A stretch of DNA of 64,000 nucleotides. Source: a virus. Lineage: Duplodnaviria > Heunggongvirae > Uroviricota > Caudoviricetes. Under the pieces are notes generated by a model. The model made no database searches and was not told the origin of the DNA. It was given only the letters and a program-made list of their open reading frames with translations. Made by a program: the position numbers and the translations under genes. The stretch lies in IMG/VR virus record IMGVR_UViG_2675903313_000009. One strand, given 5' to 3'. Below, in pieces: positions 1 through 64,000 of the stretch. How positions within the stretch are numbered: position 1 is the first letter of the stretch; the number at the start of each line of letters is the position of its first letter.

Positions 1-1503
1 GTTTCTGGCGCTACGCCGGTAATGCGTGATTCTGAACACTTCTTCTTTGATCTGCCCTCTTTCAGCGAAATGTTGCAGGCATGGACCCGCAGCGGTGCGT
101 TGCAGGAGCAGGTAGCAAACAAAATGCAGGAATGGTTTGAATCCGGCCTGCAACAGTGGGATATCTCCCGCGATGCGCCTTACTTCGGTTTTGAAATTCC
201 GAACGCACCGGGCAAATATTTCTACGTCTGGCTGGACGCACCGATTGGCTACATGGGTTCCTTCAAGAATCTGTGCGACAAACGCGGCGACACTACCAGC
301 TTCGACGAATACTGGAAGAAAGACTCCACCGCCGAGCTGTACCACTTCATCGGTAAAGATATCGTTTACTTCCACAGCCTGTTCTGGCCTGCCATGCTGG
401 AAGGCAGCAACTTCCGCAAGCCGACCAACCTGTTTGTTCATGGCTATGTGACGGTGAACGGCGCAAAGATGTCCAAGTCTCGCGGCACCTTTATTAAAGC
501 CAGCACCTGGCTGAATCATTTTGACGCTGACAGCCTGCGTTACTACTACACTGCGAAACTCTCTTCGCGCATTGATGATATCGATCTCAACCTGGAGGAT
601 TTCGTTCAGCGCGTGAATGCCGATATCGTGAACAAAGTGGTGAATCTGGCGTCCCGTAACGCGGGCTTTATCAATAAGCGTTTTGACGGTGTGCTGGCAG
701 GCGAACTGGCTGACCCGCAACTGTACAAAACCTTTACTGATGCCGCTGAAGTGATTGGTGAAGCATGGGAAAGCCGCGAATTTGGTAAAGCGATTCGTGA
801 AATCATGGCGCTGGCTGATCTGGCTAACCGCTATGTCGATGAACAGGCTCCGTGGGTGGTGGCGAAGCAGGAAGGACGCGATGCCGATCTGCAGGCGATT
901 TGCTCTATGGGCATTAACCTGTTCCGCGTGCTGATGACGTACCTGAAACCGGTACTGCCGAAACTGACTGAACGTGCAGAAGCATTCCTGAATACAGAAC
1001 TGACCTGGGATGGTATCCAGCAACCGCTGCTGGGCCATAAAGTGAATCCGTTCAAGGCACTGTATAACCGTATCGATATGAAACAGGTGGAAGCACTGGT
1101 GGAAGCATCCAAAGAAGAAGTGAAAGCCACAGCTGCACCGGTAACTGGCCCACTGGCTGACGACCCGATTCAGGAAACCATCACCTTTGACGACTTCGCC
1201 AAAGTTGACCTGCGTGTGGCGCTGATTGAAAACGCGGAGTTTGTCGAAGGTTCTGACAAACTGCTGCGCCTGACGCTGGATCTCGGTGGTGAAAAACGCA
1301 ATGTCTTCTCCGGCATTCGTTCTGCTTATCCAGACCCACAGGCACTGATTGGTCGTCACACCATTATGGTGGCTAACCTGGCTCCGCGTAAAATGCGCTT
1401 CGGTATCTCCGAAGGCATGGTGATGGCTGCTGGCCCTGGCGGGAAAGATATCTTCCTGTTAAGCCCGGATGTCGGTGCTAAACCTGGCCACCAGGTTAAG
1501 TAA
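1..1503 (+). CDS. metG: Methionyl-tRNA synthetase, C-terminal portion (5' end outside window); includes C-terminal tRNA-binding domain
   Basis: Frame open from position 1; translation matches enterobacterial MetRS C-terminal region from memory; followed by hairpin terminator. Confidence 0.95.
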
Positions 1504-1524
1504 TTAAGCAACCATTCTTCACAA

Positions 1525-1549
1525 TGCCCAGCAATACGCTGGGCATTTT
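1525..1549 (+). terminator. Rho-independent terminator after metG
   Basis: Stem tgcccagc/gctgggca with 5-nt loop followed by TTTTC. Confidence 0.85.
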
Positions 1550-1586
1550 CATATAGACACAACCCCTTCTGACTTTAACAAACCCT

Positions 1587-1601
1587 AAAACAATTTGTTT
1601 T
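1587..1601 (+). promoter_or_regulatory. Early operator motif copy (AAAACAAnTTGTTT palindrome)
   Basis: aaaacaatttgtttt; one of about 10 near-identical palindromes in 5' leaders. Confidence 0.5.
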
Positions 1602-1636
1602 CTACCTTTTGTTAATTGAGATAATAAGCCACATAA

Positions 1637-1652
1637 GAAAACAAATTGTTTC
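1637..1652 (+). promoter_or_regulatory. Early operator motif copy
   Basis: gaaaacaaattgtttc, 12 nt upstream of ATG 1665. Confidence 0.5.
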
Positions 1653-1664
1653 GGAGTGGTTGAA

Positions 1665-1964
1665 ATGTTGAACATTACCCAAGCCTACCAGGTGGCATTG
1701 ATCAGTTCATCTCATACATCAGAGGAAGATGCTCGCCGATTCATGATCGCAAGCAATGAGCTGGATTGGGTTTCACAAATTGATGGCGGTTGTATTGTCC
1801 ACGCCGGGTTACAGGATGATGTCTGGAAAGACGACTTGCGTCGATATGGTATATCCGAAGGCGCGATTGCTAACATTCAGAAAGTACTTGATGTAGGCTT
1901 TGACTCTGTACATTTTGATTGTGGTGCACCGGTCGTTGAAGGGCTAGAGTGCTGGCAATGGTAA
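1665..1964 (+). CDS. Hypothetical early protein, acidic
   Basis: ORF with GGAG RBS; preceded by operator motif. Confidence 0.5.
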   Translation: MLNITQAYQVALISSSHTSEEDARRFMIASNELDWVSQIDGGCIVHAGLQDDVWKDDLRRYGISEGAIANIQKVLDVGFDSVHFDCGAPVVEGLECWQW

Positions 1965-2000
1965 TCCGGCAATCGCTTCATACTAGACAACGGAGAATTT

Positions 2001-2186
2001 ATGCTTAAAGAAGACTCATATCTACTAAAGGCGCTTGAAATGCGTGGCGTTGAACCTACAGTGAAAAACGCTCACGATATCTACCTTCAGTTTTCACCGG
2101 AGCTGAAACGGTTCATAAATCAATACGGGGTTAATGACTCAAGTGTTAAAGCAATGATAGATGATGAATTAGACCATCTCATCTAA
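2001..2186 (+). CDS. Hypothetical small protein
   Basis: 61-aa ORF with GGAG RBS. Confidence 0.4.
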   Translation: MLKEDSYLLKALEMRGVEPTVKNAHDIYLQFSPELKRFINQYGVNDSSVKAMIDDELDHLI

Positions 2187-2338
2187 TCGTTTCCTATGAT
2201 AATGGTTTTCACTTTGAGATTGTTATTTTTCATAGCTAAAGCTGATGTTTGTGGAAGGTGGATTGATAAACGGATGCGTATTTAGGTTATACAAGTGAGA
2301 AAATTGATAATATATAAACGCGATTTTTATGTGATGGA

Positions 2339-2908
2339 ATGGATGTGATGGAAACCCAGAACCAACAAACAAAACCTCTGAATAACATTTATGCGTGGAT
2401 TCTAGCGTTCATGCCTTTCTTCTTTGGAGTATCGCCGGAAGAGTATACCAATTACGCTATTATAATTGGGGGTGTAACTACCATCGGTTTGTTAGTAGCT
2501 GACAGAATGGCTCTATCGGAGTCTGGCTGTGAACCACCTTCAATTCTATGGGGGGTATTCCTCCTGCCTGTCTATCTCTGGAAGCGCGCGACTATTACAA
2601 AAGGCAGCAGAGTGCCATTTATCATAATCGTTGCGTCGCTGGCTTGGATTATCTTCATCGGCATCCCACACAAGGACGAGGTTGCTCTTGAAGAAGCAGC
2701 CTGCCCTCTCGTGACAACTATTCTGAAAGAGAATAACGGTTCGACTGCACCAAAATGTATGAAGGTGACAATAGAGGACAAGGTGACGGATAAGTTCTAT
2801 AGAGCAACGGCTACACTAGACAATGGTAATGACATTAACATTACTCTGGAACTTACCGGCGACAGGAACTTCTACGTCCGTGTTCCAAATGTTTATCTGA
2901 ACAACTAA
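2339..2908 (+). CDS. Predicted membrane protein, unknown function
   Basis: Several hydrophobic segments in N-terminal half; start codon uncertain. Confidence 0.5.
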   Translation: MDVMETQNQQTKPLNNIYAWILAFMPFFFGVSPEEYTNYAIIIGGVTTIGLLVADRMALSESGCEPPSILWGVFLLPVYLWKRATITKGSRVPFIIIVASLAWIIFIGIPHKDEVALEEAACPLVTTILKENNGSTAPKCMKVTIEDKVTDKFYRATATLDNGNDINITLELTGDRNFYVRVPNVYLNN

Positions 2909-2999
2909 CGGTTGTAACTTATTGATAATGGCGGTCACAATTTGATTCTTTTCTATAAGAATCCGTTGATCGCCACTACTCCCCTACCATACCCGCAAT

Positions 3000-3780
3000 C
3001 ACATCCTTAAATATCAATAAGTTATAGTTGTTTATACAATCAAGAAAACAACTGAATAACAGATCAACGAAACATCAACGCTTTCACCCGATTTGGTCTA
3101 AAAAATTGACGTTTTCACACATCACTTCTTATACCCGTAACTCTACGCAGCAGACAGCGCCACAGCGTCCAATTTTCACCACAGACGACCCAACACACTA
3201 CCAATAAAAACACACGCTCAAAATCGCTCCCGTTGCGTTACACAACCATATAAACAACTTATTTTCAGGCATAACAAAACAACTAAATAACACAAATGCC
3301 ATTCCCAAAAACAACCAACCTCTTTATGGCAGGCTACCGAAAAGACCCACCTCTTCTCCCCAGGCTACCGGACAACCAACCTAACTTTCACAGGCAATCC
3401 GAAAACATTCATACGCGCGATACCCACGACACGCCATTACCCAAACAGCGAAGAAACACCAGAATCACTGAAACCCCAACGAAGCCTGTAACCGCAAGGT
3501 TTCTCTCAATCCCAAAAGACACGAAACATAACAATCACGGGAAACGCCATTACCCAATACACGAATAACTACAAAAGCCTTTCACACACTCCAGACAAAC
3601 AACTCAAACACAATAACGAAAGGAATCGCCCACCTGCCATTACTCCATACACGGAGAAGAACAATCACCAAAACGACGAGAACACCCCATAGAAGAACCA
3701 CCGCAAAACGAACGAAACCACAGACACCGACAGAGAAAACAACACACCCAATTCACCAACAGAAATAGTCGCCGTATAGA
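3000..3780 (+). other. CA-rich, G- and T-poor non-coding tract (candidate long non-coding transcript)
   Basis: About 780 bp with strong A+C excess on + strand; only a low-complexity ORF without RBS; internal degenerate repeats (caaccaacct..ggctaccg). Confidence 0.4.
3106..3134 (+). promoter_or_regulatory. Candidate sigma70-type promoter reading into the CA-rich tract
   Basis: TTGACG, 17-nt spacer, TTATAC. Confidence 0.35.
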
Positions 3781-3892
3781 ACGTTCTGGAAGGAGTGAGC
3801 ATTAACGCCTATAGAGAGGTTGAGACAGATAAAACACGAAGAAAACACAACATGTATAGCGAACAAGACAGGTATGTATAAGTGGGGAGGGA

Positions 3893-3916
3893 AGGAGGGG
3901 TGTCGCCTCCTTTTTC
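3893..3916 (+). terminator. Rho-independent terminator at end of CA-rich tract
   Basis: Stem aggagg/cctcct with 7-nt loop then TTTTT. Confidence 0.7.
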
Positions 3917-3980
3917 GTATTTATTCAACTCCTGATTTTCATCCCCCGTAACACCCCTACGGTCAGCCTTCGGTCCATAC

Positions 3981-4120
3981 AGGGAAAAGGCTGCATCCCG
4001 CTACAGAAACGGCTGGGTTGCCTTCGGGGAACGGCTGGAGGTTTTCAGGGAAACGGTCGAGTTGCCTATGTGGATTTCGGGAAAAGGCTCGATGCCGGTT
4101 CAGGAACGGTGGCGTACCGG
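3981..4120. repeat. Direct-repeat array A: about 6 units of ~21 bp with core GGGAAACGGC
   Basis: Units agggaaaaggctg / agaaacggctgg / ggggaacggctgg / agggaaacggtcg / gggaaaaggctcg / aggaacggtgg at about two helical-turn spacing. Confidence 0.6.
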
Positions 4121-4445
4121 TATAGCGAGAGGGAGAGTTGCGGCTACCCACCTGTAATGTGCGGGAAGAAGAGAGGCGCTCACGTGCAGGCAGACTAACT
4201 TACCGTTGGACTCCCTTTGAATGCCCAACTACAGCGTAATTGTGCCAGAGAGTCAGCGGGTCACAATCGATTTCAGTAGGTTTTCGGGGAGAGGATTATT
4301 CTGCTCACCAGCCACTTTCGGCCACTAAATCAGAATAATGTAAAAAGTGTACTCGGTACTAAACCTGAAAACTCACTGCCAAAACCACATTCACCGGAAT
4401 AAAATCCTTTTTCGCCTGTGCGTTATTGCGATAATAACACCATCA

Positions 4446-4466
4446 AGAAAACATGTTGTTTAAGGA
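4446..4466 (+). promoter_or_regulatory. Early operator motif copy
   Basis: agaaaacatgttgtttaagga, immediately upstream of ATG 4474. Confidence 0.5.
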
Positions 4467-4473
4467 TTGCTTT

Positions 4474-4803
4474 ATGTTTGCAAATATCGACATCAACCAA
4501 ATCAAGAAAATGACTCAAAAAGAGTTTGACCAGTTTTATGAGTTAGAAGGTTGGTCTTCCACGCTGATCAATTCGCGCTGGGTGCTTGAGCTGATGACTC
4601 GTGATGATGCTCCTGCTTTGATTATTTGCGACCTGGGTGATGATGCTGACTTTATGGATATGAGCGAATTTTGTGTGGACACATACAACCGCAGCCAGAA
4701 GTACTACTTCACATGCGATAGCGAGAATGACGTTATTTCTAAGGTCTATCTTCACCTTGTCCAGCATTGGGACGTTCAGGAGTTTCTTGAAGTATTCGAG
4801 TAA
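4474..4803 (+). CDS. Hypothetical small acidic protein
   Basis: ORF with AAGGA RBS; Asp/Glu-rich. Confidence 0.5.
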   Translation: MFANIDINQIKKMTQKEFDQFYELEGWSSTLINSRWVLELMTRDDAPALIICDLGDDADFMDMSEFCVDTYNRSQKYYFTCDSENDVISKVYLHLVQHWDVQEFLEVFE

Positions 4804-4928
4804 CCCCAACCAAAGCCAGCATTGCTGGCTTAATTTCTCTATAGCCGCAGGGAAGAACCTGCATATCGCTCATGCACCTGATCAATATGCTTTGTAGCCG
4901 TTTTCTTACTGGTATTATTTACGCCATT

Positions 4929-4950
4929 GAGAAAACAAGTTGTTTACGGA
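4929..4950 (+). promoter_or_regulatory. Early operator motif copy
   Basis: gagaaaacaagttgtttacgga upstream of ATG 4957. Confidence 0.5.
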
Positions 4951-4956
4951 GTTGTA

Positions 4957-5268
4957 ATGAAAAAATCATTGGTTCTTGGTCTGGACAAAGACCAGAAGAA
5001 AAAAGAGAAGCCTGCGCTGGTTGCTCAATTAACTTTGCTGGACATCGTTGCCAATGGAACCTCTATTCGTCTGTTCCGTGAAACAGCGGTGTCTTTCGAT
5101 AAAAACACCTTTACTCGTTATGTAATGAATGTTCGTCGCCAGCGTGGAAAAGGCTGGGTGGCATTTCAAAGAATGTGGCCGGAACATCAGCTCGAACTGG
5201 CTTTGATGGAAGTTAACCGCGTGGCCCAGCAAGAAATTCAGAGAGCATCAGTGATGGCAATAGCCTGA
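4957..5268 (+). CDS. Hypothetical small basic protein
   Basis: ORF with RBS; followed by terminator. Confidence 0.5.
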   Translation: MKKSLVLGLDKDQKKKEKPALVAQLTLLDIVANGTSIRLFRETAVSFDKNTFTRYVMNVRRQRGKGWVAFQRMWPEHQLELALMEVNRVAQQEIQRASVMAIA

Positions 5269-5302
5269 TAATGTGCAAGTGGTAATTAGTCGACCGTACG
5301 AC

Positions 5303-5331
5303 AGCCCCGCCATCCTTACGGGGCTTTTTTT
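5303..5331 (+). terminator. Rho-independent terminator
   Basis: Stem agccccg/cggggct followed by T7. Confidence 0.85.
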
Positions 5332-5336
5332 GTATT

Positions 5337-5352
5337 GTAAGTACATACTTAC
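5337..5352. promoter_or_regulatory. Palindromic TAAGTA..TACTTA motif copy
   Basis: gtaagtacatacttac, perfect palindrome. Confidence 0.4.
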
Positions 5353-5395
5353 GATCATAGAATAGAAAAATAACCAATACACTACGGAGAGTGAA

Positions 5396-5791
5396 ATGAC
5401 CGTTAAACGCGAAAAACTGACAGTTGATGTTTACTATGCCTCTGAAACCGCCGAAGGTAAGAATGTGGCAAAAATCACCGTTGTTACGTACAACACCGAA
5501 ACTGGTGCCGAAGTCCAGGCCAGTACGATCGTGCGTAAAGGTGATGCCTCCGGCGGCGAGTACGCGACTCAATACCAGTCCATTCTCGATGCAACTGACC
5601 CGCTGCTGCTGAAAATCGAGAACTACTTCCGCCAGGTTGATGAAGAGGTGTTTGAAACCATGATGAATATGGTTAACACCGTATTCGCCTCCAGCCTGAA
5701 TACCAACACTACCTGGATTGGTCAGTACGGCCTGCGCATTACCTCTGGCATTCCTGCCGACACCTTAATCCCTGAAAGCGTATTCGCTTAA
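5396..5791 (+). CDS. Hypothetical protein
   Basis: 131-aa ORF with GGAGAG RBS. Confidence 0.5.
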   Translation: MTVKREKLTVDVYYASETAEGKNVAKITVVTYNTETGAEVQASTIVRKGDASGGEYATQYQSILDATDPLLLKIENYFRQVDEEVFETMMNMVNTVFASSLNTNTTWIGQYGLRITSGIPADTLIPESVFA

Positions 5792-5835
5792 TCCTCTTTA
5801 AATGGCGCGTAAACCGCGCCATTTTATTAAGCCCG

Positions 5836-5856
5836 ATAACAATTTGTTTTCTGCCT
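5836..5856 (+). promoter_or_regulatory. Early operator motif copy
   Basis: gataacaatttgttttctgcc. Confidence 0.5.
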
Positions 5857-5908
5857 TATCTGATTTGTGAAAATGATTTCACTGAAGCAAGTTAATAAGG
5901 AAACCATC

Positions 5909-6283
5909 ATGGGACTTGATATCTATATCGAGACACAGCCTAAAAACGATCTGAATAACGAGGCATCCAGAAAGCAGGTTGCTTACTTCCGTAAGTTCAA
6001 TGCGCTCGTTGGGTGGATGGAGCGCAACGTAGGTGAAGTCGAAAATTGTGAGCTTTTAGAATTAACGATGAATGACATTTGTTTTCTGAAGGCTCATTTG
6101 ATGCACATAAACGAAAGTAATTGCGAAGAGTACTTGCCTACCCGGGAAGGTTTTTTCTTCGGCAGTCAGGAGTACGATGAAGGTTACTGGCATGATGTGG
6201 GGCAGTTGAAAGAGCTTGTGGAAGATCTGATTAAGAACCACGACTTTCACAATAACAGACTGACCTTCTGCGCCTGGTGGTAA
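5909..6283 (+). CDS. Hypothetical acidic protein
   Basis: ORF with TAAGGAAA RBS; start chosen at ATG 5909 rather than upstream GTG. Confidence 0.5.
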   Translation: MGLDIYIETQPKNDLNNEASRKQVAYFRKFNALVGWMERNVGEVENCELLELTMNDICFLKAHLMHINESNCEEYLPTREGFFFGSQEYDEGYWHDVGQLKELVEDLIKNHDFHNNRLTFCAWW

Positions 6284-6285
6284 AT

Positions 6286-6429
6286 ATGGGCGATTTCAAG
6301 AAACGCCTGAAGGAAAGAGCCGAGATGGTCAGAAAGCAAAACGCCTCTTCTGTCATCAGATACGCAAGGCAGTTTAGTCGCAACAACAAATCAGTTGAGG
6401 AAAAGATCCTTAGCGTAATCGGTCGATAA
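6286..6429 (+). CDS. Possible small basic protein (47 aa), translationally coupled
   Basis: ATG 3 nt after upstream stop; below ORF-track size cutoff. Confidence 0.3.
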   Translation: MGDFKKRLKERAEMVRKQNASSVIRYARQFSRNNKSVEEKILSVIGR

Positions 6430-6434
6430 TTATT

Positions 6435-6458
6435 AAGGCCATCAATGCTGGTGGCCTT
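6435..6458 (+). terminator. Hairpin, possible terminator
   Basis: Stem aaggcca/tggcctt; weak T tract. Confidence 0.4.
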
Positions 6459-6483
6459 AAATGACCATCCTGTTTCCCGCAGG

Positions 6484-6560
6484 CTAAAAACACCAACCTC
6501 TTACCTCCAGGCAACCGACAAACCCACCTGTTCCCGTCCGGCTACCGCAACTTTCCACTT
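6484..6560 (+). repeat. Second copy of CA-rich element (about 75% similar to 3312..3395)
   Basis: caccaacctctt..ggctaccg..ctttccac shared with the large CA-rich tract. Confidence 0.45.
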
Positions 6561-6596
6561 TGACGCCTTATTCGTACAACGATAATTAACACCAAC

Positions 6597-6620
6597 AAGA
6601 AAACAATTTGTTATTTACGA
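6597..6620 (+). promoter_or_regulatory. Early operator motif copy
   Basis: caagaaaacaatttgttatttacga upstream of ATG 6634. Confidence 0.5.
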
Positions 6621-6633
6621 TAAGGAATTAATC

Positions 6634-7116
6634 ATGAATTTTATCGCTACTGTAAACGCACCCGCACATGGCAATATCGCTGTAACGTTCTCTGACATTG
6701 AAAAACGAGTACTTGGTGCATGGCGCGACAATGAGACGGTAGAACTGTCAGCACAAGAAAAATGCATTATTGCACGCGACATCATTGGCAATCGTCGTTA
6801 CTCGCGGGTATTTGAGAAAGCGTATGTGGTAAATTCTGGATTCGGAACGTTCGTCTTTCCGGTGCGCTCCGGGCGATTCTGCCAGTCCAAGCTGATTGAG
6901 TTCGCTACGCAGATTTCTGTCTGGATTAAAACTCAATCGTCGTTCAAATTTTCCGACGATGAAGCAGTATCGCAGGGGATGCGGATCGCCAACAATGCGA
7001 TTAAATGCAAAAACATTACGTATACCGCTGGCGTTGATACATGGAAACTGTTTTGCGCTAACTTTATGCTGAATGTATACGCAAGCAACCGCATCCACAT
7101 CCTTGATGGCGTGTAA
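6634..7116 (+). CDS. Hypothetical protein
   Basis: 160-aa ORF with TAAGGAA RBS. Confidence 0.55.
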   Translation: MNFIATVNAPAHGNIAVTFSDIEKRVLGAWRDNETVELSAQEKCIIARDIIGNRRYSRVFEKAYVVNSGFGTFVFPVRSGRFCQSKLIEFATQISVWIKTQSSFKFSDDEAVSQGMRIANNAIKCKNITYTAGVDTWKLFCANFMLNVYASNRIHILDGV

Positions 7117-7124
7117 CTGAGAAG

Positions 7125-7147
7125 AGGGCCAGAAACGGCCCTTTCTC
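7125..7147 (+). terminator. Hairpin terminator after 6634..7116
   Basis: Stem agggcc/ggccct then TTCTCT. Confidence 0.5.
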
Positions 7148-7255
7148 TATAGCCACCAGCTGCCGCAGGGAAATTTTCAGAAACGGCGAGGAACGTATTC
7201 ATGAGCCGACGGGGAACGGCCAGGATTTTTTCGGGAAACGGCTGCATTCGCCTTT
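7128..7255. repeat. Direct-repeat array B: about 4 units with core G(G)AAACGGC
   Basis: cagaaacggcc / cagaaacggcg / ggggaacggcc / gggaaacggctg; same core as array A. Confidence 0.55.
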
Positions 7256-7660
7256 GTGTAGAAAAAACATCGGGAAGCTGGTGGAATCCAACCAGCGGTT
7301 GTCGGACAGGTGAGCGGGGAAAATTATGATGACTTTCGTCACCTGAGACATCCAGATTTCTTTCGTGGCATAATCACATACGTGATTAAGTGGTGTGATT
7401 ATGTGAAAAATCACGCGCACATAATACGCGAGCGGATACAGAACAAAACAAAATGCCGATCCGCACCGACAAATAAACGCGGATCACATAGCAAGACTAA
7501 AAGCCAATGATTAACCATACTCTATAGCGCAATATAACGCGTTTTAAGCGCGTTAATGTGTTAAGTAATGGGCATGTACTGGTAAGGATATAAAAGCGCG
7601 TCTATGGCGTTATTTTGGCGCTTATTTTTATGTTGTTGGAGTGAGTTAAAGACAATAAAA

Positions 7661-7680
7661 ACGCGCCATCATTGGCGCGT
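7661..7680. promoter_or_regulatory. GC-core palindrome acgcgcca..tggcgcgt
   Basis: 20-bp inverted repeat in AT-rich intergenic region. Confidence 0.3.
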
Positions 7681-7707
7681 TATGGTGGGAGTATTGGAAA
7701 CGAAAAA

Positions 7708-7726
7708 AGCGCCCATAGTGGGCGCT
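7708..7726 (-). terminator. 19-bp palindrome agcgcccatagtgggcgct with flanking A/T runs (copy 1); likely bidirectional terminator
   Basis: Perfect inverted repeat directly downstream of minus-strand gene 7732..7962. Confidence 0.55.
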
Positions 7727-7731
7727 CGATT

Positions 7732-7962
7732 TTATTTGTGTAAACTGATTTTAAATCCCATTTCTACAAACGCTTTTAGCATTAAAAATATATCAGCGTC
7801 GTTCACGTCTGCTTTTTTTCGCTCCTGGTCGCTCAATAAGTCAATTTTGTGCGTCGTTTCATCTATAAGCTCGACTGCGCGCCCAGCGTAACCAGCGATC
7901 CCAGCGATGCGATTAACATAATATTCATTATGGACGTTAACGCCAGCGATAAGAACAAACAT
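7732..7962 (-). CDS. Hypothetical small protein
   Basis: 76-aa ORF in AT-rich minus-strand block. Confidence 0.4.
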   Translation of the reverse strand: MFVLIAGVNVHNEYYVNRIAGIAGYAGRAVELIDETTHKIDLLSDQERKKADVNDADIFLMLKAFVEMGFKISLHK

Positions 7963-7983
7963 GATTAAGCTCCTTAAAAAAAA

Positions 7984-8187
7984 TTAAATAGAATTTTGAA
8001 GTTTTCCGATTAATGCGCTTAAACGTAAGTATTCACGTTTGCGCTTGCAATCTCGCTTGCTGTTAAGCAAATCAGAAAACGTAAAATTTAATTGGTCGCG
8101 TTGCGCGATTAAATCATCGATTAATTCCAGTTTATAAGCGCGATACTTTGCGCGATATTCCGCGCGGATCTTGTCATAGCTGACCAT
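7984..8187 (-). CDS. Hypothetical small basic protein
   Basis: ORF with GGAG RBS before ATG at 8187; Lys/Arg-rich. Confidence 0.4.
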   Translation of the reverse strand: MVSYDKIRAEYRAKYRAYKLELIDDLIAQRDQLNFTFSDLLNSKRDCKRKREYLRLSALIGKLQNSI

Positions 8188-8204
8188 TTTTAAAGCTCCT
8201 TTAA

Positions 8205-8223
8205 AGCGCCCATAGTGGGCGCT
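8205..8223. promoter_or_regulatory. 19-bp palindrome agcgcccatagtgggcgct (copy 2)
   Basis: Identical to 7708..7726; lies between two minus-strand genes. Confidence 0.4.
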
Positions 8224-8235
8224 TGATTCCATTAA

Positions 8236-8895
8236 TTACGCTTTGAAAGCATCAGCTAAATAATTGTAGAAATCATTTTTAATGAAGCGATATTGCTGAG
8301 TACCAGCTTTCGCGCTCCCAGCTCCTTTGACTTTTTCAACAAGTCCAAGACGTTCGCAAAGATTGATCAACTGGTTGGCTTGAGTATAGCCAGCGTCCAA
8401 TTTAATTTCACACGCTTTTTTAGCTTCATTCATTAAATCGAAAACAGCGCCATTGGTGAACGTGTCGATCTCGTCGTTAATCATATCGATTAAAGCGAAT
8501 ACACGAGATCCTGACATATCAGCGATGGAATAAACGCATTTACCAGATTTAATTGATTTAACCAGATAAACCAGTTTTTCCAGAGAATAACTATTAGTCA
8601 TTGCATCACGGAAAAATACTTCTGGCGCTTGTTTGCTTGCTTTAATCGCATAGTAGAAAACAGAGCATAATTTTTCGTCTTCTACAGCGTTTACAACGTT
8701 GTTGATGAAGTAAGCAAGTTTCGTGGTCGCAGCTTGCATATTTGCTTTGTCTGTTTTAGTGTGCGTACCATTTTTATAATGTTCGTTATATGTTTGAGTC
8801 GCCAGATCTGCTTTTTCGCGCAGCTCGTCGGATACAATAGATGCAGCTTCAATGATGGACTTTTTAGAAATGATAACGTTAGCCATGATGGACAT
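8236..8895 (-). CDS. Hypothetical protein
   Basis: 219-aa ORF, AT-rich. Confidence 0.55.
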   Translation of the reverse strand: MSIMANVIISKKSIIEAASIVSDELREKADLATQTYNEHYKNGTHTKTDKANMQAATTKLAYFINNVVNAVEDEKLCSVFYYAIKASKQAPEVFFRDAMTNSYSLEKLVYLVKSIKSGKCVYSIADMSGSRVFALIDMINDEIDTFTNGAVFDLMNEAKKACEIKLDAGYTQANQLINLCERLGLVEKVKGAGSAKAGTQQYRFIKNDFYNYLADAFKA

Positions 8896-9140
8896 CCTTA
8901 CGAAAAATTAAAATGAATTTATTTTTTACTGTCGTTAGCTAGCTCGCTTTCGACGAGTTCAATTATCGATACGTGAAAAAAGATTGCAAGTATTTTTTTT
9001 AAATTTTTTGCAGGGATGAAAGCCCTAGAAATAAAAGCGAGATCGTCGAAGGTGTTCCCTAAATAAATAATCAATTCGGGCCTTTAACCTTATATATTTA
9101 TACAGAGTGGCATTGAAAGAGTTTTAAATGAATGGCATGT

Positions 9141-9168
9141 AAAATAATAACCGGGCTTAGCCGGTTAT
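9141..9168 (-). terminator. Rho-independent terminator (minus strand) after 9182..9706
   Basis: Stem aaccgg/ccggtt followed by T-run on minus strand. Confidence 0.65.
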
Positions 9169-9181
9169 TACCCTTATAGAT

Positions 9182-9706
9182 TTAAAATGGAAGGATTCGT
9201 TCAACCCAATCGAAGAAAACAAGTATTTTTCTGCCGTCTTCTAACTTAAGAGTGACCTGGCAAGCATCAACGCCTCTTGACACCCCTTCAATTTCACGAC
9301 CGTCTGCCATGTAGACCCTTATAGATTGGTCGTTTTGATAAGCCTTGCGACATATCGCAAAAAAGTCACGGCGTGATGGCTGATTGTCAACATAGTCTGG
9401 ATGTATTGTTAGCCTACCTTTGAACTCGCGAGCAATGCCATCGATTACACCTGATTCAATTGTGCTAATGCGCTCAAGTGGGAGTCTTATACGATTTTCT
9501 TTATCATATGGAAGCGGGCATAAATCTAGCTTATTGCGGGAAGGCATTGTCCCCTGAACGTACATGCAAAACACCTGACCGTCTTCAAGCGTGACTCTTA
9601 CAGGAATGTTGTTCTTCCGCCAGAACATAAGTATGTTTTCAGCATGTTCGTAGTCTCGCGGCCAGACTTCAGCCGGTATGCCGTAGGTGATGTCCAATGT
9701 TCTCAT
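9182..9706 (-). CDS. Hypothetical protein
   Basis: 174-aa ORF; overlaps upstream gene by 4 nt. Confidence 0.5.
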   Translation of the reverse strand: MRTLDITYGIPAEVWPRDYEHAENILMFWRKNNIPVRVTLEDGQVFCMYVQGTMPSRNKLDLCPLPYDKENRIRLPLERISTIESGVIDGIAREFKGRLTIHPDYVDNQPSRRDFFAICRKAYQNDQSIRVYMADGREIEGVSRGVDACQVTLKLEDGRKILVFFDWVERILPF

Positions 9707-10317
9707 TCTGATACTCTTAGAGGTGTTTTCAGCAACCCAAATTTAAATTCTTTGTTACCAACGACAAAGAAGGGAACCTCAACATAGATTTTTTTATCGA
9801 CGGATTTAGAGTTAGCTGTTTTCTGTATGTCACGAACGATACGTTTTGAGATATTTTCATCGATAAACAATACCTTTCCACTTGTATTCCCTTCAGCCTT
9901 GGCGTAAGTAACGATAGGCTCTTCATTGCCAACCCTAATGTTTACTTGGCAACCTGTTGTAGCCATTTCATCACAGTAAAGTGTGCCGTCTTGAACTTCT
10001 AAAACAATTCCAGATGGCTTCATGGCTTCGTCAGAGTTTACATTAACGTTTTCTGGTACAGCGGTCCCGTTAATTTGCAACCGTAATCTTTCTTTTCCTC
10101 CATTAAGTATTGTTTCTTCTGCGTTGTCTGAGAATCTGAACCAAACTGGCTGATTCAGACCTCGTGATTTGTATTCTACTACGTCTTCGGAGGTAAACAT
10201 GCTGTACGTTTTTTGCATGTCAGAGACGAAATCTGATAATGCGTTGGCGGAAAACGCCGGGAGGCATATACAAGCAAGGAGTAACGAAATTTTCATTTTC
10301 ATATCATGATAATCCAA
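9703..10317 (-). CDS. Predicted secreted protein (N-terminal signal peptide)
   Basis: N-terminus MKMKISLLLACICLPAFSANA; true start probably a few codons inside the ORF. Confidence 0.55.
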   Translation of the reverse strand: MDYHDMKMKISLLLACICLPAFSANALSDFVSDMQKTYSMFTSEDVVEYKSRGLNQPVWFRFSDNAEETILNGGKERLRLQINGTAVPENVNVNSDEAMKPSGIVLEVQDGTLYCDEMATTGCQVNIRVGNEEPIVTYAKAEGNTSGKVLFIDENISKRIVRDIQKTANSKSVDKKIYVEVPFFVVGNKEFKFGLLKTPLRVSE

Positions 10318-10806
10318 TTATTTAACATCACACTTTCTAAGTTTTTCTATTTGTTCTAATTTTTCATGATCATCATTTAGATTTCCTTCGACTATCTCCG
10401 TTTCAAGTTTGCTGATTAGCATGTTAAGTGCGTTGTAGTTATTGCATTTTACTTTGTAGGCGTAGTATGACCTTGTCCCTGGTTTTTGTACACCCATATC
10501 ATTAAAGTTAGAGCTTAAAGTATAACCTTCAAGTTCAACCCCTTTTATTGTTGGAAGAATTATATTTAATGGTTCTAATTTAAATGGGTAGATATAAATA
10601 TGTGATATGAAGTACTCTTCTGAAGAGATTTTCTTCATGTCTTTTGTGATTGAAGCTGAATATTTACGGTTCCGAGTGATATAAAATTTTGTGCATTTGT
10701 ACAACTCTAGGTTGAATAGATAATATTTATCTTTAAAAAGAACATCTTTTCCATGTGATATTTTATGTCGTAAAGAGTTAATTATTTTGTTTATGGAAAT
10801 ACTCAT
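10318..10806 (-). CDS. Hypothetical protein, Lys-rich
   Basis: 162-aa ORF abutting downstream gene; low GC. Confidence 0.5.
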   Translation of the reverse strand: MSISINKIINSLRHKISHGKDVLFKDKYYLFNLELYKCTKFYITRNRKYSASITKDMKKISSEEYFISHIYIYPFKLEPLNIILPTIKGVELEGYTLSSNFNDMGVQKPGTRSYYAYKVKCNNYNALNMLISKLETEIVEGNLNDDHEKLEQIEKLRKCDVK

Positions 10807-10951
10807 CTACAGTATCCGACCTTAGTTATCAATTGAAAAGCCTACAAATATCGTTCTGCCAATCAAGAAATTTTTTCAGCCGGAGGTGTGTGCTTCAAAA
10901 AATGTGATGAATATCACATGCAGGTGCTCTCATACACCTGCATGTAGACTA

Positions 10952-11551
10952 TTAATCATTCAATAATCTATATTTTCTTTTGATTAAATCTTCACCTTTT
11001 TTGGTGAACACAAAACCAAATTGCGATTTTTTGTTCAGCCTAAGTACTCTGTTATCCAACGCATCGGTTGATGGAATCAATGTTTGATCATCTATCCAAT
11101 TAAGTAGCGTAAGAAAGTTCAGCAGCCTCAACGTTGTTGTGCGAAGCTCTTTCGATATATTTTCAATGCTGGCAATTCGTCTTTCTTTTTTCTCAGGTGG
11201 TACAGATAATTGTTCTTGAGGTTTCGTGGATAGATAATCAATTTCGTTTGCTGCATCGAATGATATGTGTGGCGTAATTTTGCTAAAAAAGCCTTTCGCT
11301 GACTCACTTGATAATAAACCAGACCTATTCATATCGTTTGTTATTCTGTACAGGAGTGGACTGTGTTTCATTTCAGGATAACGTTGATAAAAGTTAAGCA
11401 ATTCAAAAGCAGCATTAGCGCCAACAAGAAAATCAGAAGGATCGCTGACTTTCCAGAAAGAATGATTTTTCTTAGCGCCAGTGGTGTCAACAAATGATAA
11501 TTCTTTTAACCAACTCATGATGTGCTCCTTTCTAACAAGTGAGCACATCAT
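10952..11551 (-). CDS. Hypothetical protein
   Basis: 199-aa ORF, low GC. Confidence 0.5.
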   Translation of the reverse strand: MMCSLVRKEHIMSWLKELSFVDTTGAKKNHSFWKVSDPSDFLVGANAAFELLNFYQRYPEMKHSPLLYRITNDMNRSGLLSSESAKGFFSKITPHISFDAANEIDYLSTKPQEQLSVPPEKKERRIASIENISKELRTTTLRLLNFLTLLNWIDDQTLIPSTDALDNRVLRLNKKSQFGFVFTKKGEDLIKRKYRLLND

Positions 11552-11583
11552 AGAATTAGTAGATAGGGGGTAAATATGAAATG

Positions 11584-11862
11584 TTACGGCAACCTGCTCA
11601 GTATTTCCTCTAGATCTTTTTTTGTCATATTGGAGTTCTCATAGATGCGCATGATTTTCTCACGCGTCTTAGCGGAAACCCCAACGGCAGATGTGACTTT
11701 GTCAAATTCAGCCATAGTCATCGTCTCCAGAATGGCATTGATAACTTCAGCCTTAGACATCTTGATTTTTTTCTCTTTGAGTTTTATTTGAAATTTTCCA
11801 AGTTTTTCATTGGCTTTATCAGACAATGCCACTTGGCAATAAGTTGTTTTTTTTTCGCTCAT
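11584..11862 (-). CDS. Hypothetical small protein
   Basis: 92-aa ORF overlapping helicase stop. Confidence 0.45.
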   Translation of the reverse strand: MSEKKTTYCQVALSDKANEKLGKFQIKLKEKKIKMSKAEVINAILETMTMAEFDKVTSAVGVSAKTREKIMRIYENSNMTKKDLEEILSRLP

Positions 11863-11864
11863 AA

Positions 11865-13424
11865 CTAATCTCGTTTCAGAACTCCAAAATCGAATGTGCC
11901 ATCAATTGGCAATACACCTTCTGCAAAGCCAGGTGTGGTGTCGATGATGTGTTTTCGCTCATAAGAGTGAGACAACAGGTATTTGTTGCTAATGTCAATG
12001 AAATCAGTGATAAAACACACGTTTGCCTGATTTTTTTTTGCTCGTAAGCCACGACCGACACGCTGTCTCATTTCAACTTCTGCTTTCCCACCACCAGCAA
12101 GAATGACCGCGCCCACGCTTGGCACATCAACACCGACATCCAGAATAGTCGAGCCTATTAAAACATCTATTTCGCCAGACGCTAAACTGTTCAGCTTTGC
12201 TTGCCTTGTCGCCTGGTTCGATTCCCCATAAATGAAGTCAACTCTAAGGCCGGACTCCTTCATCATCTCCATCAGGATTTGCCCGTGGCGTTTAAGACGA
12301 ACCAGAGTCATACAATTGAGAGAATGTTGCTTATAGAGCAATGCTTCGCGCACAATGGCCTCGTTACGTCCCAAATTATACACGATCCCCAACTGATAAG
12401 CCTTTTGGTAGGCAGTGCTCATACCAACTCTAAAATTGAGGTGTTTGTTGGCAAGTTCGGCCTTGATTCTGGCCTCGTCTGGCTTGTAGGCAACTTTATG
12501 ATAAAGGAAGTACGGCTTTGCCAGAATGCCTCGATCAATCAGGTACTTTTCTGTGACTTTAATTTCAATTCGCCCGGCCACCGCCATCAGGCGCATGTTG
12601 GCTTCCGTCGAATCCTTCATGAACGGCGTGGCTGTAAGCGCCAGACGATAGTCTGCGTTCACACATAATCTGGCAATGTCATAGAAATTAGAGCCTGAAG
12701 ACTCATGCGCTTCTTCCAGAATAAGCAGAGACACACTTGAAAGGAAGCGTTTCACTAGCTCCCGACGTTTGAGGTGGTAGCTCTTTTTATCTGGTGTTGC
12801 ATCGCGTGGTGGTTCTTCAAGGAAACTTGCCAGAGTTTGAACTGTAGCGACGTTGATATGTCGTGATACCTGGAACTCACCCGAGCCAATGACTCCAACC
12901 TTTTGGCCCTTTAACCACGGTTCGCCATTTTCGGCGCGGTAGTCGATGGATCTCTGGAAGTTTTCGGCCATTTGAAACATCAGAACAGAGCGGGTTGTTA
13001 AAAATAATGTCATTCGACCGATACGTGCAGCTGCTTTGCAGGCAACATTAGATTTCCCGCCACCAGTAGCGATCTGCGCAATCATCATTCCCTCTCGAAC
13101 CAGTGTTTCCACAGTCTGATCCTGATACGCATAATCAGGATTGTATGGGAATGGGTTAACCGCTGGATTTGGTTTTCCAAGCGCCGGGGCTTTGTCTTTG
13201 CGGATATGAACACATTTGATGCCCGCCTTGTTCAAGTTCGCCGCTACAGGCTTGGCAAAGCCAGCAGGGAACGAGTTTTTACTCCAGTTGAACATTGTGC
13301 TTGTGCCCTTCCAGTCGCCAGTCTCGACTTCGTAGCTCAACATCTGTTGCACCATTTGCTTTACCTTGTCATCTGCGCCAGAAATAAGCGCATTAACTGC
13401 GTTAGATACAATCCGAACAGTCAT
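11865..13424 (-). CDS. Superfamily-2 (DEAD/DEAH-like) helicase
   Basis: Walker A ATGGGKS, DEAH-like LILEEAH, motif III LTATP. Confidence 0.8.
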   Translation of the reverse strand: MTVRIVSNAVNALISGADDKVKQMVQQMLSYEVETGDWKGTSTMFNWSKNSFPAGFAKPVAANLNKAGIKCVHIRKDKAPALGKPNPAVNPFPYNPDYAYQDQTVETLVREGMMIAQIATGGGKSNVACKAAARIGRMTLFLTTRSVLMFQMAENFQRSIDYRAENGEPWLKGQKVGVIGSGEFQVSRHINVATVQTLASFLEEPPRDATPDKKSYHLKRRELVKRFLSSVSLLILEEAHESSGSNFYDIARLCVNADYRLALTATPFMKDSTEANMRLMAVAGRIEIKVTEKYLIDRGILAKPYFLYHKVAYKPDEARIKAELANKHLNFRVGMSTAYQKAYQLGIVYNLGRNEAIVREALLYKQHSLNCMTLVRLKRHGQILMEMMKESGLRVDFIYGESNQATRQAKLNSLASGEIDVLIGSTILDVGVDVPSVGAVILAGGGKAEVEMRQRVGRGLRAKKNQANVCFITDFIDISNKYLLSHSYERKHIIDTTPGFAEGVLPIDGTFDFGVLKRD

Positions 13425-13470
13425 AAACCTCTTTCCTTAGTGCCTTTTGTATGTTATTTGGCTATTATAA

Positions 13471-13489
13471 TAAGTAAGTGATTACTTAG
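13471..13489. promoter_or_regulatory. Palindromic TAAGTA..TACTTA motif copy in divergent promoter region
   Basis: taagtaagtgattacttag. Confidence 0.4.
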
Positions 13490-14187
13490 TGGATTGTAGC
13501 AATAAAATGGATGTAAAAATCACGATTTTGCAGGTTGATGTTGCCAACCTTCGCCCGAATACCTGGAACACCAATTCGGTTGGTGCGCAGAATTTTGAAA
13601 AACTGAAAGGTTCTATCGAAAAATTGGGCTTTTTTAAGCCAATTTTGGCTCGTGAACTTGAAGATGGATTTTTTGAAATCCTCGGCGGCGAACATCGCTG
13701 GCGTGCTGCTATTGAGCAAGGAATTTCAACGGTTCCAGTGCTTTCTGTGGGCAAAATTAGCGATGTCGTAGCTAAACAGATGTCACTGGTGGACAACGAG
13801 CGATACGGTGAAGACGACCAAATCGCATTGCAACGCTTCATTGAAGAAATTCAGTCAGAACTTGACTATCAACTGTCTGAAATCGCCCCGTATGACGACG
13901 AAATCTCGATGGTTTTAGCAAAAGAGGCGGCAATCGACCTTGAAGCACTGGAGGCGTTGTCTCGTGGTAGTGATGAGCCTGTCGATACCGACAAACGAGA
14001 GAAAACCGAACGTGTGGGTGCGGAACATCAGACCATGCGCTTCAAAGTAACTTTCGATGCGTCAGATCGTGTTGCAGAAACCATAAAAAACATCATCAAA
14101 GAGCAGGATATTAACACCGGTAATGAAATGGAGAACGCTGGTGAGGCTCTGGTGTGGCTGGTCGACTACTACAAGGAGCGTATGTAA
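13489..14187 (+). CDS. ParB N-terminal-domain (ParB/Srx-like) protein
   Basis: GGEHRWRAA resembles ParB box II; start codon uncertain (GTG 13489 or ATG 13507). Confidence 0.7.
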   Translation: MDCSNKMDVKITILQVDVANLRPNTWNTNSVGAQNFEKLKGSIEKLGFFKPILARELEDGFFEILGGEHRWRAAIEQGISTVPVLSVGKISDVVAKQMSLVDNERYGEDDQIALQRFIEEIQSELDYQLSEIAPYDDEISMVLAKEAAIDLEALEALSRGSDEPVDTDKREKTERVGAEHQTMRFKVTFDASDRVAETIKNIIKEQDINTGNEMENAGEALVWLVDYYKERM

Positions 14188-14855
14188 TGACCAAAAAGTT
14201 TGAAATCGTATATCGCGACCCGGCAGATCTTATTCCCTATGAGATGAATGCCAAAAAGCATGATGAACAGCAGATCCGAGATCTAGCCGCAGCCATTAAA
14301 AAGCGCGGATTTGACCAGCCAATTACGGTCGATAAGAACGACGTAATTATTACTGGCCACGGCCGCCGTGAGGCTGCAATTTTTGCTGGACTTGAGCGCG
14401 TACCGGTTATTGTTCGCGATGATCTTAGTGATGACGAGGTTCGTGCGAAGCGCCTTGAAGATAACCGACTTGCCAGCATTGATTACGATGCAATTAAGCT
14501 ACAGAAAGAGCTTGAGTCGCTTGTTCTGGACGATATCGAGGTTTTCGGCTTTGAAGAGCGTGAGTTGAATGTTCTCGTTGGCAGCATGACAGAAGAAATG
14601 GACACCGACTCGCTAGTTATCGATCTTGGCGAAGAAACTAAACGACAGAAGGATGAACACACCGAGATCAGTCGTGAAGTTGCAGCGGAAGAAGTACGTG
14701 TTGTCGACGTATTGGGCTTTAAAACGCTTCCTGCTGGCTCTGCCATTGTTGTTGGTGATTTGCTTGCCCACATGGAAGAAATGACGGGAGAAAGCGGGGT
14801 AGACGCATTTGTGGCATATGCGGAGAAGATCTCTTCCGGGGAGATGGCTGCATGA
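14187..14855 (+). CDS. Second ParB N-terminal-domain protein
   Basis: GHGRREAA motif; start overlaps upstream stop (TAATG). Confidence 0.7.
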   Translation: MTKKFEIVYRDPADLIPYEMNAKKHDEQQIRDLAAAIKKRGFDQPITVDKNDVIITGHGRREAAIFAGLERVPVIVRDDLSDDEVRAKRLEDNRLASIDYDAIKLQKELESLVLDDIEVFGFEERELNVLVGSMTEEMDTDSLVIDLGEETKRQKDEHTEISREVAAEEVRVVDVLGFKTLPAGSAIVVGDLLAHMEEMTGESGVDAFVAYAEKISSGEMAA

Positions 14856-15517
14856 GCAAATACATCATCAACGTATCGTTTCAGACACGCGTAAATAAAA
14901 CCACGCGCACGTTGGAAATCGCTGAGTCGTTCGGGCTTGGCCTGGACGAAAAAGAGTGGACGCTTTACGACAATCTGGAGCTGGATGTGAAGCAGGGCGA
15001 TGTGGTGTACATCACCGGCCAATCCGGTTCCGGCAAATCCGTTGTGCTGCGCGAGTTGCAACGACAGATGAAGGATGAAGGGCTGTCTGTAGCCTCCATC
15101 GATGATTTTACCTTCGATAATGAGGTTAACGTCATCGATCAGTTGGGCAAAACGACCAGTGATGCGCTTGGGTTGTTATCTATGGCTGGTCTGAACGATG
15201 CATATCTGTTTGTTCGCAAGCCTTCTGAAATGTCAGACGGCCAGAAATATCGTCTCAAGATTGCCAAACTGATTGAGTCAGGCGCTAAAGTATGGGCTGC
15301 TGACGAGTTCGGCGCTGTTCTCGACCGTGTAACCGCTCAGGTTGTGGCGTCTAACCTCCAGCGTGCCGCTCGAAAGGTTGGTGCGACGGTAATGGTGGCG
15401 ACGACTCACGAAGACCTGAAGAACGCGCTGCGCCCGGATATGCAGATCACCAAGCACTACAAAGAACGCGTGAAGGTGGAATATCACAATGGTAGTCATG
15501 ATGAGGTCCATTCATGA
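14852..15517 (+). CDS. Stand-alone ABC-type ATPase
   Basis: Walker A GQSGSGKS, signature-like SDGQ, Walker B AADEFGAVLD, H-loop ATTHE. Confidence 0.7.
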   Translation: MSKYIINVSFQTRVNKTTRTLEIAESFGLGLDEKEWTLYDNLELDVKQGDVVYITGQSGSGKSVVLRELQRQMKDEGLSVASIDDFTFDNEVNVIDQLGKTTSDALGLLSMAGLNDAYLFVRKPSEMSDGQKYRLKIAKLIESGAKVWAADEFGAVLDRVTAQVVASNLQRAARKVGATVMVATTHEDLKNALRPDMQITKHYKERVKVEYHNGSHDEVHS

Positions 15518-16404
15518 CGGACATCATCATTAAACGCTACCGCCCTGAAGAGTTTCCGCGTCATCTGGACTTTCTGGAGCGAATGACTGTTACAAAGGGA
15601 ACTGTAGAGGACTGGCACGCTCTTAAGTCGCTTCACTACAAAACAGACGGCAAACCTTTCGCGCCAACTTACTATCGCTGCGAACTTGATGACCGTCTGG
15701 TGGGCGTCGTGGTTATGGCTTACCCGAAACTACTGTTGGCACCTCGCCACCGCATGTTTCCTAAGTTGAAACCAACCACTAATACCACCGTGGCTAACCA
15801 GTACTGGGGTCGGTACGTGAATAACAACTTTGCGGTGATCAGTCGCTCAGTTGTGGATACTCAGTATCGTGGCGTAGGCGTCTCTTATCGAATGATTAAC
15901 CTGGTTAGCAGGATGCATGACCGGCCAATCATTGAGATCCAGTCCTCGATGAGCAAATACAATCCCTTCGCCATGAAAGCAGGGTTTAAGTTCATCCGCC
16001 CTGAGCGACCGAAGAGCTATGAAAGTGCACTGCGTGTATTCCAGCGCCATTTCCGTTCCGACCCTGGTGATAACGAGGCGATCGTCAAAGAGTTGTTCGC
16101 AATGAGCGAGTCTCGTCGTCGCCGTGCACTGCGTGATCTGGTGGCGGACTACCACAAGAACAGTTCCCTGGCAAAAGCTGGGCGGAATCGTGGCACGACG
16201 ATTCAGGACATTGCCGACAGTCTGGTGGACGAGGCCAGCATTGTGAAGCTGCTCAAGGACATTCACAACCTGAGCTTTACGTCTCCGTTGTATGGTGTGT
16301 ACCGAAACCCTGACTTTGGTCGTCGACTGCCTGACACGCTGCCACTGCTGGCATTCGACAAACAACCTTTGGATAAACCGTTAGAAATTGCTTTACCGGC
16401 ATAA
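15514..16404 (+). CDS. Hypothetical protein with possible GNAT acyltransferase core
   Basis: YRGVGVS resembles GNAT motif A (R-x-x-G-x-G/A); C-terminal 150 aa unassigned. Confidence 0.45.
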   Translation: MTDIIIKRYRPEEFPRHLDFLERMTVTKGTVEDWHALKSLHYKTDGKPFAPTYYRCELDDRLVGVVVMAYPKLLLAPRHRMFPKLKPTTNTTVANQYWGRYVNNNFAVISRSVVDTQYRGVGVSYRMINLVSRMHDRPIIEIQSSMSKYNPFAMKAGFKFIRPERPKSYESALRVFQRHFRSDPGDNEAIVKELFAMSESRRRRALRDLVADYHKNSSLAKAGRNRGTTIQDIADSLVDEASIVKLLKDIHNLSFTSPLYGVYRNPDFGRRLPDTLPLLAFDKQPLDKPLEIALPA

Positions 16405-16413
16405 GGATTTGCC

Positions 16414-16680
16414 ATGACGTTAACCGACAAACAAAAGGACATCATCAAAACGCTCAATCTCGGTTATGAGCGAGGTCATCTACTTGATCTGGACGAATTG
16501 CTTGAAGTTTTGCCGTACAAGACAACAAAGCAAAGTATCCAGTTCTCAATTCGCGCTCTGATAAAAAAGGGGCTGGTGGAGAAAGGGCATACGCGCCAAC
16601 GCAGTGACAATCGCTATCACCGCCGGACTCTTGGGTTAACCACTTTAGGTCGAGCCAAAGCGAAGTTACTGGTGATGTAA
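16414..16680 (+). CDS. Small putative DNA-binding (winged-helix-like) protein
   Basis: 88-aa basic ORF with helix-turn-helix-like segment. Confidence 0.4.
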   Translation: MTLTDKQKDIIKTLNLGYERGHLLDLDELLEVLPYKTTKQSIQFSIRALIKKGLVEKGHTRQRSDNRYHRRTLGLTTLGRAKAKLLVM

Positions 16681-16704
16681 TCGGTCTGGGAGCTTATTTA
16701 AAGA

Positions 16705-16761
16705 CCTGCTTCTGTATATATAAATAATAAGTAACTTATTAAATATATATACGGAAGCAGG
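16705..16761. repeat. 57-bp AT-rich near-palindrome with GC clamps (copy 1)
   Basis: cctgcttc..gaagcagg arms around AT-rich palindromic core; second copy at 50433. Confidence 0.7.
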
Positions 16762-16796
16762 CTTAGTAAGACATGCCAGACCTAATTAAACACCCC

Positions 16797-16815
16797 AGAA
16801 AACAAGTTGGTTAGC
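16797..16815 (+). promoter_or_regulatory. Early operator motif copy (degenerate)
   Basis: cagaaaacaagttggttagc. Confidence 0.4.
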
Positions 16816-16832
16816 AGATGCAGTAAACAAGT

Positions 16833-16850
16833 TGTTTTAGAGCGCATGGA
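16833..16850 (+). promoter_or_regulatory. Early operator motif copy upstream of terminase small subunit
   Basis: gtaaacaagttgttttag. Confidence 0.45.
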
Positions 16851-16877
16851 CGCGCTCTGTGTGTTTTAGAGGGATCT

Positions 16878-17510
16878 ATGACGGTCGAAAAAGACGAGGT
16901 AAAAACTCGCCTGACACCAGCGGAGTGGGCCGAAGCTGAAGCCAAATGGACGTCAGGCGAATATACACTCTCAAAGCTGGAGGAAGAGTACGGCATTCGT
17001 CGTGAAACACTCTCCAGACATTTCAAAAAGCGAGGATTAGAGAAAGGCGCGGACTCTGTTGGGAAGATGGTTCGTGAGTCTCTTAAATCTGACGCAGAGC
17101 TTCGCGCTAAAGCCCGTGCGGAAAAGATAGAAGAACGTCGTACACGTTATGACGGCTGGGCGTATGCGTTGGGGCAGATGGTGATGGTCGAAGTCACTAC
17201 GGCCAAACGTGAGGGTAAGCCTTTAGGGGCGATTGAGGATTCTCTCAAGAGCTTACAGAGAGCCAGTAATACTCTTGCAAAATGCTTTGAAGTTTCGTCC
17301 AAAGCATTGGGCATGGATCATGCGGAAAATGACGAGGAAGAAATTCCGAACCTGGTATTTGGTGAGCTTACGCCTTCCCAGGTGGCGAAATTACGTCAGG
17401 AAGACGACGAGCCTGAAATCATCGATGACGAATTGCTTGAGACGTTGGAAGAAGAAGCTCTAAGCGAATTTGATGCGACAGATGATGGAAGTGAAGGGGA
17501 GGACGAATAA
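16878..17510 (+). CDS. Putative terminase small subunit
   Basis: HTH-like N-terminus, acidic C-terminus; directly upstream of large terminase. Confidence 0.6.
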   Translation: MTVEKDEVKTRLTPAEWAEAEAKWTSGEYTLSKLEEEYGIRRETLSRHFKKRGLEKGADSVGKMVRESLKSDAELRAKARAEKIEERRTRYDGWAYALGQMVMVEVTTAKREGKPLGAIEDSLKSLQRASNTLAKCFEVSSKALGMDHAENDEEEIPNLVFGELTPSQVAKLRQEDDEPEIIDDELLETLEEEALSEFDATDDGSEGEDE

Positions 17511-18766
17511 TGGCAATCCCGTCCTCGCTCAGTCTTGTGCAACTGCATTCTGGACAGATGAAAGTCTTCCAGTCTCCGCATCGATTTAAAGTTGTTTGTG
17601 CTGGTCGACGCTGGGGAAAATCCCGGTTGTCGATCTCCACTATTATTCGTGCGGCGGCAAAGGAAAAAAAGCAAAGAGTCTGGTATGTCGCTCCTACTTA
17701 CCAGATGGCTCGCCAGATTTTGTGGGACGATCTACAGGAAGTTCTGCCTCGTAAGTGGGTTAGGAAAAAGAACGACACCACGATGACAATCGTGTTGAAG
17801 AACGGTTCGGAGATCGCCCTCAAAGGTGCTGATAAGCCTGACACTCTGCGCGGCGTAGCGTTGCATTTTGTAGTGCTTGATGAATTTCAGGATATGAAGG
17901 CTGACACCTGGTACAAGGTGTTACGACCTACTCTTTCATCGACACGCGGCGGTGCACTGATCATTGGTACGCCAAAAGGCTTCTCGGAATTTCACAAACT
18001 GTGGACTATAGGCCAGAACGTAGAGCTGCAAAGAAAGGGACAGTGGAAGAGCTGGCAGTTTGTAACTGCCGATTCTCCGTTTGTACCTACGGCGGAAATT
18101 GAAGCTGCTAAGAACGATATGGACCCGAAATCGTTCGCTCAGGAGTACCTGGCTAGCTTTGAGAACATGTCCGGGCGCGTTTACTACCCGTTCGATCGTA
18201 ACGTGCATGTAAAACCGCTTCAGTTCAACCCTCGGTTGCCTATATGGGTAGGGCAGGACTTCAACATTGACCCGATGTCTTCCGTAATTTTGCAACCTCA
18301 GCCAAATGGTGAGCTATGGGCAATTGATGAATTGGTGCTCTTTTCCTCTAACACGGCAGAGGTTTGTGATGAGCTTGAGAGACGCTTCTGGCGCTGGAAA
18401 TCACAGATAACGGTATTTCCAGATCCGGCAGGTGCTTATCGCCAACATGCTCGCGGGGAGTCTGACGTCGACATATTCAAAGAGAAGGGATTCTTACGTG
18501 TCGATTATTCGAAAAAGCACCCGCCAATTGCGGATCGTGTTAATGCTGTTAACCGAATGCTGATGACCGCATCTGGAGATATCCGGTTGTATATCGATCC
18601 GAAGTGCAAGCATTTGATTGATTCACTGGAAAAAGTCATCTACAAGCCTGGAACACGAGATATGGATAAGACAGGTGGCATTGAGCATAGTGCAGACGCA
18701 TTGGGCTATCCAGTACATCGTAGGTATCCAGTCAAAAACCGTGTTATTCTTGGTGGTTCTCGATAG
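17510..18766 (+). CDS. Terminase large subunit
   Basis: Walker A-like CAGRRWGKS; position before portal. Confidence 0.8.
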   Translation: MAIPSSLSLVQLHSGQMKVFQSPHRFKVVCAGRRWGKSRLSISTIIRAAAKEKKQRVWYVAPTYQMARQILWDDLQEVLPRKWVRKKNDTTMTIVLKNGSEIALKGADKPDTLRGVALHFVVLDEFQDMKADTWYKVLRPTLSSTRGGALIIGTPKGFSEFHKLWTIGQNVELQRKGQWKSWQFVTADSPFVPTAEIEAAKNDMDPKSFAQEYLASFENMSGRVYYPFDRNVHVKPLQFNPRLPIWVGQDFNIDPMSSVILQPQPNGELWAIDELVLFSSNTAEVCDELERRFWRWKSQITVFPDPAGAYRQHARGESDVDIFKEKGFLRVDYSKKHPPIADRVNAVNRMLMTASGDIRLYIDPKCKHLIDSLEKVIYKPGTRDMDKTGGIEHSADALGYPVHRRYPVKNRVILGGSR

Positions 18767-18784
18767 GTAAGTAATTATCTAAGG
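18762..18784. promoter_or_regulatory. GATAGGTAAGTA motif copy
   Basis: gataggtaagtaattatctaagg before portal gene. Confidence 0.35.
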
Positions 18785-18792
18785 TTATTCAA

Positions 18793-20367
18793 ATGGAATT
18801 GAACGACAAACAAATTAAGGATCTGGTGGCGCGACGCCACCCGGAATACGAAAAGAAAAAAGAACATTGGGACTTCCTCGCCAGCACTTACGCTGGCGGG
18901 CGTGGTTGGTTTACAGACAATATCTTTCGTTACTTTAAAGAGGGAGATCAGGAGTTTAAGGAGCGAGTTGAACGTGCTTATCGCTTCAACCACACTCGTG
19001 AGGTGGTAAACCTCATCAACAAATATCTCTTTAAAGAAGATATTCATAGAAATATCGAAGAGGCACCAGAGCAGATCCGCAATTTCTGGAAACGTGCGAC
19101 TCGCCAGAATGCCTCTATTGACTCATTTATGGCCGCTATTGATTTGCAGTCGTCTATTTACGGTCGCATATGGGTTGTTGTCGATAGCACGATGAGTGGT
19201 GATGTTGAGTCAGTAGCTGACGAGAAAAAGAAAGATGCTCGCGCCTACGCCTACTGGATTTCACCTCAGCAAATGCTGGATGTGGCATGGGACGACGACG
19301 GGAATATGTTGTGGGCGTTAATTGTGGAAGTCGCTCGTGATGACGCAGATCCTTTTACTTCTACAGGTCAGGAATACCAACGTTATCGTCTGTGGACACA
19401 AAACGAGTGGTATCTGCTCCGTGAGGAAGTGAAGAAGGGCGCTGGTGGAGCAGGTCGCCGTCAGGCAAAAGTTATTTTAGAGGATAGCGGTGAGCATAAT
19501 CTCGGCGTAGTTCCTGTGTTTCCTGTTGATTGTATTGGAGAAAGTGAATCACCGTATTTCAGCCCATCGTTGATCGATGATATCGCTTATCTTGATCGTG
19601 CGGTTGCAAACTATCTGTCAAACCTTGATGCCATTATTCAGGATCAGACATTTAGCCAGTTGGCTATACCGGTACAGTCGCTTTTACCTGGTGATGAAAA
19701 CCACACTAAAGTGCTTGAAATGGGCACAAAGCGAGTCTTCACCTACGATTCTGAAGGTGGAAACCAGCCGTTTTATCTGTCACCAGACCCGAAACAAGCT
19801 CAGATGATCATCACTACAATTAAGACGGTGATTAACGAAATCTACCATTCAGTTGGTGTAGCTGGTGAGCGAACGAAGCAGGACAACGCACAGGGAATCG
19901 ATAATTCATCTGGTGCCGCAAAAATGTATGACTTCCAGCGTGTAAATAGCTTGCTTGTCACAAAAGCAGAGCGTCTGGAAAGGGCTGAACGCCAAATCAT
20001 GCTACTGGTTGCGAAATGGATGGGGGTAGATCTGGACGAAGACCACTCTTTAATTGCGTATCCAGAAAGTTTCGATATTCGTGGCCTTACTGATGAATTT
20101 TCTGTTGCCGAGAAACTGTCATTACTTCAGGCACCGGACTCTGTACGTCGTCACCAGATGGAAATGCTTATTGAGAAGATTTTCCCGAACATTACTGAGG
20201 CGATGAAAAAGGAATTTGATAAAGATCTCTTGAATTTTCCTCCAAAAAATGATCTAAATACCCTTGAAAATAAGTCAGTACTTACTTATGATCGTGGTGC
20301 AGCCCAAGAAAGCGGGCAAGATCAACCCCGAGGGAATGGGGACTCATCTACTCAAGAGAACGAGTGA
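18793..20367 (+). CDS. Portal protein
   Basis: 524-aa ORF after terminase; size and gene order. Confidence 0.75.
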   Translation: MELNDKQIKDLVARRHPEYEKKKEHWDFLASTYAGGRGWFTDNIFRYFKEGDQEFKERVERAYRFNHTREVVNLINKYLFKEDIHRNIEEAPEQIRNFWKRATRQNASIDSFMAAIDLQSSIYGRIWVVVDSTMSGDVESVADEKKKDARAYAYWISPQQMLDVAWDDDGNMLWALIVEVARDDADPFTSTGQEYQRYRLWTQNEWYLLREEVKKGAGGAGRRQAKVILEDSGEHNLGVVPVFPVDCIGESESPYFSPSLIDDIAYLDRAVANYLSNLDAIIQDQTFSQLAIPVQSLLPGDENHTKVLEMGTKRVFTYDSEGGNQPFYLSPDPKQAQMIITTIKTVINEIYHSVGVAGERTKQDNAQGIDNSSGAAKMYDFQRVNSLLVTKAERLERAERQIMLLVAKWMGVDLDEDHSLIAYPESFDIRGLTDEFSVAEKLSLLQAPDSVRRHQMEMLIEKIFPNITEAMKKEFDKDLLNFPPKNDLNTLENKSVLTYDRGAAQESGQDQPRGNGDSSTQENE

Positions 20368-20388
20368 TAAGTAACAAAAGGAATTTTT

Positions 20389-21276
20389 ATGAATCTGTGG
20401 CAAATGCTTTTGGCCCGTCGTGGTCTGATGGATGTCGCTGAAGCGCATGAGCGTGGAGGCGCTGGCGGTGTAGCTGCTGATGATGAGCAGAGTACACAAG
20501 ATCCTGACAAACAGGGTGAACAAAAAGAGCAGCCGAAGGGCGATGACGAATACGCTGGCATGACTCAGGAAGAGTTACTGGCCGAACTTCGTAAAACCAA
20601 GAAAGCTGGTGCTGAACTGCTGAAGGAGAACATGAAGCGCAAAGAGAAAGAGCGCACATTGGCCGATCAGCTTGCTCAGTACGGTGAAATCGACCCGGCG
20701 CGTGCTCGCCAGCTTTTAGAAGCTGAACAGGCCGCAGAAAACGCACGTCGTGAGGCGGAGCAAGCTGAACTGGAGCGTCGTGGTGAGTTCGATGCTGTTA
20801 AAAAACAGATGATCGAAGCACACCAGGCAGAGCTGGCACAGCGTGACGAACGTTATGCAGCACTGGAAAGTGAAAACGCATCACTGAAATCTCAATTAGT
20901 CGAGATGACCGTGGGCGCTTCCTTCAGTAACTCTCTCTTCCTACGTGACAAAGTTCTGATGACTCCGGCAAAAGCCCGCGTGATCTACGGTTCTCATTTT
21001 GAAGTGGGTGAAGACGGTAGCGTAGTGGGTTATGACAAACCGGCAGGTCATAAAGAACGAGCTGTTCTGGTTGACGGTGAAGGTAAGCCGTTGCCGTTTG
21101 AATCCGCGATTGAACGCATTGTGCGGGCAGATCCGGAAGCTGACGCATTGATGCGTAGCGAAGCCAAGCAGGGTGTAGGCTCACATTCCAAATCGACCTA
21201 CACAATATCCCGACCGAAGAACAAGTCGACTATGGATAAGTTGGCCTCCGGTCTGGGGAAAATTGGACTTAAGTAA
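20389..21276 (+). CDS. Scaffolding protein
   Basis: Charged, coiled-coil-like (EAEQA/ELERR repeats); between portal and capsid. Confidence 0.6.
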   Translation: MNLWQMLLARRGLMDVAEAHERGGAGGVAADDEQSTQDPDKQGEQKEQPKGDDEYAGMTQEELLAELRKTKKAGAELLKENMKRKEKERTLADQLAQYGEIDPARARQLLEAEQAAENARREAEQAELERRGEFDAVKKQMIEAHQAELAQRDERYAALESENASLKSQLVEMTVGASFSNSLFLRDKVLMTPAKARVIYGSHFEVGEDGSVVGYDKPAGHKERAVLVDGEGKPLPFESAIERIVRADPEADALMRSEAKQGVGSHSKSTYTISRPKNKSTMDKLASGLGKIGLK

Positions 21277-21301
21277 CATCTAAATCAAAGGGAATTGATA
21301 G

Positions 21302-22177
21302 ATGCCATTACTGCGTGAAGAAGCTGAAAAGCTGTCTAACAACGAACTCGAACAGGGTGTGATCGAAACTATCATTGATCGCGATGACCTGTTTGCCATC
21401 CTGCCTTTTATGAAAATTAATTCAAAGGCATATCTGTACAATCGTGAAAAAACGCTGAGTGAAGCTACCTTCATCGACGTTAACGACACCATCACTGAAG
21501 GTGCAGCAACCTTCGAAGAATGCGTTGCGAAACTGCGTATTCTGGCTGGTGACGTAGACGTTGATAAATTCCTGGCGACCACTATGGCCGACACCAATAA
21601 CCAGTTGGCTATTCAGGTTCGTCAGAAAGTTAAAGGTCTGGCTCGTGCGTTCCGCCGCAACCTGATTTTGGGTGACTCCAGCTCCAACAACAAAGCGTTT
21701 GACGGCATTCCACGCCTGATGCACGCAGATCAGAAGATCGATATCGCCGGTGCATCTATGACTTTCTCTATGTTCGACGAACTGGTCGATGCGGTGAAAG
21801 ATCTTGGTGCTGACTGCATCATGATGCGTTCAGAGCACCTGCGTGCTTATCGTGCGCTGCTGCGTACAGTAAACGTAGGTCCGTCTGAAATCATGATGGA
21901 GAACTTTGGTCGTCCGATGCTGTGTCATAACGGCGTTCCGTTCATCATCAACGACTTCATCCCGACCGATGCTGGTAAAGCAAGCATCTACTGCCTGCAT
22001 CTGTCAGAAGAGAACGGCGTTACTGGTCTGTATGGCGGCGACAACGCAGGTATCGTTGTTGAAAACATTGGTACTGTACAGAACAAAGACGCAGTACGTA
22101 CCCGTGTGAAGTGGTACTGCTCTCTGGCGAATAAGCACGATAAGGCTATCGCTGCACTGACCAATGTAAAAATTTAA
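21302..22177 (+). CDS. Major capsid protein
   Basis: 291-aa ORF after scaffold, followed by strong terminator. Confidence 0.75.
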   Translation: MPLLREEAEKLSNNELEQGVIETIIDRDDLFAILPFMKINSKAYLYNREKTLSEATFIDVNDTITEGAATFEECVAKLRILAGDVDVDKFLATTMADTNNQLAIQVRQKVKGLARAFRRNLILGDSSSNNKAFDGIPRLMHADQKIDIAGASMTFSMFDELVDAVKDLGADCIMMRSEHLRAYRALLRTVNVGPSEIMMENFGRPMLCHNGVPFIINDFIPTDAGKASIYCLHLSEENGVTGLYGGDNAGIVVENIGTVQNKDAVRTRVKWYCSLANKHDKAIAALTNVKI

Positions 22178-22188
22178 TCAGAGTAGTA

Positions 22189-22202
22189 GATAAGTAGTTA
22201 TC
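22189..22202. promoter_or_regulatory. Palindromic GATAAGTA..TTATC motif copy
   Basis: gataagtagttatc. Confidence 0.35.
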
Positions 22203-22211
22203 TATGTTAAA

Positions 22212-22238
22212 GGGTGGGCTATACGCCCACCCTTTTTG
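22212..22238 (+). terminator. Rho-independent terminator after capsid gene
   Basis: Stem gggtgggc/gcccaccc then TTTTT. Confidence 0.85.
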
Positions 22239-22250
22239 TAGGAGCGAGAA

Positions 22251-23171
22251 ATGCCAGAACAAAAGATGAAGATTACGGAAGAGGCATTTTCGGATTTTAC
22301 GGGGCATATGTGCCGCGCCGGATTTACCAATTCTATCTCCGATGAACCTTTAACCGAGCGGCAACAAAGTCAGCTATCTGCTTGTTTGCAGGCGGTTCCC
22401 CTCTCCCAATCCGTAAACATAACCCCGGCTTCACCGTCAGTTTTGGTTGGGAAAACTGTTCAACTTAGTGCAGGTATTAGTATGGGTAAGAGTGCCAGTT
22501 CATTCACCTGGAAGTCAGCAAATGACCAAATTGCAACCGTTAACGGCACTGGATTAGTAACTGGCGTAGCACCAGGCAAAGTAAAAATTACTGCAACTGA
22601 TCAGGAAACCCAGCTTTCCGCTTCAGTGGAAGTCACCGTAAATCCGGTAGCCGTTCAATCCGTAACGGTAACGCCAGCATCAACGTCTGTTGAGAAAGGG
22701 AAATCAGTCAGTCTGAAAGCGAATGTTCAGCCGTCAAATGCGACGAATAAGGCTGTTACCTGGTCTTCCAAAAATGAAGATAAGGCAACGGTAGACCAGA
22801 GCGGGAACGTTACTGGTGTAGAAGTTGGCACTGCGACGATTGAGATCGTTTCCCAAGATGGTAGCAAAAAGGCAACTGCAACGGTGGAAGTAACTGCGCC
22901 TGTTGTGGCTGTTACAGGCGTCGAAATCGACCCAAATAGCACAACCGTTGAGGCAAACAAAACTGTTCAGCTGACCGCAAATGTCGAGCCGGCAGGAGCC
23001 ACAAATAAAACCGTTACTTGGGAATCTAAAAATACCGAGTTTGCAACGGTTGACAGCGAAACCGGTGTTGTAACTGGTGTTGCGGCTGGTACTGCCACAA
23101 TCGAGGTTACTACCCAAGATGGTAGCCACAAAGCGACAGCGACCGTAGAAGTCACTGCTGCACAGGAATAA
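22251..23171 (+). CDS. Ig-like (Big_2-type) domain protein, probable head decoration or fibre
   Basis: Three tandem ~80-aa Ig-like repeats (VTVTPASTSV..TATVEVTA). Confidence 0.7.
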   Translation: MPEQKMKITEEAFSDFTGHMCRAGFTNSISDEPLTERQQSQLSACLQAVPLSQSVNITPASPSVLVGKTVQLSAGISMGKSASSFTWKSANDQIATVNGTGLVTGVAPGKVKITATDQETQLSASVEVTVNPVAVQSVTVTPASTSVEKGKSVSLKANVQPSNATNKAVTWSSKNEDKATVDQSGNVTGVEVGTATIEIVSQDGSKKATATVEVTAPVVAVTGVEIDPNSTTVEANKTVQLTANVEPAGATNKTVTWESKNTEFATVDSETGVVTGVAAGTATIEVTTQDGSHKATATVEVTAAQE

Positions 23172-23179
23172 TCAATATT

Positions 23180-23197
23180 GGGCGGCGAAAGCCGCCC
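23180..23197 (+). terminator. Hairpin, possible terminator
   Basis: Stem gggcggc/gccgccc with GAAA loop; no T tract. Confidence 0.4.
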
Positions 23198-23215
23198 ATG
23201 TAGAGAGAATGCGTT

Positions 23216-23650
23216 ATGAAACCAGCAAAAATTGTTTTATTAGAACCGCAATTTTCCGGTTATTCGGGAATGTTGTGCGGCGTTCAGTTCGAGAACGGGT
23301 TGTCCGTAGCGGAGTTGCCTTTTATCGATCAGCAAAGGATTTGTGCCTCAATGCGAGCATCAACAGTCGAGGGCAAAAATGTTTCTCCGTCTGCCGCATA
23401 CAGTGATCGTGGCGAGTTGACCGCAGACCTGATTACCGAGCCAGCAGCACCTGACATTGTGCCAATGAAACGTGGGACACCAGATGAACCGGCCAAACAG
23501 ATCCAGACTTTCACACGAGAAGAGTTGGAGTCAATTGCAGACAATGAAGGCATTGCCGGTCTACGTGTGATTGGTAATCAGGTTGGTGTCAAAGCGAAAG
23601 GAATTGTCGAGATGATTGAAGGCATCCTGAAAGCACAAGGCGGTGAGTAA
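23216..23650 (+). CDS. Hypothetical virion morphogenesis protein
   Basis: ORF in head-tail connector region. Confidence 0.4.
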   Translation: MKPAKIVLLEPQFSGYSGMLCGVQFENGLSVAELPFIDQQRICASMRASTVEGKNVSPSAAYSDRGELTADLITEPAAPDIVPMKRGTPDEPAKQIQTFTREELESIADNEGIAGLRVIGNQVGVKAKGIVEMIEGILKAQGGE

Positions 23651-24483
23651 TGGCGCAGATCGACTCGTATCGTAGCGGTGAAGCTGTTTCCCTTTCATTT
23701 GCCTTCAACGTGCTGGATATCGAATCTGCTACCTACACAGTAAAGGACAGCACCGGGGCTATTCTCGTTGATGGCGAGCCGCTAGAAATTACCAGCGGTC
23801 AAATGTCGATTCCGGTTGTCGTGTCGGCTGAATATAACCAGCTCTCTGAGAAAGAACGCGATCTGCGGTACGTCATTGTGAAGGCTGTTGCATCGGGTCT
23901 GACGCATGAAGAGCGGCAAATGTATGTTCTGCTGAATAGTTTTGAACTGTCGATACCAGAACAGTCGTTTGCAACTGTCGCTGATGCTCAAATGCAGGCG
24001 ATCGATATGCTGAATGGGGACACTTTGCTGTCGGATGGTGAAGGCTTAATGCGCAAGCGTCTCATTGAGGCTACCAGACGAATTAAAACTTTACCGTTCT
24101 CAATCCGCAAAATTCTACGTATCGACTTTGACCGATACGATCGCCCTCAAAATATGCTGAATGTGTATGACATTCCGTGGGGAGCAGATGGAGCGTACCG
24201 GCATGATTTAGTCGATTGGGAAAAGATGACGCAGGAGAAGTTTGAAGAGTTCCCTGACTACTTCAAAGAAGCGTTGATGCTTGCCGTTGTCAACGAAGCG
24301 TGTGAGATCGCAAATGGCAATGATGTAGCCGCAGCACGAGAGGATGGCATTTTGTCAGAGTCCATCGGTGAAACAACCAACATGTACCGTACCGGTAAAG
24401 CTGCAAACGTGCATGTGGCTCGTAGTACCTGGCGCTTGCTGGTCAGTTACATCAACAACCGTATGATTGTTCGCCGTGCGTAA
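23650..24483 (+). CDS. Hypothetical virion morphogenesis protein
   Basis: 277-aa ORF, start overlaps upstream stop. Confidence 0.45.
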   Translation: MAQIDSYRSGEAVSLSFAFNVLDIESATYTVKDSTGAILVDGEPLEITSGQMSIPVVVSAEYNQLSEKERDLRYVIVKAVASGLTHEERQMYVLLNSFELSIPEQSFATVADAQMQAIDMLNGDTLLSDGEGLMRKRLIEATRRIKTLPFSIRKILRIDFDRYDRPQNMLNVYDIPWGADGAYRHDLVDWEKMTQEKFEEFPDYFKEALMLAVVNEACEIANGNDVAAAREDGILSESIGETTNMYRTGKAANVHVARSTWRLLVSYINNRMIVRRA

Positions 24484-24562
24484 CGCCAGTCGCATTATTT
24501 ACTTTTGGTCGAAAGGTTTTTTGGCCAGTAATGAGAGCGACCGACAACAACAGGGAGAGAGC

Positions 24563-24907
24563 ATGAATATTTCATGGCAAACAGAAATTGCGATATACCG
24601 ATTTGGCGCAAAGAATGTTTACGGCGAGGCGCAATTGCAATTCGTCAGGAAGACGAATGTCGGCGTGGTTAAGTTCGAACAGAGTAATGAGAAATCGTCA
24701 GTTCGTGCTGATAGCTCTGGTAGTCGTGGTAAGGCGAGCCTGGAACTGTTTGATGCTGTGTTAGTTGTCCCTTTGGAAGCGGCTGTACAACTTGATGATG
24801 TACTGATCCTTGAAGGTCAAAAATTAAAGGTGTCCAGTGTTCATCGCCGCTGGGGGCTACGAGGAAGACCTGGGCATCTTGAAGTGGGGGCGAATATATG
24901 GGTCTGA
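24563..24907 (+). CDS. Hypothetical head-tail joining protein
   Basis: Start set at ATG 24563 with GGGAGAG RBS. Confidence 0.4.
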   Translation: MNISWQTEIAIYRFGAKNVYGEAQLQFVRKTNVGVVKFEQSNEKSSVRADSSGSRGKASLELFDAVLVVPLEAAVQLDDVLILEGQKLKVSSVHRRWGLRGRPGHLEVGANIWV

Positions 24908-25371
24908 AATACGATGCGCATCAGTTCAAACGTGCGGGGAATAGACTCAACAACAGCCAGAAAGCATTTAAGCGATATCTTATTCGGGACATGGAAAAGC
25001 TGGCGCGTTTGGTTGAGCGTCTCAGCCGTGCAATGGCCCCGCTGGAAACCGGATCTCTGGAGACAGCCATCTTTGCCAGGGTGATTAAAGAAGGTTATTC
25101 AGGGCTGCGCATTGAGCTTTCTGTGTCTGGAGCAAAACCACGTCAGGGGCATCCGGGCGTAGAAGTCGGTGACTATGCTAAGTACATGGAGCTGGGTAAA
25201 TACCGACTCGGTTATCTTTCTCGAATGAAGAACGTGACAAACCCACCAATTGCCGGTGTTAAACCCCGTGTTGGGCCACACTTTCTGGAAAGAGCGGTGG
25301 AAATTAGCGAGAAGCAGTTCTCAGAAGCGATTCTTGAGGCTGCCAGAAAAGCCGGATTTACGAGAGGTTAA
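24898..25371 (+). CDS. Hypothetical head-tail joining protein
   Basis: 157-aa ORF overlapping neighbours. Confidence 0.45.
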   Translation: MGLKYDAHQFKRAGNRLNNSQKAFKRYLIRDMEKLARLVERLSRAMAPLETGSLETAIFARVIKEGYSGLRIELSVSGAKPRQGHPGVEVGDYAKYMELGKYRLGYLSRMKNVTNPPIAGVKPRVGPHFLERAVEISEKQFSEAILEAARKAGFTRG

Positions 25372-25372
25372 T

Positions 25373-25756
25373 GTGTTTATTGAAGCGTTTGCAAGTTTGA
25401 TGCAGAAGGCAAAGATTGGCACGGTCGGGACTGACATTTTCTGTCACTACTTGCCTGCCAATGTGAAATCTGGCGTCCTGCTTATTAACCCAAATACCGG
25501 TATCAGCATCGATCATGAGCTACAGGGCTTTTATCACGAATCATTCACAATCATTGTGCGTGGTTCGTCAATTACTACGACGGTTGAGAAAGCCAATAAA
25601 ATCATTGAGATGTTTCCAGTAGAGGAAACGGAATCTGGTGGTGTTTATTTTCGACTTGTACGACCGATGGCGATGCCAATCATTTATCCCAAAAATGATG
25701 GGGCATTAATAGAAGCAGGCATTCCTGTTGAATTTGCTGGCTATTTATTGAATTAA
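25373..25756 (+). CDS. Hypothetical tail completion protein
   Basis: GTG start with GAGG RBS immediately after upstream stop. Confidence 0.4.
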   Translation: MFIEAFASLMQKAKIGTVGTDIFCHYLPANVKSGVLLINPNTGISIDHELQGFYHESFTIIVRGSSITTTVEKANKIIEMFPVEETESGGVYFRLVRPMAMPIIYPKNDGALIEAGIPVEFAGYLLN

Positions 25757-25762
25757 CTCAAT

Positions 25763-25782
25763 TAGTAAGTATATACTTACTA
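25763..25782. promoter_or_regulatory. Palindromic TAAGTA..TACTTA motif copy (perfect 20-bp palindrome)
   Basis: tagtaagtatatacttacta upstream of major tail gene. Confidence 0.45.
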
Positions 25783-25830
25783 TTAGCGCAATGAATGCGT
25801 AGAATTAACGGAAAAAGGAGTTTTCCATCA

Positions 25831-26577
25831 ATGTCTAATACCCATGTAAAAAACATCAAACTTGGTGCCTGTAAGGTGTCGTTTGGTGGTGTGGATTTGG
25901 GTTACACCAAAGGTGGTGTTCAGGTTGAAATCGCAACCGAAACGCTGAAAGTGACCGTAGACCAGCTGGGCCAGACCACGATCTCCGAGCTGATCCAGGG
26001 CCGCAACATCACCATTACTGCGCCGCTGGCTGAATCCGTGTTGAAAAACATGGTCGATCTGATGCCAGGTTCCACGCTGAGTTCTGGCGAAGATACCGTA
26101 ACCATCACGTCTGCGCAGGGAGTGAACCTGATCGACGTTGCGAAAGAGTTGGTGCTGACCCCGCAGGATGCGACGGATTATGTTCTGACCATCCCTAAAG
26201 CAGCAACCGCGGGTAACTTCACCATGACCTACCAGTCTGACGACGTTCGCGTGTTCTCAGTTGAGTTTTCCGCTTACCCGGACGACGCTGGCGTGTTGGG
26301 GAAAATGAGCCTCCCAAAGCCGGTTGAGAGCGTCACGCTGACCCCGTCTTCACCGACCGTAAAAGTGGGCACTAAAGTTCAATTGAGCGCAACCTTCACC
26401 CCGGCCGATGCAACCAATAAGACTGGCGTGTGGAGCTCTGATGCGACTGATAAAGCGACCGTAGATCAGAACGGACTGGTAACTGGTAAAGCTGTCGGTT
26501 CAGCCAATATCACCTTCACAACTAATGACGGTGCCAAGAAGGCGACCAAAGCCGTCTCTGTAACTGCCGCAAGCTAA
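25831..26577 (+). CDS. Major tail protein with C-terminal Ig-like (Big_2-type) domain
   Basis: AAAGGAG RBS; C-terminal Ig-like segment; position before chaperone and tape measure. Confidence 0.7.
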   Translation: MSNTHVKNIKLGACKVSFGGVDLGYTKGGVQVEIATETLKVTVDQLGQTTISELIQGRNITITAPLAESVLKNMVDLMPGSTLSSGEDTVTITSAQGVNLIDVAKELVLTPQDATDYVLTIPKAATAGNFTMTYQSDDVRVFSVEFSAYPDDAGVLGKMSLPKPVESVTLTPSSPTVKVGTKVQLSATFTPADATNKTGVWSSDATDKATVDQNGLVTGKAVGSANITFTTNDGAKKATKAVSVTAAS

Positions 26578-26592
26578 ATTGTGATAACCCAA

Positions 26593-26612
26593 GAGGCCCA
26601 TGGATGGGCCTC
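26593..26612 (+). terminator. Hairpin after major tail gene
   Basis: Stem gaggccca/tgggcctc. Confidence 0.45.
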
Positions 26613-26638
26613 TGTATGAGTTTAAAAGGATTTAAACC

Positions 26639-26956
26639 ATGACCAAATTACTCGATCTCGACTCCATTCTGCCGCCGAAAAAAAGCATCAAATTTGGTGG
26701 CAAAGAATATCCCATCGTTGAAATGACCGTCGGCCTCTTTGTTTCCATCAAGCAGATGGAAGGCAAAGATCTCATGAACATGTCTCCTGTTGAGCAAGTG
26801 ACAGCTTATGCAGATCTGGTTCGTAAGGTTATCCCTTCAGTACCTGACGAAGTTCTTGAAAAACTGACTGTTCCGCAACTCCAGCAGATCTTCACCTTCG
26901 CTATGGAAGTGATTGATGAAGAAAACGAAAAAGCGGCTGGCGAAGGGGCAAAGTAA
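26639..26956 (+). CDS. Tail assembly chaperone (lambda G-like position)
   Basis: Small acidic ORF between major tail and tape measure. Confidence 0.55.
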   Translation: MTKLLDLDSILPPKKSIKFGGKEYPIVEMTVGLFVSIKQMEGKDLMNMSPVEQVTAYADLVRKVIPSVPDEVLEKLTVPQLQQIFTFAMEVIDEENEKAAGEGAK

Positions 26957-27036
26957 TTTCCCGTGATGAATCCGGGACAAGGACCGTCTCAATAGATCTC
27001 GGATTCTATTTCAGTCGTGTAGTTGCTCACTACGCC

Positions 27037-27306
27037 GTGTCGCCATTAGAGCTACTGAACGTTCCTCTCACGATGTTCTGGATGCTCAGTCGCAATATAG
27101 ACCGTCTGCGTGCGGAAGAGGATGTCCGCAACTTACAAGTCGCTCGTGCGTCCCAGGCGGATGGCGAGGCTGTGAAGGCGTTCATGGAGGGTTTGCAACT
27201 CAGGATTGGAAGACCTGTCGTAACAGATAAAGTCTACGATCCAAGCCAGGATAAGGCAGACCCTGACGCCAAAGAGCAACTGATGCAAATATTTGGCAGA
27301 GGATGA
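27037..27306 (+). CDS. Possible tail assembly chaperone extension (T-like)
   Basis: Frame is -1 relative to 26639..26956 and open from 26920; no canonical slippery heptamer found. Confidence 0.35.
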   Translation: MSPLELLNVPLTMFWMLSRNIDRLRAEEDVRNLQVARASQADGEAVKAFMEGLQLRIGRPVVTDKVYDPSQDKADPDAKEQLMQIFGRG

Positions 27307-30300
27307 CAAGGGAATGTCACAAAACGTAGAGTTTATCCTGTCGCTGGAAGACAAACAGTTTACAGCGTCAATCGATCGTGCGGGGAAACTGCTTACTCGA
27401 TTTGGTGAGCAGGTAACAAAGCCTGCTCAAAAAATCCAAACCTTTGAACGCTCTTTGGGTTCGGTCGCCCGTATCATTGGCGTTCTGGAAAGCAAGCTCG
27501 ATTCTACGGCAGATAAACTACAGGATGTAGCTGCCGGTTTTGAGCTTGCTTCAGATGCTACGCGTAAAATGCGTGGCAACATCACCAGCCTCAATTCTGG
27601 TCTTAAAGCCCTGATTGAGCGCGTCGATACGACAACTTCTTCAGTAGATAAACTCACCGCGTCATTACGTAAAGTGCAATCAGAGCTAAATGATTTCTCT
27701 GATTGGGCGACCTATGCAAGCAAAAGCGCAAGCCGCTTTGGTACGGAGGTCAAAGAAGCCTCTGCGTCCGTGAGTGGCATGAATACGCGCCTTAATACCA
27801 CGACGAAGCGACTCAGTAATTGGGGTGTCACAACGAGTCAGGCTGCCGAGGGACTGAAAAAGGTTCGTGAGCAGATGGACGAAGTTATCGGACGTCAGCA
27901 ACTGATTAGCAAGCCGGTACGCGTTCGTACATCTGGAAGTGGCGATGGTGGCAGCGGGCGGCGTAGCGGCTCTGGCCATAGCGGTAAAAGTAACGAAGGA
28001 GGTATGTTCTCTGGCCTTCGTGGCAACATTTTCCTGCTTGGCGAGATCGGAGATGCAGCCAGAACGGTTACTGACATCATGTTTGGGTGGCAGAAGCCTA
28101 TTGTTGAAGCTGCGGCCGAAATGGAACGTATGCGGGTGATGCTTCGAGGGTTGAATAAGGATAAGCCCAACCCTGGCCAGGCTGCCGCTGATGATATGAA
28201 GTACATCGTAGACATGGCGCAAAATGCGCCGTTCGCGATGCAGGCGTTAACAGACTCCTTCGTGAAGTTTCGTTCTGCTGGCTTAGATCCAACCGATGGT
28301 TCTCTGAAGGCGCTGGTGGACTCCGTTGCTCGTTTTGGTGGTGATAGTGAGCTGTTGAAACGTGCGGCTGTGGCCGTTCAGCAGATGTCCGGTAAGGGCG
28401 TTGTGTCAATGGAAGAGCTACGTCAGCAATTAGGTGAAGCCGTTCCTAACGCGATGCAGGCAATGGCAGACGCCGCAGGCATCACTATGGGGGAACTGAC
28501 TAAAGCCGTTGCCAGCGGTACGGTTGAGGCAAAACAGGCGTTGTCTCTGATGTTTGTTGGTCTGCGTGCGGAGAATGAGAACGCAGCGAAAGACATGATG
28601 CAAACCTACACAGGTGCGCTGGCGCAACTTCAGACGTCATTCACGTTATTTGCTGATCGGGTTGGTCAGGCCGGATATCTGGATTCTCTATCGAAGGGGA
28701 TGAAAGAACTGGCTTCAATCATGAATAGCGCCGAAGGGATTTCGTTTGCCAATTCTTTAGGTTCGGGGTTAACAACGGCAATCGATGGGTTGCGTCAGCT
28801 TGCTCAATGGTTAGCAAAGAACCAAGAGCTGGTAATTAATCTCGGTAAGGTCGTGGCCGCGATGGTTGCGTTCAAACTGATGCGAGCAGGGATCATGGGG
28901 GTAGTTGGCGCAGGCAGCCAGATGGTTAGCACCTTTGCCACGATGGCGACAGCCATACAGACTCCATTTAACCTCGGCGCTACAGCAGCAACCCGATTCA
29001 ATCGTGCGGCACGTATGGGGCTGGCTCCGATCCCCTCTCTTATTTTCGCCATCCGTGGGGCGATTACGGGGCTTAAAGGCGCTTTTGCTGGATTAACGGC
29101 GTTCATTGCAGCAAACCCTATAGGGGCAGCATTTACAGTTGCCACTGTAGCTGTTGCTGGCCTAATCACGTACATGACCATGCTCCGCAGCGAAACTTCA
29201 AAGGTCGTTGACGAGATTAGGAAAATACCAGAAGCGATGACAGCGGCCAAACGTGCACAGATGGCGGAGTATAAAGCGCGTCTTGAGCAACAAATCACGC
29301 AAAAGGAACAAGAGTTAAAATCTGGCGAAAAGGTGGTTTATGGGCCGGGTATGGCCGGAACTACAGTAAAGATTAATCAGGATGAACGTAAGCGTATAGA
29401 AAATGAGCTAAATGACCTTCGTAAGAAACGCGATAAAACTACTGGGGCAATTGAACGCGGAGACATTGCTGTAGCCAAACGTCTTGCAAAAGATGCGGCA
29501 GAATCACAGATAGAGAAAATACGGGAAGAGAATAGAGACTTTGCGGCAACATTCGTGAAAGCCCGGCAGGAGGCTCTGGATAAGATCCAGAAAATCAATG
29601 ATGACGGTTCACTTTCAGATGACGAAAAGAACAAGCTATTGGCACCGTTACGTGAAACGGTAAACAAAAGCTATCTGGAGCCTGCGCAAAAACTGGTTGA
29701 TTCACTTTCTTCTCGTAAGAATGCTGTCGAGGGGCAAATAGCCACTCTTAATGATCAGCTTGAAAAAGCGAAAAAGGAAGGAAACACCGAGCAGATCAAG
29801 AAACTGCAAGGCAGTATTCGTGGTTATCAGGAGAATTTGGAAGTCGTCGCTCAGGAACTGACTCAGGCAGAGTTCGAGAGAGATAACGCTGCCAAAACTG
29901 GTAAGGGCGTAATGTCAAACCAGGGGACTGTTCTGGGGTTAGGTACAACTGATAAAGCTGCTCAGAAGGCGCTGGCGCAATATATGCGAAACCAGATGGA
30001 TTCTGCGACTTATCAGCGTACTCTGCCTGACGGCACTCCGATGATGGACTTCGAAGGTAAGCCGATTATTGGGCCTAAACAACTCAAGACGCAGCTTAAT
30101 TTGCAGAAAGCATCCAGCGCCAGCTCTCTGGAGAAAATGAGCGATGAAGAGCGTGCCGCAGCCATTGCTGCACTAACTAAAGCTCGTGAACAGGATGCAG
30201 CAGCTGCCGAGAAAGCAGCCCAACGATCAGCTAACGCCTCGCAGCGTGCGGCCAAGAAGGAACAGGCAGCGCAACAGAAACTGGCAGCCGGATACCAGAA

Positions 30301-31870
30301 GGCTCTGGACAAAGCCGATCAGCTTATGGGGCAAATGGGTGAAAGCTCTAAGGCTACGGTATCGTTTGATCAGTCTCTTCGCGATACAACGAAATCGCTG
30401 TCAGATTTGGCTAATGCGGTTCCTAACGAGTTCATCACTCAAGAGATGATCGACAAGGCGAAAAAACGTCTTGAAGACCTCAAAAATGCGACACCTGAAT
30501 ATCGCGAGATGTTTAATCGCCGCAATGTTGAGCAGATGATCTCCACTTGGGCACCGGAGGCGGATTCCATTATTAGTGCTGGCTATACGCCGTCTCGCGA
30601 AGAGAAAGTTGCTGATTTCGAAGACACCTACAACCGCAATCTCAAAGCGTTGATAGAACTTCGTGATAAGGCGTCTGATCCTAAAGTTGTGGCGCTTTAT
30701 ACAAAGAAAATCAATCAACTGATTGCTGCTGGCAATACCGCGCTCATTAAAGAGACGGGGACTGCGACGCAGAAGTTGGCACTGGAATACGAAAACTTGG
30801 CAGAGCAGATCGAAAGCACCTGGACTGATTTGTTTAGTGGCTTAACTGATGTCCTGACTGATTTCGTTATTAACGGGAAGATGAGCTTCTCCAGCCTATC
30901 TCAGTCCATTTTGAAAGATATCACCAATATGGTCGTGAAGTCGCAGATCACGCTGCCTCTAATGAACATGTTGGGGATGGGAACCACCGCAGCTGGTAGT
31001 TCACAGAGTGGTAATTTGCTGACCGGGGTTGCTTCCGCCGTTGCCAATCAAGGGGTACGAATGGGCAACACTGTTAACGGCGACAAGTCGGTAGGAGAAG
31101 CCACGAAGGAGACGTCCAGTTCGGTAACTGGATTGGGGCAAACAACACAGCAGACCACTAGCGCAATTGGCACTGCAACAAATGCGATTGGTAGCTGGGT
31201 ATCAGGGCTATTTGATAGCACTGAAGCCAAAGATGCCGAGACAAAAGCCGTGAAGGACTCCATCTTCTCGATGCAGAACCTCAGCTCTGTTACCGGCGCG
31301 CTGTCTGCCGCGTTTGCAATGCTTGGAGCTAATGCTTCCGGCTCTGGTAATAAGTGGTTGAGTTTTGGAGCAACGGTTGCATCTGGTCTTGTTTCAGCTT
31401 GGGCTGGCGGTGGTTTCGACAGCGTGACATCAAGCTCTGCTAAAACCGCAACCAGCAGTGTGGCTGACGGAACTAAAGGCATTCCTGCAATCCCGAAGTT
31501 TGCAAATGGAGGAATATTCGGAAAAGACGGCGTGATCCCACTCCGGGCATACCAGAAAGGCGGTATTGCTAACTCGCCTCAATTAGCGTTATTTGGGGAA
31601 GGTTCTATGAATGAGGCGTATGTTCCATTGCCTGATGGTCGAACAATCCCTGTAACGCTCAGTACCGATGGTATGAGTGGAGGAGGAAATGTTCTTTCTC
31701 CGGTATCAATTGAGATCAACGTCCATAGTGACGGTAGCACAACTGAATCCGGCGATACAGAAAGCATATGGAACAATGCCGCTCAACGGATGAAAGCAAT
31801 CGTGCTTGAGACTATCGCTCAAGAGAAACGCCCTGGCGGATCACTCAACCCAAACACTCAACGTAACTAA
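27293..31870 (+). CDS. Tail tape measure protein
   Basis: 1525-aa ORF, helical N-terminal two-thirds, Gly/Ser-rich C-terminus; start may be ATG 27314. Confidence 0.9.
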   Translation: MAEDDKGMSQNVEFILSLEDKQFTASIDRAGKLLTRFGEQVTKPAQKIQTFERSLGSVARIIGVLESKLDSTADKLQDVAAGFELASDATRKMRGNITSLNSGLKALIERVDTTTSSVDKLTASLRKVQSELNDFSDWATYASKSASRFGTEVKEASASVSGMNTRLNTTTKRLSNWGVTTSQAAEGLKKVREQMDEVIGRQQLISKPVRVRTSGSGDGGSGRRSGSGHSGKSNEGGMFSGLRGNIFLLGEIGDAARTVTDIMFGWQKPIVEAAAEMERMRVMLRGLNKDKPNPGQAAADDMKYIVDMAQNAPFAMQALTDSFVKFRSAGLDPTDGSLKALVDSVARFGGDSELLKRAAVAVQQMSGKGVVSMEELRQQLGEAVPNAMQAMADAAGITMGELTKAVASGTVEAKQALSLMFVGLRAENENAAKDMMQTYTGALAQLQTSFTLFADRVGQAGYLDSLSKGMKELASIMNSAEGISFANSLGSGLTTAIDGLRQLAQWLAKNQELVINLGKVVAAMVAFKLMRAGIMGVVGAGSQMVSTFATMATAIQTPFNLGATAATRFNRAARMGLAPIPSLIFAIRGAITGLKGAFAGLTAFIAANPIGAAFTVATVAVAGLITYMTMLRSETSKVVDEIRKIPEAMTAAKRAQMAEYKARLEQQITQKEQELKSGEKVVYGPGMAGTTVKINQDERKRIENELNDLRKKRDKTTGAIERGDIAVAKRLAKDAAESQIEKIREENRDFAATFVKARQEALDKIQKINDDGSLSDDEKNKLLAPLRETVNKSYLEPAQKLVDSLSSRKNAVEGQIATLNDQLEKAKKEGNTEQIKKLQGSIRGYQENLEVVAQELTQAEFERDNAAKTGKGVMSNQGTVLGLGTTDKAAQKALAQYMRNQMDSATYQRTLPDGTPMMDFEGKPIIGPKQLKTQLNLQKASSASSLEKMSDEERAAAIAALTKAREQDAAAAEKAAQRSANASQRAAKKEQAAQQKLAAGYQKALDKADQLMGQMGESSKATVSFDQSLRDTTKSLSDLANAVPNEFITQEMIDKAKKRLEDLKNATPEYREMFNRRNVEQMISTWAPEADSIISAGYTPSREEKVADFEDTYNRNLKALIELRDKASDPKVVALYTKKINQLIAAGNTALIKETGTATQKLALEYENLAEQIESTWTDLFSGLTDVLTDFVINGKMSFSSLSQSILKDITNMVVKSQITLPLMNMLGMGTTAAGSSQSGNLLTGVASAVANQGVRMGNTVNGDKSVGEATKETSSSVTGLGQTTQQTTSAIGTATNAIGSWVSGLFDSTEAKDAETKAVKDSIFSMQNLSSVTGALSAAFAMLGANASGSGNKWLSFGATVASGLVSAWAGGGFDSVTSSSAKTATSSVADGTKGIPAIPKFANGGIFGKDGVIPLRAYQKGGIANSPQLALFGEGSMNEAYVPLPDGRTIPVTLSTDGMSGGGNVLSPVSIEINVHSDGSTTESGDTESIWNNAAQRMKAIVLETIAQEKRPGGSLNPNTQRN

Positions 31871-31877
31871 CTCTCGA

Positions 31878-31895
31878 CTGCCCCGGTCGGGGCAG
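31878..31895 (+). terminator. Hairpin after tape measure gene
   Basis: Stem ctgcccc/ggggcag. Confidence 0.45.
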
Positions 31896-31912
31896 TCTCA
31901 CAAGGATGTGAG

Positions 31913-32248
31913 ATGGAAAGACAAACGTTTAATTGGTATCCAGATTACGAATCTGAAAAGAGCGTAAAACCGAATGTAACGGTACTTAATTTTGGTGATG
32001 ACTACGAGCAGCGACAGGCTCAAGGTCTTAATCGTATTAAAGAAGAATGGTCGTTAACCTTTACCAGATCATACAACGAAATTAATGCAATCGATGACTT
32101 CCTGACTGAGCGATCAGGCGTTGAATCGTTCTATTGGGTTAATCCAAGAGGCAAGCAGATTGTAGTTGTATGTGACAGTCATACGGTCAAGCGATATCAG
32201 GGGTACTGTGTCTTAACTGCTACATTCAGACAAGTATTTGAGGCTTAA
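31913..32248 (+). CDS. Minor tail protein (lambda M-like position)
   Basis: 111-aa ORF immediately after tape measure. Confidence 0.65.
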   Translation: MERQTFNWYPDYESEKSVKPNVTVLNFGDDYEQRQAQGLNRIKEEWSLTFTRSYNEINAIDDFLTERSGVESFYWVNPRGKQIVVVCDSHTVKRYQGYCVLTATFRQVFEA

Positions 32249-32255
32249 GTATCTG

Positions 32256-32280
32256 GATAAGTAAGTACTAATTTACTATC
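32256..32280. promoter_or_regulatory. GATAAGTAAGTA motif copy
   Basis: gataagtaagtactaatttactatc. Confidence 0.35.
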
Positions 32281-32330
32281 ATTGTGGCGCTGACAGGATG
32301 TTAGCGCCTACTTATTTCAAGGATGAAACA

Positions 32331-33029
32331 ATGGGAATTAAAGCTGATATTCAGAGCTTATCTCCCTCTGCACTCATTGAGTTGTTCGTACTGGATATGT
32401 CGAACACAACTTCAGGGGGGAAGCTATTCTTCCACGCCGGAACAAACGAACTGATGCAACCGGTCGTCTGGCAAGGAGTGACATACGAGCCGTGGCCAAT
32501 CAAAGCATCAGGCTTTGACAAAACTGGCCAGGGAACGTTGCCACGTCCAAAAATTCAGGTATCGAACTTTGCCGGAACCGTCTCTGCGGAAGTTCAGGCG
32601 AACGACGATCTTGTTGGCTGCCGCATTATTCGCAAGATGACGCTGGCTCGCTTCCTCGATGCCGTTAATTTTAAAGACGGCAACCCAACAGCAGATCCAA
32701 ACCAACATTTCCCGGATGAAATGTGGTTTATCGAACAGAAAACTCTCGAAACTCATCAGGTTGTCGAGTTTGAATTGTCCAGTGTGTTCGATTTGATGGG
32801 GGTGCAACTGCCGTATCGTCAGATCATTAAAAACACCTGCCCGTGGAAATACCGAGGGCCAGAATGCGGCTATACCGGTCCATATTTCGACAAAAATAAC
32901 CAGCAGACGTCTATGTCTGGTGCTGATTACTGCACAAAACGTTATGACGCCTGTAATGCGCGTCGGAATTATTTTGCCAACGGAGTGATCCATTTTGGCG
33001 GGTTTATTGGAGCTACGCGATATGGGTAA
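32331..33029 (+). CDS. Minor tail protein (lambda L-like position)
   Basis: Gene order; start set at ATG 32331. Confidence 0.65.
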   Translation: MGIKADIQSLSPSALIELFVLDMSNTTSGGKLFFHAGTNELMQPVVWQGVTYEPWPIKASGFDKTGQGTLPRPKIQVSNFAGTVSAEVQANDDLVGCRIIRKMTLARFLDAVNFKDGNPTADPNQHFPDEMWFIEQKTLETHQVVEFELSSVFDLMGVQLPYRQIIKNTCPWKYRGPECGYTGPYFDKNNQQTSMSGADYCTKRYDACNARRNYFANGVIHFGGFIGATRYG

Positions 33030-33819
33030 TAAAGCAATCCCTGAGCTTGGCTCTGATGTTATGCAGCAAATCTATCTCTGCGCCATAAATCGCTACCCTA
33101 ATGAAGCGTGTGGCTTTCTGGTGAGAACTAATGGCGACAAATATCGCTTTATGGAAGCGCGAAATGTTTCGGAGAACCCGCAGAACACTTTTGTAATGCA
33201 CGTTGACGACATTATGGCGGCAGAGGATGCGGGTGATGTTATCGCAATCTGGCATTCACATACTGATGAATCAGCAGAAGCATCTGATGCCGATCGTGCA
33301 GGCTGCGAAGCGACGGAAGTTCCGTGGATGATTCTGGCTATTCGCAAGAATGTTGAGGGAGATGCCCCTTTCCATTTTAGCGAGATGAATGTGATCACAC
33401 CTGATGGTTTCGAAATGCCATACCTGGGTAGACCGTATGTATTTGGCGTATTCGATTGCTGGATGTTGTGTCGGGACTATTTGAAGCGTGAGTTTAACGT
33501 CGAACTAAACCCGAACGCACACCTGCATATTCCATCGTGGTACACCGGCGATAACGACATTCTCGATCAGAACTACCGTAACGAGGGATTGGTGCGTCTT
33601 GCGCCCGGAACAGAGCCTCAACGTGGGGACATCTTCTTTATCCAATACGGGAAAATGCCTGACCACTGCGCGGTTTATATCGGCGATGGAATGATTCTTC
33701 ATCACCAGATCGACCGCCTTAGTTGTCGTGCTTATTACGGCGGGATGTATCAGAAACATACGACGCATCACTTGCGTCACAGAGACTTGCTCAAGGGAGA
33801 TGAGACGTGTCTGAGTTAG
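33022..33819 (+). CDS. Tail assembly protein K-like (JAB/MPN plus NlpC/P60-like)
   Basis: AIWHSHTD metal-binding-like motif; conserved Cys/His in C-terminal half; gene order. Confidence 0.75.
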   Translation: MGNKAIPELGSDVMQQIYLCAINRYPNEACGFLVRTNGDKYRFMEARNVSENPQNTFVMHVDDIMAAEDAGDVIAIWHSHTDESAEASDADRAGCEATEVPWMILAIRKNVEGDAPFHFSEMNVITPDGFEMPYLGRPYVFGVFDCWMLCRDYLKREFNVELNPNAHLHIPSWYTGDNDILDQNYRNEGLVRLAPGTEPQRGDIFFIQYGKMPDHCAVYIGDGMILHHQIDRLSCRAYYGGMYQKHTTHHLRHRDLLKGDETCLS

Positions 33820-34400
33820 TTCATGTGCAGCTTGGCGGCCCTATGGCCAAACATTTTGGCCGCCACTGGCATCTAAAGGTGCGCAATACAAAACAGGCTC
33901 TGGATTTAATTGAGGCCAACAAGCCTGGGTTTAAAGCATGGATGAAGCGCAACATCAAAACCTATGACAGATACCACATCCAGATCACCAATAAACAGGG
34001 CCACAAGTGGTCTGTGGACGAGAGTGAATATCAGATGATGGGGCAGTCTGACAACATAGCCAAAATCCGCATTACCCCTGTTCCGCGAGGAAGCGGCGGT
34101 TCTGCTTTTGGGTGGTTTCAGACGGTAGTAGGAGCCGCTTTGTTGGTTGTATCGGCGGTAATGATGCCCGCTCTTGCGCCTCTCGGTTTGTCACTGATGA
34201 TGGGCGGTATAGCGCAAATCATATCTCCGCAAGCCACTAACGAAAGTGTGAGGCAGGCGGATAACTCGAACTCTTATTACTTTGATGGACCTCAAAACAC
34301 AACAAACCAGGGGAACCCTGTACAGCTTATCTATGGCGAGGAAATTTTAGTTGGCTCACAGGTCGTGAGTTCTTCTATCACCATCGATCAGCTTATGTAA
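33807..34400 (+). CDS. Tail assembly protein I-like
   Basis: C-terminal hydrophobic segment; position before J-like gene. Confidence 0.65.
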   Translation: MSELVHVQLGGPMAKHFGRHWHLKVRNTKQALDLIEANKPGFKAWMKRNIKTYDRYHIQITNKQGHKWSVDESEYQMMGQSDNIAKIRITPVPRGSGGSAFGWFQTVVGAALLVVSAVMMPALAPLGLSLMMGGIAQIISPQATNESVRQADNSNSYYFDGPQNTTNQGNPVQLIYGEEILVGSQVVSSSITIDQLM

Positions 34401-34411
34401 TCAAGGATTTT

Positions 34412-37400
34412 TTGGACATGGAACAGTTCAAGAAGAAAAAATTACCGCTTCTTATTGCCGGTGCTGGTGGCAAGAAAAGTAAAAGCTCCAGCCGTACCCC
34501 GGTTGAAGCTGATGATACTGTCAATTCTCGTGCTATGGCAGCCATCCTCGACCTTCTTGGCGAGGGGGTTATCGGTGGCCTGGTAAATGGCGCAAAGTCG
34601 ATCTTCATCGACGATTTACCGATCTTGAATGAAGATGGCTCTTCCAACTTCAGCGGTATTACATGGGATTTTCGTGACGGCTCACAAGACCAGACGCCAA
34701 TGGCTGGTTTTGATTTTGTTGAAACGCCTAAGTCCGTAAATATTCAGCTTAAAAAAACACACGACGTTACGGTTTCAATCGATAACGATGAAGCTGATCG
34801 CGTTCGTGTCATCATGAAATTCCCCTCTTTACGTAGCGTTGATAAAAGCTCTGGCGATACAAATGGCACTACGGTGAAGTACAAATTCCAGATCGCCAAC
34901 GCAGACGCAACATTTTCTGATGTAGTGGCAGAAGGTGAGAAAAGCGTTGATATCACGCTAACGGCAAAGAAAACCGGCGTGTATTACCGTAGCCATGAGC
35001 TGAAACTGCCTAAGCCTGGTCGTGCATACAAGGTTAGGGTGATTCGTCTTACAGATGATAATAGTAGCCAGTACCTCTACAACGACACATGGGTTGATTC
35101 CATCGGTGAGATTGTCGACACGCCAATGAACTACCCTAACTCTGCTCTTGTTGGCTTGAAGGTCAATTCAGAGCAGTTTGGTAGCACAATGCCTTCCCGT
35201 TCGTATTTGGTGCGCGGTATCAAAATCCGAGTACCGTCAAACTACAACGAATACACCAATACTTATGTCGGCGTATGGGACGGTACTTTTAAGCTGTTGT
35301 CTTCTTCAAACCCTGCGTGGATTCTCTACGATTTGCTTACCAATACTCGGTATGGTCTTGGGCAATTTGTGTCGGAATCCATGATTGACCTCGGCCAGCT
35401 CTACCAGATTGGTCGATATTGTGACGAAGAGGTCGATGATGGCTTTGGGGGTAAAGAGAAACGCTTTGCAATCAATACGCAGATCACCAGTCGACAAGAC
35501 GCATACCGATTAATTCAGGATATTGCCGGTGCATTCCGCGGCATGGTGTTTTGGGCTGGTGGCATGGTTAACATCATGCAGGATAGCCCATCAGATCCGG
35601 TAATGATGTTTACCAACTCCAACGTCAAAGATGGACTGTTTACCTATAAAGGTTCTGCGCGTAAAGATCGCCCATCCGTTGCGCTCGTAACCTACAACAA
35701 CAAGGAGGACGGTTATAAGCAAAATATCGAGTACGTTGAAGATCAGGACGCAATGCGCCGTTATGGTGAGCGTAAAACAGAAGTCGTAGCATTTGGATGT
35801 ACAAGCCGAGGCCAGGCTCACCGAGTTGGTTTGTGGCTTTTGTATACCGCCAGAATGGAGTCGGATGTAATTACATTTACTGCCGGCTTAGACGCCTCAT
35901 TTCTGATGCCCGGTGAAACCGTTCTGATTCAGAACAAATATCGTGCAGGTAAACGTAACTCCGGTCGAATTGTGGAGTTTACCAAAAACAGCATCACTCT
36001 CGATGCGCCTGTGTCGTTAGCTAAAAGCGGCAGCTTTATTCGGATATTGAATCAGGAAGGCAAAATCGTTGAACGCGATGTTCTTGAAACTGGCGAAAAC
36101 ATAACAAAGGTTACGTTTTCAAAAGCCCTGTCGTCAGCGGAAACGCCTGTTTTGAACGGTGTCTGGACAATTACAGAACCAGATCTCGAACCTATGCGCG
36201 TTCGCATCGTTAACATCGCGCAGGGGGAAACGCCGGGTAGCTTTGACATCACCGCTGTTGAGAACAATCCGTCTAAATATGAGGCAATCGACAATGGTGC
36301 AACGCTGATCCCGCAGAATACGACGGTATTGGACCCAACTTACTCCAAGCCATCTAATCTGCAAATCACTGAAGGGACTTATCTCTCAAGCCCGGGCAAC
36401 CTGTCAGTAAAACTGACTGCAACATGGGAAGGAAAATCTCCAGAGTATTGGATCAGTTGGCGACGTTCTGATGAAAACAATGTATCGAACTGGCAATCGG
36501 CGCGTGTAACCGAAGAGCAATACGAAATCGTTAATGTCGCGGAGAATGGACGCTACGACTTCCAGCTGTATGCGGTTTCATTCAACGGTAAAAAAACAGA
36601 GATTATCAGTACCGTTTATCAGGTGTTGGGCACAATGACACCGCCGGATGCCCCAACGTCATTAACGGCCGTTGGAGACTATCGTAATGTGATACTGAAT
36701 TGGGTTAATCCAGATTCGGTAGACCTTGATCACATTAATGTTTACGCATCCCAGACCAACAATCTGGATACGGCGAAACTGATCGCAGAGTCTGCAAGCA
36801 CCACCTTTACACATGCTGGTCTTGGGGATAGCGAAACGTGGTATTACTGGGTTCGAGCATCGAACAAGCGAGGTATGTTAAGTCCTCCGAACTCAAACTT
36901 GGGTACAGAGGCGGCAACTCGCGATGTACTGTCGTTCCTGACTGGCAAAATTACATCTTCCGAGCTTGGTCAGGCTCTGCTTGAGGACATCAACAGCAAA
37001 GCCTCTCAAGAAGCAGTTGACGAGTTAAATGAGCATATCAACCAGAGCGTCGAATCTTTGGAGGGGGCGGTAAACGACGTTAAGGAAGATATAGCTGAAT
37101 TAGATAAGCAGTTCAGCGATAACCTCGCGAATTTTGAAATAAAATTCAACGAGCGTAGCGATGCTTTGGAGAACGCACAAACCGAGCTTAAAGGTGAGGT
37201 TTCGGCAACGATCGACAAGGTCAATGAAGCGTTTGAAAAAATTGATGCTACTGATGCTGCAATTGTTGAAATCGAAAACACCGTATCTGAACACGATAAA
37301 GCTCTCGCTAATACAGTCGAGGCAATAAAGGCTGCAAGAGATGAAGCGGCGGCTCTTATTGCTAAGGAAAGCGAGGCTCGTGTTGAAGGCGATGCTGCAA

Positions 37401-39142
37401 ACGCTAAACAACTGGAAGTGTTGCAGTCAACGGTAGAGGAAAGCTCCGCTGCCGTTGAAGAAATGAAAAAGACGGTTGCAGAGGTCGATCGTGCCAGTGC
37501 AGAACTGACTACGAACATTGAGGCGTTAGCCAAAACAAATATTGACTTGGCTCTTCGTCAAGATGAAGACCAGCACAAGCAGATGGTCAATAACGCGAAG
37601 ATCGCAACAACACAGAAAACCTTTGCTGATGATATGTCTGCAATGGCCACGAAGGTTGAGGAAATTCGCGTAGAAATTGGCGAAGACATTAAGGCCAGTA
37701 TTCTGGAAGAGTCCACCGCTCGTGCCGATGGCGATGAAGCGTTGGCAAAGCGTGTCACTCAGCTGCAATCTAAGTTTGAAGGAGATATCAGCGCGGCGAT
37801 TAGTACAGAGCAGGAGGCTCGTACATCTGCCGATGAAGCTCTGACGACACAGATCACTCAGCTTGAGTCGAAAGTAAGCAACGATATCGTCGCAGCTATT
37901 AAGGAAGAGCAAGAAGCCCGAGCAACGGAAGATTCGGCTCTGGCAAGCCAGATCACCCAACTTCAGGCAAAGGTTGATGATGATATTTCTGCTGCAATAC
38001 GTAGTGAGCAGGAGGCCCGAGCAAGCGGGGACTCTGCGTTAGCCAAACAAATAAACCAGCTTCAGTCAAAGGTTGACGGTGATATATCCGCTGCCATCAC
38101 TCAGGAGCAGGAGGCCAGAGCAAGTGCTGACCAGGCGCTCTCACGAGAAATTAACAGCCTGCGAGCACAAACCGGAACTGATATTGCCGCAGCGGTTGCT
38201 GTAGAGACAAAAGCAAGGACTGATGCCGATAGTGCATTGTCTACCCAGATTACGTCTCTTACAGCAAAAGCTAATGATCTCAAGGCGTCTCTTGCCAGAG
38301 AAACAACGGCTCGTGCAGATGGTGATACCGCTTTAACAAAAGAGGTTTCAAGTTTAAAAGCACAGACAGCGAAAGATATTAGTGCGGCCGTTGCAGTTGA
38401 AACGCAGGCTCGAACTGATGCTGACTCGGCGTTGTCGTCTCAGATCACCAAGCTGACCTCTCAATACAAAGAGGATATTAAAGCGGCTGTAGCAACCGAA
38501 ACGAAAACGCGTACAGAGCAAGATGCTGCATTGGCAACTCAAATCACAAACTTAGAGTCTCAAACGGCAGCCAACATTTCCGCGGCGGTCACAACTGAAA
38601 CGACAGCGAGAACGCAGGCAGATAATGCTCTGAGTGGGCGAATCGATACTCTGAAAGCAGAGGTGAATGGAAATACCGCGACAATTCAACAGCAGGCAAC
38701 AGCTATTGCTGATACCAACAAAAAAGTGTCAACCGCGTGGACGTTGAAAATGGAGACTTCAACGAGCGGAGGGCAGAAGTATGTTGCCGGTATTGCGCTT
38801 GGTATTGACACCACTGGGCTATCTCAGTTTTTGGTTCAGGCGGACAGGTTTGGTTTGGTCAACTCTGTTAACGGGAAGATCACAACGCCATTTGTTATCG
38901 AAAACAGTATCGCCTATATGAATGGAGCGTATATCAAGGATGGCACAATCACCAATGCAAAAGTAGGCGATCTGCAATCTACCAATTTTGTTAGCGGTAG
39001 ATCTGGATGGCGGTTCGGCAAAAATGGAACGCTTGAGATCAACGGTAATAGCGGCGGCAATGGGCGATTGGTTATAAATGGTCAGCGGATTGACGTTTAT
39101 GACGATAACAACGTCCTACGAGTAAGAATTGGCCGTCTGTGA
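34412..39142 (+). CDS. Tail tip / host specificity protein (J-like) with long coiled-coil repeat domain
   Basis: 1576-aa ORF after I-like gene; about 11 tandem 28-aa repeats. Confidence 0.85.
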   Translation: MDMEQFKKKKLPLLIAGAGGKKSKSSSRTPVEADDTVNSRAMAAILDLLGEGVIGGLVNGAKSIFIDDLPILNEDGSSNFSGITWDFRDGSQDQTPMAGFDFVETPKSVNIQLKKTHDVTVSIDNDEADRVRVIMKFPSLRSVDKSSGDTNGTTVKYKFQIANADATFSDVVAEGEKSVDITLTAKKTGVYYRSHELKLPKPGRAYKVRVIRLTDDNSSQYLYNDTWVDSIGEIVDTPMNYPNSALVGLKVNSEQFGSTMPSRSYLVRGIKIRVPSNYNEYTNTYVGVWDGTFKLLSSSNPAWILYDLLTNTRYGLGQFVSESMIDLGQLYQIGRYCDEEVDDGFGGKEKRFAINTQITSRQDAYRLIQDIAGAFRGMVFWAGGMVNIMQDSPSDPVMMFTNSNVKDGLFTYKGSARKDRPSVALVTYNNKEDGYKQNIEYVEDQDAMRRYGERKTEVVAFGCTSRGQAHRVGLWLLYTARMESDVITFTAGLDASFLMPGETVLIQNKYRAGKRNSGRIVEFTKNSITLDAPVSLAKSGSFIRILNQEGKIVERDVLETGENITKVTFSKALSSAETPVLNGVWTITEPDLEPMRVRIVNIAQGETPGSFDITAVENNPSKYEAIDNGATLIPQNTTVLDPTYSKPSNLQITEGTYLSSPGNLSVKLTATWEGKSPEYWISWRRSDENNVSNWQSARVTEEQYEIVNVAENGRYDFQLYAVSFNGKKTEIISTVYQVLGTMTPPDAPTSLTAVGDYRNVILNWVNPDSVDLDHINVYASQTNNLDTAKLIAESASTTFTHAGLGDSETWYYWVRASNKRGMLSPPNSNLGTEAATRDVLSFLTGKITSSELGQALLEDINSKASQEAVDELNEHINQSVESLEGAVNDVKEDIAELDKQFSDNLANFEIKFNERSDALENAQTELKGEVSATIDKVNEAFEKIDATDAAIVEIENTVSEHDKALANTVEAIKAARDEAAALIAKESEARVEGDAANAKQLEVLQSTVEESSAAVEEMKKTVAEVDRASAELTTNIEALAKTNIDLALRQDEDQHKQMVNNAKIATTQKTFADDMSAMATKVEEIRVEIGEDIKASILEESTARADGDEALAKRVTQLQSKFEGDISAAISTEQEARTSADEALTTQITQLESKVSNDIVAAIKEEQEARATEDSALASQITQLQAKVDDDISAAIRSEQEARASGDSALAKQINQLQSKVDGDISAAITQEQEARASADQALSREINSLRAQTGTDIAAAVAVETKARTDADSALSTQITSLTAKANDLKASLARETTARADGDTALTKEVSSLKAQTAKDISAAVAVETQARTDADSALSSQITKLTSQYKEDIKAAVATETKTRTEQDAALATQITNLESQTAANISAAVTTETTARTQADNALSGRIDTLKAEVNGNTATIQQQATAIADTNKKVSTAWTLKMETSTSGGQKYVAGIALGIDTTGLSQFLVQADRFGLVNSVNGKITTPFVIENSIAYMNGAYIKDGTITNAKVGDLQSTNFVSGRSGWRFGKNGTLEINGNSGGNGRLVINGQRIDVYDDNNVLRVRIGRL
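37690..38650 (+). repeat. Tandem ~84-bp (28-aa) repeats inside the J-like gene
   Basis: Repeating (D)ISAAI..EQEARA..D.ALA.QI.QLQSKV units visible at DNA and protein level. Confidence 0.8.
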
Positions 39143-39177
39143 TGGTGGAAAAAAAAATTTATATCGGTAAAAATAGG

Positions 39178-39191
39178 TAAGTATTTACTTA
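39178..39191. promoter_or_regulatory. Palindromic TAAGTA..TACTTA motif copy
   Basis: taagtatttactta upstream of tail fibre gene. Confidence 0.4.
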
Positions 39192-39235
39192 ATGGCGGGC
39201 AAGGTTGGCCCGCCAAATCAAGGAGCATATTCAAC

Positions 39236-42200
39236 ATGTGGTACAGGGAAGGTACTATCACATTTACACAGGGTAGCAATACTCTGGTTGGGGCAGGGAC
39301 AGCCTGGAATGTAACAGCTAATGGTGTGTTGCCGGGGATGATCGTCATTGGCCCCGACAATAAGCTGTATGAGATCAAGCGCGTAATAAGCGATACGAAT
39401 ATTGTTCTCTCAGAACCTTATACCGGCGAAACTCAGTCTGAGGTTCCGTGCCGAATCATTACGACCTATGAAGGCGACTTAACACAGTTTAGCGCGCGCT
39501 TTACTGCGCTAATGTCGCGTATGTCGGCTGATTCCAAGTCCATACGCAGTTGGTTGACTGCGCTGGATGAGGTGACAATCGAGCGTGAAGACGGTACAGA
39601 AGTGACCGTTAAGCCGCTAATGCAGATCGTCAACGAGCACAACGAAAACGTTGAGTGGTATAAAAATAACACTGACGCGATTGATGCTGCTGGCGACAAA
39701 GCTCGTGAGGCGGCGGCCAGTGCTGCCGCAGCAGCAAAAAGCGCCAATGTCGCTGGAGAAAAAGCCTCTCAAGCGTCTCAAAGTGCATCCGCTGCGGCAT
39801 CCTCACAAAGTGCCGCAAGTGCGAGTGCAACTGCTGCGAAAAAATCTGAAACGAATGCTGCAGCGTCACAAAAATCTGCAGCCACTTCTGCATCCACCGC
39901 GACCACGAAGGCGTCAGAAGCTGCCACCTCAGCCCGGGATGCGGCGGCCTCAAAAGAGGCAGCGAAATCATCAGAAACGAGCGCTGCCTCGAGCGCCGGC
40001 AGTGCAGCTTCCTCGGCAACGGCGGCAGGAAATTCCGCGAAGGCCGCAAAAACGTCTGAGACGAATGCGGATAACAGCGCACAGGCGGCAGCAGACTCAC
40101 AAACTGCATCGGCAAACTCCGCGACAGCAGCCAAAAAATCAGAAACCAACGCGAAAAATAGTGAGGCAGCAGCAAAGGTCAGCGAAACCAACGCTAAAGC
40201 GTCAGAGAACAAGGCGAAAGAATATCTCGACAAGGTCGGGGGACTCGTCAGCCCGATGACGCAATACGATTGGCCCGTTGTTACTGGTAATGAGTCTTTT
40301 TACATAAAGATCGCGAAACTTTCCGATCCCGGAAGCAACAATTGCCATGTAACGCTAATGGTTACTAACGGCGGTGACTACGGCTCCCCTTACGGAAACA
40401 TTGACTTTATCGAGATCTCGGCGCGCGGTCTGCCTTCTTCGCTTACTGCTGATAATGTATCTCGTTACCTGAGTATACGCCGTTTAGGGCCAACCGGGCT
40501 AATCAATAGCATGCAAATGCGTTACGGCCTGGTTAAAGGTGATGGCTTTATTGAGGTTTGGGCCTTCCAGCGTGCATTTATCAACGGCGCAAAGGTTGCG
40601 GTACTGGCGCAGACGGCACGCACGGAATTATACATTCCAGACGGATTTGTTAAGCAAACCGCCGCGCCTTCTGGATATGTTGAAGGCAACGTTGTAAGGA
40701 TTTACGACCAGGTAAACAAGCCGTCGAAATCGGATGTTGGACTTGGCAACGTAACGAACGATGCGCAGGTAAAAAAAACCGGCGATACAATGACCGGTGG
40801 GCTTACTTTTGCAAACGACTCAATCCTTGCCTGGATTCGGAATACTGACTGGGCGAAGATTGGATTTAAAAATGATGCCGATGGTGACACTGATTCATAC
40901 ATGTGGTTTGAAACAGGCGACAACGGCAATGAATATTTCAAATGGAGAAGCCGCCAGAGCACCACAACAAAAGACCTGATGAATCTTAAATGGGATGCTT
41001 TGTCTGTTCTTGTTAAAGCCCTTTTCAGCAGTGAAGTAAAAATATCGACAGTCAATGCACTGAGGATTTTTAATTCATCCTTTGGTGCTATTTTTCGCCG
41101 TTCTGAAGAAAGCCTGTATATCATCCCTACACGAGAAAATGAGGGTGAAAATGGAGATATTGGGCCATTAAGGCCATTCAACATCAACTTAAGAACAGGA
41201 GTTGTGTCTGTTGGTCATGGACTAAATGTTACTGGTGGCGTTAATGGTAGTTTGAACGGTAATGCTTCAACAGCTACGAAGTTGCAGACTGCGCGTACTA
41301 TTAATGGGGTGTCGTTTGACGGTTCTAAAAACATTGAGCTAACTCCAAGGTCTATAGGAACGATCAACTCAGCAACAATGTCTTTTAGTGGTGGTGCCGG
41401 ATGGTTCAAGCTGGCAACTGTAACCATGCCACAGGCCAGTTCCGTGGTTTACATAAGCCTGATTGGTGGTGCAGGGTATAACGTTGGCGCCCCGCAGCAA
41501 GCAGGCATCTCTGAGCTGGTTCTGCGTGCCGGAAATGGAAATCCAAAGGGTATTACTGGTGCATTATGGCGACGGACATCGGTTGGATTTACTAATTTTG
41601 CATGGGTGAATACATCCGGTGATACCTATGATGTTTATGTTGAAATAGGTAATTACGCCACAGGTGTTAATATTCAGTGGGATTATACCAGTAACGCCAG
41701 CGTAACGATTCATACATCACCAACTTATACAGCGAATAAACCAACTGGTCTTACTGATGGAACGGTATATGTCATTTACAGTTCGCACATTAAACCGACC
41801 GCCACGGATGTCGGCGCATTACCAATAACCGGAGGAAATCTCAACGGCGGTTTAACGGCTACTGGTGAGATCATTTCAAAATCGGCGAATGGTCTGCGCA
41901 TTGCCTATGGCAACTATGGATTCTTTATCCGTAATGACGGCGGCAGCACATATTTCATGCTAACAGCATCAGGAGATACATTAGGTTCATGGAACGGTTT
42001 GCGACCTATTACAATTAATAATACCAGCGGTGCTGTATCAATTGGTAATGGACTAAATGTGACTGGTGGCGTAAATGGTAGTTTGAACGGTAATGCTTCA
42101 ACAGCTACGAAGTTGCAAACAGCGAGAAACATCAATGGTGTTAAGTTTGATGGTTCAGGCGATATCAATATTAATACATTGGTATCTCGTGGCCGAGTTA

Positions 42201-43150
42201 CGGCGTTAAGCGGCTCTACTCAAGGCACTGCTGGCATTCAAATGTATGAGGCGTACAACAATAGCTACCCGACCACGTATGGCAACGTATTGCACATGAA
42301 AGGTGCGAGTGCTGCTGGTGAGAGCGAGTTGCTTATTGGCTGGAGTGGTACGAGCGGTGCACATGCGCCAGTTTTCATTCGCTCACGAAGAGATAACACA
42401 GGTGCAGCATGGTCAGCGTGGGCGCAGGTATATACCGCTAAGGATTCAATCCCTGGTGTGAATACAACTGGTAATCAGAACACTACTGGTAATGCCGCAA
42501 CCGCCACAAAATTGCAGACAGCAAGGAAAATTGCTGGTGTGGCGTTTGATGGCTCTGCCGATATAACTTTGACTGCGGCTAACCTTAATGCTTACACGAA
42601 AACAGAGGTAGCAAACCTTCTAAGTTCCTATGCAAGCAGATCATCACTGACAGGCTATAGTGGCAACCTGGATATTGTTGCTGAAACACTGGTTGTCAAA
42701 TCAGGCGGTAGTGGAGGGTTTGCTATATGGGATATTGGCACAACTACTAGCGGTGCCAATATGTACATTGATCCAAACCCAGGTATCAATACAGTTTGGC
42801 GTTCAACGTCTTCAAGGCGCTATAAAAAGGATATTGAAACATTACAAGATCGATATGCTGATGAACTTTTGTCATTAAGACCTGTTTGGTATCGTTCAAT
42901 TTGTCGAGGTGACCGAAAGAATTGGGGGTATTACGGCCTTATTGCTGAAGAGGTTGGTGAGATTGCCCCGCAATATGTCCATTGGCGTGAACCAACAAAT
43001 AATGATTCTCCAGAAGATATTTCCTCAAATGGTATGGTCGCTGAAGGAGTGATGTATGAGCGTTTGGTTGTACCACTCATTCATCATATTCAGCAATTGA
43101 CCAAAAGGGTTGAGGAGCTTGAAACGAAGTTAAATTCACCTAAAGAATAA
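39236..43150 (+). CDS. Long tail fibre protein with Ala/Ser-rich region and C-terminal intramolecular chaperone (peptidase S74-like)
   Basis: Ala/Ser-rich low-complexity block; three internal repeats containing [13 protein letters not shown]; C-terminal segment resembles auto-cleaving fibre chaperone domains. Confidence 0.8.
41203..42570 (+). repeat. Three dispersed internal repeats in tail fibre gene
   Basis: [33 protein letters not shown] near 41215, 42055 and 42480. Confidence 0.7.
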
Positions 43151-43163
43151 ACAACTTCAATCG

Positions 43164-43186
43164 GGGCTGGAGCTAAACCAGCCCCT
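43164..43186 (+). terminator. Hairpin after tail fibre gene
   Basis: Stem ggggctgg/ccagcccc. Confidence 0.5.
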
Positions 43187-43210
43187 GCTTAAAAGTATAA
43201 GGATATATTT

Positions 43211-43465
43211 ATGAGCTATGGTGCACAGGTTTGGTCGCCATCAAGACAGGAGATGGTCAATGCGTTGGCCCCTGTTTATTACCTCGATTATTTTACTCCC
43301 TCTGGTTCAGGAAGTAGAACATATGAGGTTGAGGCGGGATTGGGAATCGACTATTACATAATGGACGTAACCAATGGAAAGTACACAAGTCTTACGGTTT
43401 CTGGAAATACCATTTCGTGGTCTGGAGCTAGTGGTAATTTAAACATATTGGTTTTTCAAAAATAA
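43211..43465 (+). CDS. Hypothetical protein (possible fibre accessory)
   Basis: 84-aa ORF downstream of fibre. Confidence 0.4.
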   Translation: MSYGAQVWSPSRQEMVNALAPVYYLDYFTPSGSGSRTYEVEAGLGIDYYIMDVTNGKYTSLTVSGNTISWSGASGNLNILVFQK

Positions 43466-44073
43466 TGTACGGAAGCAAGATATATCGATCTGACGGGAAG
43501 GTCTGGATGTCTCCTTCTTTGTCTCCTATCGTTTTTCAGAGAAAGCAGGTTGTTTCTTTGTCCGGCGGAACAGAGTTTAACACCAAAATATCTCCAGATC
43601 GTTCACCGATTATTTTTGTTGCCTATTCGAAAGCTGTTTCATTAATAGCCAACAGAATAGTGCGTAACAACCAGGTGATTTACAGTTTCGGAGGTCGGGG
43701 TAGCGACTCTAGTGCCACGATATACGTATTTTCGAAAGGTATAGCCAAAAAAGAAACTTGGGGCATGAGTTTTTTCAATGCACAAGGGGGGGAAATCTAT
43801 AATACGGCAAATATCCCACTTTCATTTACCTTTCTTAATAATACGGAGTGGAACAGCTCTGGAGGGCATGTTTTTGATTACCCTCCAGCGATAATCCCAA
43901 CATATGCGAATGTGTTCGCTGTTCCAGTACCGGGCGGAGCCATGACAATGGTTTATGGATATGCGGCGTATGGAAATACTGTTAGCTCGATATTCGTAAA
44001 CCAACTTAATGGCGGCCATAGTTTTAGCGTAAATGGCAGAGTACCGGTAATAAATAGAAATCTGTATAACTGA
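43465..44073 (+). CDS. Hypothetical protein (possible fibre assembly or adhesin)
   Basis: 202-aa ORF, start overlaps upstream stop. Confidence 0.45.
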   Translation: MYGSKIYRSDGKVWMSPSLSPIVFQRKQVVSLSGGTEFNTKISPDRSPIIFVAYSKAVSLIANRIVRNNQVIYSFGGRGSDSSATIYVFSKGIAKKETWGMSFFNAQGGEIYNTANIPLSFTFLNNTEWNSSGGHVFDYPPAIIPTYANVFAVPVPGGAMTMVYGYAAYGNTVSSIFVNQLNGGHSFSVNGRVPVINRNLYN

Positions 44074-44080
44074 TGAGTAA

Positions 44081-44314
44081 ATGATGAAAAGATTATTTCT
44101 AACAATAGCTGTTGTTCTCTCTCTTACTGGCTGCCAGAAATTGCCGACACCTATATGTTATGGTGAAGCTATCATTGGTGGACAGGAGACAGTCATACCC
44201 ATATATGCTGTTAAAAAAGTGAACGACTATACCTTATACAAAGCGGGTAGCATCTATAACTGGCGATGGGTTGGAGTAGGTGCTTTCTCATCAATCGGTT
44301 GCAATGCTGAATGA
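44081..44314 (+). CDS. Small lipoprotein
   Basis: Signal peptide with lipobox LTGC (MMKRLFLTIAVVLSLTGCQ). Confidence 0.6.
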   Translation: MMKRLFLTIAVVLSLTGCQKLPTPICYGEAIIGGQETVIPIYAVKKVNDYTLYKAGSIYNWRWVGVGAFSSIGCNAE

Positions 44315-44333
44315 TAGGTAAGTACACACCTAC
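44313..44333. promoter_or_regulatory. GATAGGTAAGTA motif copy
   Basis: gataggtaagtacacacctac. Confidence 0.35.
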
Positions 44334-44395
44334 AACAAAAGGGTGAAATGTGATATAAATCCGCCATCCCGATTTGACTTTTCATGGAGGAAAAC

Positions 44396-44719
44396 ATGTC
44401 GAACGAGATGGCGGGCGTTACAACAGAGCAAGTTGAGCGTATTGCCGCGATCGTTGCTCGGGAGGTTGTTGGCAAATTAGGTAAAGAGCTACGTGAAGAA
44501 ATTGGCCAGGAGGTCAATGATCAGCTGAAAACCTACTTTGGTGATATGACCCCGGCGCAACATAGTATTCAACACTCCAATCTGGACAAACTCCTTAACC
44601 GGTTAGATTCCATCTCAAGTGGGTTCTTTGGCGGCATTGTTTCTAAAATAACGTCGTTCATTATTACCGCACTGCTTTTGGGGTTAGCCGCGTATGGCGT
44701 AAAAAGTGGACTGCAATAA
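44396..44719 (+). CDS. Putative holin or lysis regulator
   Basis: Single C-terminal transmembrane segment; directly upstream of endolysin-position gene. Confidence 0.4.
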   Translation: MSNEMAGVTTEQVERIAAIVAREVVGKLGKELREEIGQEVNDQLKTYFGDMTPAQHSIQHSNLDKLLNRLDSISSGFFGGIVSKITSFIITALLLGLAAYGVKSGLQ

Positions 44720-44732
44720 CAGGAGATCAAGG

Positions 44733-45425
44733 ATGAAGACTCCGAGAGGCATTCGTAATAATAACCCCGGTAATCTTGATAAAGGATCACCGTGGCAAGG
44801 TCTGGTTGCGAATCCAGACGAACCGCGCTTTTGCACGTTTAAAGACCCTGTTTGGGGGATTCGTGCGCTGGCGGTGACTCTAATTACCTACCACGATAAA
44901 CGTCGCGCAAAAGACGGCTCAAGTATCGATACCATTCGTGAAGTTATTGAACGCTGGGCACCGCCGAATGAAAACAATACTGACGCCTACATTAATGAGG
45001 TGTCTAAAGCCGTTGGTGTAACCGCAGACATGATCATCGATCTGCATGATTACGACATCCTTCGACCTTTGGTTGAGGCAATCATTCGCCACGAGAATGG
45101 CCGAGGCCCGCTAAAAACGCTGAACACCTGGTATGCGGCAGAAGTTATTGAGGAAGGTCTGCGTCGAGCTGGCGTTGTTAAGCCGGTGAAAACCGTGAAG
45201 GCTGTTCCTGTAACTAAAGAAACCGCAGGCGCAACTGTTACAGCAGGTATTGGTCTGGCGCAGCTGGCCGATGTTATGCCGCAGGTTTCCGCTGCTATGG
45301 ATAAAGCACAAGGTCATATCTCTAGCGGGGATACAGTACGCATCATCTTCGGTATTGCCACTATTGTTGTGGCAGGATTCATTGCCTGGTCGCAGGTAAG
45401 AAAACACCAGAAAGGGATGGTCTAA
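44733..45425 (+). CDS. Putative endolysin (by position), C-terminal hydrophobic segment
   Basis: AGGAG RBS; lies between holin-like and spanin genes; enzymatic family not assignable. Confidence 0.45.
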   Translation: MKTPRGIRNNNPGNLDKGSPWQGLVANPDEPRFCTFKDPVWGIRALAVTLITYHDKRRAKDGSSIDTIREVIERWAPPNENNTDAYINEVSKAVGVTADMIIDLHDYDILRPLVEAIIRHENGRGPLKTLNTWYAAEVIEEGLRRAGVVKPVKTVKAVPVTKETAGATVTAGIGLAQLADVMPQVSAAMDKAQGHISSGDTVRIIFGIATIVVAGFIAWSQVRKHQKGMV

Positions 45426-45426
45426 T

Positions 45427-45678
45427 ATGCTAGGCAGCCTGATGACAAAGCTAAAAGTTGCTTTGATTACGCTGGCTGCCGTTCTTTTCGTTCTGGTCGG
45501 CGCTTACACGATGGGCGGAAATGCGGCGCGACGAGCAATGGAAGAGAAGGCAAAACAGGAAGACAGGAAACGACTTCAAAGCACAGTGGATGTCAAAAAT
45601 GAAACGGTTAATGAAGTGCGGCAAAAAGATGCCTCTGGTGTTCATCGCGAGCTGTTTGATAAATGGGTGCGTGATTAA
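45427..45678 (+). CDS. Inner-membrane spanin (Rz-like)
   Basis: N-terminal TM helix then charged helical region. Confidence 0.6.
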   Translation: MLGSLMTKLKVALITLAAVLFVLVGAYTMGGNAARRAMEEKAKQEDRKRLQSTVDVKNETVNEVRQKDASGVHRELFDKWVRD

Positions 45679-45826
45679 GACGCAGGCTCCAGGCGTGCTA
45701 TTCTGCGATGCTGCAAATCCTATCTATGTGAGTAGAGAGGATTTTATGACTGAGGAAACGGAGCGACAGTTGCTTATCCACAATACGATAGGTGAAAGGC
45801 TGTGTGAGTGGGGGCACCTGAACTGA
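45599..45826 (+). CDS. Outer-membrane lipoprotein spanin (Rz1-like), overlapping Rz in +1 frame
   Basis: Lipoprotein signal ending LINGC; overlaps Rz 3' half and extends beyond it. Confidence 0.5.
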   Translation: MKRLMKCGKKMPLVFIASCLINGCVIKTQAPGVLFCDAANPIYVSREDFMTEETERQLLIHNTIGERLCEWGHLN

Positions 45827-46050
45827 GTCGATGATTGATGAGTGGTCTCAGTTTACCTTTTATCCTAAAGATGGCATCTTCACTCATATACACGCCTGTT
45901 CACTCAAGCTCATGTTGAATCATTTAGTAATTTGATGTAGATTTATTAGGCATCCACGTAAGTGGGCACATACAGGCTACGCATCCTCGTAGCCTTCAAC
46001 CCCGAGAGGGGTGCCGCAATGACACTTGTGTTAACGGCTAAGGTGGATAT

Positions 46051-46470
46051 ATGCTAAATTATCATGACAATACGCGTTCTATGCAGACGATCCGCACCAA
46101 TACTGCGGTCATCGACAGCTTTCCTATGCGTATTCACAACAGTGAAGACGCAGTAGAAGTGCGACGTATGTTGTGCCGTGAATCAGCTAACCGCCAGCAC
46201 TTCATCGTCACTTTTAAGAGCGATGTGGCGCGTGCCGAAAAGATCTCTAATTCTACGTCACTGGTTAAACCGTTGGCCGAGGTTGTCGCTAACGGTAAAC
46301 GAACCTCTTTTGTTTTAGATGTTGCTGAACAATATCCTGACTTGAAGTGTTTAGATCGTGATATTTCTTCACGAATCAAACAAGTTGTAGAGTCTTTTAT
46401 GAAGAAATTCTGTAAAATCGATGATATGGAACCATCAACGGCACAGAATACTTCATGGCACCATCTCTAA
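46051..46470 (+). CDS. Hypothetical protein
   Basis: 139-aa ORF. Confidence 0.45.
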   Translation: MLNYHDNTRSMQTIRTNTAVIDSFPMRIHNSEDAVEVRRMLCRESANRQHFIVTFKSDVARAEKISNSTSLVKPLAEVVANGKRTSFVLDVAEQYPDLKCLDRDISSRIKQVVESFMKKFCKIDDMEPSTAQNTSWHHL

Positions 46471-47228
46471 TTGGTCAGGCGAACAGATTAATCCCTGAAA
46501 TAGAAGACTACAGCAAGGTCTTGTCTGAAATGCCGAGAGCGACGAGAATTATCGCTCTCGGTGAGTTCTATTTTATCTCCCGAGGTTTCGATCTAATTCG
46601 ATTTACCGAATACGAGCTTGTTGATTCGGCCTATGAACGCTGTATTGTTGGCGAGTGTCTTGAGTCATGTGATCCTGATTACCAAGAGCAGGAAGTTAAG
46701 CGACTCAAACGTGCTGGTTACACACCTCTTGAGATAGGAGCAGAAATTGAATCCTACAAGTTGCATGTGGGGCAGCCAGTCCAAACAGTCTTCCGCGTGG
46801 CCTACTGCGAGTTTCCAATCAAGGATAAATCTGGAGTAAAAGTCAGCGCCAAGCAGATTAGAGGGGTTTTTACTCATGCTGATTATATGGGATTAGGCAT
46901 CGCAAGTTTTGCTTACCTTTATCTCGTAGATAAGTATCAGTACTTGGTTTGCGATACGTTACAGACGGTAAAAGGCGCAACTCTTTGGGCTGTGAGTATG
47001 CGCAAACATGGACTGGTCGAAATTTACGATACGAAGAACGAAAATTTTATAGAGGAATTGGGTGAGGATGCCTGTGGCGTAAGTGGTTTTATTCCGTGGG
47101 ATATCGGTAAGTCTGACGGAGGCCAGATGCGAAGACGTGAAGAGTGGGGGACTAATAAAATCAATCTCACCCCAGGTGCTTGTACTCATATAGTGAACAT
47201 TCTGACTAAACGATCTATGAATCAATAA
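46455..47228 (+). CDS. Hypothetical protein with possible GNAT-like motif
   Basis: HADYMGLGIAS weakly resembles acetyltransferase motif A; overlaps upstream gene. Confidence 0.45.
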   Translation: MAPSLIGQANRLIPEIEDYSKVLSEMPRATRIIALGEFYFISRGFDLIRFTEYELVDSAYERCIVGECLESCDPDYQEQEVKRLKRAGYTPLEIGAEIESYKLHVGQPVQTVFRVAYCEFPIKDKSGVKVSAKQIRGVFTHADYMGLGIASFAYLYLVDKYQYLVCDTLQTVKGATLWAVSMRKHGLVEIYDTKNENFIEELGEDACGVSGFIPWDIGKSDGGQMRRREEWGTNKINLTPGACTHIVNILTKRSMNQ

Positions 47229-47250
47229 ACCCGCTACGGCGGGTTTTTTG
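47229..47250 (+). terminator. Rho-independent terminator
   Basis: Stem acccgc/gcgggt then T6. Confidence 0.85.
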
Positions 47251-47325
47251 TTATTAAGCCCCCCCTATGTACCTATCATTAAACCTTTACACCGCAGCCG
47301 TAGGCATTTAGGCTATATCACATAT

Positions 47326-47348
47326 AAGAAAACAAGTTGTTTCAGACG
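47326..47348 (+). promoter_or_regulatory. Early operator motif copy upstream of parA-like gene
   Basis: taagaaaacaagttgtttcagacg. Confidence 0.5.
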
Positions 47349-47377
47349 ATAATTATATACGCAAAGGGAACTCTCCA

Positions 47378-48046
47378 ATGACCAAGATCTTTGTGGTTGG
47401 CGGCACAAAGGGCGGGCCTGGCAAATCCACCGTTGCCCAGCAAATTGCCGTTTGCCTGAAAGTCAAAAAGAAGAAGAAGGTTTATATTACCGATATAGAT
47501 ATTCAGCGCACGACAACGAGCTGGTGTGAAGACCGTCGACAGAACGAAGACCTTGAGCTGATTCCTTTTGCATACGTTCAGGATGACATCATTAAGCACC
47601 TAAAATCGCTTCAGGGTAGAGCTGAGTTTGTAGTGGTAGATGCTGGTGGCTTCGACTCCGAAATTCAGCGACAAGCGATGCTGATGGCTGACGTTATCAT
47701 TATCCCGCTGCGTCCTAAGCGTCGTGATTTGAAATCTTTACGTGACATCGATCCTATTATCGACAATGTTCGCAATGTAAACGATAAAGTGAAGGTCCGC
47801 GCGGTCATGAACCAGTGCCCGGCTTTGCCATCACAAGTGTCTCGCATTCTGGCGGCTAAAGAGATTGTTGAGACGTTTGGCATCGAGTCTGCGCCAGTCA
47901 ATCTATATAACCGCAACGTCTATGATGATGCGGAAGAGTCTGGTCGTTCTATCTTTGAAATGACCGGTAGCGAGCGCGACAAAAAGGCGGAAGCCGAGTT
48001 TGAAGAATTTGTAGATTATCTGTTGAGTCTGGAGGAAGAAGAATAA
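47378..48046 (+). CDS. parA: ParA/MinD-family partition ATPase
   Basis: Deviant Walker A GGTKGGPGKST; 222 aa. Confidence 0.85.
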   Translation: MTKIFVVGGTKGGPGKSTVAQQIAVCLKVKKKKKVYITDIDIQRTTTSWCEDRRQNEDLELIPFAYVQDDIIKHLKSLQGRAEFVVVDAGGFDSEIQRQAMLMADVIIIPLRPKRRDLKSLRDIDPIIDNVRNVNDKVKVRAVMNQCPALPSQVSRILAAKEIVETFGIESAPVNLYNRNVYDDAEESGRSIFEMTGSERDKKAEAEFEEFVDYLLSLEEEE

Positions 48047-48405
48047 TGTCCATGAAAATGGGTGACCTAGCAAAGCGCAAAGAGCCTGATGCACCGGCTA
48101 AGAACACAACTCCTTTGCGCCAACCAGTCAGACCACAGGGACGCCCGACTCGTGGCAAAGAGAAAATTAAAAGCCGCACAATGTCACTGGAGGACGAATA
48201 CTTCGAACTGCTGGAGATGATGAAGTTCATCCCTCGCTTCGAGAAGTTCACTCGTTCTGACGTGATTCGTGCTGCTATTTTCCATCTTGCGGAGAAGACA
48301 CCGCAGGAAATCGAGGACATCGTGAAACTTAACGAGGCGATCACAGCTGCCGATGTCACGATGCGTACCGATGAAATCAAACGCGAGTTGATGAAGAAAG
48401 GTTAA
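48046..48405 (+). CDS. Small partition partner (ParG/ParB-like centromere-binding candidate)
   Basis: 119-aa basic protein coupled to parA (ATGTCC overlapping stop). Confidence 0.5.
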   Translation: MSMKMGDLAKRKEPDAPAKNTTPLRQPVRPQGRPTRGKEKIKSRTMSLEDEYFELLEMMKFIPRFEKFTRSDVIRAAIFHLAEKTPQEIEDIVKLNEAITAADVTMRTDEIKRELMKKG

Positions 48406-48412
48406 TTTTATT

Positions 48413-48437
48413 GAGGTGCTGCTTGGCACCTCTTTCT
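48413..48437 (+). terminator. Terminator after partition operon
   Basis: Stem gaggtgc/gcacctc then TTTCT. Confidence 0.65.
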
Positions 48438-48449
48438 ATAGGTTCCCTA

Positions 48450-49169
48450 ATGCTCTACAAATATATTGGAAGTGAAGATTCGCAAAAAGTGTTACGTAAC
48501 CTCAAACGGTTTGTAGAGGACGGCACTATCTCTGCTAGCGCACCTTCTTCATTCAACGACCCATCAGAGTTCAAAGTTTCGATAACGATGGGAGGTACAG
48601 AAGTGGAGCACCGGAAACACTTTGAAGACAATGGATGTAAGGATTTTTCCTTTGAAGACTGGGATGCTGTAGCTCCTGAAGCTGCAAAATCGTTGGCTGT
48701 GGATTTGCGGAAAGAATCATTAGGGGCTTTTGGTGTGGTGTGCTTGTCACCAAACGAAGATAACATCTTGATGTGGTCACATTACTCAGTGTCGCATAAA
48801 GGTTTCTGCATAGGCTTTGATGATGATTTTGTTACCTCTATTGAGGGGTATCACAGCTTTGATAATGTGAAATATATACCTTCTGTTCCCGTGTTCGATG
48901 AAGTTACAGATGAGTTTAAGGTACTTTTTGATAAGCTCTTTTTCTACAAGCACGAATGCTGGAAATATGAGGAAGAACAAAGGGTTATTACTAAAAAAAT
49001 AGGCGCTCAGGCATTTGATAAGAAATATATTAGAGAGATCATTCTTGGACATAACGTTTCTCCTGAAGTAGAAGAATATGCCCGGACACAGCTAGACACG
49101 AGCATCGAGGTTTACAAAATGAGTACACCTGATGATGGTTATCTTCTTGTCAAAGAAAAGCTGAAGTAG
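48450..49169 (+). CDS. DUF2971-like protein
   Basis: N-terminal LYKYIGSED and FNDPSEF, later MWSHY; recalled as DUF2971 hallmarks, not verified. Confidence 0.5.
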   Translation: MLYKYIGSEDSQKVLRNLKRFVEDGTISASAPSSFNDPSEFKVSITMGGTEVEHRKHFEDNGCKDFSFEDWDAVAPEAAKSLAVDLRKESLGAFGVVCLSPNEDNILMWSHYSVSHKGFCIGFDDDFVTSIEGYHSFDNVKYIPSVPVFDEVTDEFKVLFDKLFFYKHECWKYEEEQRVITKKIGAQAFDKKYIREIILGHNVSPEVEEYARTQLDTSIEVYKMSTPDDGYLLVKEKLK

Positions 49170-49235
49170 CTCCAGACTTTCCTCAAATGATTATGTTGGG
49201 CGCTTTTCTTATTGAACTGGTTAGTGAGGCTAATA

Positions 49236-50408
49236 ATGGATTTGTTCTCAACCAAAATAGCAAAAAACAAGCTGCACGAATCTTTTAAACAGATTTATCA
49301 AGATAATACATATGCTCCAGTAAGAGAAGTGATACAGTCGTGGGGGCGTGGGTTACTGGAGCGTAGCGGTGAGCAGACTAAATTCGTTAAAGAGTTTCAG
49401 ACAACCTTCAATTCCGCCTTATGGGAATTGTATCTGAACGAAATGTTTATTCGTCTCGATTATTCTGTCGACTACACAAAAGACAGTCCCGATTTCTGTG
49501 TTACTACACCGTCAGGCTACCAGTTTAACGTCGAAGCTGTGATATCAGATCGGCCACATAATCCACCTGCAGGTGTTCTTTTTAGCGAATCAAAATTCAA
49601 ACATCAATCAACGCTAAAATTAATCGGAAAAATCAAAGACAAACATGATCTTTTTACAGGAGTTAATGGCAAAAAATTCCCGTACTCTACGATGTCTCAT
49701 GTAGTTAATAAGCCGTTTGTTCTGGCGCTTGCACCCTTTGACTCCGATTTATCATTGTCTCAAAATAACACAATCATCAATCGAGTGTTGTTTGGCATTG
49801 AGGAACCTACCACCAGAAATTTGGTGACTGGCAGCCAAACTAAAGTTACCTCAATCAAAAAGAATGAAGACGTTGAAATTCCATTAGGTATATTTACTAA
49901 CGACTCATATAAAGAAATAAGTGCGGTTATTTTCTCCACCACCGGCACTTTTGGAAAAGCCGTGGTTCAAAGCGGTATCGGTAGATATGTAAGGTCAACA
50001 CGATATCGAGCCATTGATGTGAATGATTTCATCGCCAATGAAGGGATGAAAAACGAGGGAAAGCACACACAAAGGATAGGACCTGATCATTTCATCACTA
50101 CATATCGGCATTTTTTAAATAACGAAGTCACTGGTGCGGATATTGTAGTTTGTCATTCCACTGCTCATGAAGAGACGCACTTTGACGGCCTTCATATTTA
50201 CTACAATCCTTTTGCGACAGTGCCACTGGACAGAAATATTTTCTTCCCCCCAGAGATAACTCATAATTTTTACGATATGGAAAAAGAACAGTCTGTTCAG
50301 AATCATCCTGATGGAGCGCTGGTATCTAGACAGGTTTTTGAACCAACTAGAGCACATTTTAGGTATATCATGAAACATTGGTTTCCAGGCTTTCTAAAAG
50401 ATGTTTAA
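49236..50408 (+). CDS. Hypothetical 390-aa protein, partner of DUF2971-like gene
   Basis: GTGAGG RBS; no recognisable motifs; lower GC than neighbours. Confidence 0.55.
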   Translation: MDLFSTKIAKNKLHESFKQIYQDNTYAPVREVIQSWGRGLLERSGEQTKFVKEFQTTFNSALWELYLNEMFIRLDYSVDYTKDSPDFCVTTPSGYQFNVEAVISDRPHNPPAGVLFSESKFKHQSTLKLIGKIKDKHDLFTGVNGKKFPYSTMSHVVNKPFVLALAPFDSDLSLSQNNTIINRVLFGIEEPTTRNLVTGSQTKVTSIKKNEDVEIPLGIFTNDSYKEISAVIFSTTGTFGKAVVQSGIGRYVRSTRYRAIDVNDFIANEGMKNEGKHTQRIGPDHFITTYRHFLNNEVTGADIVVCHSTAHEETHFDGLHIYYNPFATVPLDRNIFFPPEITHNFYDMEKEQSVQNHPDGALVSRQVFEPTRAHFRYIMKHWFPGFLKDV

Positions 50409-50432
50409 GCATCCTGCTGGTTGAATTTGGAA

Positions 50433-50486
50433 CCTGCTTCTGTATATAAATACTAAGTTACTTATTATTATTTATACGGAAGCAGG
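50433..50486. repeat. 54-bp AT-rich near-palindrome with GC clamps (copy 2)
   Basis: About 85% identical to 16705..16761; followed by TCTTTTT. Confidence 0.7.
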
Positions 50487-50572
50487 TCTTTTTCTATGCC
50501 AACTTCCCAGACACATTCCCTTCCGTTTCCACTTCCAAAAACTGCCACCAGTCGCTATCATCCGCTCATTGC

Positions 50573-50594
50573 AATAAGTAAGTAACTACCTATC
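50573..50594. promoter_or_regulatory. TAAGTAAGTA / GATAGGTA motif copy (inverted orientation)
   Basis: aataagtaagtaactacctatc. Confidence 0.35.
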
Positions 50595-50605
50595 TGGTGA
50601 GCCAC

Positions 50606-51346
50606 ATGAGCCAAATCTTTTTTGATACCATTGACAACGACCAGTACGACTTCATGACAGAGTGGAATACCGCTGTTATGGACAAGTGGGTCGCTGAAAA
50701 CATTGGTTTGTCGCGCTGCAAAGACGAGGCTGAACTCTTCGAGACGAAGTGGTTTGATTACCGCGATATGCATCCTCTCATGGCCACCTGTCTGTTTACG
50801 GAGGCGTACAAACGTCAGTACTCAAATATCATGCTGACGCACGGTCGCGAACACTTTGAAACAGCTCCGTTCACCACCGGGTTAAAACGCCTGCCTTATC
50901 AGGAGTTGTCGACTGCCAATAAAACGTCGCTATGGAAAGCACGCCAGTTTGCTGATCGCTATTGCTGTTCATACGACTACTTTATCTCCACGGTTCTTTC
51001 CGCAGCTGCACGGCGTCTGTGGGACAAGTTGCCGCGCCCACAGCATTTATGGCAGCCAGAACTGGTTGAGATATTCGAAGAGAAATTATCCAGACGCGCA
51101 ACAACCCGTCTGGATGACTCTCTGGTTAGCTTTAAGCATATGGGAGACATGCAGTTCAACCCGATTCAGGAAAGCTATTTTGAGTGGATTCTGGAGCGTT
51201 TGCGCATCATCCCCCGCAGCAAGCGCATACGCGCAATTTTCTCTGCTATCTGGCTAATGGAAATCGTTCCAGAGCGCCTTATTTCCGCCCACTTTCCAGA
51301 AGAACTGGAAGAAGCACGGCGGTTTATTGATCCCCTATCTAATTAA
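50606..51346 (+). CDS. Hypothetical protein (possible replication initiation or helicase loader, by position)
   Basis: ORF immediately upstream of DnaB-like helicase. Confidence 0.45.
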   Translation: MSQIFFDTIDNDQYDFMTEWNTAVMDKWVAENIGLSRCKDEAELFETKWFDYRDMHPLMATCLFTEAYKRQYSNIMLTHGREHFETAPFTTGLKRLPYQELSTANKTSLWKARQFADRYCCSYDYFISTVLSAAARRLWDKLPRPQHLWQPELVEIFEEKLSRRATTRLDDSLVSFKHMGDMQFNPIQESYFEWILERLRIIPRSKRIRAIFSAIWLMEIVPERLISAHFPEELEEARRFIDPLSN

Positions 51347-51353
51347 CTAATAC

Positions 51354-51378
51354 TAGAAAACAATTTGTTTAAAAAACA
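51354..51378 (+). promoter_or_regulatory. Early operator motif copy upstream of helicase
   Basis: ctagaaaacaatttgtttaaaaaac. Confidence 0.5.
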
Positions 51379-51389
51379 AAGGAAAGCAC

Positions 51390-52730
51390 ATGACCGAACT
51401 TTGCCATACAGGACGCGGGCTGTCCGAAGAGTTTGATGAAGATTTCCAGAACAGACTGACGGCATATTTTTGTCGTGATCACGAGTTTCTTACTCGTGCG
51501 GGAGATCTGGTTGTGCCTAGCCAATTTGCCAATGCGGCCAATGCCATATTGGTTAATATGGTTTCGGGCTATTACCGTATGTACAAGAGCGCGCCTTCTT
51601 CATCTGCGATTCTGGATATGCTTAAGCGCGCGAAACGCGATAAGACCATCCGTGAGGAACTCTTCCCGGATGTTGTTGCTGCGTTTAAGCGCATCCTTGC
51701 AGAAAAATTGTCTGATACCACGTACATGGTTGACCAGGTATCCACATTCGCAAAAAGTGTAGCGTTTGATGATGCTCTGATTAAAGCTGCTGAACTGAAA
51801 GAGAAGGGCGACTTTCAGGGGGCGATGGCAATCATGGCCAAGGTTCAGCAGATAGGCTCGAACGAAGCGACCGGAATCTATGACTACTACACCTCCGCAA
51901 GTGAGCGATTGAAAGCGCGTGAATATGAGGCTTCAGAGGAGTATGTGCCAAACAGCATTACAACTGGACTCCCTCTGCTCGATAGGTTGCTGTACCAAAA
52001 AGGCTGGGCGAAGCGTGAAATGGTGCTCTTCATGGGGTTCGCTAAATCCGGCAAATCGACCGCAATGGGTGAGTTTTCCATAAACGCAACGCTTGCTGGC
52101 TACAATGTTCTGTATCTCTCGCTGGAGGTTCACACCACCATTTTATCCGACCGTTTTGATGCAAGATTGTCGGAGACAGAAATGTCCAAGCTGGTGGAAC
52201 GGCGCGATGAGGTTCATCGTAAGTTGGCAGAGTTGGGAGCCACGAAGGGGATTGGTAGTTTGTGGGTGGTTGAGCGTCCGTCAGGAAGTATGTCACCGGC
52301 AGATCTGGACCGTATGCTTAACAGCATGAAAGCCAACGGCATGGTGCCTGACATGGTTGTTGTCGACTACGCAGATTTGATGCGTGCCAGTTATGACCTT
52401 CGTGATGATCGCGCCAACATTCGTAGTATCTACACCGATTTACGTGCTCTTTATGACAAGCATAACGTTGCTGGGATTACGGCATCGCAGACAAACCGTG
52501 AAGGTGGCGCGTCAGAAGTTGCCACAATGATGCACGCTGCCGACAACATCGAAAAAGTACGTATTGCTGACCTGGTAATAACGATCAACAAAACCGAAGA
52601 AGAAGAAGCGAAAGGAGAGGCTCGTCTCTACTTTGCTGGTTCACGTAACCAGCAGGGAGGGATCAGCATTCGCGTTAAACAAAACCTCGAACAAATGCGC
52701 TTCATTGAGCGAATCTTAGACGTTACCTAA
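51390..52730 (+). CDS. DnaB-like replicative helicase
   Basis: Walker A GFAKSGKST, Walker B MVVVDYADLM; 446 aa. Confidence 0.8.
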   Translation: MTELCHTGRGLSEEFDEDFQNRLTAYFCRDHEFLTRAGDLVVPSQFANAANAILVNMVSGYYRMYKSAPSSSAILDMLKRAKRDKTIREELFPDVVAAFKRILAEKLSDTTYMVDQVSTFAKSVAFDDALIKAAELKEKGDFQGAMAIMAKVQQIGSNEATGIYDYYTSASERLKAREYEASEEYVPNSITTGLPLLDRLLYQKGWAKREMVLFMGFAKSGKSTAMGEFSINATLAGYNVLYLSLEVHTTILSDRFDARLSETEMSKLVERRDEVHRKLAELGATKGIGSLWVVERPSGSMSPADLDRMLNSMKANGMVPDMVVVDYADLMRASYDLRDDRANIRSIYTDLRALYDKHNVAGITASQTNREGGASEVATMMHAADNIEKVRIADLVITINKTEEEEAKGEARLYFAGSRNQQGGISIRVKQNLEQMRFIERILDVT

Positions 52731-52736
52731 AAAATA

Positions 52737-52759
52737 AGCGTGGAGAACACCTCCACGCT
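52737..52759 (+). terminator. Hairpin after helicase gene
   Basis: Stem agcgtggag/ctccacgct. Confidence 0.45.
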
Positions 52760-52877
52760 TGATTCATTGGTGAAACAACTTTTCTTTTGCCAAACCACAA
52801 AAGAAAAACACATGAACCTTTATATTATATCAACATTTAGGTTGGTCACAATATTGCCTATTAAAAGTGGAATTATC

Positions 52878-53993
52878 GTGAGCGAGCTGAAAGAGCTAAT
52901 TACCGAATTAGATTTTGAACAATGGTTGGACACTGAAGGTATCGTTTATCGACGTGGAGGCGTGAGTGCTCGCGGTCGTGAAGTGAATATCAAGGAGTGT
53001 CCGGTATGTGGCAGCTCCAACTGGAAGGTATATTTCAATCTGACCAGTGGCGTCGGCAAATGCTTTGCTGGTGATCATCCCGAAGAGATTCAGTTCAATA
53101 AGCTGATCTTCCTCAAGCACTACAGCGGTAAATCACGACGACAGTTCGAGGAATATGTGCAGAACGCGCTGATCTCACAAGGATGGGCGCCGAAGAAGGA
53201 AGAGGTCGTGCTGGCCAGCAAGGTTGAACTCGAAGGGCCAGTAGCTCTCCCTCGACATTACGAACTCCCCATTGACGGTCGTCTTCCTGATTATCTGGTG
53301 GAGCGCCATATCTCCCCGGATCTGGCCAAATACTTTGATCTGCGTTACTGCGTCGAAGGCAAGCACGCATACGTCGATCCGTACACAGACCAGGTCAAAG
53401 GGCAGGTGTTTGATATGCGCATCCTGATACCGGTTTACGATCTGGATGGCGTGATGAAGACCTTCCAGGGGCGTGACATTACCGGTGCAGCAGAACGTCG
53501 CTACCTCTTTCCTATGCAGCTTCCAGCTTCAGGTAGGTTTCTCTACAACGGCCATAATGCAGTCGGCAAACAGACTGTAGTTGTCTGTGAGGGGGCGTTC
53601 GATGTTATGGGGGTCAAACGAGCTATTTTTGACGAAGAAACATTACGTGATTACGTGGAACCAATAGGAACGTTCGGGATGCATCTATCTGGTAACACCA
53701 CTCAGGATGCAGAAGATCAGCTGGGCGCGTTCCTGACGCTCAAGGCGCGTGGGCTACGTAATGTGATTATGATGTGGGATAGTGAAAAGCAGGCTATACG
53801 CAACACTATGGCCGCAGCCAGGCGACTGAGCAGTATTGGTCTTAATGTGAAAATTGCATGTTTGGGCGAGGAAGGACTCGACCCCGGCGATGCGACCCCG
53901 GGGCAGATTATCAAAGCCTACTATTGCGCAAAACCTTACTCACGACAGCTTGAACTTTTAAGCAAGGTAAAAGGCATAGCTGCATTAGTTTGA
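52878..53993 (+). CDS. DNA primase (zinc-finger plus TOPRIM)
   Basis: CPVCGSS..CFAGDH zinc-binding motif; TOPRIM-like VVVCEGAFDVMG; start codon uncertain. Confidence 0.75.
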   Translation: MSELKELITELDFEQWLDTEGIVYRRGGVSARGREVNIKECPVCGSSNWKVYFNLTSGVGKCFAGDHPEEIQFNKLIFLKHYSGKSRRQFEEYVQNALISQGWAPKKEEVVLASKVELEGPVALPRHYELPIDGRLPDYLVERHISPDLAKYFDLRYCVEGKHAYVDPYTDQVKGQVFDMRILIPVYDLDGVMKTFQGRDITGAAERRYLFPMQLPASGRFLYNGHNAVGKQTVVVCEGAFDVMGVKRAIFDEETLRDYVEPIGTFGMHLSGNTTQDAEDQLGAFLTLKARGLRNVIMMWDSEKQAIRNTMAAARRLSSIGLNVKIACLGEEGLDPGDATPGQIIKAYYCAKPYSRQLELLSKVKGIAALV

Positions 53994-55130
53994 ACCAGTA
54001 TTAGTCACATACACATTGACCGAAAATGATTTAACTTCAGTATTGAAGTTGTCAGTCATTACCGCGAGGTAGGCATTTTTGGTATCTCTGAATTGCTTCA
54101 GGATGATTTGAACGTTATCTGTGCAAACAAACGAGGTAGCCAGATTGCCTCCTTTCTCTGAAAAATCCTTCAGGAATGTGCAGTCAACTTTGCCATCATT
54201 AGCGGTGAAGGTAGCATCATCACCCTGCCAGGTAAATGTAGCGTTAACGCCCTTATCAATGGATTTAGCAATAAGTCGCTGGGTGGCGGATTTTGTTTTG
54301 GCTTTGGAAGCCGGCGCTCGATATTTGCCGCTTTCTTTCAGTTCTGCAATGTAATCGCAGCCTCTTTTTTCTCCTTTATCGCAAGCAGTCTGATAAAGGT
54401 CGGCTGCTTTTTTATAGTCCTTTTTTACACCTTCCCCATTCTCATACATAATGCCAAGATTGGTTATGGCGTCGGCGTTTCCAAGTTCCGCTGCCTTTTT
54501 ATACCACTTAACTGCTTCTGCATCATTGCGTTTAACGCCTAACCCATCATCGTATAGTATTCCTAATCCTATCATAGCTTCTGAACTGCCTTGGTCTGCC
54601 GCCTTTTTGTAATAAGTAAAAGCCTTTTTATAATTCTTTTTAACGCCTTTACCATATTGGTAATACGCCCCAAGAACTGAAGTTGCTTTAACATACCCGG
54701 CATCAGAGGCTAGTTTGAAGTATTTAATGGCGAGTGCATGATCTACTTTACCAAGCAACCCCTTTTGATAAATAGCACCAAGATTGTTGTAGGCTCTACC
54801 TTCACGAGCATCCCCCGCAAGTTTGTAGTACTCAACAGCTTTATTTAGGTCTTTATCTACACCCTCGCCAAATGTGTACATAACCCCAAGTGCATAATAT
54901 GCTACTTTGTCTCCCTTTTCTGCAGCGAGATCAATCCACTTCTTGGCCTCAACTACATCCTTATCAAAACCATTGATACCATCAAAATAATTTGTCCCTA
55001 ACTCACTTTGTGCTGCGGTATCCCCTGCGGTAGCGGCTTCTATCAGCGTTTGTTTATTGTCTGCGTTAACGAATCCAGAGCTAAAAAGCAAAGTTAATGC
55101 CAGCAACGATGAAGATTTTATGTATTTCAT
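53985..55130 (-). CDS. Secreted Sel1-like repeat protein
   Basis: Signal peptide MKYIKSSSLLALTLLFSSGFVNA; about 7 Sel1-type repeats; C-terminal ~120 aa unassigned. Confidence 0.8.
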   Translation of the reverse strand: MKYIKSSSLLALTLLFSSGFVNADNKQTLIEAATAGDTAAQSELGTNYFDGINGFDKDVVEAKKWIDLAAEKGDKVAYYALGVMYTFGEGVDKDLNKAVEYYKLAGDAREGRAYNNLGAIYQKGLLGKVDHALAIKYFKLASDAGYVKATSVLGAYYQYGKGVKKNYKKAFTYYKKAADQGSSEAMIGLGILYDDGLGVKRNDAEAVKWYKKAAELGNADAITNLGIMYENGEGVKKDYKKAADLYQTACDKGEKRGCDYIAELKESGKYRAPASKAKTKSATQRLIAKSIDKGVNATFTWQGDDATFTANDGKVDCTFLKDFSEKGGNLATSFVCTDNVQIILKQFRDTKNAYLAVMTDNFNTEVKSFSVNVYVTNTGSN

Positions 55131-55363
55131 ATTTTTTGTTCTGTTGATATAGGATGAACAGTTTAGACGCGGCAAGCGTCAAGTGTGCGAAAAAGGGTAC
55201 TTAAATTTAGTTAATATGTCAGCTTTGTTGATTTAGTTTATGGTCGGTAAAGTTACTAGGAAACTAATAACCATAAGAAATAGTACGCCATTTAATTATT
55301 GTGGCACTGCTCGTGTTTTGATTAACTAATACCTGCGATAAATATAAATAAAGGGAAGCCAAC

Positions 55364-55777
55364 ATGAGCAAAAATAAGCTGATTTTAACAGGAGCTTTAT
55401 TGTCTTTGTTTGCTTTAGTGGGGTGTAAGCCTACAGACGAGAAGGCTATTGCTCTGGGCCAACAAGCAATTGCGGATGATATGAAAGATCCCACGTCGGT
55501 GATGTTTAGGAAAGATAAGTTTGTCAGGACTGATCATGACGATGGGAGTGTGACAGGCTTTGTGTGCGGAGAATTGAACGCCAAAAATGGCTTTGGTGCA
55601 TACGTGGGCTATCACTCATATGTTGTTGAACTCGAAATGAAGCCAAAGGGCATGTTTTCGAAAGGGGTGGTATACAAAATCCTATCGAAGTCGTTGGCAC
55701 CTAATGATCCTCATGACTTACAGCGTTATAAGCAGGTCTACAGAAAGATGTGCAACAGTGAGGCTGTAGCTCATTAA
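55364..55777 (+). CDS. Lipoprotein
   Basis: Lipobox LVGC in N-terminal signal peptide. Confidence 0.65.
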   Translation: MSKNKLILTGALLSLFALVGCKPTDEKAIALGQQAIADDMKDPTSVMFRKDKFVRTDHDDGSVTGFVCGELNAKNGFGAYVGYHSYVVELEMKPKGMFSKGVVYKILSKSLAPNDPHDLQRYKQVYRKMCNSEAVAH

Positions 55778-55783
55778 TGGTGA

Positions 55784-55815
55784 ATGCCGGGCAGACTATA
55801 AGCCCGGCATCTTCG
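55784..55815 (+). terminator. Hairpin terminator after lipoprotein gene
   Basis: Stem atgccgggc/gcccggcat. Confidence 0.6.
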
Positions 55816-55840
55816 TATAGGGAACTATTGCGCCTAAAAT

Positions 55841-55861
55841 GATAAGTAGATACATACTTAG
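55841..55861. promoter_or_regulatory. Palindromic GATAAGTA..TACTTA motif copy
   Basis: gataagtagatacatacttag. Confidence 0.4.
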
Positions 55862-55902
55862 TTTTTTGTAAGAATACTTTCATCTGTTAGCTAGGAGTTG
55901 GT

Positions 55903-56679
55903 ATGAAAGACGAAATTCAGAAATTGGCCTGTGACATCATTGATAAAACAGGTTTAGAAATCAGCGAGGGCAGTCGACTAGACATCATTGGAAAGGCCGT
56001 CAATACAGCAATGAATCATATCGCTGCTCGTATGGACGAGATCCCGCTACCAGGGTTGCCTTATCTGAAAGTTGAGTTACACGTATGGGGCGAACCTTCT
56101 TGTGCACGGCGTTCTGCATTAGTTGTTTTTATTAGCAAAGAAAACCCGCTCAGTCTTAAAGTGCAGGTTGGAGCATGGCTTGATGGCAGAGTGATCTACA
56201 CAAATACCGTTTTTTGTCTTTCAAACGACGAAACTATTGAAGCGGCCATTCAAGAAGCAGTTCTAGCAATGCGCAGCAGCGGTTTGATGAAGAATAACTA
56301 CGAAGAGTACTTGCGTTCGATAAGTGGTGAAAAGACATTATCTCTGAAAGCAGATTTCGTTACCCCGAAAAATCTGTTGGAAGTTTTGATTAATAAAGGG
56401 GCTAATAGTGCCGTAAATGTAATCAGAGAGAGTGAATACGCGTCTCTTTGGGATATGTGCAAAAGCCAGTTGGATCTTGTGCATATCGTTGTAGATGCGG
56501 GGAAGGCTTGTGATGGCGTAATGGCGGAATTTACTGGGAAGATGGTCAGGATTGCTAACGAATTACCGATGATTAAACAAGAGGCTAAATCATACGCCAC
56601 CAATCATGTCACAGAGCTTCTTGCCCCTTATCGCTTAGAAAGCGATCAGCGCAAGATGATTAGCTGGGGAAGTTGGTAA
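55903..56679 (+). CDS. Hypothetical protein
   Basis: 258-aa ORF. Confidence 0.5.
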   Translation: MKDEIQKLACDIIDKTGLEISEGSRLDIIGKAVNTAMNHIAARMDEIPLPGLPYLKVELHVWGEPSCARRSALVVFISKENPLSLKVQVGAWLDGRVIYTNTVFCLSNDETIEAAIQEAVLAMRSSGLMKNNYEEYLRSISGEKTLSLKADFVTPKNLLEVLINKGANSAVNVIRESEYASLWDMCKSQLDLVHIVVDAGKACDGVMAEFTGKMVRIANELPMIKQEAKSYATNHVTELLAPYRLESDQRKMISWGSW

Positions 56680-56746
56680 GCTCTCTGTGTGTCGTTTTTT
56701 ACGCAAACAATGATAGGTAAGCACAAGATTATTTCTGGCGGTAATT

Positions 56747-57217
56747 GTGAAAGCTGATTTGTCAAAAATCCCTTCTATTTCAGGAAATAACGGTTATTCA
56801 CTTCGTTGTGAGGAAGTAAAGATAAACGGTGAGTCGGCATATTGCAGCTACTCCGTTTGCCAGCACACCATTCTTGCCTTCAAAGAAAACCGTCTTCCTC
56901 GAACTTCATTCCAGTCGTGCGCAACCGCTATCAAAGCAGGCAAATGCAAGGCGTTAAAAATGATGGTTGAAGAGATTCGTAAAGGAGAATCTCTGTATTT
57001 CGAAGATATGACCGCGCTCATTAAGGAGGTTGAAGAACGGAATAAACAAGCCAGAACTTTAAAACGAAAACGTGACAGTGTAACGATTAATAGCATGGTT
57101 AAGAAGAGCACCACATCACAAACAGCGATCACTGACGTGTATGCGGCGTTGCTTGAAGAAACAACAAAAGAAACACATGAGCAAATCGATCAACATATGG
57201 AGGTAAAACAACAATGA
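56747..57217 (+). CDS. Hypothetical protein
   Basis: 156-aa ORF (GTG start in track). Confidence 0.4.
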   Translation: MKADLSKIPSISGNNGYSLRCEEVKINGESAYCSYSVCQHTILAFKENRLPRTSFQSCATAIKAGKCKALKMMVEEIRKGESLYFEDMTALIKEVEERNKQARTLKRKRDSVTINSMVKKSTTSQTAITDVYAALLEETTKETHEQIDQHMEVKQQ

Positions 57218-58536
57218 AAAAGTTGATCGCACTTAAGCATAAGCTGGACGAAATGAAAGCTATGGGAACCAATGCAAAAAAAGAGGCATTGGCCAACATG
57301 GATGACTTCGAGCAAAGCATGGTTTCATTGATGCTCAACCCTTTCATCCGTTTTGGGGTAAAGAAATACAAAGTGGCAGAGCCGCTTAGTGAGTCCATCC
57401 CAAGTGACGAAAAAGCCATTGATGTACTGAATAAGCTGGCCTCTCGCGAGCTAACGGGGAACGCAGCAATAGCTGCTGTTGAGTCTATCGTGGCGTCAAT
57501 GTGCGCCGATGGGCAGGACGTGTTCCGTCGTTTCCTCTTAAAAGACCCGAAAGCGGGTGTTGGGATTAGCCTATGCAACAAGGTTTTTGAAAATCCCATT
57601 CCGAAATTCGAGGTGCAGCTGGCGTCACCGTATAAAGAAAAAGGCGACAAATACCCCTTCAAGCCAAATCCTAAAGCAAAATGGCCGATGATTGGCAGCC
57701 TTAAGCTCGATGGTTTGCGAGTAATTTGCGAGGTTATTGTTGACGAAGAAGAGGTTAACTTCCTTTCTCGTACTGGTAATCCAATCACGTCTCTCGATCA
57801 CCTAAAGCCAGCCATGCTCGAATTAGGCAAACTTTCAGGCCACAAACACATCTTCTTCGATGGTGAAGGCACAGCCGGTTCATTTAACCAGTCCGTATCT
57901 GCATTGCGCAAAAAGAACGTGCAGGCAATTGGCGCTATTTATCATATTTTCGACTTCTTCCTACCGGAATGGCGAGCACAGGCTAAATCCAAAGAGTATG
58001 CAAAGACAGGTATGAAGCTGAAAGAGCGCCTGGCTATGCTGGTGGCGTTGTTCAAAAACGATCGCAGTGAAGGCTACACACAAGACATTCACCTGCATCC
58101 GTTCTATATCATCCATAGCCACGAAGACTTCATCGAACGCTTCATGAAACGCCTGGACGATAACGAAGAAGGGGAGATGGGCAAAGATCCGAACTCTGTT
58201 TACGAGTTTAAACGTACCCGCAGCTGGTGGAAGTTAAAAGACGAAGATTCAGAAGATGGTGAAATTATCGACTTTGAGCCGGGCGATCCGGACTCTGGTT
58301 TTGCCAACACGCTTGGAAAAATTGTTATTCGCCTTGAAAACGGTGTGATTGTTCGTGCGAGCGGCATTAAGCATAAATATCTGGACGAGATCTGGAACAA
58401 CAAAGAGAAGTACCGTGGTCGTATTGTCGAGGTTCATTGTCACGAGAAAACGCCGGATGGCAGCTTACGCCACCCACGACTGAAATGGCCGCGTTGCTTA
58501 CGCGATACAGAAGATCGAATCGGAGATAAAGAATGA
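57214..58536 (+). CDS. ATP-dependent DNA ligase
   Basis: Adenylation motif I KLDGLR (SLKLDGLRV); about 150-aa N-terminal extension. Confidence 0.85.
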   Translation: MKKLIALKHKLDEMKAMGTNAKKEALANMDDFEQSMVSLMLNPFIRFGVKKYKVAEPLSESIPSDEKAIDVLNKLASRELTGNAAIAAVESIVASMCADGQDVFRRFLLKDPKAGVGISLCNKVFENPIPKFEVQLASPYKEKGDKYPFKPNPKAKWPMIGSLKLDGLRVICEVIVDEEEVNFLSRTGNPITSLDHLKPAMLELGKLSGHKHIFFDGEGTAGSFNQSVSALRKKNVQAIGAIYHIFDFFLPEWRAQAKSKEYAKTGMKLKERLAMLVALFKNDRSEGYTQDIHLHPFYIIHSHEDFIERFMKRLDDNEEGEMGKDPNSVYEFKRTRSWWKLKDEDSEDGEIIDFEPGDPDSGFANTLGKIVIRLENGVIVRASGIKHKYLDEIWNNKEKYRGRIVEVHCHEKTPDGSLRHPRLKWPRCLRDTEDRIGDKE

Positions 58537-58712
58537 TGCTCGGTTGGATGATTGCATTTTTAGCAGTTGGTTTTTTCATAGGTATTGTGGTGATGTCCAG
58601 TTGCATCAATGACTACATTAAAAGCGGTGTTATAGAAAGACGCGGTCGTATTTATCGCATTGTAGAAATAACCAACACCGTGAAGGAGATTAAGGATGAT
58701 CGTATTAAGTAA
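58536..58712 (+). CDS. Small single-pass membrane protein (paralog 1)
   Basis: 58-aa ORF found by eye; TM helix then RIYRIVEIT; start overlaps ligase stop (ATGA). Confidence 0.45.
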   Translation: MLGWMIAFLAVGFFIGIVVMSSCINDYIKSGVIERRGRIYRIVEITNTVKEIKDDRIK

Positions 58713-58911
58713 ACGGGAGAAGGAAACGCTTCATGAAATCAGTAAGTGGCCGGAGTTCCCTGAGTACTGGAAGCCTAAAACGCGAGCTAAGTTAGAGCGT
58801 TTAGGGTTGGTTGCAAACGTTTCTGAAACGTGGTGTTCGGCCAACTACCAGTTAACTGATAAAGGGAAAGTATTGCTACAGCAATTAGTAGAATCAGGAG
58901 TGTTAAAATGA
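58696..58911 (+). CDS. Hypothetical small protein
   Basis: 71-aa ORF overlapping neighbours. Confidence 0.4.
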   Translation: MIVLSKREKETLHEISKWPEFPEYWKPKTRAKLERLGLVANVSETWCSANYQLTDKGKVLLQQLVESGVLK

Positions 58912-59060
58912 TTCCATACATCTCATTAGCTTTTATGGGTGGCTTCCTTATCGGCTTCGGCATCTGTCGTGATTTAATTAAGCAGGAACTTAAAACCAAA
59001 ACACTGTGCATCGGAAAGCGTGTGTATCGGGTAGTTCATGAAACAAAGGTGAAAAAATGA
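58908..59060 (+). CDS. Small single-pass membrane protein (paralog 2)
   Basis: 50-aa ORF found by eye; TM helix then RVYRVVHET; ATGA overlaps at both ends. Confidence 0.45.
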   Translation: MIPYISLAFMGGFLIGFGICRDLIKQELKTKTLCIGKRVYRVVHETKVKK

Positions 59061-59347
59061 TCAATTTGACTTCTTGGAACTGGTGGTTGGCCACCTATTT
59101 CTTAGCGGCCGGAGTCGCATTCGCCTTTTACGTAGGTCAGTTAGTCGTAAAACTGTTGCTGATTAAATTTGCTAGTCATAAACGTATCGATGATGGTCTG
59201 TGGCGTCTTGGCACCCTGGTGGAAATTCGCTACGGGCAACTTAAGGAGAACGAAACCATTACTATCCAAGCGAAACGATTCACTGCCACCATTACAAGAA
59301 CACCTAGTCGTAGAGTGGCCTTGATCAAAAAAGTCACAACCGAATAA
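59057..59347 (+). CDS. Small membrane protein (paralog 3)
   Basis: N-terminal TM helix; basic C-terminus. Confidence 0.5.
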   Translation: MINLTSWNWWLATYFLAAGVAFAFYVGQLVVKLLLIKFASHKRIDDGLWRLGTLVEIRYGQLKENETITIQAKRFTATITRTPSRRVALIKKVTTE

Positions 59348-59356
59348 AAACATATT

Positions 59357-59378
59357 GATAAGTATTTACTTACTTATC
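59357..59378. promoter_or_regulatory. Palindromic GATAAGTA..TACTTATC motif copy (full 8-bp arms)
   Basis: gataagtatttacttacttatc. Confidence 0.45.
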
Positions 59379-59553
59379 TTTTGTGTATAAGATGACTTTG
59401 TTTTCGTTGAGACGCGACTGTTTGAACTTAAATACAAGTGCAAACGAAGAAGTCTATCTGGCAGTAGCCTAATAAGCCAAACACCAGCGAGGTCAGTTTC
59501 CAGCCTCGTTACCGAAATGGGACACACTGAGCGAGTGTGATTGCAGAACGCAG

Positions 59554-59576
59554 GAGGGAACATTCATGTTCCCTCC
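59554..59576 (+). other. Perfect 10-bp-stem hairpin
   Basis: ggagggaaca/tgttccctcc with 4-nt loop. Confidence 0.5.
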
Positions 59577-59582
59577 GATGAA

Positions 59583-59661
59583 GTAACAGAATGGGCGGTT
59601 GGTATATTTTCAACTCCATATGACTCCCGGATTCTTAGCCACTGACCGCCCATCCTGTTAC
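59583..59661 (+). other. Long-range stem-loop (17-bp stem around ~45 nt), candidate structured RNA
   Basis: gtaacagaatgggcggt pairs with accgcccatcctgttac. Confidence 0.4.
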
Positions 59662-59736
59662 GTCATTTTGTTCAATTATGTCGTTTATACTGGGTTAAAA
59701 AGCGGCGACGTAGCCCGGCTGGTATGGTTAGCCAGC

Positions 59737-59859
59737 ACACAACGTTGAGGCCATTACATTTTTATCAATTCTAAGGTTCTATTCACAGAGATACCGGCGA
59801 ACGTTGATATGTAACATGTTGGGCAAACATTCAATCGGAGTAGTGGCCTCAACGTTGTG
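59737..59859 (+). other. Long stem-loop H1 (ACACAAC..GTTGTG termini)
   Basis: 16-bp stem acaacgttgaggcca/tggcctcaacgttgt around ~90 nt. Confidence 0.45.
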
Positions 59860-60125
59860 AAGACGGGATTGTTGTGTAGGTTTAACCACTGTTGCCATTG
59901 GTGCCTGTTTTCACAACAAATGATTCCATACATCACATAGTATAAATTACAAAGTAGGTGCTGTCCTCAGAAACATCATCTACTTAAAGATTTTGCCTTC
60001 TACTATTGAGCGAAGTCGAAAGCGTCTGGCACTAACGAAAAGTGCAAGTAGCGGTGCGTTTCCTGGCAGAAACTAAACCGTCGCGATTGGCACTGTTGAG
60101 TAATAAATACTGGCAGTGCTGAATT

Positions 60126-60200
60126 GATGGTGTAGCTCAGCGGTAGAGCAGTTGGCTGTTAACCAACTGGTCGGTGGTTCGAATCCACCCACCATCGCCA
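60126..60200 (+). tRNA. tRNA-Asn (anticodon GUU)
   Basis: Cloverleaf folds by hand; anticodon loop CUGUUAA; CCA encoded; not the E. coli Asn tRNA sequence. Confidence 0.85.
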
Positions 60201-60205
60201 ATTTA

Positions 60206-60292
60206 GGGGAGTTAGTCCGTAGAGGTAGCGGTGTAGACTGTAAATCTACTGTCATGGCGACTCGGGTGGTTCGACTCCATCACTCCCCACCA
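60206..60292 (+). tRNA. tRNA-Tyr (anticodon GUA), long variable arm
   Basis: Anticodon arm gtaga-CUGUAAA-tctac; acceptor ggggagt/actcccc; CCA encoded. Confidence 0.75.
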
Positions 60293-60296
60293 AATT

Positions 60297-60372
60297 GCCG
60301 GTTTAGCTCAGTTGGTAGAGCAGTCGCTTTGTAAGCGAATGGCCAGCGGTTCAAGTCCGTTAACCGGCACCA
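60297..60372 (+). tRNA. tRNA-Thr (anticodon UGU; assignment tentative)
   Basis: Acceptor gccggtt/aaccggc; anticodon loop UUUGUAA with one mismatch in stem. Confidence 0.65.
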
Positions 60373-60462
60373 ACACAACAGGTAAGAGCATTGGGCGAAT
60401 CGGCGATACTGACCCACAAGGCCGTAAATCGATAGAGTCAGACCAGTGCTCTTACCGTTGTG
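60373..60462 (+). other. Long stem-loop H2 directly after tRNA-Thr
   Basis: acacaacaggtaagagcattgg pairs with ccagtgctcttaccgttgtg. Confidence 0.45.
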
Positions 60463-60562
60463 ATGAATGCACAGGCTGATGTGCCGCAACTACAGTAGTG
60501 CGCGCTTTGCGGGGCTTGCTACAACCCTGTGTCGGAGTTCAGTACCGACCATCACAATAGCT

Positions 60563-60649
60563 GGAGAGTAGGGAGCATGGTGCTCAAGCGGTCTTGAAAA
60601 CCGTTCCATTGTGCAAACGATGATGGTTCGATTCCATTACTCTCCGCCA
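60563..60649 (+). tRNA. tRNA-Ser (anticodon UGA), long variable arm
   Basis: Acceptor ggagagt/actctcc; anticodon loop CUUGAAA; CCA encoded. Confidence 0.8.
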
Positions 60650-60650
60650 G

Positions 60651-60729
60651 ACACAGCGTTGAGCGGTTTGGCCTTTTAATCAACTCGATTAAGACTCCGC
60701 TAACATAAACCAGACCGCTCAACGCTGTG
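60651..60729 (+). other. Long stem-loop H3 directly after tRNA-Ser
   Basis: acacagcgttgagcggtttgg pairs with ccagaccgctcaacgctgtg. Confidence 0.45.
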
Positions 60730-60803
60730 ATAGATAATTACGGCAGACGTTCTTAACCATAGCTTGCTAACATCTTAGCAACACTTTTTTCAGCGCAAAA
60801 TTC

Positions 60804-60826
60804 AAAGGGGCTTCGGCCCCTTTTTT
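60804..60826. terminator. Bidirectional rho-independent terminator
   Basis: aaaggggc ttcg gcccc tttttt, A/T runs on both sides. Confidence 0.9.
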
Positions 60827-60841
60827 GTTGAACAGTGCAAT

Positions 60842-62104
60842 TTACTTTACATAGTCGCCCAGTTTTAATATTTCGCGCTTATATTCTTTAACCATGCTAC
60901 TGGATTCAGTATAAATTCGATTTAAAAGATTATCGCTATCTTTATTCTCATTTATCTTAATGAGTGATAATTTAAATTCATAGTCATCAAATGCCACAAT
61001 CAAATGGTGGCCTGGGATTATATCTTCGTCACTCTTGAAGTATATATCTTCAAGTATGTAATCTAGTTGATTAGATTTTCTTTTCTCGATGTAATCTTCA
61101 GCCATAGCTATTACATCATTCCTGTCATTTAACCTGTTTTTTTCGGAAGGCACATCTTCGTAATGTTGCACGATTGAACAACCAATAAGGCGTGGGATGT
61201 AAACGTCAAAATGAGTAACTCTATCATTCGCGGTTTTAAGTTGTTCCTCAAAGTAGTTTCTTACATGTAAAGGCAACTTCTCAAAGTAATCATTAATTAT
61301 AGGAGAACAAGGAGTTTTATAATTCATAAGAACCGACGGTACGAGCTGTGGGCGTCGAAACATCCAGTCCCTTTTAACGTCCGATGGAACATAATAACTT
61401 TTAATGATATTATCAAAATAATTTATCATTCGAGATTTGAATATTTTATTGAATCTAAGGTTTATGAATGTATCCAGATAAGGCATATTTGAATAAGCAT
61501 CATCAAAAAATATTTCATCATTGAAAAAATCATATTTATTCAATAAACAACACAGTTTTTCCGAATTAATATGTTCACAATAATCGATTTTTAATCCAAA
61601 GATAGCAATGATCAACTTCATCTGAGGTGGGATTTTAAAAATTAATTGTGATACATACGCTCTTTTTTCCTTGAGACATTCCCCATCAATATAAAATGAA
61701 CTATCCACATACTCAAATATATTAATAATATGCTTCACATACTGTATTACCTCATGCTGTTTTACCAATGGGTAATAGAGTCTATGTAACTCATCGCTGT
61801 TTAAATTAATTTTGTGTTTATCGATAATTTGTTTTGCAAGAAGACATAACGCATCATGTTGATTTAATAAGGAATCAAACCATTGTTTAAATGCACTCTT
61901 TCGCATTTCGAACAATGATTCAGTTGTTAATTGAAGGGCTGAAAAAGCTGCTTTTGCACTTTTTCTCGCTTCGTAGGCATTCCATGCTGTTGCTATAAAA
62001 GCAAATGCTGTAGCCAATGTTCCAACAGTTTGACCATTTAAAACAACCCAATCCCAAAAAATAACGGTGAGCAGTAGTATAATAATGAAAATTAAAAAAG
62101 GCAT
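60842..62104 (-). CDS. AT-rich membrane-anchored protein of unknown function
   Basis: 420-aa minus-strand ORF; two N-terminal hydrophobic helices; GC far below neighbours; own terminator. Confidence 0.6.
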   Translation of the reverse strand: MPFLIFIIILLLTVIFWDWVVLNGQTVGTLATAFAFIATAWNAYEARKSAKAAFSALQLTTESLFEMRKSAFKQWFDSLLNQHDALCLLAKQIIDKHKINLNSDELHRLYYPLVKQHEVIQYVKHIINIFEYVDSSFYIDGECLKEKRAYVSQLIFKIPPQMKLIIAIFGLKIDYCEHINSEKLCCLLNKYDFFNDEIFFDDAYSNMPYLDTFINLRFNKIFKSRMINYFDNIIKSYYVPSDVKRDWMFRRPQLVPSVLMNYKTPCSPIINDYFEKLPLHVRNYFEEQLKTANDRVTHFDVYIPRLIGCSIVQHYEDVPSEKNRLNDRNDVIAMAEDYIEKRKSNQLDYILEDIYFKSDEDIIPGHHLIVAFDDYEFKLSLIKINENKDSDNLLNRIYTESSSMVKEYKREILKLGDYVK

Positions 62105-62278
62105 GTATGTATTTCACTCTACTAACTATAAATTATTAGGCTAATGTTAACCAAACAATGCCTTAATTAATAGATTGATCGAGGCTTTAATAGCTTTATA
62201 ATGCAGACTGCAAAGATAAGTATGCACATACCTATCTTCTTTGTAAGTAAAGTTGCATATCAATTCTATGAGGTAACA

Positions 62279-62524
62279 ATGACGATCACTATCTACGGAC
62301 GAGATAACTGCTCATACTGCAAACGTGCGGTCGAGCTGGCGAAGCAACTAAAGGGACATGGCTACGGTGATTATGAGTACATCGACATCACCACTGCCGG
62401 TATCAACAAGGAAAAACTAAGTGAAATTGTTGGTAAACCGGTAGAGACTATCCCCCAGGTGCTGATCGATGGCCAGCCGATTGGCGGATACACAGAACTG
62501 GCTGCATACGTCAGCACCCTCTGA
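62279..62524 (+). CDS. Glutaredoxin (GrxA/NrdH-like)
   Basis: CSYC active site in YGRDNCSYCKRA; GKPVETIPQ and GGYTE motifs resemble E. coli glutaredoxin 1 from memory. Confidence 0.8.
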   Translation: MTITIYGRDNCSYCKRAVELAKQLKGHGYGDYEYIDITTAGINKEKLSEIVGKPVETIPQVLIDGQPIGGYTELAAYVSTL

Positions 62525-62529
62525 TTTTA

Positions 62530-62552
62530 ACGGCTCACAGGAGCCGTTTTTA
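62530..62552 (+). terminator. Rho-independent terminator after glutaredoxin
   Basis: Stem acggctc/gagccgt then TTTTT. Confidence 0.85.
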
Positions 62553-62603
62553 TTCCCACCAAACTCACTCCCATTTCCCTTAAAATTCAAAAAACAACGT
62601 CAA

Positions 62604-62630
62604 AATGATTCCATACCTACTATGTATGGA
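62604..62630. promoter_or_regulatory. Inverted repeat upstream of integrase
   Basis: attccata..tatggaat. Confidence 0.3.
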
Positions 62631-62734
62631 ATCATTACTGAAAATGAGTTACTTTTACTCTTGATCCTATAAGAATCTATGCCTAATATACTGTTTACTT
62701 ATACAGTGAATCGGCGTAACTCGGTGATTGTCAT

Positions 62735-63838
62735 ATGAAAAATAGCTTTGACAGAGCACGCGCTGCGGAGAACACCTCAAAAGAGGCGATTGAGTATCTC
62801 GAAAGAGCATCTCAAATGCAGGCCGTTATGATCTCGCAGGTCAGCAATGACATGAGATTCTCGGACGCATTCATGTTATTCACTCGCTTATCTCTGCTGA
62901 TAACAAGACGTCGGCCAGAGATCGCTGTTCATTGTATTTTGATACATGTTTTGCCGCACATTGCCGATGTAAAAGTAAGTGACATTAATAGGTTCATGGT
63001 GAACCAACTGGTCAACCCACTAATACTGGATGGCAAAATTGTTATGGGCCGCCGCGTTTTCTCTCTGATGAAGCAGTTCCTTAGCTGGTGCGCCTTCCAG
63101 GGGATGATAGACGTGTCACCGTTAAACGATATGTCACTAAACAAAGTTGCCGGTGGCGCAAAGCCCACACCTCGCGAGCGGAAGCTGACCGACGCAGAGG
63201 TATGGGTGTTCTGGAATATATGGGACTACTTCAATGTGTGCGCTGGTACAAAATGGGCGGCCAGGCTGTGTCTTGTATCCGCAAGACGACCTGACGAAGT
63301 ACTGCGGGCTAAAAAAAGTGAGTTCAATCTTAAGCGTGGGGTTTGGAATCAAGGCAAGAGGAACAAATCTGCCCGTGAGCATTCGCTGCCTTTAAGCACA
63401 TTAATGCGCACATGTATTGAAGAGTTGTTCGAATACGGTAAAGGCAGCCAGTGGCTCGTGCCTTCGAATAAAAAAATCGGGAAAGACCTTCCTATGTCTA
63501 AAGTGGCAATAGCCCAGGCATTACGTCGTATCCTGGAACGACCAGAACTGATGGAGCTTGAGCCATTTACACCCCGAGACTTGCGCCGTACTGCGCGTAG
63601 TTACTTCCCAGCATTAGGCATAAGCCAGGAGGTATCACGCAAAATCATGAACCACAGTCTTGAGGGGATAGATCGAGTCTACGACCGGCACGATTATATG
63701 GACGAGATGCGAGACGCCTTAGAAAGTTTCTCGACGTACATCGCATCAATCGTAGAGCAACCGGATTTAGACGAAATTGACCACAAATTCAAGGGAGATC
63801 GTCTATCAACAGAGCTTATTCGTGTAAATTTTTCATAG
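62735..63838 (+). CDS. int: Tyrosine-type site-specific recombinase / integrase
   Basis: C-terminal catalytic signature (TPRDLRRT, MNHSLEGI, RVYDRHDY); N-terminus atypical. Confidence 0.8.
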   Translation: MKNSFDRARAAENTSKEAIEYLERASQMQAVMISQVSNDMRFSDAFMLFTRLSLLITRRRPEIAVHCILIHVLPHIADVKVSDINRFMVNQLVNPLILDGKIVMGRRVFSLMKQFLSWCAFQGMIDVSPLNDMSLNKVAGGAKPTPRERKLTDAEVWVFWNIWDYFNVCAGTKWAARLCLVSARRPDEVLRAKKSEFNLKRGVWNQGKRNKSAREHSLPLSTLMRTCIEELFEYGKGSQWLVPSNKKIGKDLPMSKVAIAQALRRILERPELMELEPFTPRDLRRTARSYFPALGISQEVSRKIMNHSLEGIDRVYDRHDYMDEMRDALESFSTYIASIVEQPDLDEIDHKFKGDRLSTELIRVNFS

Positions 63839-64000
63839 AGACTTTATGGCCTCAACAACCTTTTGTGATGCGCCTTTCTCTTTACCGAATCGCTCGTTAT
63901 ATGCAGCAAGAACCTGTTTTTCGTCCTCGTTAAGAGGAGCGGTGCCTTCTTTGTATAAAAATGCTGCGAGTTCAGGTTGGCGTTCTTCCAGCACCATCAT
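63832..64000 (-). CDS. Hypothetical protein, C-terminal fragment (start beyond window)
   Basis: Minus-strand open frame ending ..VVEAIKSL; overlaps integrase stop. Confidence 0.35.

Follow-up and report, generated by a model that had tools for sequence, protein, structure and literature searches.

The locus considered here lies in a 64,000-nucleotide stretch of DNA from a Caudoviricetes record (the window), in which a helicase gene and the genes downstream of it are read against nearly everything else, and it raises the question of whether these genes form a defence or counter-defence module with variable cargo, as a sequence-only reading had suggested, or a different kind of arrangement. By nucleotide identity and backbone order, the window is an SSU5-like phage-plasmid of the SSU5 supergroup, one such element alongside SSU5, pHCM2, pMT1, pLF82/Cyrano and the pKpn group: the E. 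coli plasmid p009_B was 99.6% identical to it over positions 9000–11900, and identities of 96.9% to Escherichia phage CMS-2020a and about 81% to SSU5 were observed. The reading preferred here, at a probability of roughly 0.6, is that the region represents a conserved leftward gene block of the phage-plasmid with a single accessory-gene hot spot, and its features are collected in Table 1.

Table 1. Features of the leftward block, in the order of transcription (positions in the window).
Feature	Position	Strand	Description
Predicted promoter/operator region	13464..13501	-	Upstream of helicase; conserved
SF2 helicase, 519 aa	11865..13424	-	XPB/Rad25/UvsW-like; backbone gene
orf92	11584..11862	-	Small conserved backbone protein; phrog_1466
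orf199 (true product 188 aa)	10952..11518	-	AT-rich accessory gene, older cargo layer; phrog_13473
Stem-loop, perfect 12-bp	10913..10949	-	Just downstream of orf199; within the cassette's conserved flank
Replaceable 1143-bp cassette (orf162 + orf204)	9695..10837	.	blastn breakpoints vs Cyrano, PhiR41_1, pRM9975-1, SSU5
orf162	10318..10806	-	Orphan cytoplasmic protein; most AT-rich gene of the window (rank 1/67)
orf204 (true product 199 aa)	9703..10302	-	Predicted Sec-exported periplasmic beta-sandwich protein
FljA-family protein, 174 aa	9182..9706	-	Predicted RNA-binding post-transcriptional repressor; backbone gene
Terminator-like hairpin	9141..9174	-	After fljA; -15.5 kcal/mol, z -3.4, then UUUUA
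orf219	8236..8895	-	Conserved backbone gene; phrog_1513
orf82 (true product 67 aa)	7984..8187	-	Small conserved gene; phrog_6145 match from residue 16
orf76	7732..7962	-	Final gene of leftward block; phrog_1585; good ribosome-binding site
Two tandem intrinsic terminators	7707-7727 and 7660-7681	-	Terminator scan; close the minus-strand block

Leftward transcription against the rest of the element was borne out, as a greedy map of ORFs of at least 70 aa assigned 48.3 kb to plus-strand and 7.9 kb to minus-strand coding, most of the latter falling in the block from 13424 to 7707. The six minus-strand ORFs first listed at 9182–13424 (519, 92, 199, 162, 204 and 174 aa) are all present, but the block does not end with them: it comprises nine genes, from 13424 to the terminators at 7707–7727, with orf219, orf82 and orf76 as the additional members. 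The backbone order of promoter, SF2 helicase, orf92, slot, FljA-family gene, terminator, orf219, orf82, orf76 and terminators is the same in Cyrano, SSU5, PhiR41_1, pMT1, pHCM2 and in Klebsiella, Enterobacter, Shigella, Kluyvera and Buttiauxella elements. Homology places the helicase, orf92, fljA and orf219 in the backbone of elements from E. coli, Shigella, Salmonella, Enterobacter, Kluyvera, Buttiauxella, Y. pestis and Klebsiella, with orf219 retaining 83–84% amino-acid identity in the Buttiauxella, Kluyvera and Y. pestis elements. The start of orf82, a gene missing from Cyrano, is M16, where the ribosome-binding site sits, and the tandem terminators at 7660..7727 (-15.5 and -14.8 kcal/mol) are each followed by a U-run. 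All genes are under purifying selection, with dN/dS of 0.07–0.30.

The description of the region as an operon holds for the shared strand, while a single operon is probably not what it is, since stable hairpins follow orf199 and the 174-aa gene, and the genes of Cyrano are expressed at very different levels. The expression data are those of Cyrano, a 96–98% identical relative with a different slot allele, in LF82 lysogens. In LB, the orf92 homologue CYRAN_117 was 12-fold over prophage background (PMC9928086 Table 1) and the helicase about 4.8-fold (PMC9928086), fljA rose from a log2 value of 4.2 in LB to 7–8 in DMEM and macrophages (PMC9928086), the slot lipoprotein went from 4.8 to 9.2 (PMC9928086 Table 1 and S1 Table), the orf219 homologue stayed close to the limit of detection in LB and DMEM with a modest rise 6 h after macrophage infection (PMC9928086), and ParB was at or close to that limit in both media (PMC9928086). 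Expression of fljA ahead of a silent gene in these data agrees with a terminator role for the hairpin behind fljA. The stem-loop behind orf199 (-23.3 kcal/mol, z -4.85), with a U-run starting only about 13 nt later, may act as a terminator or a stability element.

As had been read, the helicase belongs to SF2; it is intact, with ResIII/DEAD and Helicase_C domains and a phage-like GC content (47.3%; window mean 45.8%). It matches the phrog_16 DNA helicase (E 7e-94), its best PDB matches are XPBII, Rad25, RecG and UvsW, and the motifs GGGKS, EEAH, TATP and QRVGRGLR can be read in it. Two RecA-like domains and the helicase motifs are common to it and to XPB/Rad25 and T4 UvsW-type helicases, and the Cyrano homologue is annotated as UvsW helicase, but alignment with these enzymes covers the core only (E 1e-8 to 1e-12), and the N-terminal ~98 residues gave no match in the PDB comparison with them. 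Upstream lie an extended -10-like TGCTACAAT at 13493–13501, a dyad AAGTAA-TCAC-TTACTT at 13472–13487 and TATAAT at 13464–13469, and this region, nearly invariant among E. coli, Salmonella, Y. pestis and Klebsiella elements, probably acts as a promoter/operator. From the data of the close relative, the helicase would be transcribed together with orf92 in the plasmid state, and it most likely serves as a replication/recombination enzyme of the element. The orf92 product was kept in all elements sampled (33–85% identity, dN/dS 0.07); it could be a small DNA-binding regulator by its look, with a possible ribbon-helix-helix-like pattern that is a reading of the sequence alone, as Pfam and PDB profile searches gave no match.

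It is very unlikely that helicase and cargo genes make up a single defence or counter-defence module in which the helicase is the conserved motor or sensor and the cargo supplies exchangeable effectors. The idea draws on the AT-rich, fast-exchanged genes lying directly downstream of the helicase on the same strand, and on partial PADLOC matches of the helicase to PbeA (E 1e-22), a type IV restriction enzyme, DpdF and DruE. These matches, however, cover the generic SF2 core only, and the partner genes of those systems are absent. Moreover, the helicase is a backbone gene, found in 234 of 5426 complete E. coli genomes with every copy on a plasmid; its protein is 91–93% identical among the E. coli, Salmonella (SSU5) and Klebsiella lineages, its DNA is still about 97% identical beside differing cargoes, and it persists in elements with an empty slot. 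The conserved orf92 and a strong hairpin stand between helicase and cassette, the cargo genes assort independently of one another (orf204 is found without orf162, and orf199 with neither), and the cargo proteins had no match among the PADLOC defence models.

The conserved block with one hot spot, which is the reading preferred here, is carried by the pattern of gene turnover. Composition was ranked by GC3 z-scores over the 67 genes of the window, and the claim of five AT-rich downstream genes stood for orf162 (z -2.6, rank 1/67; overall GC 29.2%) and orf199 (z -2.1, rank 3; overall GC 35.6%, GC3 31%), less so for orf204 (z -1.3, rank 7; overall GC 40%), and not for orf92, with low overall GC but ordinary third positions (GC3 rank 26/67), or for the 174-aa gene (GC 44.8%, GC3 rank 19/67), which is not an outlier. 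The suspected later acquisition is likewise upheld for the 1143-bp cassette and the orf199 layer, which are the two layers of the slot in the window, but not for orf92 and the 174-aa gene, backbone genes across the SSU5 supergroup. The expected cargo turnover was present at the equivalent locus of the relatives compared, and these comparisons showed it to be limited to one slot, from the 3' end of orf92 to the first codons of fljA, the contents of which are swapped among otherwise near-identical elements. Elements with flanks of 96–98% identity have unrelated DNA in place of the cassette (GC 34.9%), which carries orf162 and the exported orf204. The blastn breakpoints of the cassette are at 9694/9695 and 10837/10838, and for SSU5 instead at about 11611/11612; all alleles compared share the left junction, which lies 12 nt into fljA from its 5' end, and the right junction falls within the orf199–orf162 spacer. 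No direct or inverted repeats flanking the cassette were found, so exchange would most likely proceed by homologous recombination in the conserved flanks. The full cassette was present in 35 of the 234 helicase-bearing genomes and orf204 alone in a further 46, and all E. coli copies of the cassette genes were on plasmids.

The locus is thus best described as an ordinary accessory-gene hot spot, a known kind of arrangement, and it fits what has been published for the SSU5 supergroup, in which variable accessory genes accompany a conserved phage core (PMC7969092); no description of this slot and its alleles was found in the literature searched. As in the moron and accessory hot spots of other phages (lambda bor and lom; T5 Llp and phi80/N15 Cor; the P2/P4 defence-gene hot spots), a fixed position between conserved genes receives unrelated, compositionally deviant cargo in near-identical genomes, exported proteins are frequent, and the positional equivalent in Cyrano is expressed in lysogens. 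The cargo of the window differs in having no homology to the named proteins Bor, Lom, Llp and Cor, and, unlike the P2/P4 hot spots, the slot holds no defence gene known to PADLOC. The slot genes would then be lysogeny-expressed accessory genes ("morons").

Among 20 elements, the slot held at least one exported protein in 18 and was empty in two, and the exported proteins fall into five or more families unrelated to one another, among them the orf204 family, two lipoproteins (one DUF2846-like, one of 266 aa) and two secreted proteins of 117 and 208 aa. The secreted product noticed earlier was confirmed as the 204-aa ORF, with a Sec signal peptide MKMKISLLLACICLPAFSANA|LSD encoded at 10240–10302 and a cleavage region kept by homologues; its true start is 10302, from the ribosome-binding site and homologues. 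IalB (invasion-associated locus B) was its best structural neighbour (3dtd, 116 residues aligned), and export is common to orf204 and the IalB periplasmic beta-sandwich proteins. The protein would reach the periplasm via Sec, its gene may be translationally coupled to fljA, and its most likely effect is a change in the cell envelope, as in superinfection exclusion or host interaction. Both orf162 and orf199 appear to encode cytoplasmic orphans under purifying selection. The true start of orf199 is 11518 (M12), with a strong ribosome-binding site and support from homologues; only 10 protein clusters in 5.8 billion represent it, it is absent from SSU5, pHCM2 and pMT1, and its dN/dS is 0.09–0.19. 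For orf162, 3 clusters among 5.8 billion proteins and 2 representatives among 1.84 billion were found, the AF2 model is unreliable (pLDDT 48), and distant relatives of 164–199 aa with the motif PF...G...LSSNF occupy the same slot in other elements.

Exported exclusion proteins are common in temperate phages, such as T5 Llp, phi80/N15 Cor and T4 Imm/Sp. The slot genes might accordingly be a self-contained, helicase-independent superinfection-exclusion or anti-phage system, in which the exported protein blocks a receptor or DNA entry and the orf162- and orf199-family proteins assist or regulate, a proposal that is tenable but doubtful. The prevalence of exported proteins speaks for it, as do the strong expression of the Cyrano slot lipoprotein in lysogens, the adjacency of all four orf162-family subtypes found to an exported-protein gene (window, PhiR41_1, Kpn 480738 and L025), and the recurrence in Klebsiella of the trio orf199-like, orf162-like and secreted (42%, 33–51% and 61% identity); this trio, shared by E. 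coli and Klebsiella elements, could act jointly as a system and not as independent accessories. Against it, the exported partners are mutually unrelated, orf204 stands on its own in the 46 E. coli genomes and in Shigella, and PADLOC offers no match. That the cargo is decaying or selfish hitch-hiking DNA without function for element or host is scarcely credible, despite its extreme AT content, the orphan status of its genes, the weak ribosome-binding sites at orf162 and orf204 and the truncation of orf162 in the RefSeq annotation, because the ORFs are intact in homologues of 48–81% identity, with motifs and Cys pairs conserved, and cargo dN/dS is 0.09–0.30.

The 174-aa gene, previously listed as unknown, encodes a full-length FljA-family protein (PF03614, E 5.4e-81, model positions 1–170 of 170) with 34% identity to canonical Salmonella FljA (E 4e-34). 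It is a full-length family member like those of Salmonella fljBA, the E. coli flk/fln islands and plasmid pBSSB1, and, by analogy with canonical FljA, it would bind an mRNA leader and block translation. An exported protein and an FljA-like repressor might together form a flagellar-silencing conversion module, with host fliC repressed as in Salmonella phase variation and non-flagellate lysogens resisting flagellotropic phages or evading TLR5. The family match, the position directly after an exported-protein gene, which mirrors fljB–fljA as in locus L018, the expression of the FljA-like gene in LF82 lysogens under host-like conditions and the E. coli K-12 fliC leader, nearly the same as that of Salmonella, are in keeping with such a module. 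It is nonetheless unlikely: in contrast to fljBA, the window has no flagellin gene, and its fljA is a phage-plasmid core gene of only 34% identity to canonical FljA, conserved in non-flagellate hosts. FljA-like genes were detected in 831 plasmids, including 341 of Klebsiella and 62 of Yersinia, hosts without flagella in which the ORFs are intact and equally conserved (dN/dS about 0.10–0.16 for the pairs involving these lineages with estimable dS). The carriers LF82, O104:H4 and S. Typhi with pHCM2 are flagellate and H-typed, which makes strong constitutive fliC repression unlikely, and an open-access literature search found no paper linking fljA to SSU5-type elements. Many carriers are motile species, and host fliC is a possible target there; purifying selection in the Klebsiella and Y. 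pestis elements suggests a main target that probably goes beyond host flagellin, and the FljA-like gene, conserved as it is in hosts without flagella, is the loose end of most interest at this locus.

The minus-strand block that opens with the helicase gene contains a hot spot for accessory genes and belongs to a phage-plasmid of a known family. The 8 kb around it exhibit 96.9% identity to Escherichia phage CMS-2020a, 96–98% identity in the shared parts to the phage-plasmids Cyrano (pLF82) and PhiR41_1, and approximately 81% identity to Salmonella phage SSU5, while nucleotides 9000–11900 share 99.6% identity with E. coli plasmid p009_B, so the window is assigned to the SSU5 supergroup of phage-plasmids described in PMC7969092. 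The 9000–11900 segment matches 501 plasmids in PLSDB, with a full-length match in 22 only. All six minus-strand ORFs reported by the sequence-only reading are present, and they run opposite to most of the window, where ORFs of at least 70 aa cover 48.3 kb on the plus strand and 7.9 kb on the minus strand. The end of the block had been placed at 9141, which is too early, as three further minus-strand genes (orf219, orf82 and orf76) lie beyond it. The coordinates of these genes, of the first convincing intrinsic terminators on this strand and of the other features are collected in the table.

Features of the minus-strand block and its surroundings, with the protein families found in the slot
Feature	Position	Strand	Basis or carriers
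Intrinsic terminators, first convincing ones on the strand	7707-7727, 7660-7681	-	terminator scan, folding
orf76	7732-7962	-	
orf82 (67-aa product)	7984-8187	-	
orf219	8236-8895	-	
fljA-like gene (174 aa)	9182-9706	-	
Cassette (orf162 and orf204)	9695-10837		
DUF2846-like lipoprotein	slot	inverted in one Klebsiella element	SSU5, pHCM2, pMT1, Enterobacter, Kluyvera, Buttiauxella, E. coli WEM25
orf204 family	slot		window, Shigella, E. coli YPE3, contig L023
117-118-aa secreted protein	slot		PhiR41_1, Klebsiella 480738
266-aa lipoprotein	slot	other strand	Cyrano, PhiR41_1, pRM9975-1
208-aa secreted protein	slot		contig L025
Invariant TGnTACAAT and dyad AAGTAA-TCAC-TTACTT	13464-13501	-	alignment
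Two ParB N-terminal-domain proteins, ABC-type ATPase, 296-aa protein	13489-16404	+	divergent from helicase
Large terminase	17510-18766		
AC-rich region	3000-3800	+	
Sel1-repeat protein	53985-55175	-	
Four-tRNA cluster	60126-60646		
AT-rich orphan gene (420 aa)	60842-62104	-	

The equivalent locus was compared in 20 elements, namely the window, Cyrano, SSU5, PhiR41_1, pRM9975-1, nine additional plasmids of Y. pestis, Klebsiella (three), Enterobacter, S. Typhi, E. coli (two) and Shigella, five additional loci found in species-representative genomes, and a contig of metagenomic origin. The scan of species-representative genomes with strict patterns returned six loci; one genome locus, which is pMT1 again, and p009_B, which carries the allele of the window, were not counted separately. 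The order helicase, orf92, slot, fljA-like gene and orf219 was observed in all 20 elements except the cut contig L025, which shows the slot, fljA and the next gene only, and variation within the block is confined to the slot between orf92 and the fljA-like gene, occupied in the window by orf199, orf162 and orf204. Homology to Cyrano, PhiR41_1 and pRM9975-1 stops at 9694/9695 and restarts at 10837/10838, and homology to SSU5 restarts only at about 11612. With the left junction 12 nt into fljA, alleles differ in the three to six opening codons of this gene. No flanking repeats, which would be a sign of site-specific insertion, were found at the cassette of orf162 and orf204, and this fits an exchange of slot contents that presumably proceeds by homologous recombination in the conserved flanks. 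Among 5426 complete E. coli genomes, the helicase was detected in 234, orf204 only in 46 and the whole cassette in just 35, with no chromosomal copy of any of them. The slot genes are present, absent or replaced at this one position in near-identical genomes, and the cargo turnover anticipated from the sequence is thus seen, confined to a single slot. Two contigs (L023 and L024) carry an enterobacterial-type helicase, orf92 and fljA, together with orf219 in L023, and are binned in metagenome-assembled genomes of "Bacillota" and "Candidatus Fimivivens", an assignment that most likely results from misbinning.

At least one exported protein is encoded in the slot of 18 of the 20 elements, and the slot is empty in two. 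The pairs of exported-protein families tested are unrelated, including orf204 against the 266-aa and 208-aa proteins, where no homology was detected, with the one exception of the 117-aa protein, which is distantly similar to the N-terminal part of the 266-aa lipoprotein. A trio of orf199-like, orf162-like and secreted-protein genes was observed in a Klebsiella element, with identities of 42%, 33–51% and 61%, respectively. As orf204 is found without orf162, and orf199 without orf162 and orf204, an obligate co-function of the trio is not claimed. SSU5-like phage-plasmids, among them the Y. pestis plasmid pMT1 and the S. Typhi plasmid pHCM2, are frequent in clinical Enterobacteriaceae, and the slot with its exact junctions is the one exchange site of the block, which can be mined for lysogenic-conversion or exclusion genes and offers a natural insertion site for engineering.

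Differential composition was also observed along the block. Against a window mean of 45.8%, the GC content is 47.3% in the helicase gene, 38.0% in orf92, 36.0% in orf199, 29.2% in orf162, 39.3% in orf204 and 44.8% in the fljA-like gene. Ranked by GC3 among the 67 window genes, orf162 is first (z −2.6), orf199 third (z −2.1) and orf204 seventh (z −1.3), and these three exhibit the deviating composition of a hot spot, while orf92 (26th) and the fljA-like gene (19th) are ordinary. The helicase has the phage-like GC content ascribed to it, and by GC3 the claim of five AT-rich downstream genes holds for the three slot genes and fails for orf92 and the fljA-like gene. A second strongly AT-rich orphan gene (GC 31.7%, GC3 second of 67), whose 420-aa product has no Pfam or PADLOC match, is located just downstream of the four-tRNA cluster.

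The block had been regarded as a single operon, which is unlikely given two internal hairpins, a perfect 12-bp hairpin 3' of orf199 (−23.3 kcal/mol) and a terminator-like hairpin 3' of the fljA-like gene (−15.5 kcal/mol, then UUUU). A promoter consensus scan remained at chance level (15 sites vs 15.5 expected), and an Rfam search of the region returned no RNA family. Expression was taken from LF82 lysogens with Cyrano, whose flanks are 96–98% identical to the window and whose slot holds a different allele. In LB, the orf92 homologue CYRAN_117 is 12-fold and the helicase about 4.8-fold over the prophage background; the fljA-like gene reaches log2 4.2 in LB and 7–8 in DMEM and macrophages; the slot lipoprotein CYRAN_115 reaches log2 4.8 in LB and 9.2 in DMEM and macrophages; the orf199 homologue shows low expression; the orf219 homologue stays at the floor or close to it in LB and DMEM and reaches about log2 5.6 at 6 h in macrophages; the orf76 homologue CYRAN_112 is at the floor in LB with a slight rise under other conditions; and the divergent ParB-like gene is at the floor in LB (PMC9928086). 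These differences support at least three separately controlled units, and they show, for a near relative that has another cassette than the window, that the slot and fljA are active in the plasmid state.

The helicase exhibits the two RecA-like domains of SF2, with Pfam ResIII/DEAD at residues 99–270 and Helicase_C at 364–462, and its catalytic motifs I, II, III and VI (GGGKS, EEAH, TATP and QRVGRGLR) are intact. It matches phrog_16, among solved structures it comes closest to XPB/Rad25, RecG and UvsW, and its protein identity is 91–93% across the E. coli, Salmonella and Klebsiella lineages, with saturated dS. A helicase followed by variable cargo had been likened to the architecture of defence or counter-defence modules. 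The PADLOC matches of the helicase (PbeA at E 1e-22, and others) are confined to the SF2 core; the eight helicase neighbours gave no defence match in PADLOC, the lone SspC match being at chance level (E 0.007); and for Pbe, Dpd, Druantia and type I/III/IV restriction, neither a full-length helicase match nor partner genes were found nearby. The helicase is about 97% identical beside differing cargoes and is also present with an empty slot, and helicase and slot genes do not co-vary as jointly inherited genes would. Since the PADLOC matches are core-only, the neighbours lack matches and there is no co-variation between helicase and cargo, the defence-module reading is rejected, and what survives of that interpretation is the cargo turnover and the deviant composition, both within one slot. 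An exclusion function exerted by the slot genes independently of the helicase is a possible, though unlikely, reading; these genes are under purifying selection (dN/dS 0.09–0.30), so they are not junk, and orf199, orf162 and orf204, like orf92, orf219, orf82 and orf76, have no match in Pfam, NCBIfam or PADLOC.

The AT-rich slot genes are ordinary orphan accessory genes, pending a phenotype. The PHROG matches of the same seven genes are to function-unknown families only, the small genes had no match in NCBIfam or, with E allowed up to 10, in Pfam, and neither sequence nor profile searches of the PDB retrieved anything for orf92, orf199, orf162 (two profiles) or orf204. The 67-aa homologue of orf82 is labelled "MIT family metal ion transporter" in PHROG 6145 and in the SSU5 record, which is implausible at such a size. 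The orphan status is most pronounced for orf162, which has 3 clusters in a set of 5.8 billion proteins and 2 representatives in one of 1.84 billion, compared with 10 clusters for orf199 and 14 for orf204; the contigs whose length allows a judgement are about 100 kb and enterobacterial. The orf162 family is divergent with a shared motif PF...G...LSSNF, all its members lie in this slot, always beside an exported-protein gene, and the AF2 model of orf162 itself is unusable (pLDDT 48). A match to the PBECR3 nucleases, from one family member at E 0.017, was not reproduced in the other five and is attributed to chance. The RefSeq call of orf162 is 106 aa long, an annotation artefact that omits 56 N-terminal residues conserved in homologues of 57–81% identity. 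The signal peptide noticed earlier belongs to orf204 (true product 199 aa) and is real, as the homologues start at MKMK and retain the FSANA↓LSD cleavage region; its n, h and c regions are MKMK, ISLLLACICLPAF and SANA↓LSD, with an AxA site, as judged by reading the sequence. Two cysteines are invariant in the mature protein, and the cysteine of a possible lipobox is not conserved, so signal peptidase I is indicated. A fold search of orf204 against BFVD returned uncharacterised phage proteins only (TM about 0.4). Its best structural neighbour is the IalB protein 3dtd, with 116 residues aligned, and an IalB-like fold is a tentative candidate.

Of greater interest is the fljA-like gene with its universal conservation. 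Its 174-aa product had been classed as unknown, and it is a full-length member of PF03614, "repressor of phase-1 flagellin" (E 5.4e-81; score 270.9 bits, curated threshold 24; residues 5–171 aligned to positions 1–170 of 170), with 34% identity to Salmonella FljA over 171 aa (E 4e-34). The canonical FljA sequence was assembled from L018 and L017, two Salmonella-type fragments that overlap, one of which has a flagellin gene immediately upstream. L017 and L018 are short records with Salmonella-type fljB-fljA pieces filed as unverified phages (S.Kent 1-2-1 and ECO95 1-6-1), and are probably bacterial chromosomal fragments, not phage genomes. In the window, the gene upstream is orf204 instead of flagellin, no flagellin N-domain was found anywhere by tblastn (E ≤ 10), and the best match to the E. 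coli fliC leader is 12 nt (E 0.28), which is chance level. The fljA-like gene is carried by 831 PLSDB plasmids, with coverage of at least 80% in 822, including 341 Klebsiella and 62 Yersinia plasmids, and its dN/dS is 0.10–0.16 in most pairs with estimable dS, among them a Klebsiella–Y. pestis pair, and about 0.3 in two pairs. Klebsiella and Y. pestis make no flagella, and the carriers LF82, O104:H4 and S. Typhi are flagellate. The absence of flagellin and fliC leader from the window, the conservation in non-flagellate hosts and the flagellate carriers together speak against flagellin as the only or a strongly repressed target, and the conservation in Klebsiella and Y. pestis, as judged from sequence comparison, argues for another or additional target than the fliC leader, possibly one internal to the phage-plasmid. 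No open-access paper addressing this gene in SSU5-type elements was found.

The product is predicted to be an RNA-binding translational repressor; its gene is under purifying selection in non-flagellate hosts, and its Cyrano homologue is expressed by lysogens under host-like conditions. Each half of the protein faintly resembles the helix and Sm1 part of Hfq, with Pfam Hfq at E 0.0012 for residues 123–165 of the C-terminal half and an hhalign probability of 4.8% against a small Hfq alignment for residues 24–55 of the N-terminal half; no alignment was obtained between the two halves, and a tandem Sm-like architecture of the FljA family is at most hinted at. The fljA-like gene stands almost always directly behind an exchangeable exported-protein gene. 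A doubtful but far-reaching proposal is that the FljA-family protein could be a core regulator of the SSU5 supergroup, paired with the exchangeable exported protein as a generalised fljBA switch. In such a switch, the element would install its own envelope protein and would silence host or phage mRNA translationally, the silenced mRNA being that of flagellin where the host is motile and a different one in Klebsiella and Y. pestis; if true, this would represent a previously unrecognised post-transcriptional mode of lysogenic conversion that hundreds of clinical plasmids share, pMT1 and pHCM2 among them.

Upstream of the block, the 64-bp intergenic region between the helicase and the divergent ParB-like genes shows stronger conservation between genera than the coding DNA on either side. 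Its invariant motif and dyad, for which the corresponding dyad in SSU5, pMT1 and Klebsiella is AAGTACTT, look like a promoter with operator. The orf92 alignment, read by eye, displays a strand-helix-turn-helix pattern, which suggests a ribbon-helix-helix protein, with no Pfam match at E ≤ 10 and no PDB match with the family profile, and orf92 is an obvious candidate binder of this region. The divergent genes are located directly upstream of the large terminase, and their weak PADLOC matches (MTase_II N-terminal region, mad3/mad8) look generic. In LB lysogens, the Cyrano homologues of both ParB-domain genes and of the ATPase are expressed at the floor or close to it (PMC9928086).

Elsewhere in the window, the Sel1-repeat protein, with six repeats (E 1e-54), is encoded amid plus-strand genes. 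The AC-rich region comprises approximately 800 nt of apparently non-coding, extremely A+C-rich and G+T-poor sequence, with GC skew down to −0.53 and AT skew up to +0.63 and no tandem repeats detected by TRF, and possible readings are an origin or iteron-like region and a long non-coding transcript. A degenerate motif near GCCATTACCCAA[A/T]ACA[C/G]CGAA was seen there by eye in three occurrences.

Follow-up and report, generated by a model that had tools for sequence, protein, structure and literature searches.

The window, the whole 64,000-nt stretch of viral DNA that was analysed, carries on its + strand a cluster of four ORFs encoding two ParB-like proteins (ParB1 and ParB2), a stand-alone ABC ATPase and a GNAT-like protein (Table 1), all of which are present as originally predicted. 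The gene junctions overlap by 1 nt (TAATG), 4 nt (ATGA) and 4 nt (ATGA), in order, and a Shine-Dalgarno-like motif precedes each of the three, which agrees with the coupling through overlapping stops and starts that had been proposed. The GTG at 14154 that appears in the ORF list is probably not the start of ParB2. The placing of the cluster directly upstream of the terminase genes was approximately right, but a small winged-helix (wHTH) gene and a 197-bp intergenic region intervene. This arrangement, which all of the related loci examined retain, is far from chance, and 757 records of the plasmid collection contain the cluster.

Table 1. Coordinates of the cluster genes and of other genes referred to in the text.
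Feature	Position	Strand	Remarks
ParB1	13507..14187	+	ATG start, 226 aa; alternative GTG start 13489
ParB2	14187..14855	+	ATG start, 222 aa
ABC ATPase, stand-alone	14852..15517	+	221 aa
GNAT-fold acyltransferase (predicted)	15514..16404	+	296 aa, pI 9.8
wHTH, small basic winged-helix protein	16414..16680	+	88 aa
TerS	starts 16878		
TerL	starts 17510		
ParA	47378-48046		MipZ/ParA P-loop

The wHTH protein matches phrog_900 (E 1.9e-45) and, weakly, Sta1/Lrs14 winged-helix families. Its gene directly follows the GNAT gene in most related loci and probably shares the operon of the cluster, and the protein is a candidate for a DNA-targeting subunit or regulator. The interval from the wHTH gene to TerS contains a conserved palindrome of 57 bp and a hairpin that resembles a terminator; a simple scan for promoters and terminators gave no enrichment over shuffles. 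The Nican01 record, for which long terminal repeats have been reported, opens arbitrarily at TerL and is therefore uninformative on the position of the genome ends relative to the cluster.

A ParA gene encoded separately from the cluster had also been predicted, and was confirmed by its MipZ/ParA P-loop (E 7e-14). The 119-aa partner of this ParA had no family match. The two genes lie 33 kb from the cluster, which has no ParA gene next to it, the neighbours of its ParB genes being a helicase and the ABC ATPase.

Domain composition of the cluster proteins

Both ParB proteins match Pfam ParB_N (E 3.4e-13 for ParB1 and 1.5e-8 for ParB2), as well as phrog_723 (E 1.6e-79) and phrog_930 (E 1e-112), respectively. 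They share 33% identity over 116 aa (E 5e-10) and possess the motifs ILGGEHRWRAA (ParB1) and TGHGRREAA (ParB2), in keeping with the suggestion that they are ParB N-domain paralogues. The GxxRxxA nucleotide-binding motif, an N-domain trait of partition ParBs, is found in both proteins through Pfam and alignments to Spo0J/ParB/Noc structures, with ParB1 aligning with the N-domains of these proteins in the PDB at a best E of 2.8e-9. The GGxHR..A and DNxRYGxDD motifs of ParB1 are invariant in 22 orthologues, with GEHR in place of the GERR arginine patch, and the GHGR..A motif of ParB2 is likewise invariant among its orthologues. No HTH_ParB or other HTH family was detected in either protein at E<=0.01 in Pfam, a sequence-level result with which a degenerate helical remnant would be compatible. 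Both proteins are acidic (pI 4.5), the segment that matches the HTH position having a net charge of -7 to -9 per 30 residues, and their 222-226 aa comprise only the N-domain, an acidic linker and a conserved C-terminal segment. ParB2 also matches the ParB-MTase family phrog_498 (E 5e-32) and the N-terminus of PADLOC MTase_II (E 2.7e-17), and its HMM matches Orf23 of Lactococcus P335 (E 3.8e-35). ParB2 is the closest relative of the ParB found in other phage triads, described below, and in ParB–methyltransferase fusions.

The ABC ATPase (Pfam ABC_tran, E 4.5e-13) has Walker A (GQSGSGKS), signature (MSDGQ), Walker B (VWAADEF) and H-loop (TTHE) motifs, all retained among 23 orthologues. No other gene of the cluster is as well conserved, its median identity being 55% vs 59% for TerL. 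It also matches a homologous ABC gene carried by pT24, the phage given as the example for ABC-ATPase–GNAT proteins.

The 296-aa protein contains a GNAT-fold domain with an acyl-CoA binding motif, homologous to the C-terminal domain of ABC–GNAT fusions, and a basic helical insert of ~90 aa between GNAT helix alpha4 and strands beta6-7. It has no match in Pfam, NCBIfam or PADLOC, and sequence searches of the PDB with the single protein and with a 47-sequence profile returned chance-level matches only, to AlkD and a coiled coil; none of the solved GNATs matches it at the sequence level. The structures nearest to it are for the most part N-acetyltransferases of small molecules and proteins. The resemblance to Mom is at the fold level only, and the protein is not a sequence-level member of the Mom clade of GNATs.

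Distribution, gene fusions and expression

The first scan of viral contigs recovered only near-identical SSU5-type loci, and the homologues listed by a word-based search with the ABC protein all had at least 85% identity; the diversity described here is drawn from a GTDB scan, tblastn against phage genomes and an exhaustive search of representatives. The gene order Hel(-), ParB1, ParB2, ABC, GNAT, wHTH, TerS, TerL, portal was observed in all of the informative species-level GTDB loci (22/22), which span Alpha-, Beta- and Gammaproteobacteria. The same order was found in Pseudomonas phage nickie and in Rhizobium phages, the latter with a Tad2-like anti-Thoeris gene inserted within the operon. 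Siphophages of ~110 kb that were obtained as free virions likewise have the cluster, together with a ParA-like gene in one record, as do integrated prophages and archaeal proviruses. Upstream of the terminase in phages of Leptospira, Gordonia, Rhodococcus, Arthrobacter, Lactococcus and Oenococcus there is a triad of ParB_N, ABC and GNAT, in that order, with a single upstream ParB gene and with ABC and GNAT either fused or split; the ParB and ABC components of these triads are orthologous to those of the window. The window cluster represents the SSU5-lineage form of this widespread viral module, in which the genes are split and ParB is duplicated. The family has 917 members in all.

Fusion of these proteins is common among the long homologues of the GNAT protein (representatives of at least 330 aa), of which 67/68 are joined to an ABC domain, the fusion partner of ABC being a GNAT and not a permease. 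These comprise 63 ABC–GNAT proteins, three of them with an intein in the ABC domain, and four ParB–ABC–GNAT proteins, and the HMM of the window ABC family matches the N-terminal domains of the 67 representatives with E values of 1e-49 to 1e-77. In the archaeal loci (3/3) the ABC–GNAT fusion comes immediately after TerL, which it overlaps or adjoins, and in archaeal proviruses it is translationally coupled to TerL. Two Firmicute prophages have the fusion 2-3 kb upstream of TerL, and no ParB was detected beside the archaeal and Firmicute fusions. In two phage contigs the fusion adjoins Pol III alpha, and in one protein of 1260 aa it is joined to PolB. The module sits beside DNA-packaging or replication genes. 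The ABC–GNAT and ParB–ABC–GNAT fusions, and an adjacency conserved across phyla, support the original prediction that the proteins work together: they are co-inherited, are fused elsewhere and form one functional module.

Other genes found next to the module at related loci encode PanD with a CoA-transferase, a formyltransferase, an Amidoligase_2 with GGACT, and ASCH proteins. Taken with the PolB fusion, the PanD, CoA-transferase, formyltransferase, amidoligase and ASCH neighbours point to acyl chemistry on DNA. The DNA-targeting or DNA-modifying role suggested previously would fit these acyl- and amine-chemistry and ASCH neighbours, as well as the linkage to terminase, the PolB fusion and the adjacency to Pol III alpha.

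In the Cyrano lysogen, expression of the cluster is at background, with values of 5.0-9.5 vs a median of 9.8, which is the level of the terminase genes (PMC9928086 S1 table). CYRAN_29, annotated beside ParA in Cyrano and the positional equivalent of the 119-aa ParA partner in the window, is listed as expressed. Expression of the cluster falls outside the plasmid state.

Comparison with known systems

Each of the two proteins of the window, ABC and GNAT, has its homologue in the corresponding domain of COG2401 ('MK0520, ABC-type ATPase fused to a predicted acetyltransferase domain'), a name that the source databases give to both halves. The COG2401 fusions are one protein, however, whilst in the window the two are separate, translationally coupled genes that follow two ParB paralogues and lie in an SSU5-type phage-plasmid. 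The function of the COG2401-type family is a prediction; Iyer et al. 2013, in so far as they are cited in Iyer et al. 2021 (PMC7824862), predicted that ABC-ATPase–GNAT proteins acylate a DNA nucleobase. The cluster belongs to this already predicted COG2401-type ABC–GNAT kind, and we infer its chemistry. In the literature searched, no functional study of the module was found, nor is any phage with the module reported to have a modified base.

Two systems offer parallels for the combination of ParB proteins with an enzyme. The phage thymine dioxygenases (5mYOX176/ParB176; O'Toole et al., PNAS 2026), post-replicative DNA-modifying enzymes with a ParB gene beside them, need ParB for double-stranded DNA; ParB176 is short, with a nucleotide-binding N-domain, a C-terminal part and no obvious DNA-binding domain, and ParB-dioxygenase clusters often adjoin terminase genes (PMC13229309). 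The architecture of the window ParBs, beside a predicted DNA-modifying enzyme, is consistent with that of ParB176, but the enzyme there is an Fe/2OG dioxygenase with one ParB, as opposed to an ABC ATPase and a GNAT with two ParB paralogues. The Dnd system, which includes the ParB-family protein DndB and the ABC ATPase DndD (PMC10853773) together with DndC/A/E, has the same three-part logic of a ParB-superfamily protein, an ABC ATPase and a modifying enzyme. DndD differs in its coiled-coil insert, however, and Dnd chemistry concerns backbone sulphur and not acyl transfer; PADLOC found no match to DndB, DndC or DndD in the cluster and only a weak partial match to DndF (E 0.0027). ParB–DNA methyltransferase fusions are known from phages and plasmids, and their ParB domain is closest to ParB2, but the window has no methyltransferase domain. 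The identification of ParB2 as a DNA methylase was rejected, and the 'DNA methyltransferase/methylase' labels on its orthologues are carry-overs.

For the GNAT protein, enzymes that act on bases in polymer DNA provide the precedent. Mom of phage Mu is a GNAT-fold DNA adenine N6-methylcarbamoyl transferase (PMC7261163), and gp48 of PaMx11 is a GNAT that acetylates 5-aminomethyl-dU in DNA (PMC8989533). Both modify bases in the polymer, as is proposed here for the window GNAT, although they have no sequence similarity to it, work without an ABC ATPase or ParB, and contrast with it in regard to the ~90-aa basic helical insert, a feature of the window protein. NAT10 has been cited as a precedent for acetyltransferases acting on nucleic acids (PMC8989533). 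TmcA/NAT10, an ATP-dependent RNA cytidine N4-acetyltransferase, couples an NTPase to a GNAT and acetylates a nucleobase in a structured nucleic acid, but its ATPase is helicase-like, its substrate is RNA and it has no ParB, so homology to the window is limited to the GNAT fold.

Function of the module

Most likely, the module marks the DNA of the phage itself with an acyl group. In lytic growth, a dimer of the ABC ATPase would join with the GNAT as one enzyme, in which ATP-driven closure of the ABC dimer would open or position double-stranded DNA and the GNAT would move an acyl group from acyl-CoA to an amine, most likely the exocyclic amine of a phage DNA base. ParB1 and ParB2, without a DNA-binding HTH, would probably form a heterodimer that serves as an NTP-gated clamp or activator and keeps the enzyme on double-stranded DNA, a role modelled on the ParB partners of the phage thymine dioxygenases. 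The marked DNA would then be packaged and be shielded from host nucleases at the next infection. This full account for the SSU5 lineage, in which the ParB, ABC ATPase and GNAT module acylates phage DNA during lytic growth and so protects the packaged genome, is given an even chance. The silence of the cluster in the lysogen counts for lytic timing, and the resemblance of the GNAT fold to Mom for acyl chemistry. Several points weigh on the other side, among them the nature of the structural neighbours of the GNAT, the limitation of its likeness to Mom to the fold, and the archaeal and Firmicute fusions beside which no ParB was detected. Restriction enzymes routinely cleave the DNA of P335-type phages and of many actinobacteriophages, and this speaks against bulk hypermodification. 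Conservation at the level of core genes is unusual for an anti-restriction function and counts against DNA protection, the tight coupling to TerL would equally suit a role in packaging, and ParB/Srx domains may also act as nucleases or kinases, which counts against acylation.

Database annotations of 'ParB-like partition protein' and 'ABC transporter ATP-binding subunit' would instead make the cluster a second partition system, an ABC transporter or an auxiliary metabolic gene, a reading that deserves almost no credence. The original prediction, which set the cluster apart from partition, holds: it is silent in the plasmid-prophage of Cyrano while CYRAN_29 is listed as expressed, it occurs in free-virion phages, integrated prophages and archaeal proviruses, and its ParBs are acidic, consist of the N-domain only and have neither an HTH nor a ParA neighbour. 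A transporter was rejected as well, since the NBD motifs are present yet there is no permease gene and the operon holds only ParB, GNAT and wHTH genes besides, and the '296-aa ABC subunit' label has been carried over from proteins in which ABC and GNAT are fused. It is also very improbable that the cluster is a transcriptional switch, with the ParBs as KorB/VirB-like NTP-dependent promoter clamps that time the late (terminase and structural) genes together with the wHTH protein. Such a switch would be consistent with the position of the cluster immediately before the late operon, with the conserved palindrome and terminator-like hairpin before TerS, and with KorB being both a ParB-family clamp and a repressor, as cited in PMC13229309. 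It leaves the obligatory ABC ATPase–GNAT partner and the fusions unexplained, however, and the ParBs are strongly acidic with no detectable HTH.

A role in host takeover or anti-defence, in which the GNAT inactivates host tRNA, nucleotides or defence signals and the ParBs are NTP-regulated nickases on host DNA, is quite improbable. Phage ParB/Srx domains have been proposed as NTP-regulated DNases (PMC5512222), and the Tad2-like gene inside the operon of the Rhizobium phages agrees with such a role, but strict vertical conservation and fixed synteny with packaging genes across phyla are unlike accessory anti-defence genes, and the PolB fusion and TerL coupling point to the virus's own DNA. Unlikely, too, is a packaging or chromatin-clearing accessory, whereby a ParB-guided ABC–GNAT acetylates host nucleoid proteins, or terminase or portal, and frees concatemers for packaging. 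This would suit a module that adjoins terminase in bacteria, is translationally coupled to TerL in archaeal proviruses and is conserved at the level of core genes, and the hosts of the module viruses all have lysine-rich chromatin proteins. The variable PanD and CoA-transferase, formyltransferase, amidoligase and GGACT, and ASCH neighbours nevertheless fit poorly with simple protein acetylation, and DNA-modification clusters typically adjoin terminases too (PMC13229309).

Beyond the SSU5 lineage, acylation of phage DNA may tentatively be extended, at clearly less than an even chance, to a general scheme in which an ATP-powered, ParB-loaded GNAT of a large and ancient clade of tailed viruses of bacteria and archaea, and of some giant viruses, writes a class of N-acylated bases not seen before, shortly ahead of packaging, with lineage-specific acyl donors and, in SSU5, a clamp that is an asymmetric ParB1/ParB2 heterodimer. 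The bases envisaged are, for example, N4-acyl-dC or N6-acyl-dA, with acetyl, beta-alanyl, and formylated and amino-acid-extended forms as donors.

The 'partition protein', 'ABC transporter' and 'DNA methylase' annotations, which now stand in hundreds of records, are misleading, and are corrected here. Since 2013 the function of the system has existed as a computational prediction, and the window puts it in a genetically tractable host: Cyrano virions are inducible with ciprofloxacin from E. coli LF82, and the silent plasmid form provides a built-in unmodified control. Phage-plasmids of the SSU5/pHCM2/pMT1 type, which clinical E. coli, Klebsiella, Salmonella and Yersinia commonly have, contain the module too. 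If the prediction is true, ABC ATPase-driven, ParB-guided acylation would be a new enzymatic route of DNA base modification, encoded by a viral module whose range extends over bacteria, archaea and giant viruses.

Gene content and setting of the cluster

Sequence identity of the region is 99% with Escherichia phage Cyrano, an SSU5-like phage-plasmid of E. coli LF82, and 86% with Salmonella phage SSU5. This 2.9-kb stretch also turns up in 757 plasmid records (Klebsiella, Escherichia, Enterobacter, Yersinia and Salmonella), under the discordant labels 'ParB-like partition protein', 'DNA modification methylase' and 'ABC transporter', and also 'MK0520 protein, ABC-type ATPase fused to a predicted acetyltransferase domain'. 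All four ORFs of the original prediction were found on the + strand, with the claimed stop/start overlaps measuring 1, 4 and 4 nt. The cluster had been placed directly upstream of the terminase; it does precede TerS, TerL and the portal gene, but an 88-aa winged-helix gene and a 197-bp spacer intervene.

ParB1 and ParB2 are paralogues, as proposed (E 5e-10, 33% identity over 116 residues), and the motifs quoted for them are present and invariant in 22 orthologues (GGxHR..A and DNxRYGxDD in ParB1, GHGR..A in ParB2). The suggested profile searches matched the ParB N-domains and the ABC ATPase, in which the Walker A, signature, Walker B and H-loop motifs are all conserved. No family match to the 296-aa protein was found in Pfam, NCBIfam or PADLOC; GNAT motif A (RGVGVS, with R119 and G122 invariant) and motif B (NPFAxKAGF) are conserved in it. 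As judged from sequence, the catalytic motifs are intact. The last two strands of the GNAT protein (259–264 and 275–277) probably complete the GNAT sheet, so that residues ~160–255 would, from secondary structure, form a basic helical insert.

Coordinates of the cluster, its surroundings and related elements (window positions unless a locus is named)
Feature	Position	Strand	Remarks
UvsW-like SF2 helicase, divergent	11865-13424	-	Synteny with cluster in every related locus
11-mer ATAATAAGTAA, exact	13467-13477		Upstream of ParB1
ParB1	13507-14187	+	Alternative GTG start 13489; Pfam ParB N-terminal domain alone, E 3.4e-13
ParB2	14187-14855	+	Pfam ParB N-terminal domain alone, E 1.5e-8
ABC-type ATPase, 221 aa	14852-15517	+	E 4.5e-13
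GNAT protein, 296 aa	15514-16404	+	Conserved GNAT motifs A and B
AT-rich near-perfect palindrome, 57 bp	16705-16761		Between winged-helix gene and TerS; 28-nt arms, 89% complementary
ATAATAAGTAA, exact	16724-16734		Inside palindrome upstream of TerS
AAACAAGTTG repeats and terminator-like hairpin	16799-16859		After palindrome; hairpin 16838-16859
ParA	47378-48046		MipZ/ParA P-loop, E 7e-14
119-aa gene	48046-48405		Overlaps ParA stop
ATAATAAGTAA, exact	50458-50468	-	
Junction insert, Rhizobium phage RHph_N1_15 (L109)	6043-6345		
Junction insert, locus L003	6961-7999		
Junction insert, SSU5 (L002)	7994-8248		

The palindrome region is conserved in a ~108-kb Y. pestis contig as well as in SSU5. 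The linear records deposited for SSU5 and Cyrano both end 62 nt past the winged-helix stop, 8–9 nt beyond the palindrome centre. A role as pac/cos site or as late-promoter operator is possible. At one mismatch or fewer, ATAATAAGTAA has 5 matches against 1.2 expected, and may serve as a promoter or regulator site specific to the phage.

Conservation in the lineage and evidence against partition

In this phage lineage the cluster is an ancient core module. A GTDB scan with one genome per species gave 23 loci in Gamma-, Beta- and Alphaproteobacteria, many on contigs of ~100–118 kb, and the order helicase (-), ParB1, ParB2, ABC, GNAT, winged-helix gene, TerS, TerL, portal was kept in 22 of the 22 with enough flank. 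Relative to the window proteins, median identity is 55% (ABC ATPase), 41% (GNAT) and 38–39% (ParBs), compared with 59% (TerL), 48% (portal) and 31% (TerS). Insertions in relatives concentrate at the ParB2/ABC and ABC/GNAT junctions, which hold 0–1039 bp of small genes, and tight translational coupling is therefore confined to the enterobacterial branch. Junction genes include a Tad2-like anti-Thoeris gene in Rhizobium phages (Pfam E 1e-23), Phage_gp49_66 and RyR-domain genes in an Ectothiorhodospira element, and an additional 84-aa ORF in SSU5 that is missing from the window.

The claim that this is not a partition system held: against partition stand the separate ParA, the lack of a detected HTH, silence in the plasmid state and presence in free-virion siphophages, and a partition or transporter role keeps a negligible probability. 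The predicted ParA and its 119-aa partner lie 33 kb away. The partner, which has no family match, corresponds by position to the Cyrano gene CYRAN_29, which is labelled 'RelE/ParE putative toxin' and is transcribed in the lysogen; a centromere-binding role alongside the type Ib ParA is more likely for it than a toxin function. Both ParBs are strongly acidic (pI 4.5), with a net charge of -7 to -9 per 30 residues at the canonical ParB HTH position, and no HTH family was detected in either. RNA-seq of the LF82 lysogen gives 5.0, 9.5, 9.2 and 8.0 for CYRAN_119–122, with terminase genes at 7–8 and a background median of 9.8 (PMC9928086, table S1); the cluster is therefore not expressed in the plasmid state, unlike the divergent helicase (46) and the small gene CYRAN_117 (114). 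Siphophages of ~110 kb that were isolated as free virions also carry the cluster genes (Pseudomonas nickie, Nican01 and phiK7B1; Rhizobium RHEph10 and RHph_N1_15; Stenotrophomonas and Xanthomonas phages).

The triad in unrelated viruses and in fusion proteins

Co-occurrence, a further suggested check, extends beyond this lineage. The ABC protein matched 72 phage records (tblastn), whose neighbourhoods were read from annotation and Pfam scans. In Leptospira LE4 a ParB_N gene is followed by an ABC–GNAT fusion (366 aa) and TerL; in Gordonia Axumite, a ParB-like gene by ABC–GNAT (401 aa), a formyltransferase and terminase; in Rhodococcus Jace, ParB_N by ABC–GNAT, the aspartate decarboxylase PanD (E 2e-33) and a CoA-transferase III fragment; and in Arthrobacter EastWest, ParB_N by ABC–GNAT. 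Oenococcus unk162 carries ParB_N, ABC, GNAT and ASCH, and Lactococcus P335 has ParB_N, ABC, GNAT and an unknown gene before TerS. The SSU5-lineage HMMs recognise the ParBs of these triads (P335 Orf23, E 3.8e-35; Oenococcus, 1e-25) and their ABC components (1e-17 to 1e-29), so the modules are orthologous, beyond shared domain content.

An exhaustive profile search found 917 GNAT-family members. Among 68 representatives of at least 330 aa, 60 are ABC–GNAT fusions without an intein, 3 carry an intein in the ABC domain, 4 are ParB–ABC–GNAT triple fusions and 1 is GNAT alone. The N-terminus of one triple fusion (P0313) matches ParB1 (E 3e-6, 30% identity). Another architecture adds a TFIIB repeat, and P0321 (1260 aa) joins an ABC–GNAT homologue to a whole family-B DNA polymerase; the viral fold matches include a Yasminevirus protein that is equally long. 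In P0285 (847 aa) the intein (Hint and LAGLIDADG) lies beside Walker B.

A search seeded with one fused protein returned 2098 relatives, the named ones including Bathyarchaeia, Nitrososphaeria, Methanocella and Firmicutes. The fusion directly follows TerL in 3/3 archaeal loci, with a 4-nt overlap in two; in Desulfofarcimen and Heliorestis prophages it precedes Amidoligase_2 and GGACT cyclotransferase genes, then TerL and the portal gene; and in two phage contigs of ~85–98 kb DnaB/RecJ-like genes flank it on one side and Pol III alpha on the other. For the archaeal and Firmicute fusions, the search for a neighbouring ParB was negative.

Predicted function and competing readings

Fusion and conserved adjacency indicate that ParB, ABC and GNAT are functionally linked, and the module is tied to the DNA-handling genes of the virus. 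From precedents and neighbouring genes we infer a mechanism in which an ABC dimer and the GNAT would form a single ATP-dependent acyltransferase, ParBs without a DNA-binding domain would be an NTP-gated clamp or activator on dsDNA, and the acylation target would be an amine on DNA. PanD and CoA-transferase could supply a beta-alanyl-CoA donor, and a formyltransferase, or amidoligase with GGACT, could elaborate an amine. ASCH is one of the PUA-like readers of modified bases, and the E. coli ASCH protein YqfB hydrolyses N4-acetylcytidine.

Among the precedents, thymine dioxygenases need phage ParBs without a DNA-binding domain, specifically on dsDNA, and the commonest neighbours of dioxygenase pathways include ParBs (27%) and terminases (19%) (PMC13229309). 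In the Dnd system, the ABC ATPase DndD has a ParB-family partner, DndB (PMC10853773), and the ParB domain of ParB–methyltransferase fusions is the closest relative of ParB2. PaMx11 gp48 is a GNAT that modifies DNA (PMC8989533), as is Mom (PMC7261163); in NAT10/TmcA, as cited in PMC8989533, an ATPase coupled to a GNAT acetylates cytidine. A bacterial ParB–acetyltransferase fusion binds GTP (Kaljevic et al., 2025; PMC12704722).

DNA-nucleobase acylation by ABC-ATPase–GNAT proteins had already been predicted (Iyer et al., 2013, as cited in PMC7824862, where Tenacibaculum phage pT24 is an example carrier), and the window's ABC protein matches the pT24 gene (tblastn E 4e-11, HMM E 5e-25). On comparative grounds the cluster belongs to this virus system, as a member with split genes and a duplicated ParB. 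Our literature search found no experimental studies of the module and, in publications other than Iyer et al. (2013), no description of its presence in SSU5-type phage-plasmids, the ParB duplication or the TerL coupling in archaeal proviruses.

The proposal of a DNA-targeting or DNA-modifying module is supported up to the limit of comparative genomics, and we put the chances that the cluster acylates DNA at about even. They are held there because we know of no modified base in any phage carrying the module, the fold neighbours of the GNAT are mostly protein and small-molecule acetyltransferases, ParB/Srx domains can be nickases, and some fusions have no detected ParB beside them. The tight link to TerL also weighs here, fitting a packaging or chromatin-clearing role equally well; protein acylation or packaging is unlikely overall, an activity directed at the host is improbable and a transcriptional switch very improbable.

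If DNA acylation is the function, the lineage-specific variety of acyl chemistry would be the expected product of an arms race over DNA marks. The system is now placed in an inducible phage-plasmid of E. coli and Salmonella with a natural unmodified control.

Follow-up and report, generated by a model that had tools for sequence, protein, structure and literature searches.

The window analysed here, a whole stretch of 64,000 nucleotides from IMG/VR virus record IMGVR_UViG_2675903313_000009, is part of an E. coli SSU5-like phage-plasmid, the relatives of which include Cyrano/pLF82, PhiR41_1, SSU5 and pMT1. The element is a circle of ~108 kb with almost all genes transcribed in one direction, and encodes its own replisome in addition to RecA-, RuvC- and exonuclease-like proteins. 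Two similar palindromes, designated site B and site C, were found in the window exactly where the earlier note had placed them (Table 1). Copy 1 at site B (CCTGCTTCTGTATATATAAATAATAAGTAACTTATTAAATATATATACGGAAGCAGG) lies 117 nt upstream of a 210-aa ORF at 16878, encoding the terminase small subunit (terS) or a DNA-binding protein and followed by TerL. Copy 2 at site C (CCTGCTTCTGTATATAAATACTAAGTTACTTATTATTATTTATACGGAAGCAGG) is preceded by ORF 49212-50408, which is itself downstream of a DUF2971 ORF at 48411-49169. The gene context thus matches the earlier description of a first copy upstream of terS and a second downstream of the DUF2971 cassette.

Global alignment of the two copies gave 50 identical columns out of 57 (88%) in direct orientation, slightly above the ~85% originally estimated, and 49 of 57 in inverted orientation. 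Both are imperfect palindromes, with self-complementarity at 50/57 columns for copy 1 and 46/55 for copy 2. The exact arm motif CCTGCTTCNGTATA occurs only at their four arms; allowing up to two mismatches, it has five matches against 1.1 expected. Each stem of ~23-25 bp contains small internal loops and consists of an 8-bp GC-rich clamp (CCUGCUUC/GAAGCAGG) at the base and a core of nearly 90% AT. Compared to dinucleotide shuffles, both fold strongly as RNA (copy 1, -33 kcal/mol, z -9.1; copy 2, -25 kcal/mol, z -6.0) and as DNA (-20 kcal/mol, z -10; -14 kcal/mol, z -8). No Rfam family matches the palindromes.

Table 1. Features at and around the two palindromes of the window
Feature	Position	Strand	Remarks
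Palindrome copy 1 (site B), 57 nt	16705-16761	+	GC-clamped AT-rich hairpin, arms CCTGCTTCTGTATA / TATACGGAAGCAGG
Setting of site B			between ParB-like/ABC-ATPase operon and terS-led late operon
Stop codon of 88-aa ORF (16414-16680)	16678-16680	+	24 nt 5' of palindrome B
Extended composite hairpin around site B	16683-16782	+	outer arms GGTCTGG (16683-16689) and CCAGACC (16776-16782), with CTTATT/AATAAG-type spacer pairing
Variable cassette	48411-50408	+	DUF2971/PDC-S31-like ORF and PD-T7-5-like ORF (Pfam, PADLOC); right border is palindrome C
Stop codon of ORF 49212-50408 (PD-T7-5-like)	50406-50408	+	24 nt 5' of palindrome C
Palindrome copy 2 (site C), 54-nt hairpin	50433-50486	+	
Setting of site C			between defence cassette and 249-aa/DnaB-like helicase/primase operon
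T-run TCTTTTTCT	50487-50495	+	directly 3' of the GC-rich stem base of site C, position of a terminator U-tract
Conserved motif CCCAGAC	50506-50512	+	downstream of site C; matches the 3' outer arm of sites A and B; 5' partner weak

The earlier note had raised the prospect of further copies in the complete element, and a third was indeed found, outside the window, in complete relatives. This copy, termed site A, is located 3' of an adenine-methylase gene, and all three occupy orthologous positions in PhiR41_1 (13.4, 45.6 and 75.1 kb) and NZ_OZ369437.1, dividing the circle into replication, accessory and virion modules. All 120 pattern matches in IMG/VR fall on sites A, B and C. Complete E. coli genomes that are positive have a median of three places each, with 771 of the 773 places on plasmids, and 832 plasmid records contain the site B region, among them those of Y. 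pestis pMT1-type and Salmonella plasmids. Among loci sampled via neighbouring genes, where the IMG/VR samples were anchored on terS for site B and on the downstream gene for site C, the palindrome is present at 219 of 229 (67/77 at site A, 74/74 at site B and 78/78 at site C). The three positions are kept in elements of Escherichia, Salmonella, Klebsiella, Enterobacter, Yersinia, Citrobacter and Kluyvera, the flanks of which are 75-80% identical. The 24-nt spacing from stop codon to palindrome recurs in SSU5, in Cyrano and at PhiR41 site A. An exception is site C of PhiR41-type elements, which has a minus-strand gene as its left neighbour and thus no preceding stop codon.

At site C, homology to relatives begins exactly at the palindrome, and 13 unrelated families were found in its left flank, compared to one at site B. 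Copy C therefore marks the right border of a hypervariable slot for anti-phage defence cassettes.

In distant relatives the sites have diverged in different ways. Site A is occupied by an unrelated canonical GC-rich hairpin with TTTTGT, beside a remnant of a palindrome arm; site B copies are degenerate and retain a strong T-run; and the PO552 lineage has at least three copies, similar to one another, of a unit that has lost the ability to fold. Arm variants are common to different sites, and B equals C in PhiR41-type elements and differs from it in the window. Most likely, the three copies are paralogous, and their similarity reflects common descent plus sequence exchange between copies.

Such exchange would also be expected if the copies had no function and were left over from a palindromic element that was once duplicated or mobile, with gene conversion alone maintaining their likeness, and several lineages do tolerate mismatches. 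We consider this very improbable, given that the same three positions persist across the seven genera despite the divergence of the flanks, that arm changes are compensated, and that no copies turned up at additional or varying places, the chromosomal and IncF matches being fragments of SSU5-like DNA beside IS elements. A mobile repeat of the MITE or REP kind was rejected, as all matches lie at the three orthologous sites.

Changes on both sides were observed in 6 of 14 arm pairs, a level reached by none of 500 shuffles. Examples include CTTT/AAAG, CCTGTTTC/GAAACAGG, CCTGCGTCTG/CAGACGCAGG and three double changes in L499. Moreover, the self-complementarity of the cores exceeds that of shuffled sequences of equal composition (median z -2.4 to -3.6). 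These compensatory changes and the excess self-complementarity of the core indicate that pairing has been maintained. Uncompensated mismatches do occur in common lineages, such as CCTGCGTC versus GAAGCAGG or GAAAGCAGG at Klebsiella site B, and C.A pairs at site A; they blur any plus-strand asymmetry of G.U wobbles.

The sequence directly 3' of the palindrome differs among the sites. The median number of T in these nine nucleotides is 5 at site C (78 loci), 6 at site A and 3 at site B, where CTTAGTAAG at 16762 replaces a U-run. A classical GC-rich terminator lies ~80 nt 3' of site B, just before terS, and a simple terminator scan called neither of the two window copies. The flanks TCTGG...CCAGA are common to the three copies. 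At site B they extend the stem into a composite hairpin of ~100 nt with at least 40 paired positions (RNA fold -51.1 kcal/mol, z -10.4); the duplex between the two flanks has a median of -22 kcal/mol (z -2.7), with z < -2 in 78% of unique variants, and some covariation in the outer helix. Flank pairing is weak at site A (median z -1.2) and not significant overall at site C (z -0.35 on average).

Published RNA-seq data for Cyrano bear on site C. On the same strand, CYRAN_28-30 have log2 values of 8.6-10.4, compared to 2.6-4.2 for CYRAN_31, 193 nt downstream, with a floor of 2.32 (PMC9928086, S1 Table). The only strong hairpin in the CYRAN_30/CYRAN_31 gap is the palindrome with TCTTTT. The per-gene RNA level of Cyrano thus falls several-hundred-fold across the site C orthologue. 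The same per-gene data are uninformative at sites A and B, both sides of which are silent in lysogens (PMC9928086).

Among the roles listed in the earlier note, that of terminator is favoured by the position behind stop codons, the T-runs at two of the three sites (A and C), the canonical terminator replacing site A in distant relatives, and the Cyrano drop; it holds less well at site B, which lacks a U-run. Taking the copies, positions, conserved pairing and T-runs observed here together with the expression step reported by others, we propose that the three paralogous hairpins probably act on the plus-strand transcript as intrinsic terminators or insulators at module borders. At sites A and C, the GC-rich stem base followed by a U-run would halt transcription arriving from the upstream module, with 3' ends presumably at the hairpins, and site C may thereby keep the plasmid-state expression of par and defence genes out of the lytic replication genes. 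Site B might instead cause pausing, guide processing or stabilise 3' ends, as a backup to the second terminator before terS, in an arrangement reminiscent of lambda tI/sib, where sequence past the terminator completes a longer stem. Nevertheless, the stem is far longer than termination needs, and copies and flanks share more sequence than terminator function requires.

In a rival reading, the hairpins would be mainly elements of RNA processing or stability, acting as RNase III substrates, as 3'-end protection of the T7 type or in sib-type retroregulation, with termination secondary and the full ~100-nt stem formed in read-through transcripts only. The 23-25 bp stem and outer helix, with their 40 or more paired positions, are of sufficient length for RNase III; as in tI/sib, the outer helix has its 3' half past the T-run; and site B combines the strongest extended pairing with the absence of a U-run. 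In addition, the presence of a promoter-proximal terminator before terS is suggestive of lytic-cycle read-through by an antitermination-type mechanism. However, outer-flank pairing is significant at site B only, and the drop at site C is seen in lysogens, without known antitermination. Such a main role, including the proposed involvement of RNase III, is therefore unlikely.

A further reading has the palindromes act as cis sites on DNA, where the AT-rich cores would extrude as cruciforms or melt, and a protein of phage or host would bind or cut them. The palindromes could then be lytic origins, entry points for recombination-dependent replication, or recognition sites of a dimeric DNA-binding protein. 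The observations that fit this reading best are the conservation of sequence beyond pairing among copies and lineages, and the at least three similar copies of a non-folding derivative kept in the PO552 lineage. A GC-clamped core of ~90% AT is ideal for cruciform extrusion; site C adjoins the helicase-primase operon of an element with its own replisome and recombination proteins; and the loop ATAAGTAACTTAT resembles a separate family of 20-nt palindromic motifs in the genome. On the other hand, the compensatory arm changes alter the very sequence that a protein would read, the position and orientation of the copies are fixed relative to gene ends and T-runs, and a canonical terminator stands in for site A in distant relatives. 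The cumulative GC skew of PhiR41_1, a weak origin test, climbs monotonically to a maximum at repA and does not bend at any of the three copies, and no candidate binding protein for the palindromes was identified. We thus regard action at the DNA level as distinctly unlikely. Its more specific form is improbable, namely that cruciform-extruding sites at module borders provide several lytic origins, or points of breakage and entry for recombination-dependent replication, to the phage replisome or recombination proteins (DnaB-like helicase, primase, Pol III alpha, RecA-, RuvC- and exonuclease-like), with termination as a by-product.

The location of copy B just upstream of the terminase genes makes it a candidate for the pac or cos site, a packaging site being among the roles listed in the earlier note, and the point at which the SSU5 and Cyrano GenBank records begin falls within this palindrome. 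Yet the ~108-kb circle has two more, nearly identical copies at distances of 30-46 kb, which as cos sites would yield sub-genomic packaging units, and the SSU5 junction restores all 55 nt of the palindrome without loss or duplication. Contigs of draft assemblies likewise stop at or next to sites A and C (L285, L289, L448 and L484), as a three-copy repeat or a hairpin breaks assemblers. Moreover, TerL belongs to the Terminase_6N type, as is usual in headful packagers. A packaging site is thus hardly credible. The suggested role in recombination fared no better, as gene order is conserved, and at each of sites A and B the two flanks show equal identity. A protelomerase target of the telRL kind was rejected, since PhiR41_1 and the plasmid records are circular and the only related annotation is a 367-aa tyrosine integrase, with no protelomerase. 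Integron attC (RYYYAAC ... GTTRRRY) was likewise rejected: the arms read CCTGCTTC/GAAGCAGG, and the annotation shows no integron integrase close to site C.

Compared to known systems, the palindromes most resemble intrinsic (Rho-independent) terminators, including bidirectional ones with A-tract, hairpin and T-tract, in the stem base and T-run at sites A and C, the location ~24 nt past stop codons at operon ends, and the Cyrano drop at site C. They differ in having stems of ~23-25 bp with an AT-rich extension, compared to the usual stem of 5-14 bp and loop of 3-8 nt, in occurring as three sequence-related copies per genome, and in the lack of a T-run at copy B. The lambda tI/sib retroregulator is similar in placing a terminator-type hairpin inside a longer stem whose 3' half is beyond the T-run, as are the T7 inter-cistronic RNase III hairpins, several similar hairpins between co-oriented phage transcription units. 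The likeness to both is one of geometry, with no sequence similarity claimed, and the outer stem of the palindromes is strong at site B only. REP/BIME and ERIC are also repeated imperfect palindromes downstream of genes in transcribed intergenic regions and evolve in concert, but the palindromes described here number only three, at fixed orthologous sites in one phage-plasmid family, with no sign of mobility. Similarly, origins of the HSV oriS/oriL type and N15 telRL are palindromes of 45-60 bp with an AT-rich centre, conserved outer boxes and several copies per genome; unlike them, the present copies have no linked initiator or protelomerase, occur in circular records without a skew signal, and are tied to gene ends and T-runs. 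Altogether, the palindromes are useful landmarks and do not represent a new kind of element.

As landmarks, the three-copy hairpins account for the breaks that assemblies and GenBank records have there, and palindrome C pins the right border of a defence-gene hotspot, here with PD-T7-5-like and DUF2971/PDC-S31-like genes. Were the hairpins to act on DNA, they would provide a lead to the lytic origin or origins of the SSU5-like group. As insulators, the three sites would aid operon annotation and the engineering of these elements. SSU5-like phage-plasmids are common in clinical Enterobacterales and, with almost all genes co-oriented, terminators at the module borders would let the plasmid-state programme of partition, defence and toxin-antitoxin genes run beside silent lytic modules.

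Two imperfect palindromes are present where the earlier note had placed them, with the arms CCTGCTTCTGTATA and TATACGGAAGCAGG common to both around a core of ~90% A+T. Their near-identity also holds (88% in direct alignment), and the arm motif has no further exact match beyond the palindromes in the 64-kb window scanned. Each palindrome lies 24 nt beyond the stop codon of a plus-strand open reading frame. The copies at sites B and C fold as RNA with -33 and -25 kcal/mol (z of -9.1 and -6.0 against shuffled controls) and as DNA with z of -10 and -8, respectively. A check for further copies in the complete genome of the relative PhiR41_1 (107,998 bp) revealed three in total, the additional one being termed site A. 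A second complete plasmid, NZ_OZ369437.1, for which the BLAST places listed had suggested four to five copies as in similar records, contains exactly three on full scan. Moreover, a strict palindrome pattern had 120 matches in IMG/VR, every one of them at one of these three sites. The observation is real, and it widens to a conserved three-copy family.

Positions of the palindromes and of other features (window coordinates unless another record is named)
Feature	Position	Remarks
Palindrome, site A	PhiR41_1 13435	After adenine-methylase gene; outside the window
Palindrome, site B	16705-16761; PhiR41_1 45582	57 nt; upstream ORF 16414-16680
Palindrome, site C	50433-50486; PhiR41_1 75115	54 nt; upstream ORF 49212-50408
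Extended hairpin, site B	16683-16782	Single 100-nt hairpin; -51 kcal/mol, z -10.4
Classical terminator, TAGAGCGCATGGACGCGCTCTG + TGTGTTTTAG	16838-16869	~80 nt downstream of site B; 9 nt before terS start codon
Slot left of site C	48411-50408	DUF2971 / PDC-S31-like ORF; PD-T7-5-like ORF (E = 2e-139)
Derivative copies, Klebsiella sp. PO552 lineage	L508 (CP037443.1) ~3505-3450, 3262-3206, minus strand; L134 2883-2937; L542	Left arm lost
Motif GAAAACAAnTTGTTT	1586-1653, 3252, 4447, 4931, 5835, 6599, 9215, 16798, 16823, 47328, 51356	
Motif ATAAGTAAGTnnTTACTTAT	13470, 20270, 25761, 32257, 39173, 50574, 55842, 59358, 62216	
Canonical intrinsic terminator, AAAGGGTGGGCTATACGCCCACCCTTTTTGT	22209-22240	Directly after major capsid gene
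Internal repeats	22251-23171	~250-260 nt; Ig-like domain protein gene
128-nt repeat	41198-42156	831 nt spacing; inside 1304-aa tail-fibre gene

E. coli SSU5-like phage-plasmids (CMS-2020a, PhiR41_1 and Cyrano/pLF82) share 98-99% identity with the window, and Salmonella phage SSU5 and Klebsiella phage-plasmids ~80%. A total of 832 plasmid records contain the site B region, from Klebsiella, Escherichia, Enterobacter, Yersinia, Salmonella, Citrobacter and others, and it is present in genomes of Y. pestis and Kluyvera, too. The element was found in 260 of 5,426 complete E. coli genomes, at a median of three places each; 771 of the 773 places are on plasmids, and both chromosomal places belong to one genome. 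Spread outside SSU5-like elements was rejected: a copy on the IncF plasmid pCUVM3.1 (locus L131) lies in an SSU5-like fragment adjoining IS3, and the one chromosomal place examined (locus L506, NZ_CP103694.1 chromosome 948490-960546, with dfrA51 and thyA) in an SSU5-like fragment adjoining ISEcp1. Both are evidently pieces of phage-plasmid moved by insertion sequences.

Conservation was assessed on loci retrieved via neighbouring proteins, independently of the palindrome sequence. An anchor scan using TTACTGGTGATGTRA was too unspecific, and one using ATATACAGAGCYAGG gave mostly chance matches. The palindrome is present at 67 of 77 loci at site A, 74 of 74 at site B and 78 of 78 at site C. Compensated arm variants comprise CCTGCTTTCG / CGAAAGCAGG, CCTGTTTC / GAAACAGG (also at site C of Klebsiella pJN2-26) and CCTGCGTCTG / CAGACGCAGG, in addition to CTTGCTCCCATA / TATGGGAGCAAG, which has three double changes and comes from a relative with a methylase only 63% identical. 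Over 29 distinct arm combinations, 94.8% of cells are paired and both-side changes occur at 6 of the 14 arm pairs, a level met by none of 500 shuffles. The core, in turn, is more self-complementary than shuffled cores of equal composition (median z -2.4 to -3.6). Given these compensated arm changes and the core self-complementarity beyond shuffles, the hairpin potential is under selection. The constraint is incomplete, with one or two uncompensated mismatches at site B in abundant Klebsiella lineages and C.A pairs in some variants of site A. A test of G.U wobble asymmetry for plus-strand RNA gives a mixed pattern, with mostly T.G at site C, several C.A at site A, and the mismatches G.A and A.A at site B.

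At two of the three sites, the sequence after the palindrome points to termination. This is a T-run at site A (CTGTTTTGT or CTTTTTA, with a median of 6 T among 9 nt) and at site C (TCTTTTTCT or TCTTTTAAA, with a median of 5); site B has no T-run, and CTTAGTAAG, TTCTGAAT or CTCTCAAAC comes next (median 3 T in 9 nt). Where the methylase of a relative is 69-72% identical, site A is reduced to a right-arm remnant, after which an unrelated GC-rich hairpin plus TTTTGT forms a canonical terminator; this replacement argues that termination is what the sites require. Distant copies of site B are degenerate or half-deleted, yet keep long T-runs.

RNA-seq expression data are available for lysogens of Cyrano, a phage-plasmid with 99.6% identity to the window across as much of the terS region as its record covers unbroken. 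The plus-strand genes CYRAN_28-30 (parA, the parA partner and a cassette gene) reach log2 8.6-10.4 in four of five conditions, and CYRAN_31, the next plus-strand gene 193 nt downstream, has log2 2.6-4.2 with a floor of 2.32 (PMC9928086 S1 Table). The CYRAN_30 stop codon lies 24 nt ahead of a palindrome of 53 nt, after which comes TCTTTTAAAG; other terminator-like hairpins were sought in the CYRAN_30-CYRAN_31 gap and none found. These values, which are per-gene levels rather than mapped 3' ends, show a very efficient block where copy C lies, and the case for termination or insulation at site C is strong. Around sites A and B the genes on both sides are silent in Cyrano lysogens, which makes the same table uninformative there (PMC9928086 S1 Table).

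The palindrome is part of a larger unit, as is clearest at site B. The copies are flanked by GGTCTGGGAG upstream and CTCCCAGACC downstream, and the arrangement of TCTGG...CCAGA plus hairpin is found at all three sites in PhiR41_1; the scan of the window detects it at site B only. Pairing between the two flanks reaches significance at site B (median -22 kcal/mol, z -2.7), is moderate at site A and on average not significant at site C, where the left flank is variable. As the 3' half of the outer stem is situated past the T-run, the geometry would resemble that of lambda tI/sib, in which a longer stem is likewise completed beyond the terminator. In lambda, the long stem can form only in read-through transcripts. 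Site B need not terminate efficiently alone, since a classical terminator follows it that is kept in SSU5, Y. pestis, Kluyvera and Klebsiella relatives, and site B is possibly a processing or stabilising hairpin. The promoter-proximal position of this second terminator suggests antitermination control of the late operon. Another terminator of canonical type lies behind the major capsid gene, a position that is the usual device for over-producing capsid mRNA.

Alternatively, the palindromes may act at the DNA level, as a cruciform, origin or protein-binding site. Their surplus sequence conservation favours this, as does the Klebsiella sp. PO552 lineage, which keeps a non-folding derivative in at least three similar copies. 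Site C has two inverted copies of the derivative ~185 nt apart, and it is also found at site B; all copies have lost the left arm identically and have a T-run after them. Terminator function alone is insufficient to explain these copies. However, GC skew is featureless at the sites, and compensatory changes would alter a sequence read by a protein, which makes a DNA-level role improbable.

Packaging and recombination, further roles proposed in the earlier note, fared less well than termination, the best supported of its list. Palindrome B contains the point at which the database records of SSU5 and Cyrano were cut open (the ends of JQ965645.1, L001/L002, and the start of OV696614.1), which would suit a packaging site, but three copies are present, the SSU5 junction restores the full 55-mer, and draft contigs (L285, L289, L448 and L484) have ends at or next to sites A and C as well. 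Such ends are likely assembly breaks at a three-copy hairpin repeat rather than physical genome ends, and palindrome B is unlikely to be a packaging site. Telomere-resolution (telRL), attC and MITE readings were dismissed, as their defining features are absent.

Rare arm variants are common to different sites, and B and C are identical 55-mers in PhiR41-type elements (7 columns differ in the window), which together indicates exchange between copies. Inter-copy recombination was rejected: a 61-kb Enterobacter plasmid in which site C is the sole copy shows no deletion junction at a palindrome, and at sites A and B left and right flanks are equally identical to the reference. The copies at A and B are therefore no mosaic breakpoints. 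The window becomes homologous to all its relatives exactly at palindrome C, and the 40 nt left of it form 13 unrelated families, compared to one at site B. The slot between parAB and palindrome C has at least 13 unrelated contents in relatives, some on the opposite strand, and is a defence or accessory hotspot with palindrome C as its right border, its defence genes being candidates. Two neighbouring proteins, one of 249 aa downstream of site C and one of 88 aa upstream of site B, are given no function by Pfam or PHROGs; for the 88-aa protein there are only weak CARF-like PADLOC matches.

Two further palindromic motifs recur in the window. GAAAACAAnTTGTTT has 22 strand matches at ≤2 mismatches against 1.5 expected, situated ahead of early-region genes, at two places between palindrome B and terS, 30 nt before parA and before the DnaB-like gene; it looks like a global regulator's operator or promoter element. 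The 20-nt ATAAGTAAGTnnTTACTTAT has 18 strand matches at ≤3 mismatches against 0.03 expected, and seven of its nine sites lie 0-100 nt upstream of plus-strand gene starts (exceptions 59358 and 62216). This motif may be a promoter, or else a start-associated sequence as in cluster K mycobacteriophages. The loop of the large palindromes, ATAAGTAACTTAT, is a 3-mismatch relative of ATAAGTAAGTnnTTACTTAT.

Rfam has no family for the palindromes, giving only sub-threshold matches to generic miRNA-precursor hairpins, and no description was found in the literature searched. They represent a familiar type of element, as a family previously undescribed in these sources. Genes of SSU5-like elements are nearly all on one strand, and in PhiR41_1 and relatives the three copies divide the circle into three arcs: replication, recombination and nucleotide metabolism from C to A; accessory and regulatory genes from A to B; virion, lysis, partition and defence from B to C. 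Altogether, termination or insulation of transcription at these module borders is the best-supported mechanism and probably the correct one, which we infer for sites A and B as well.
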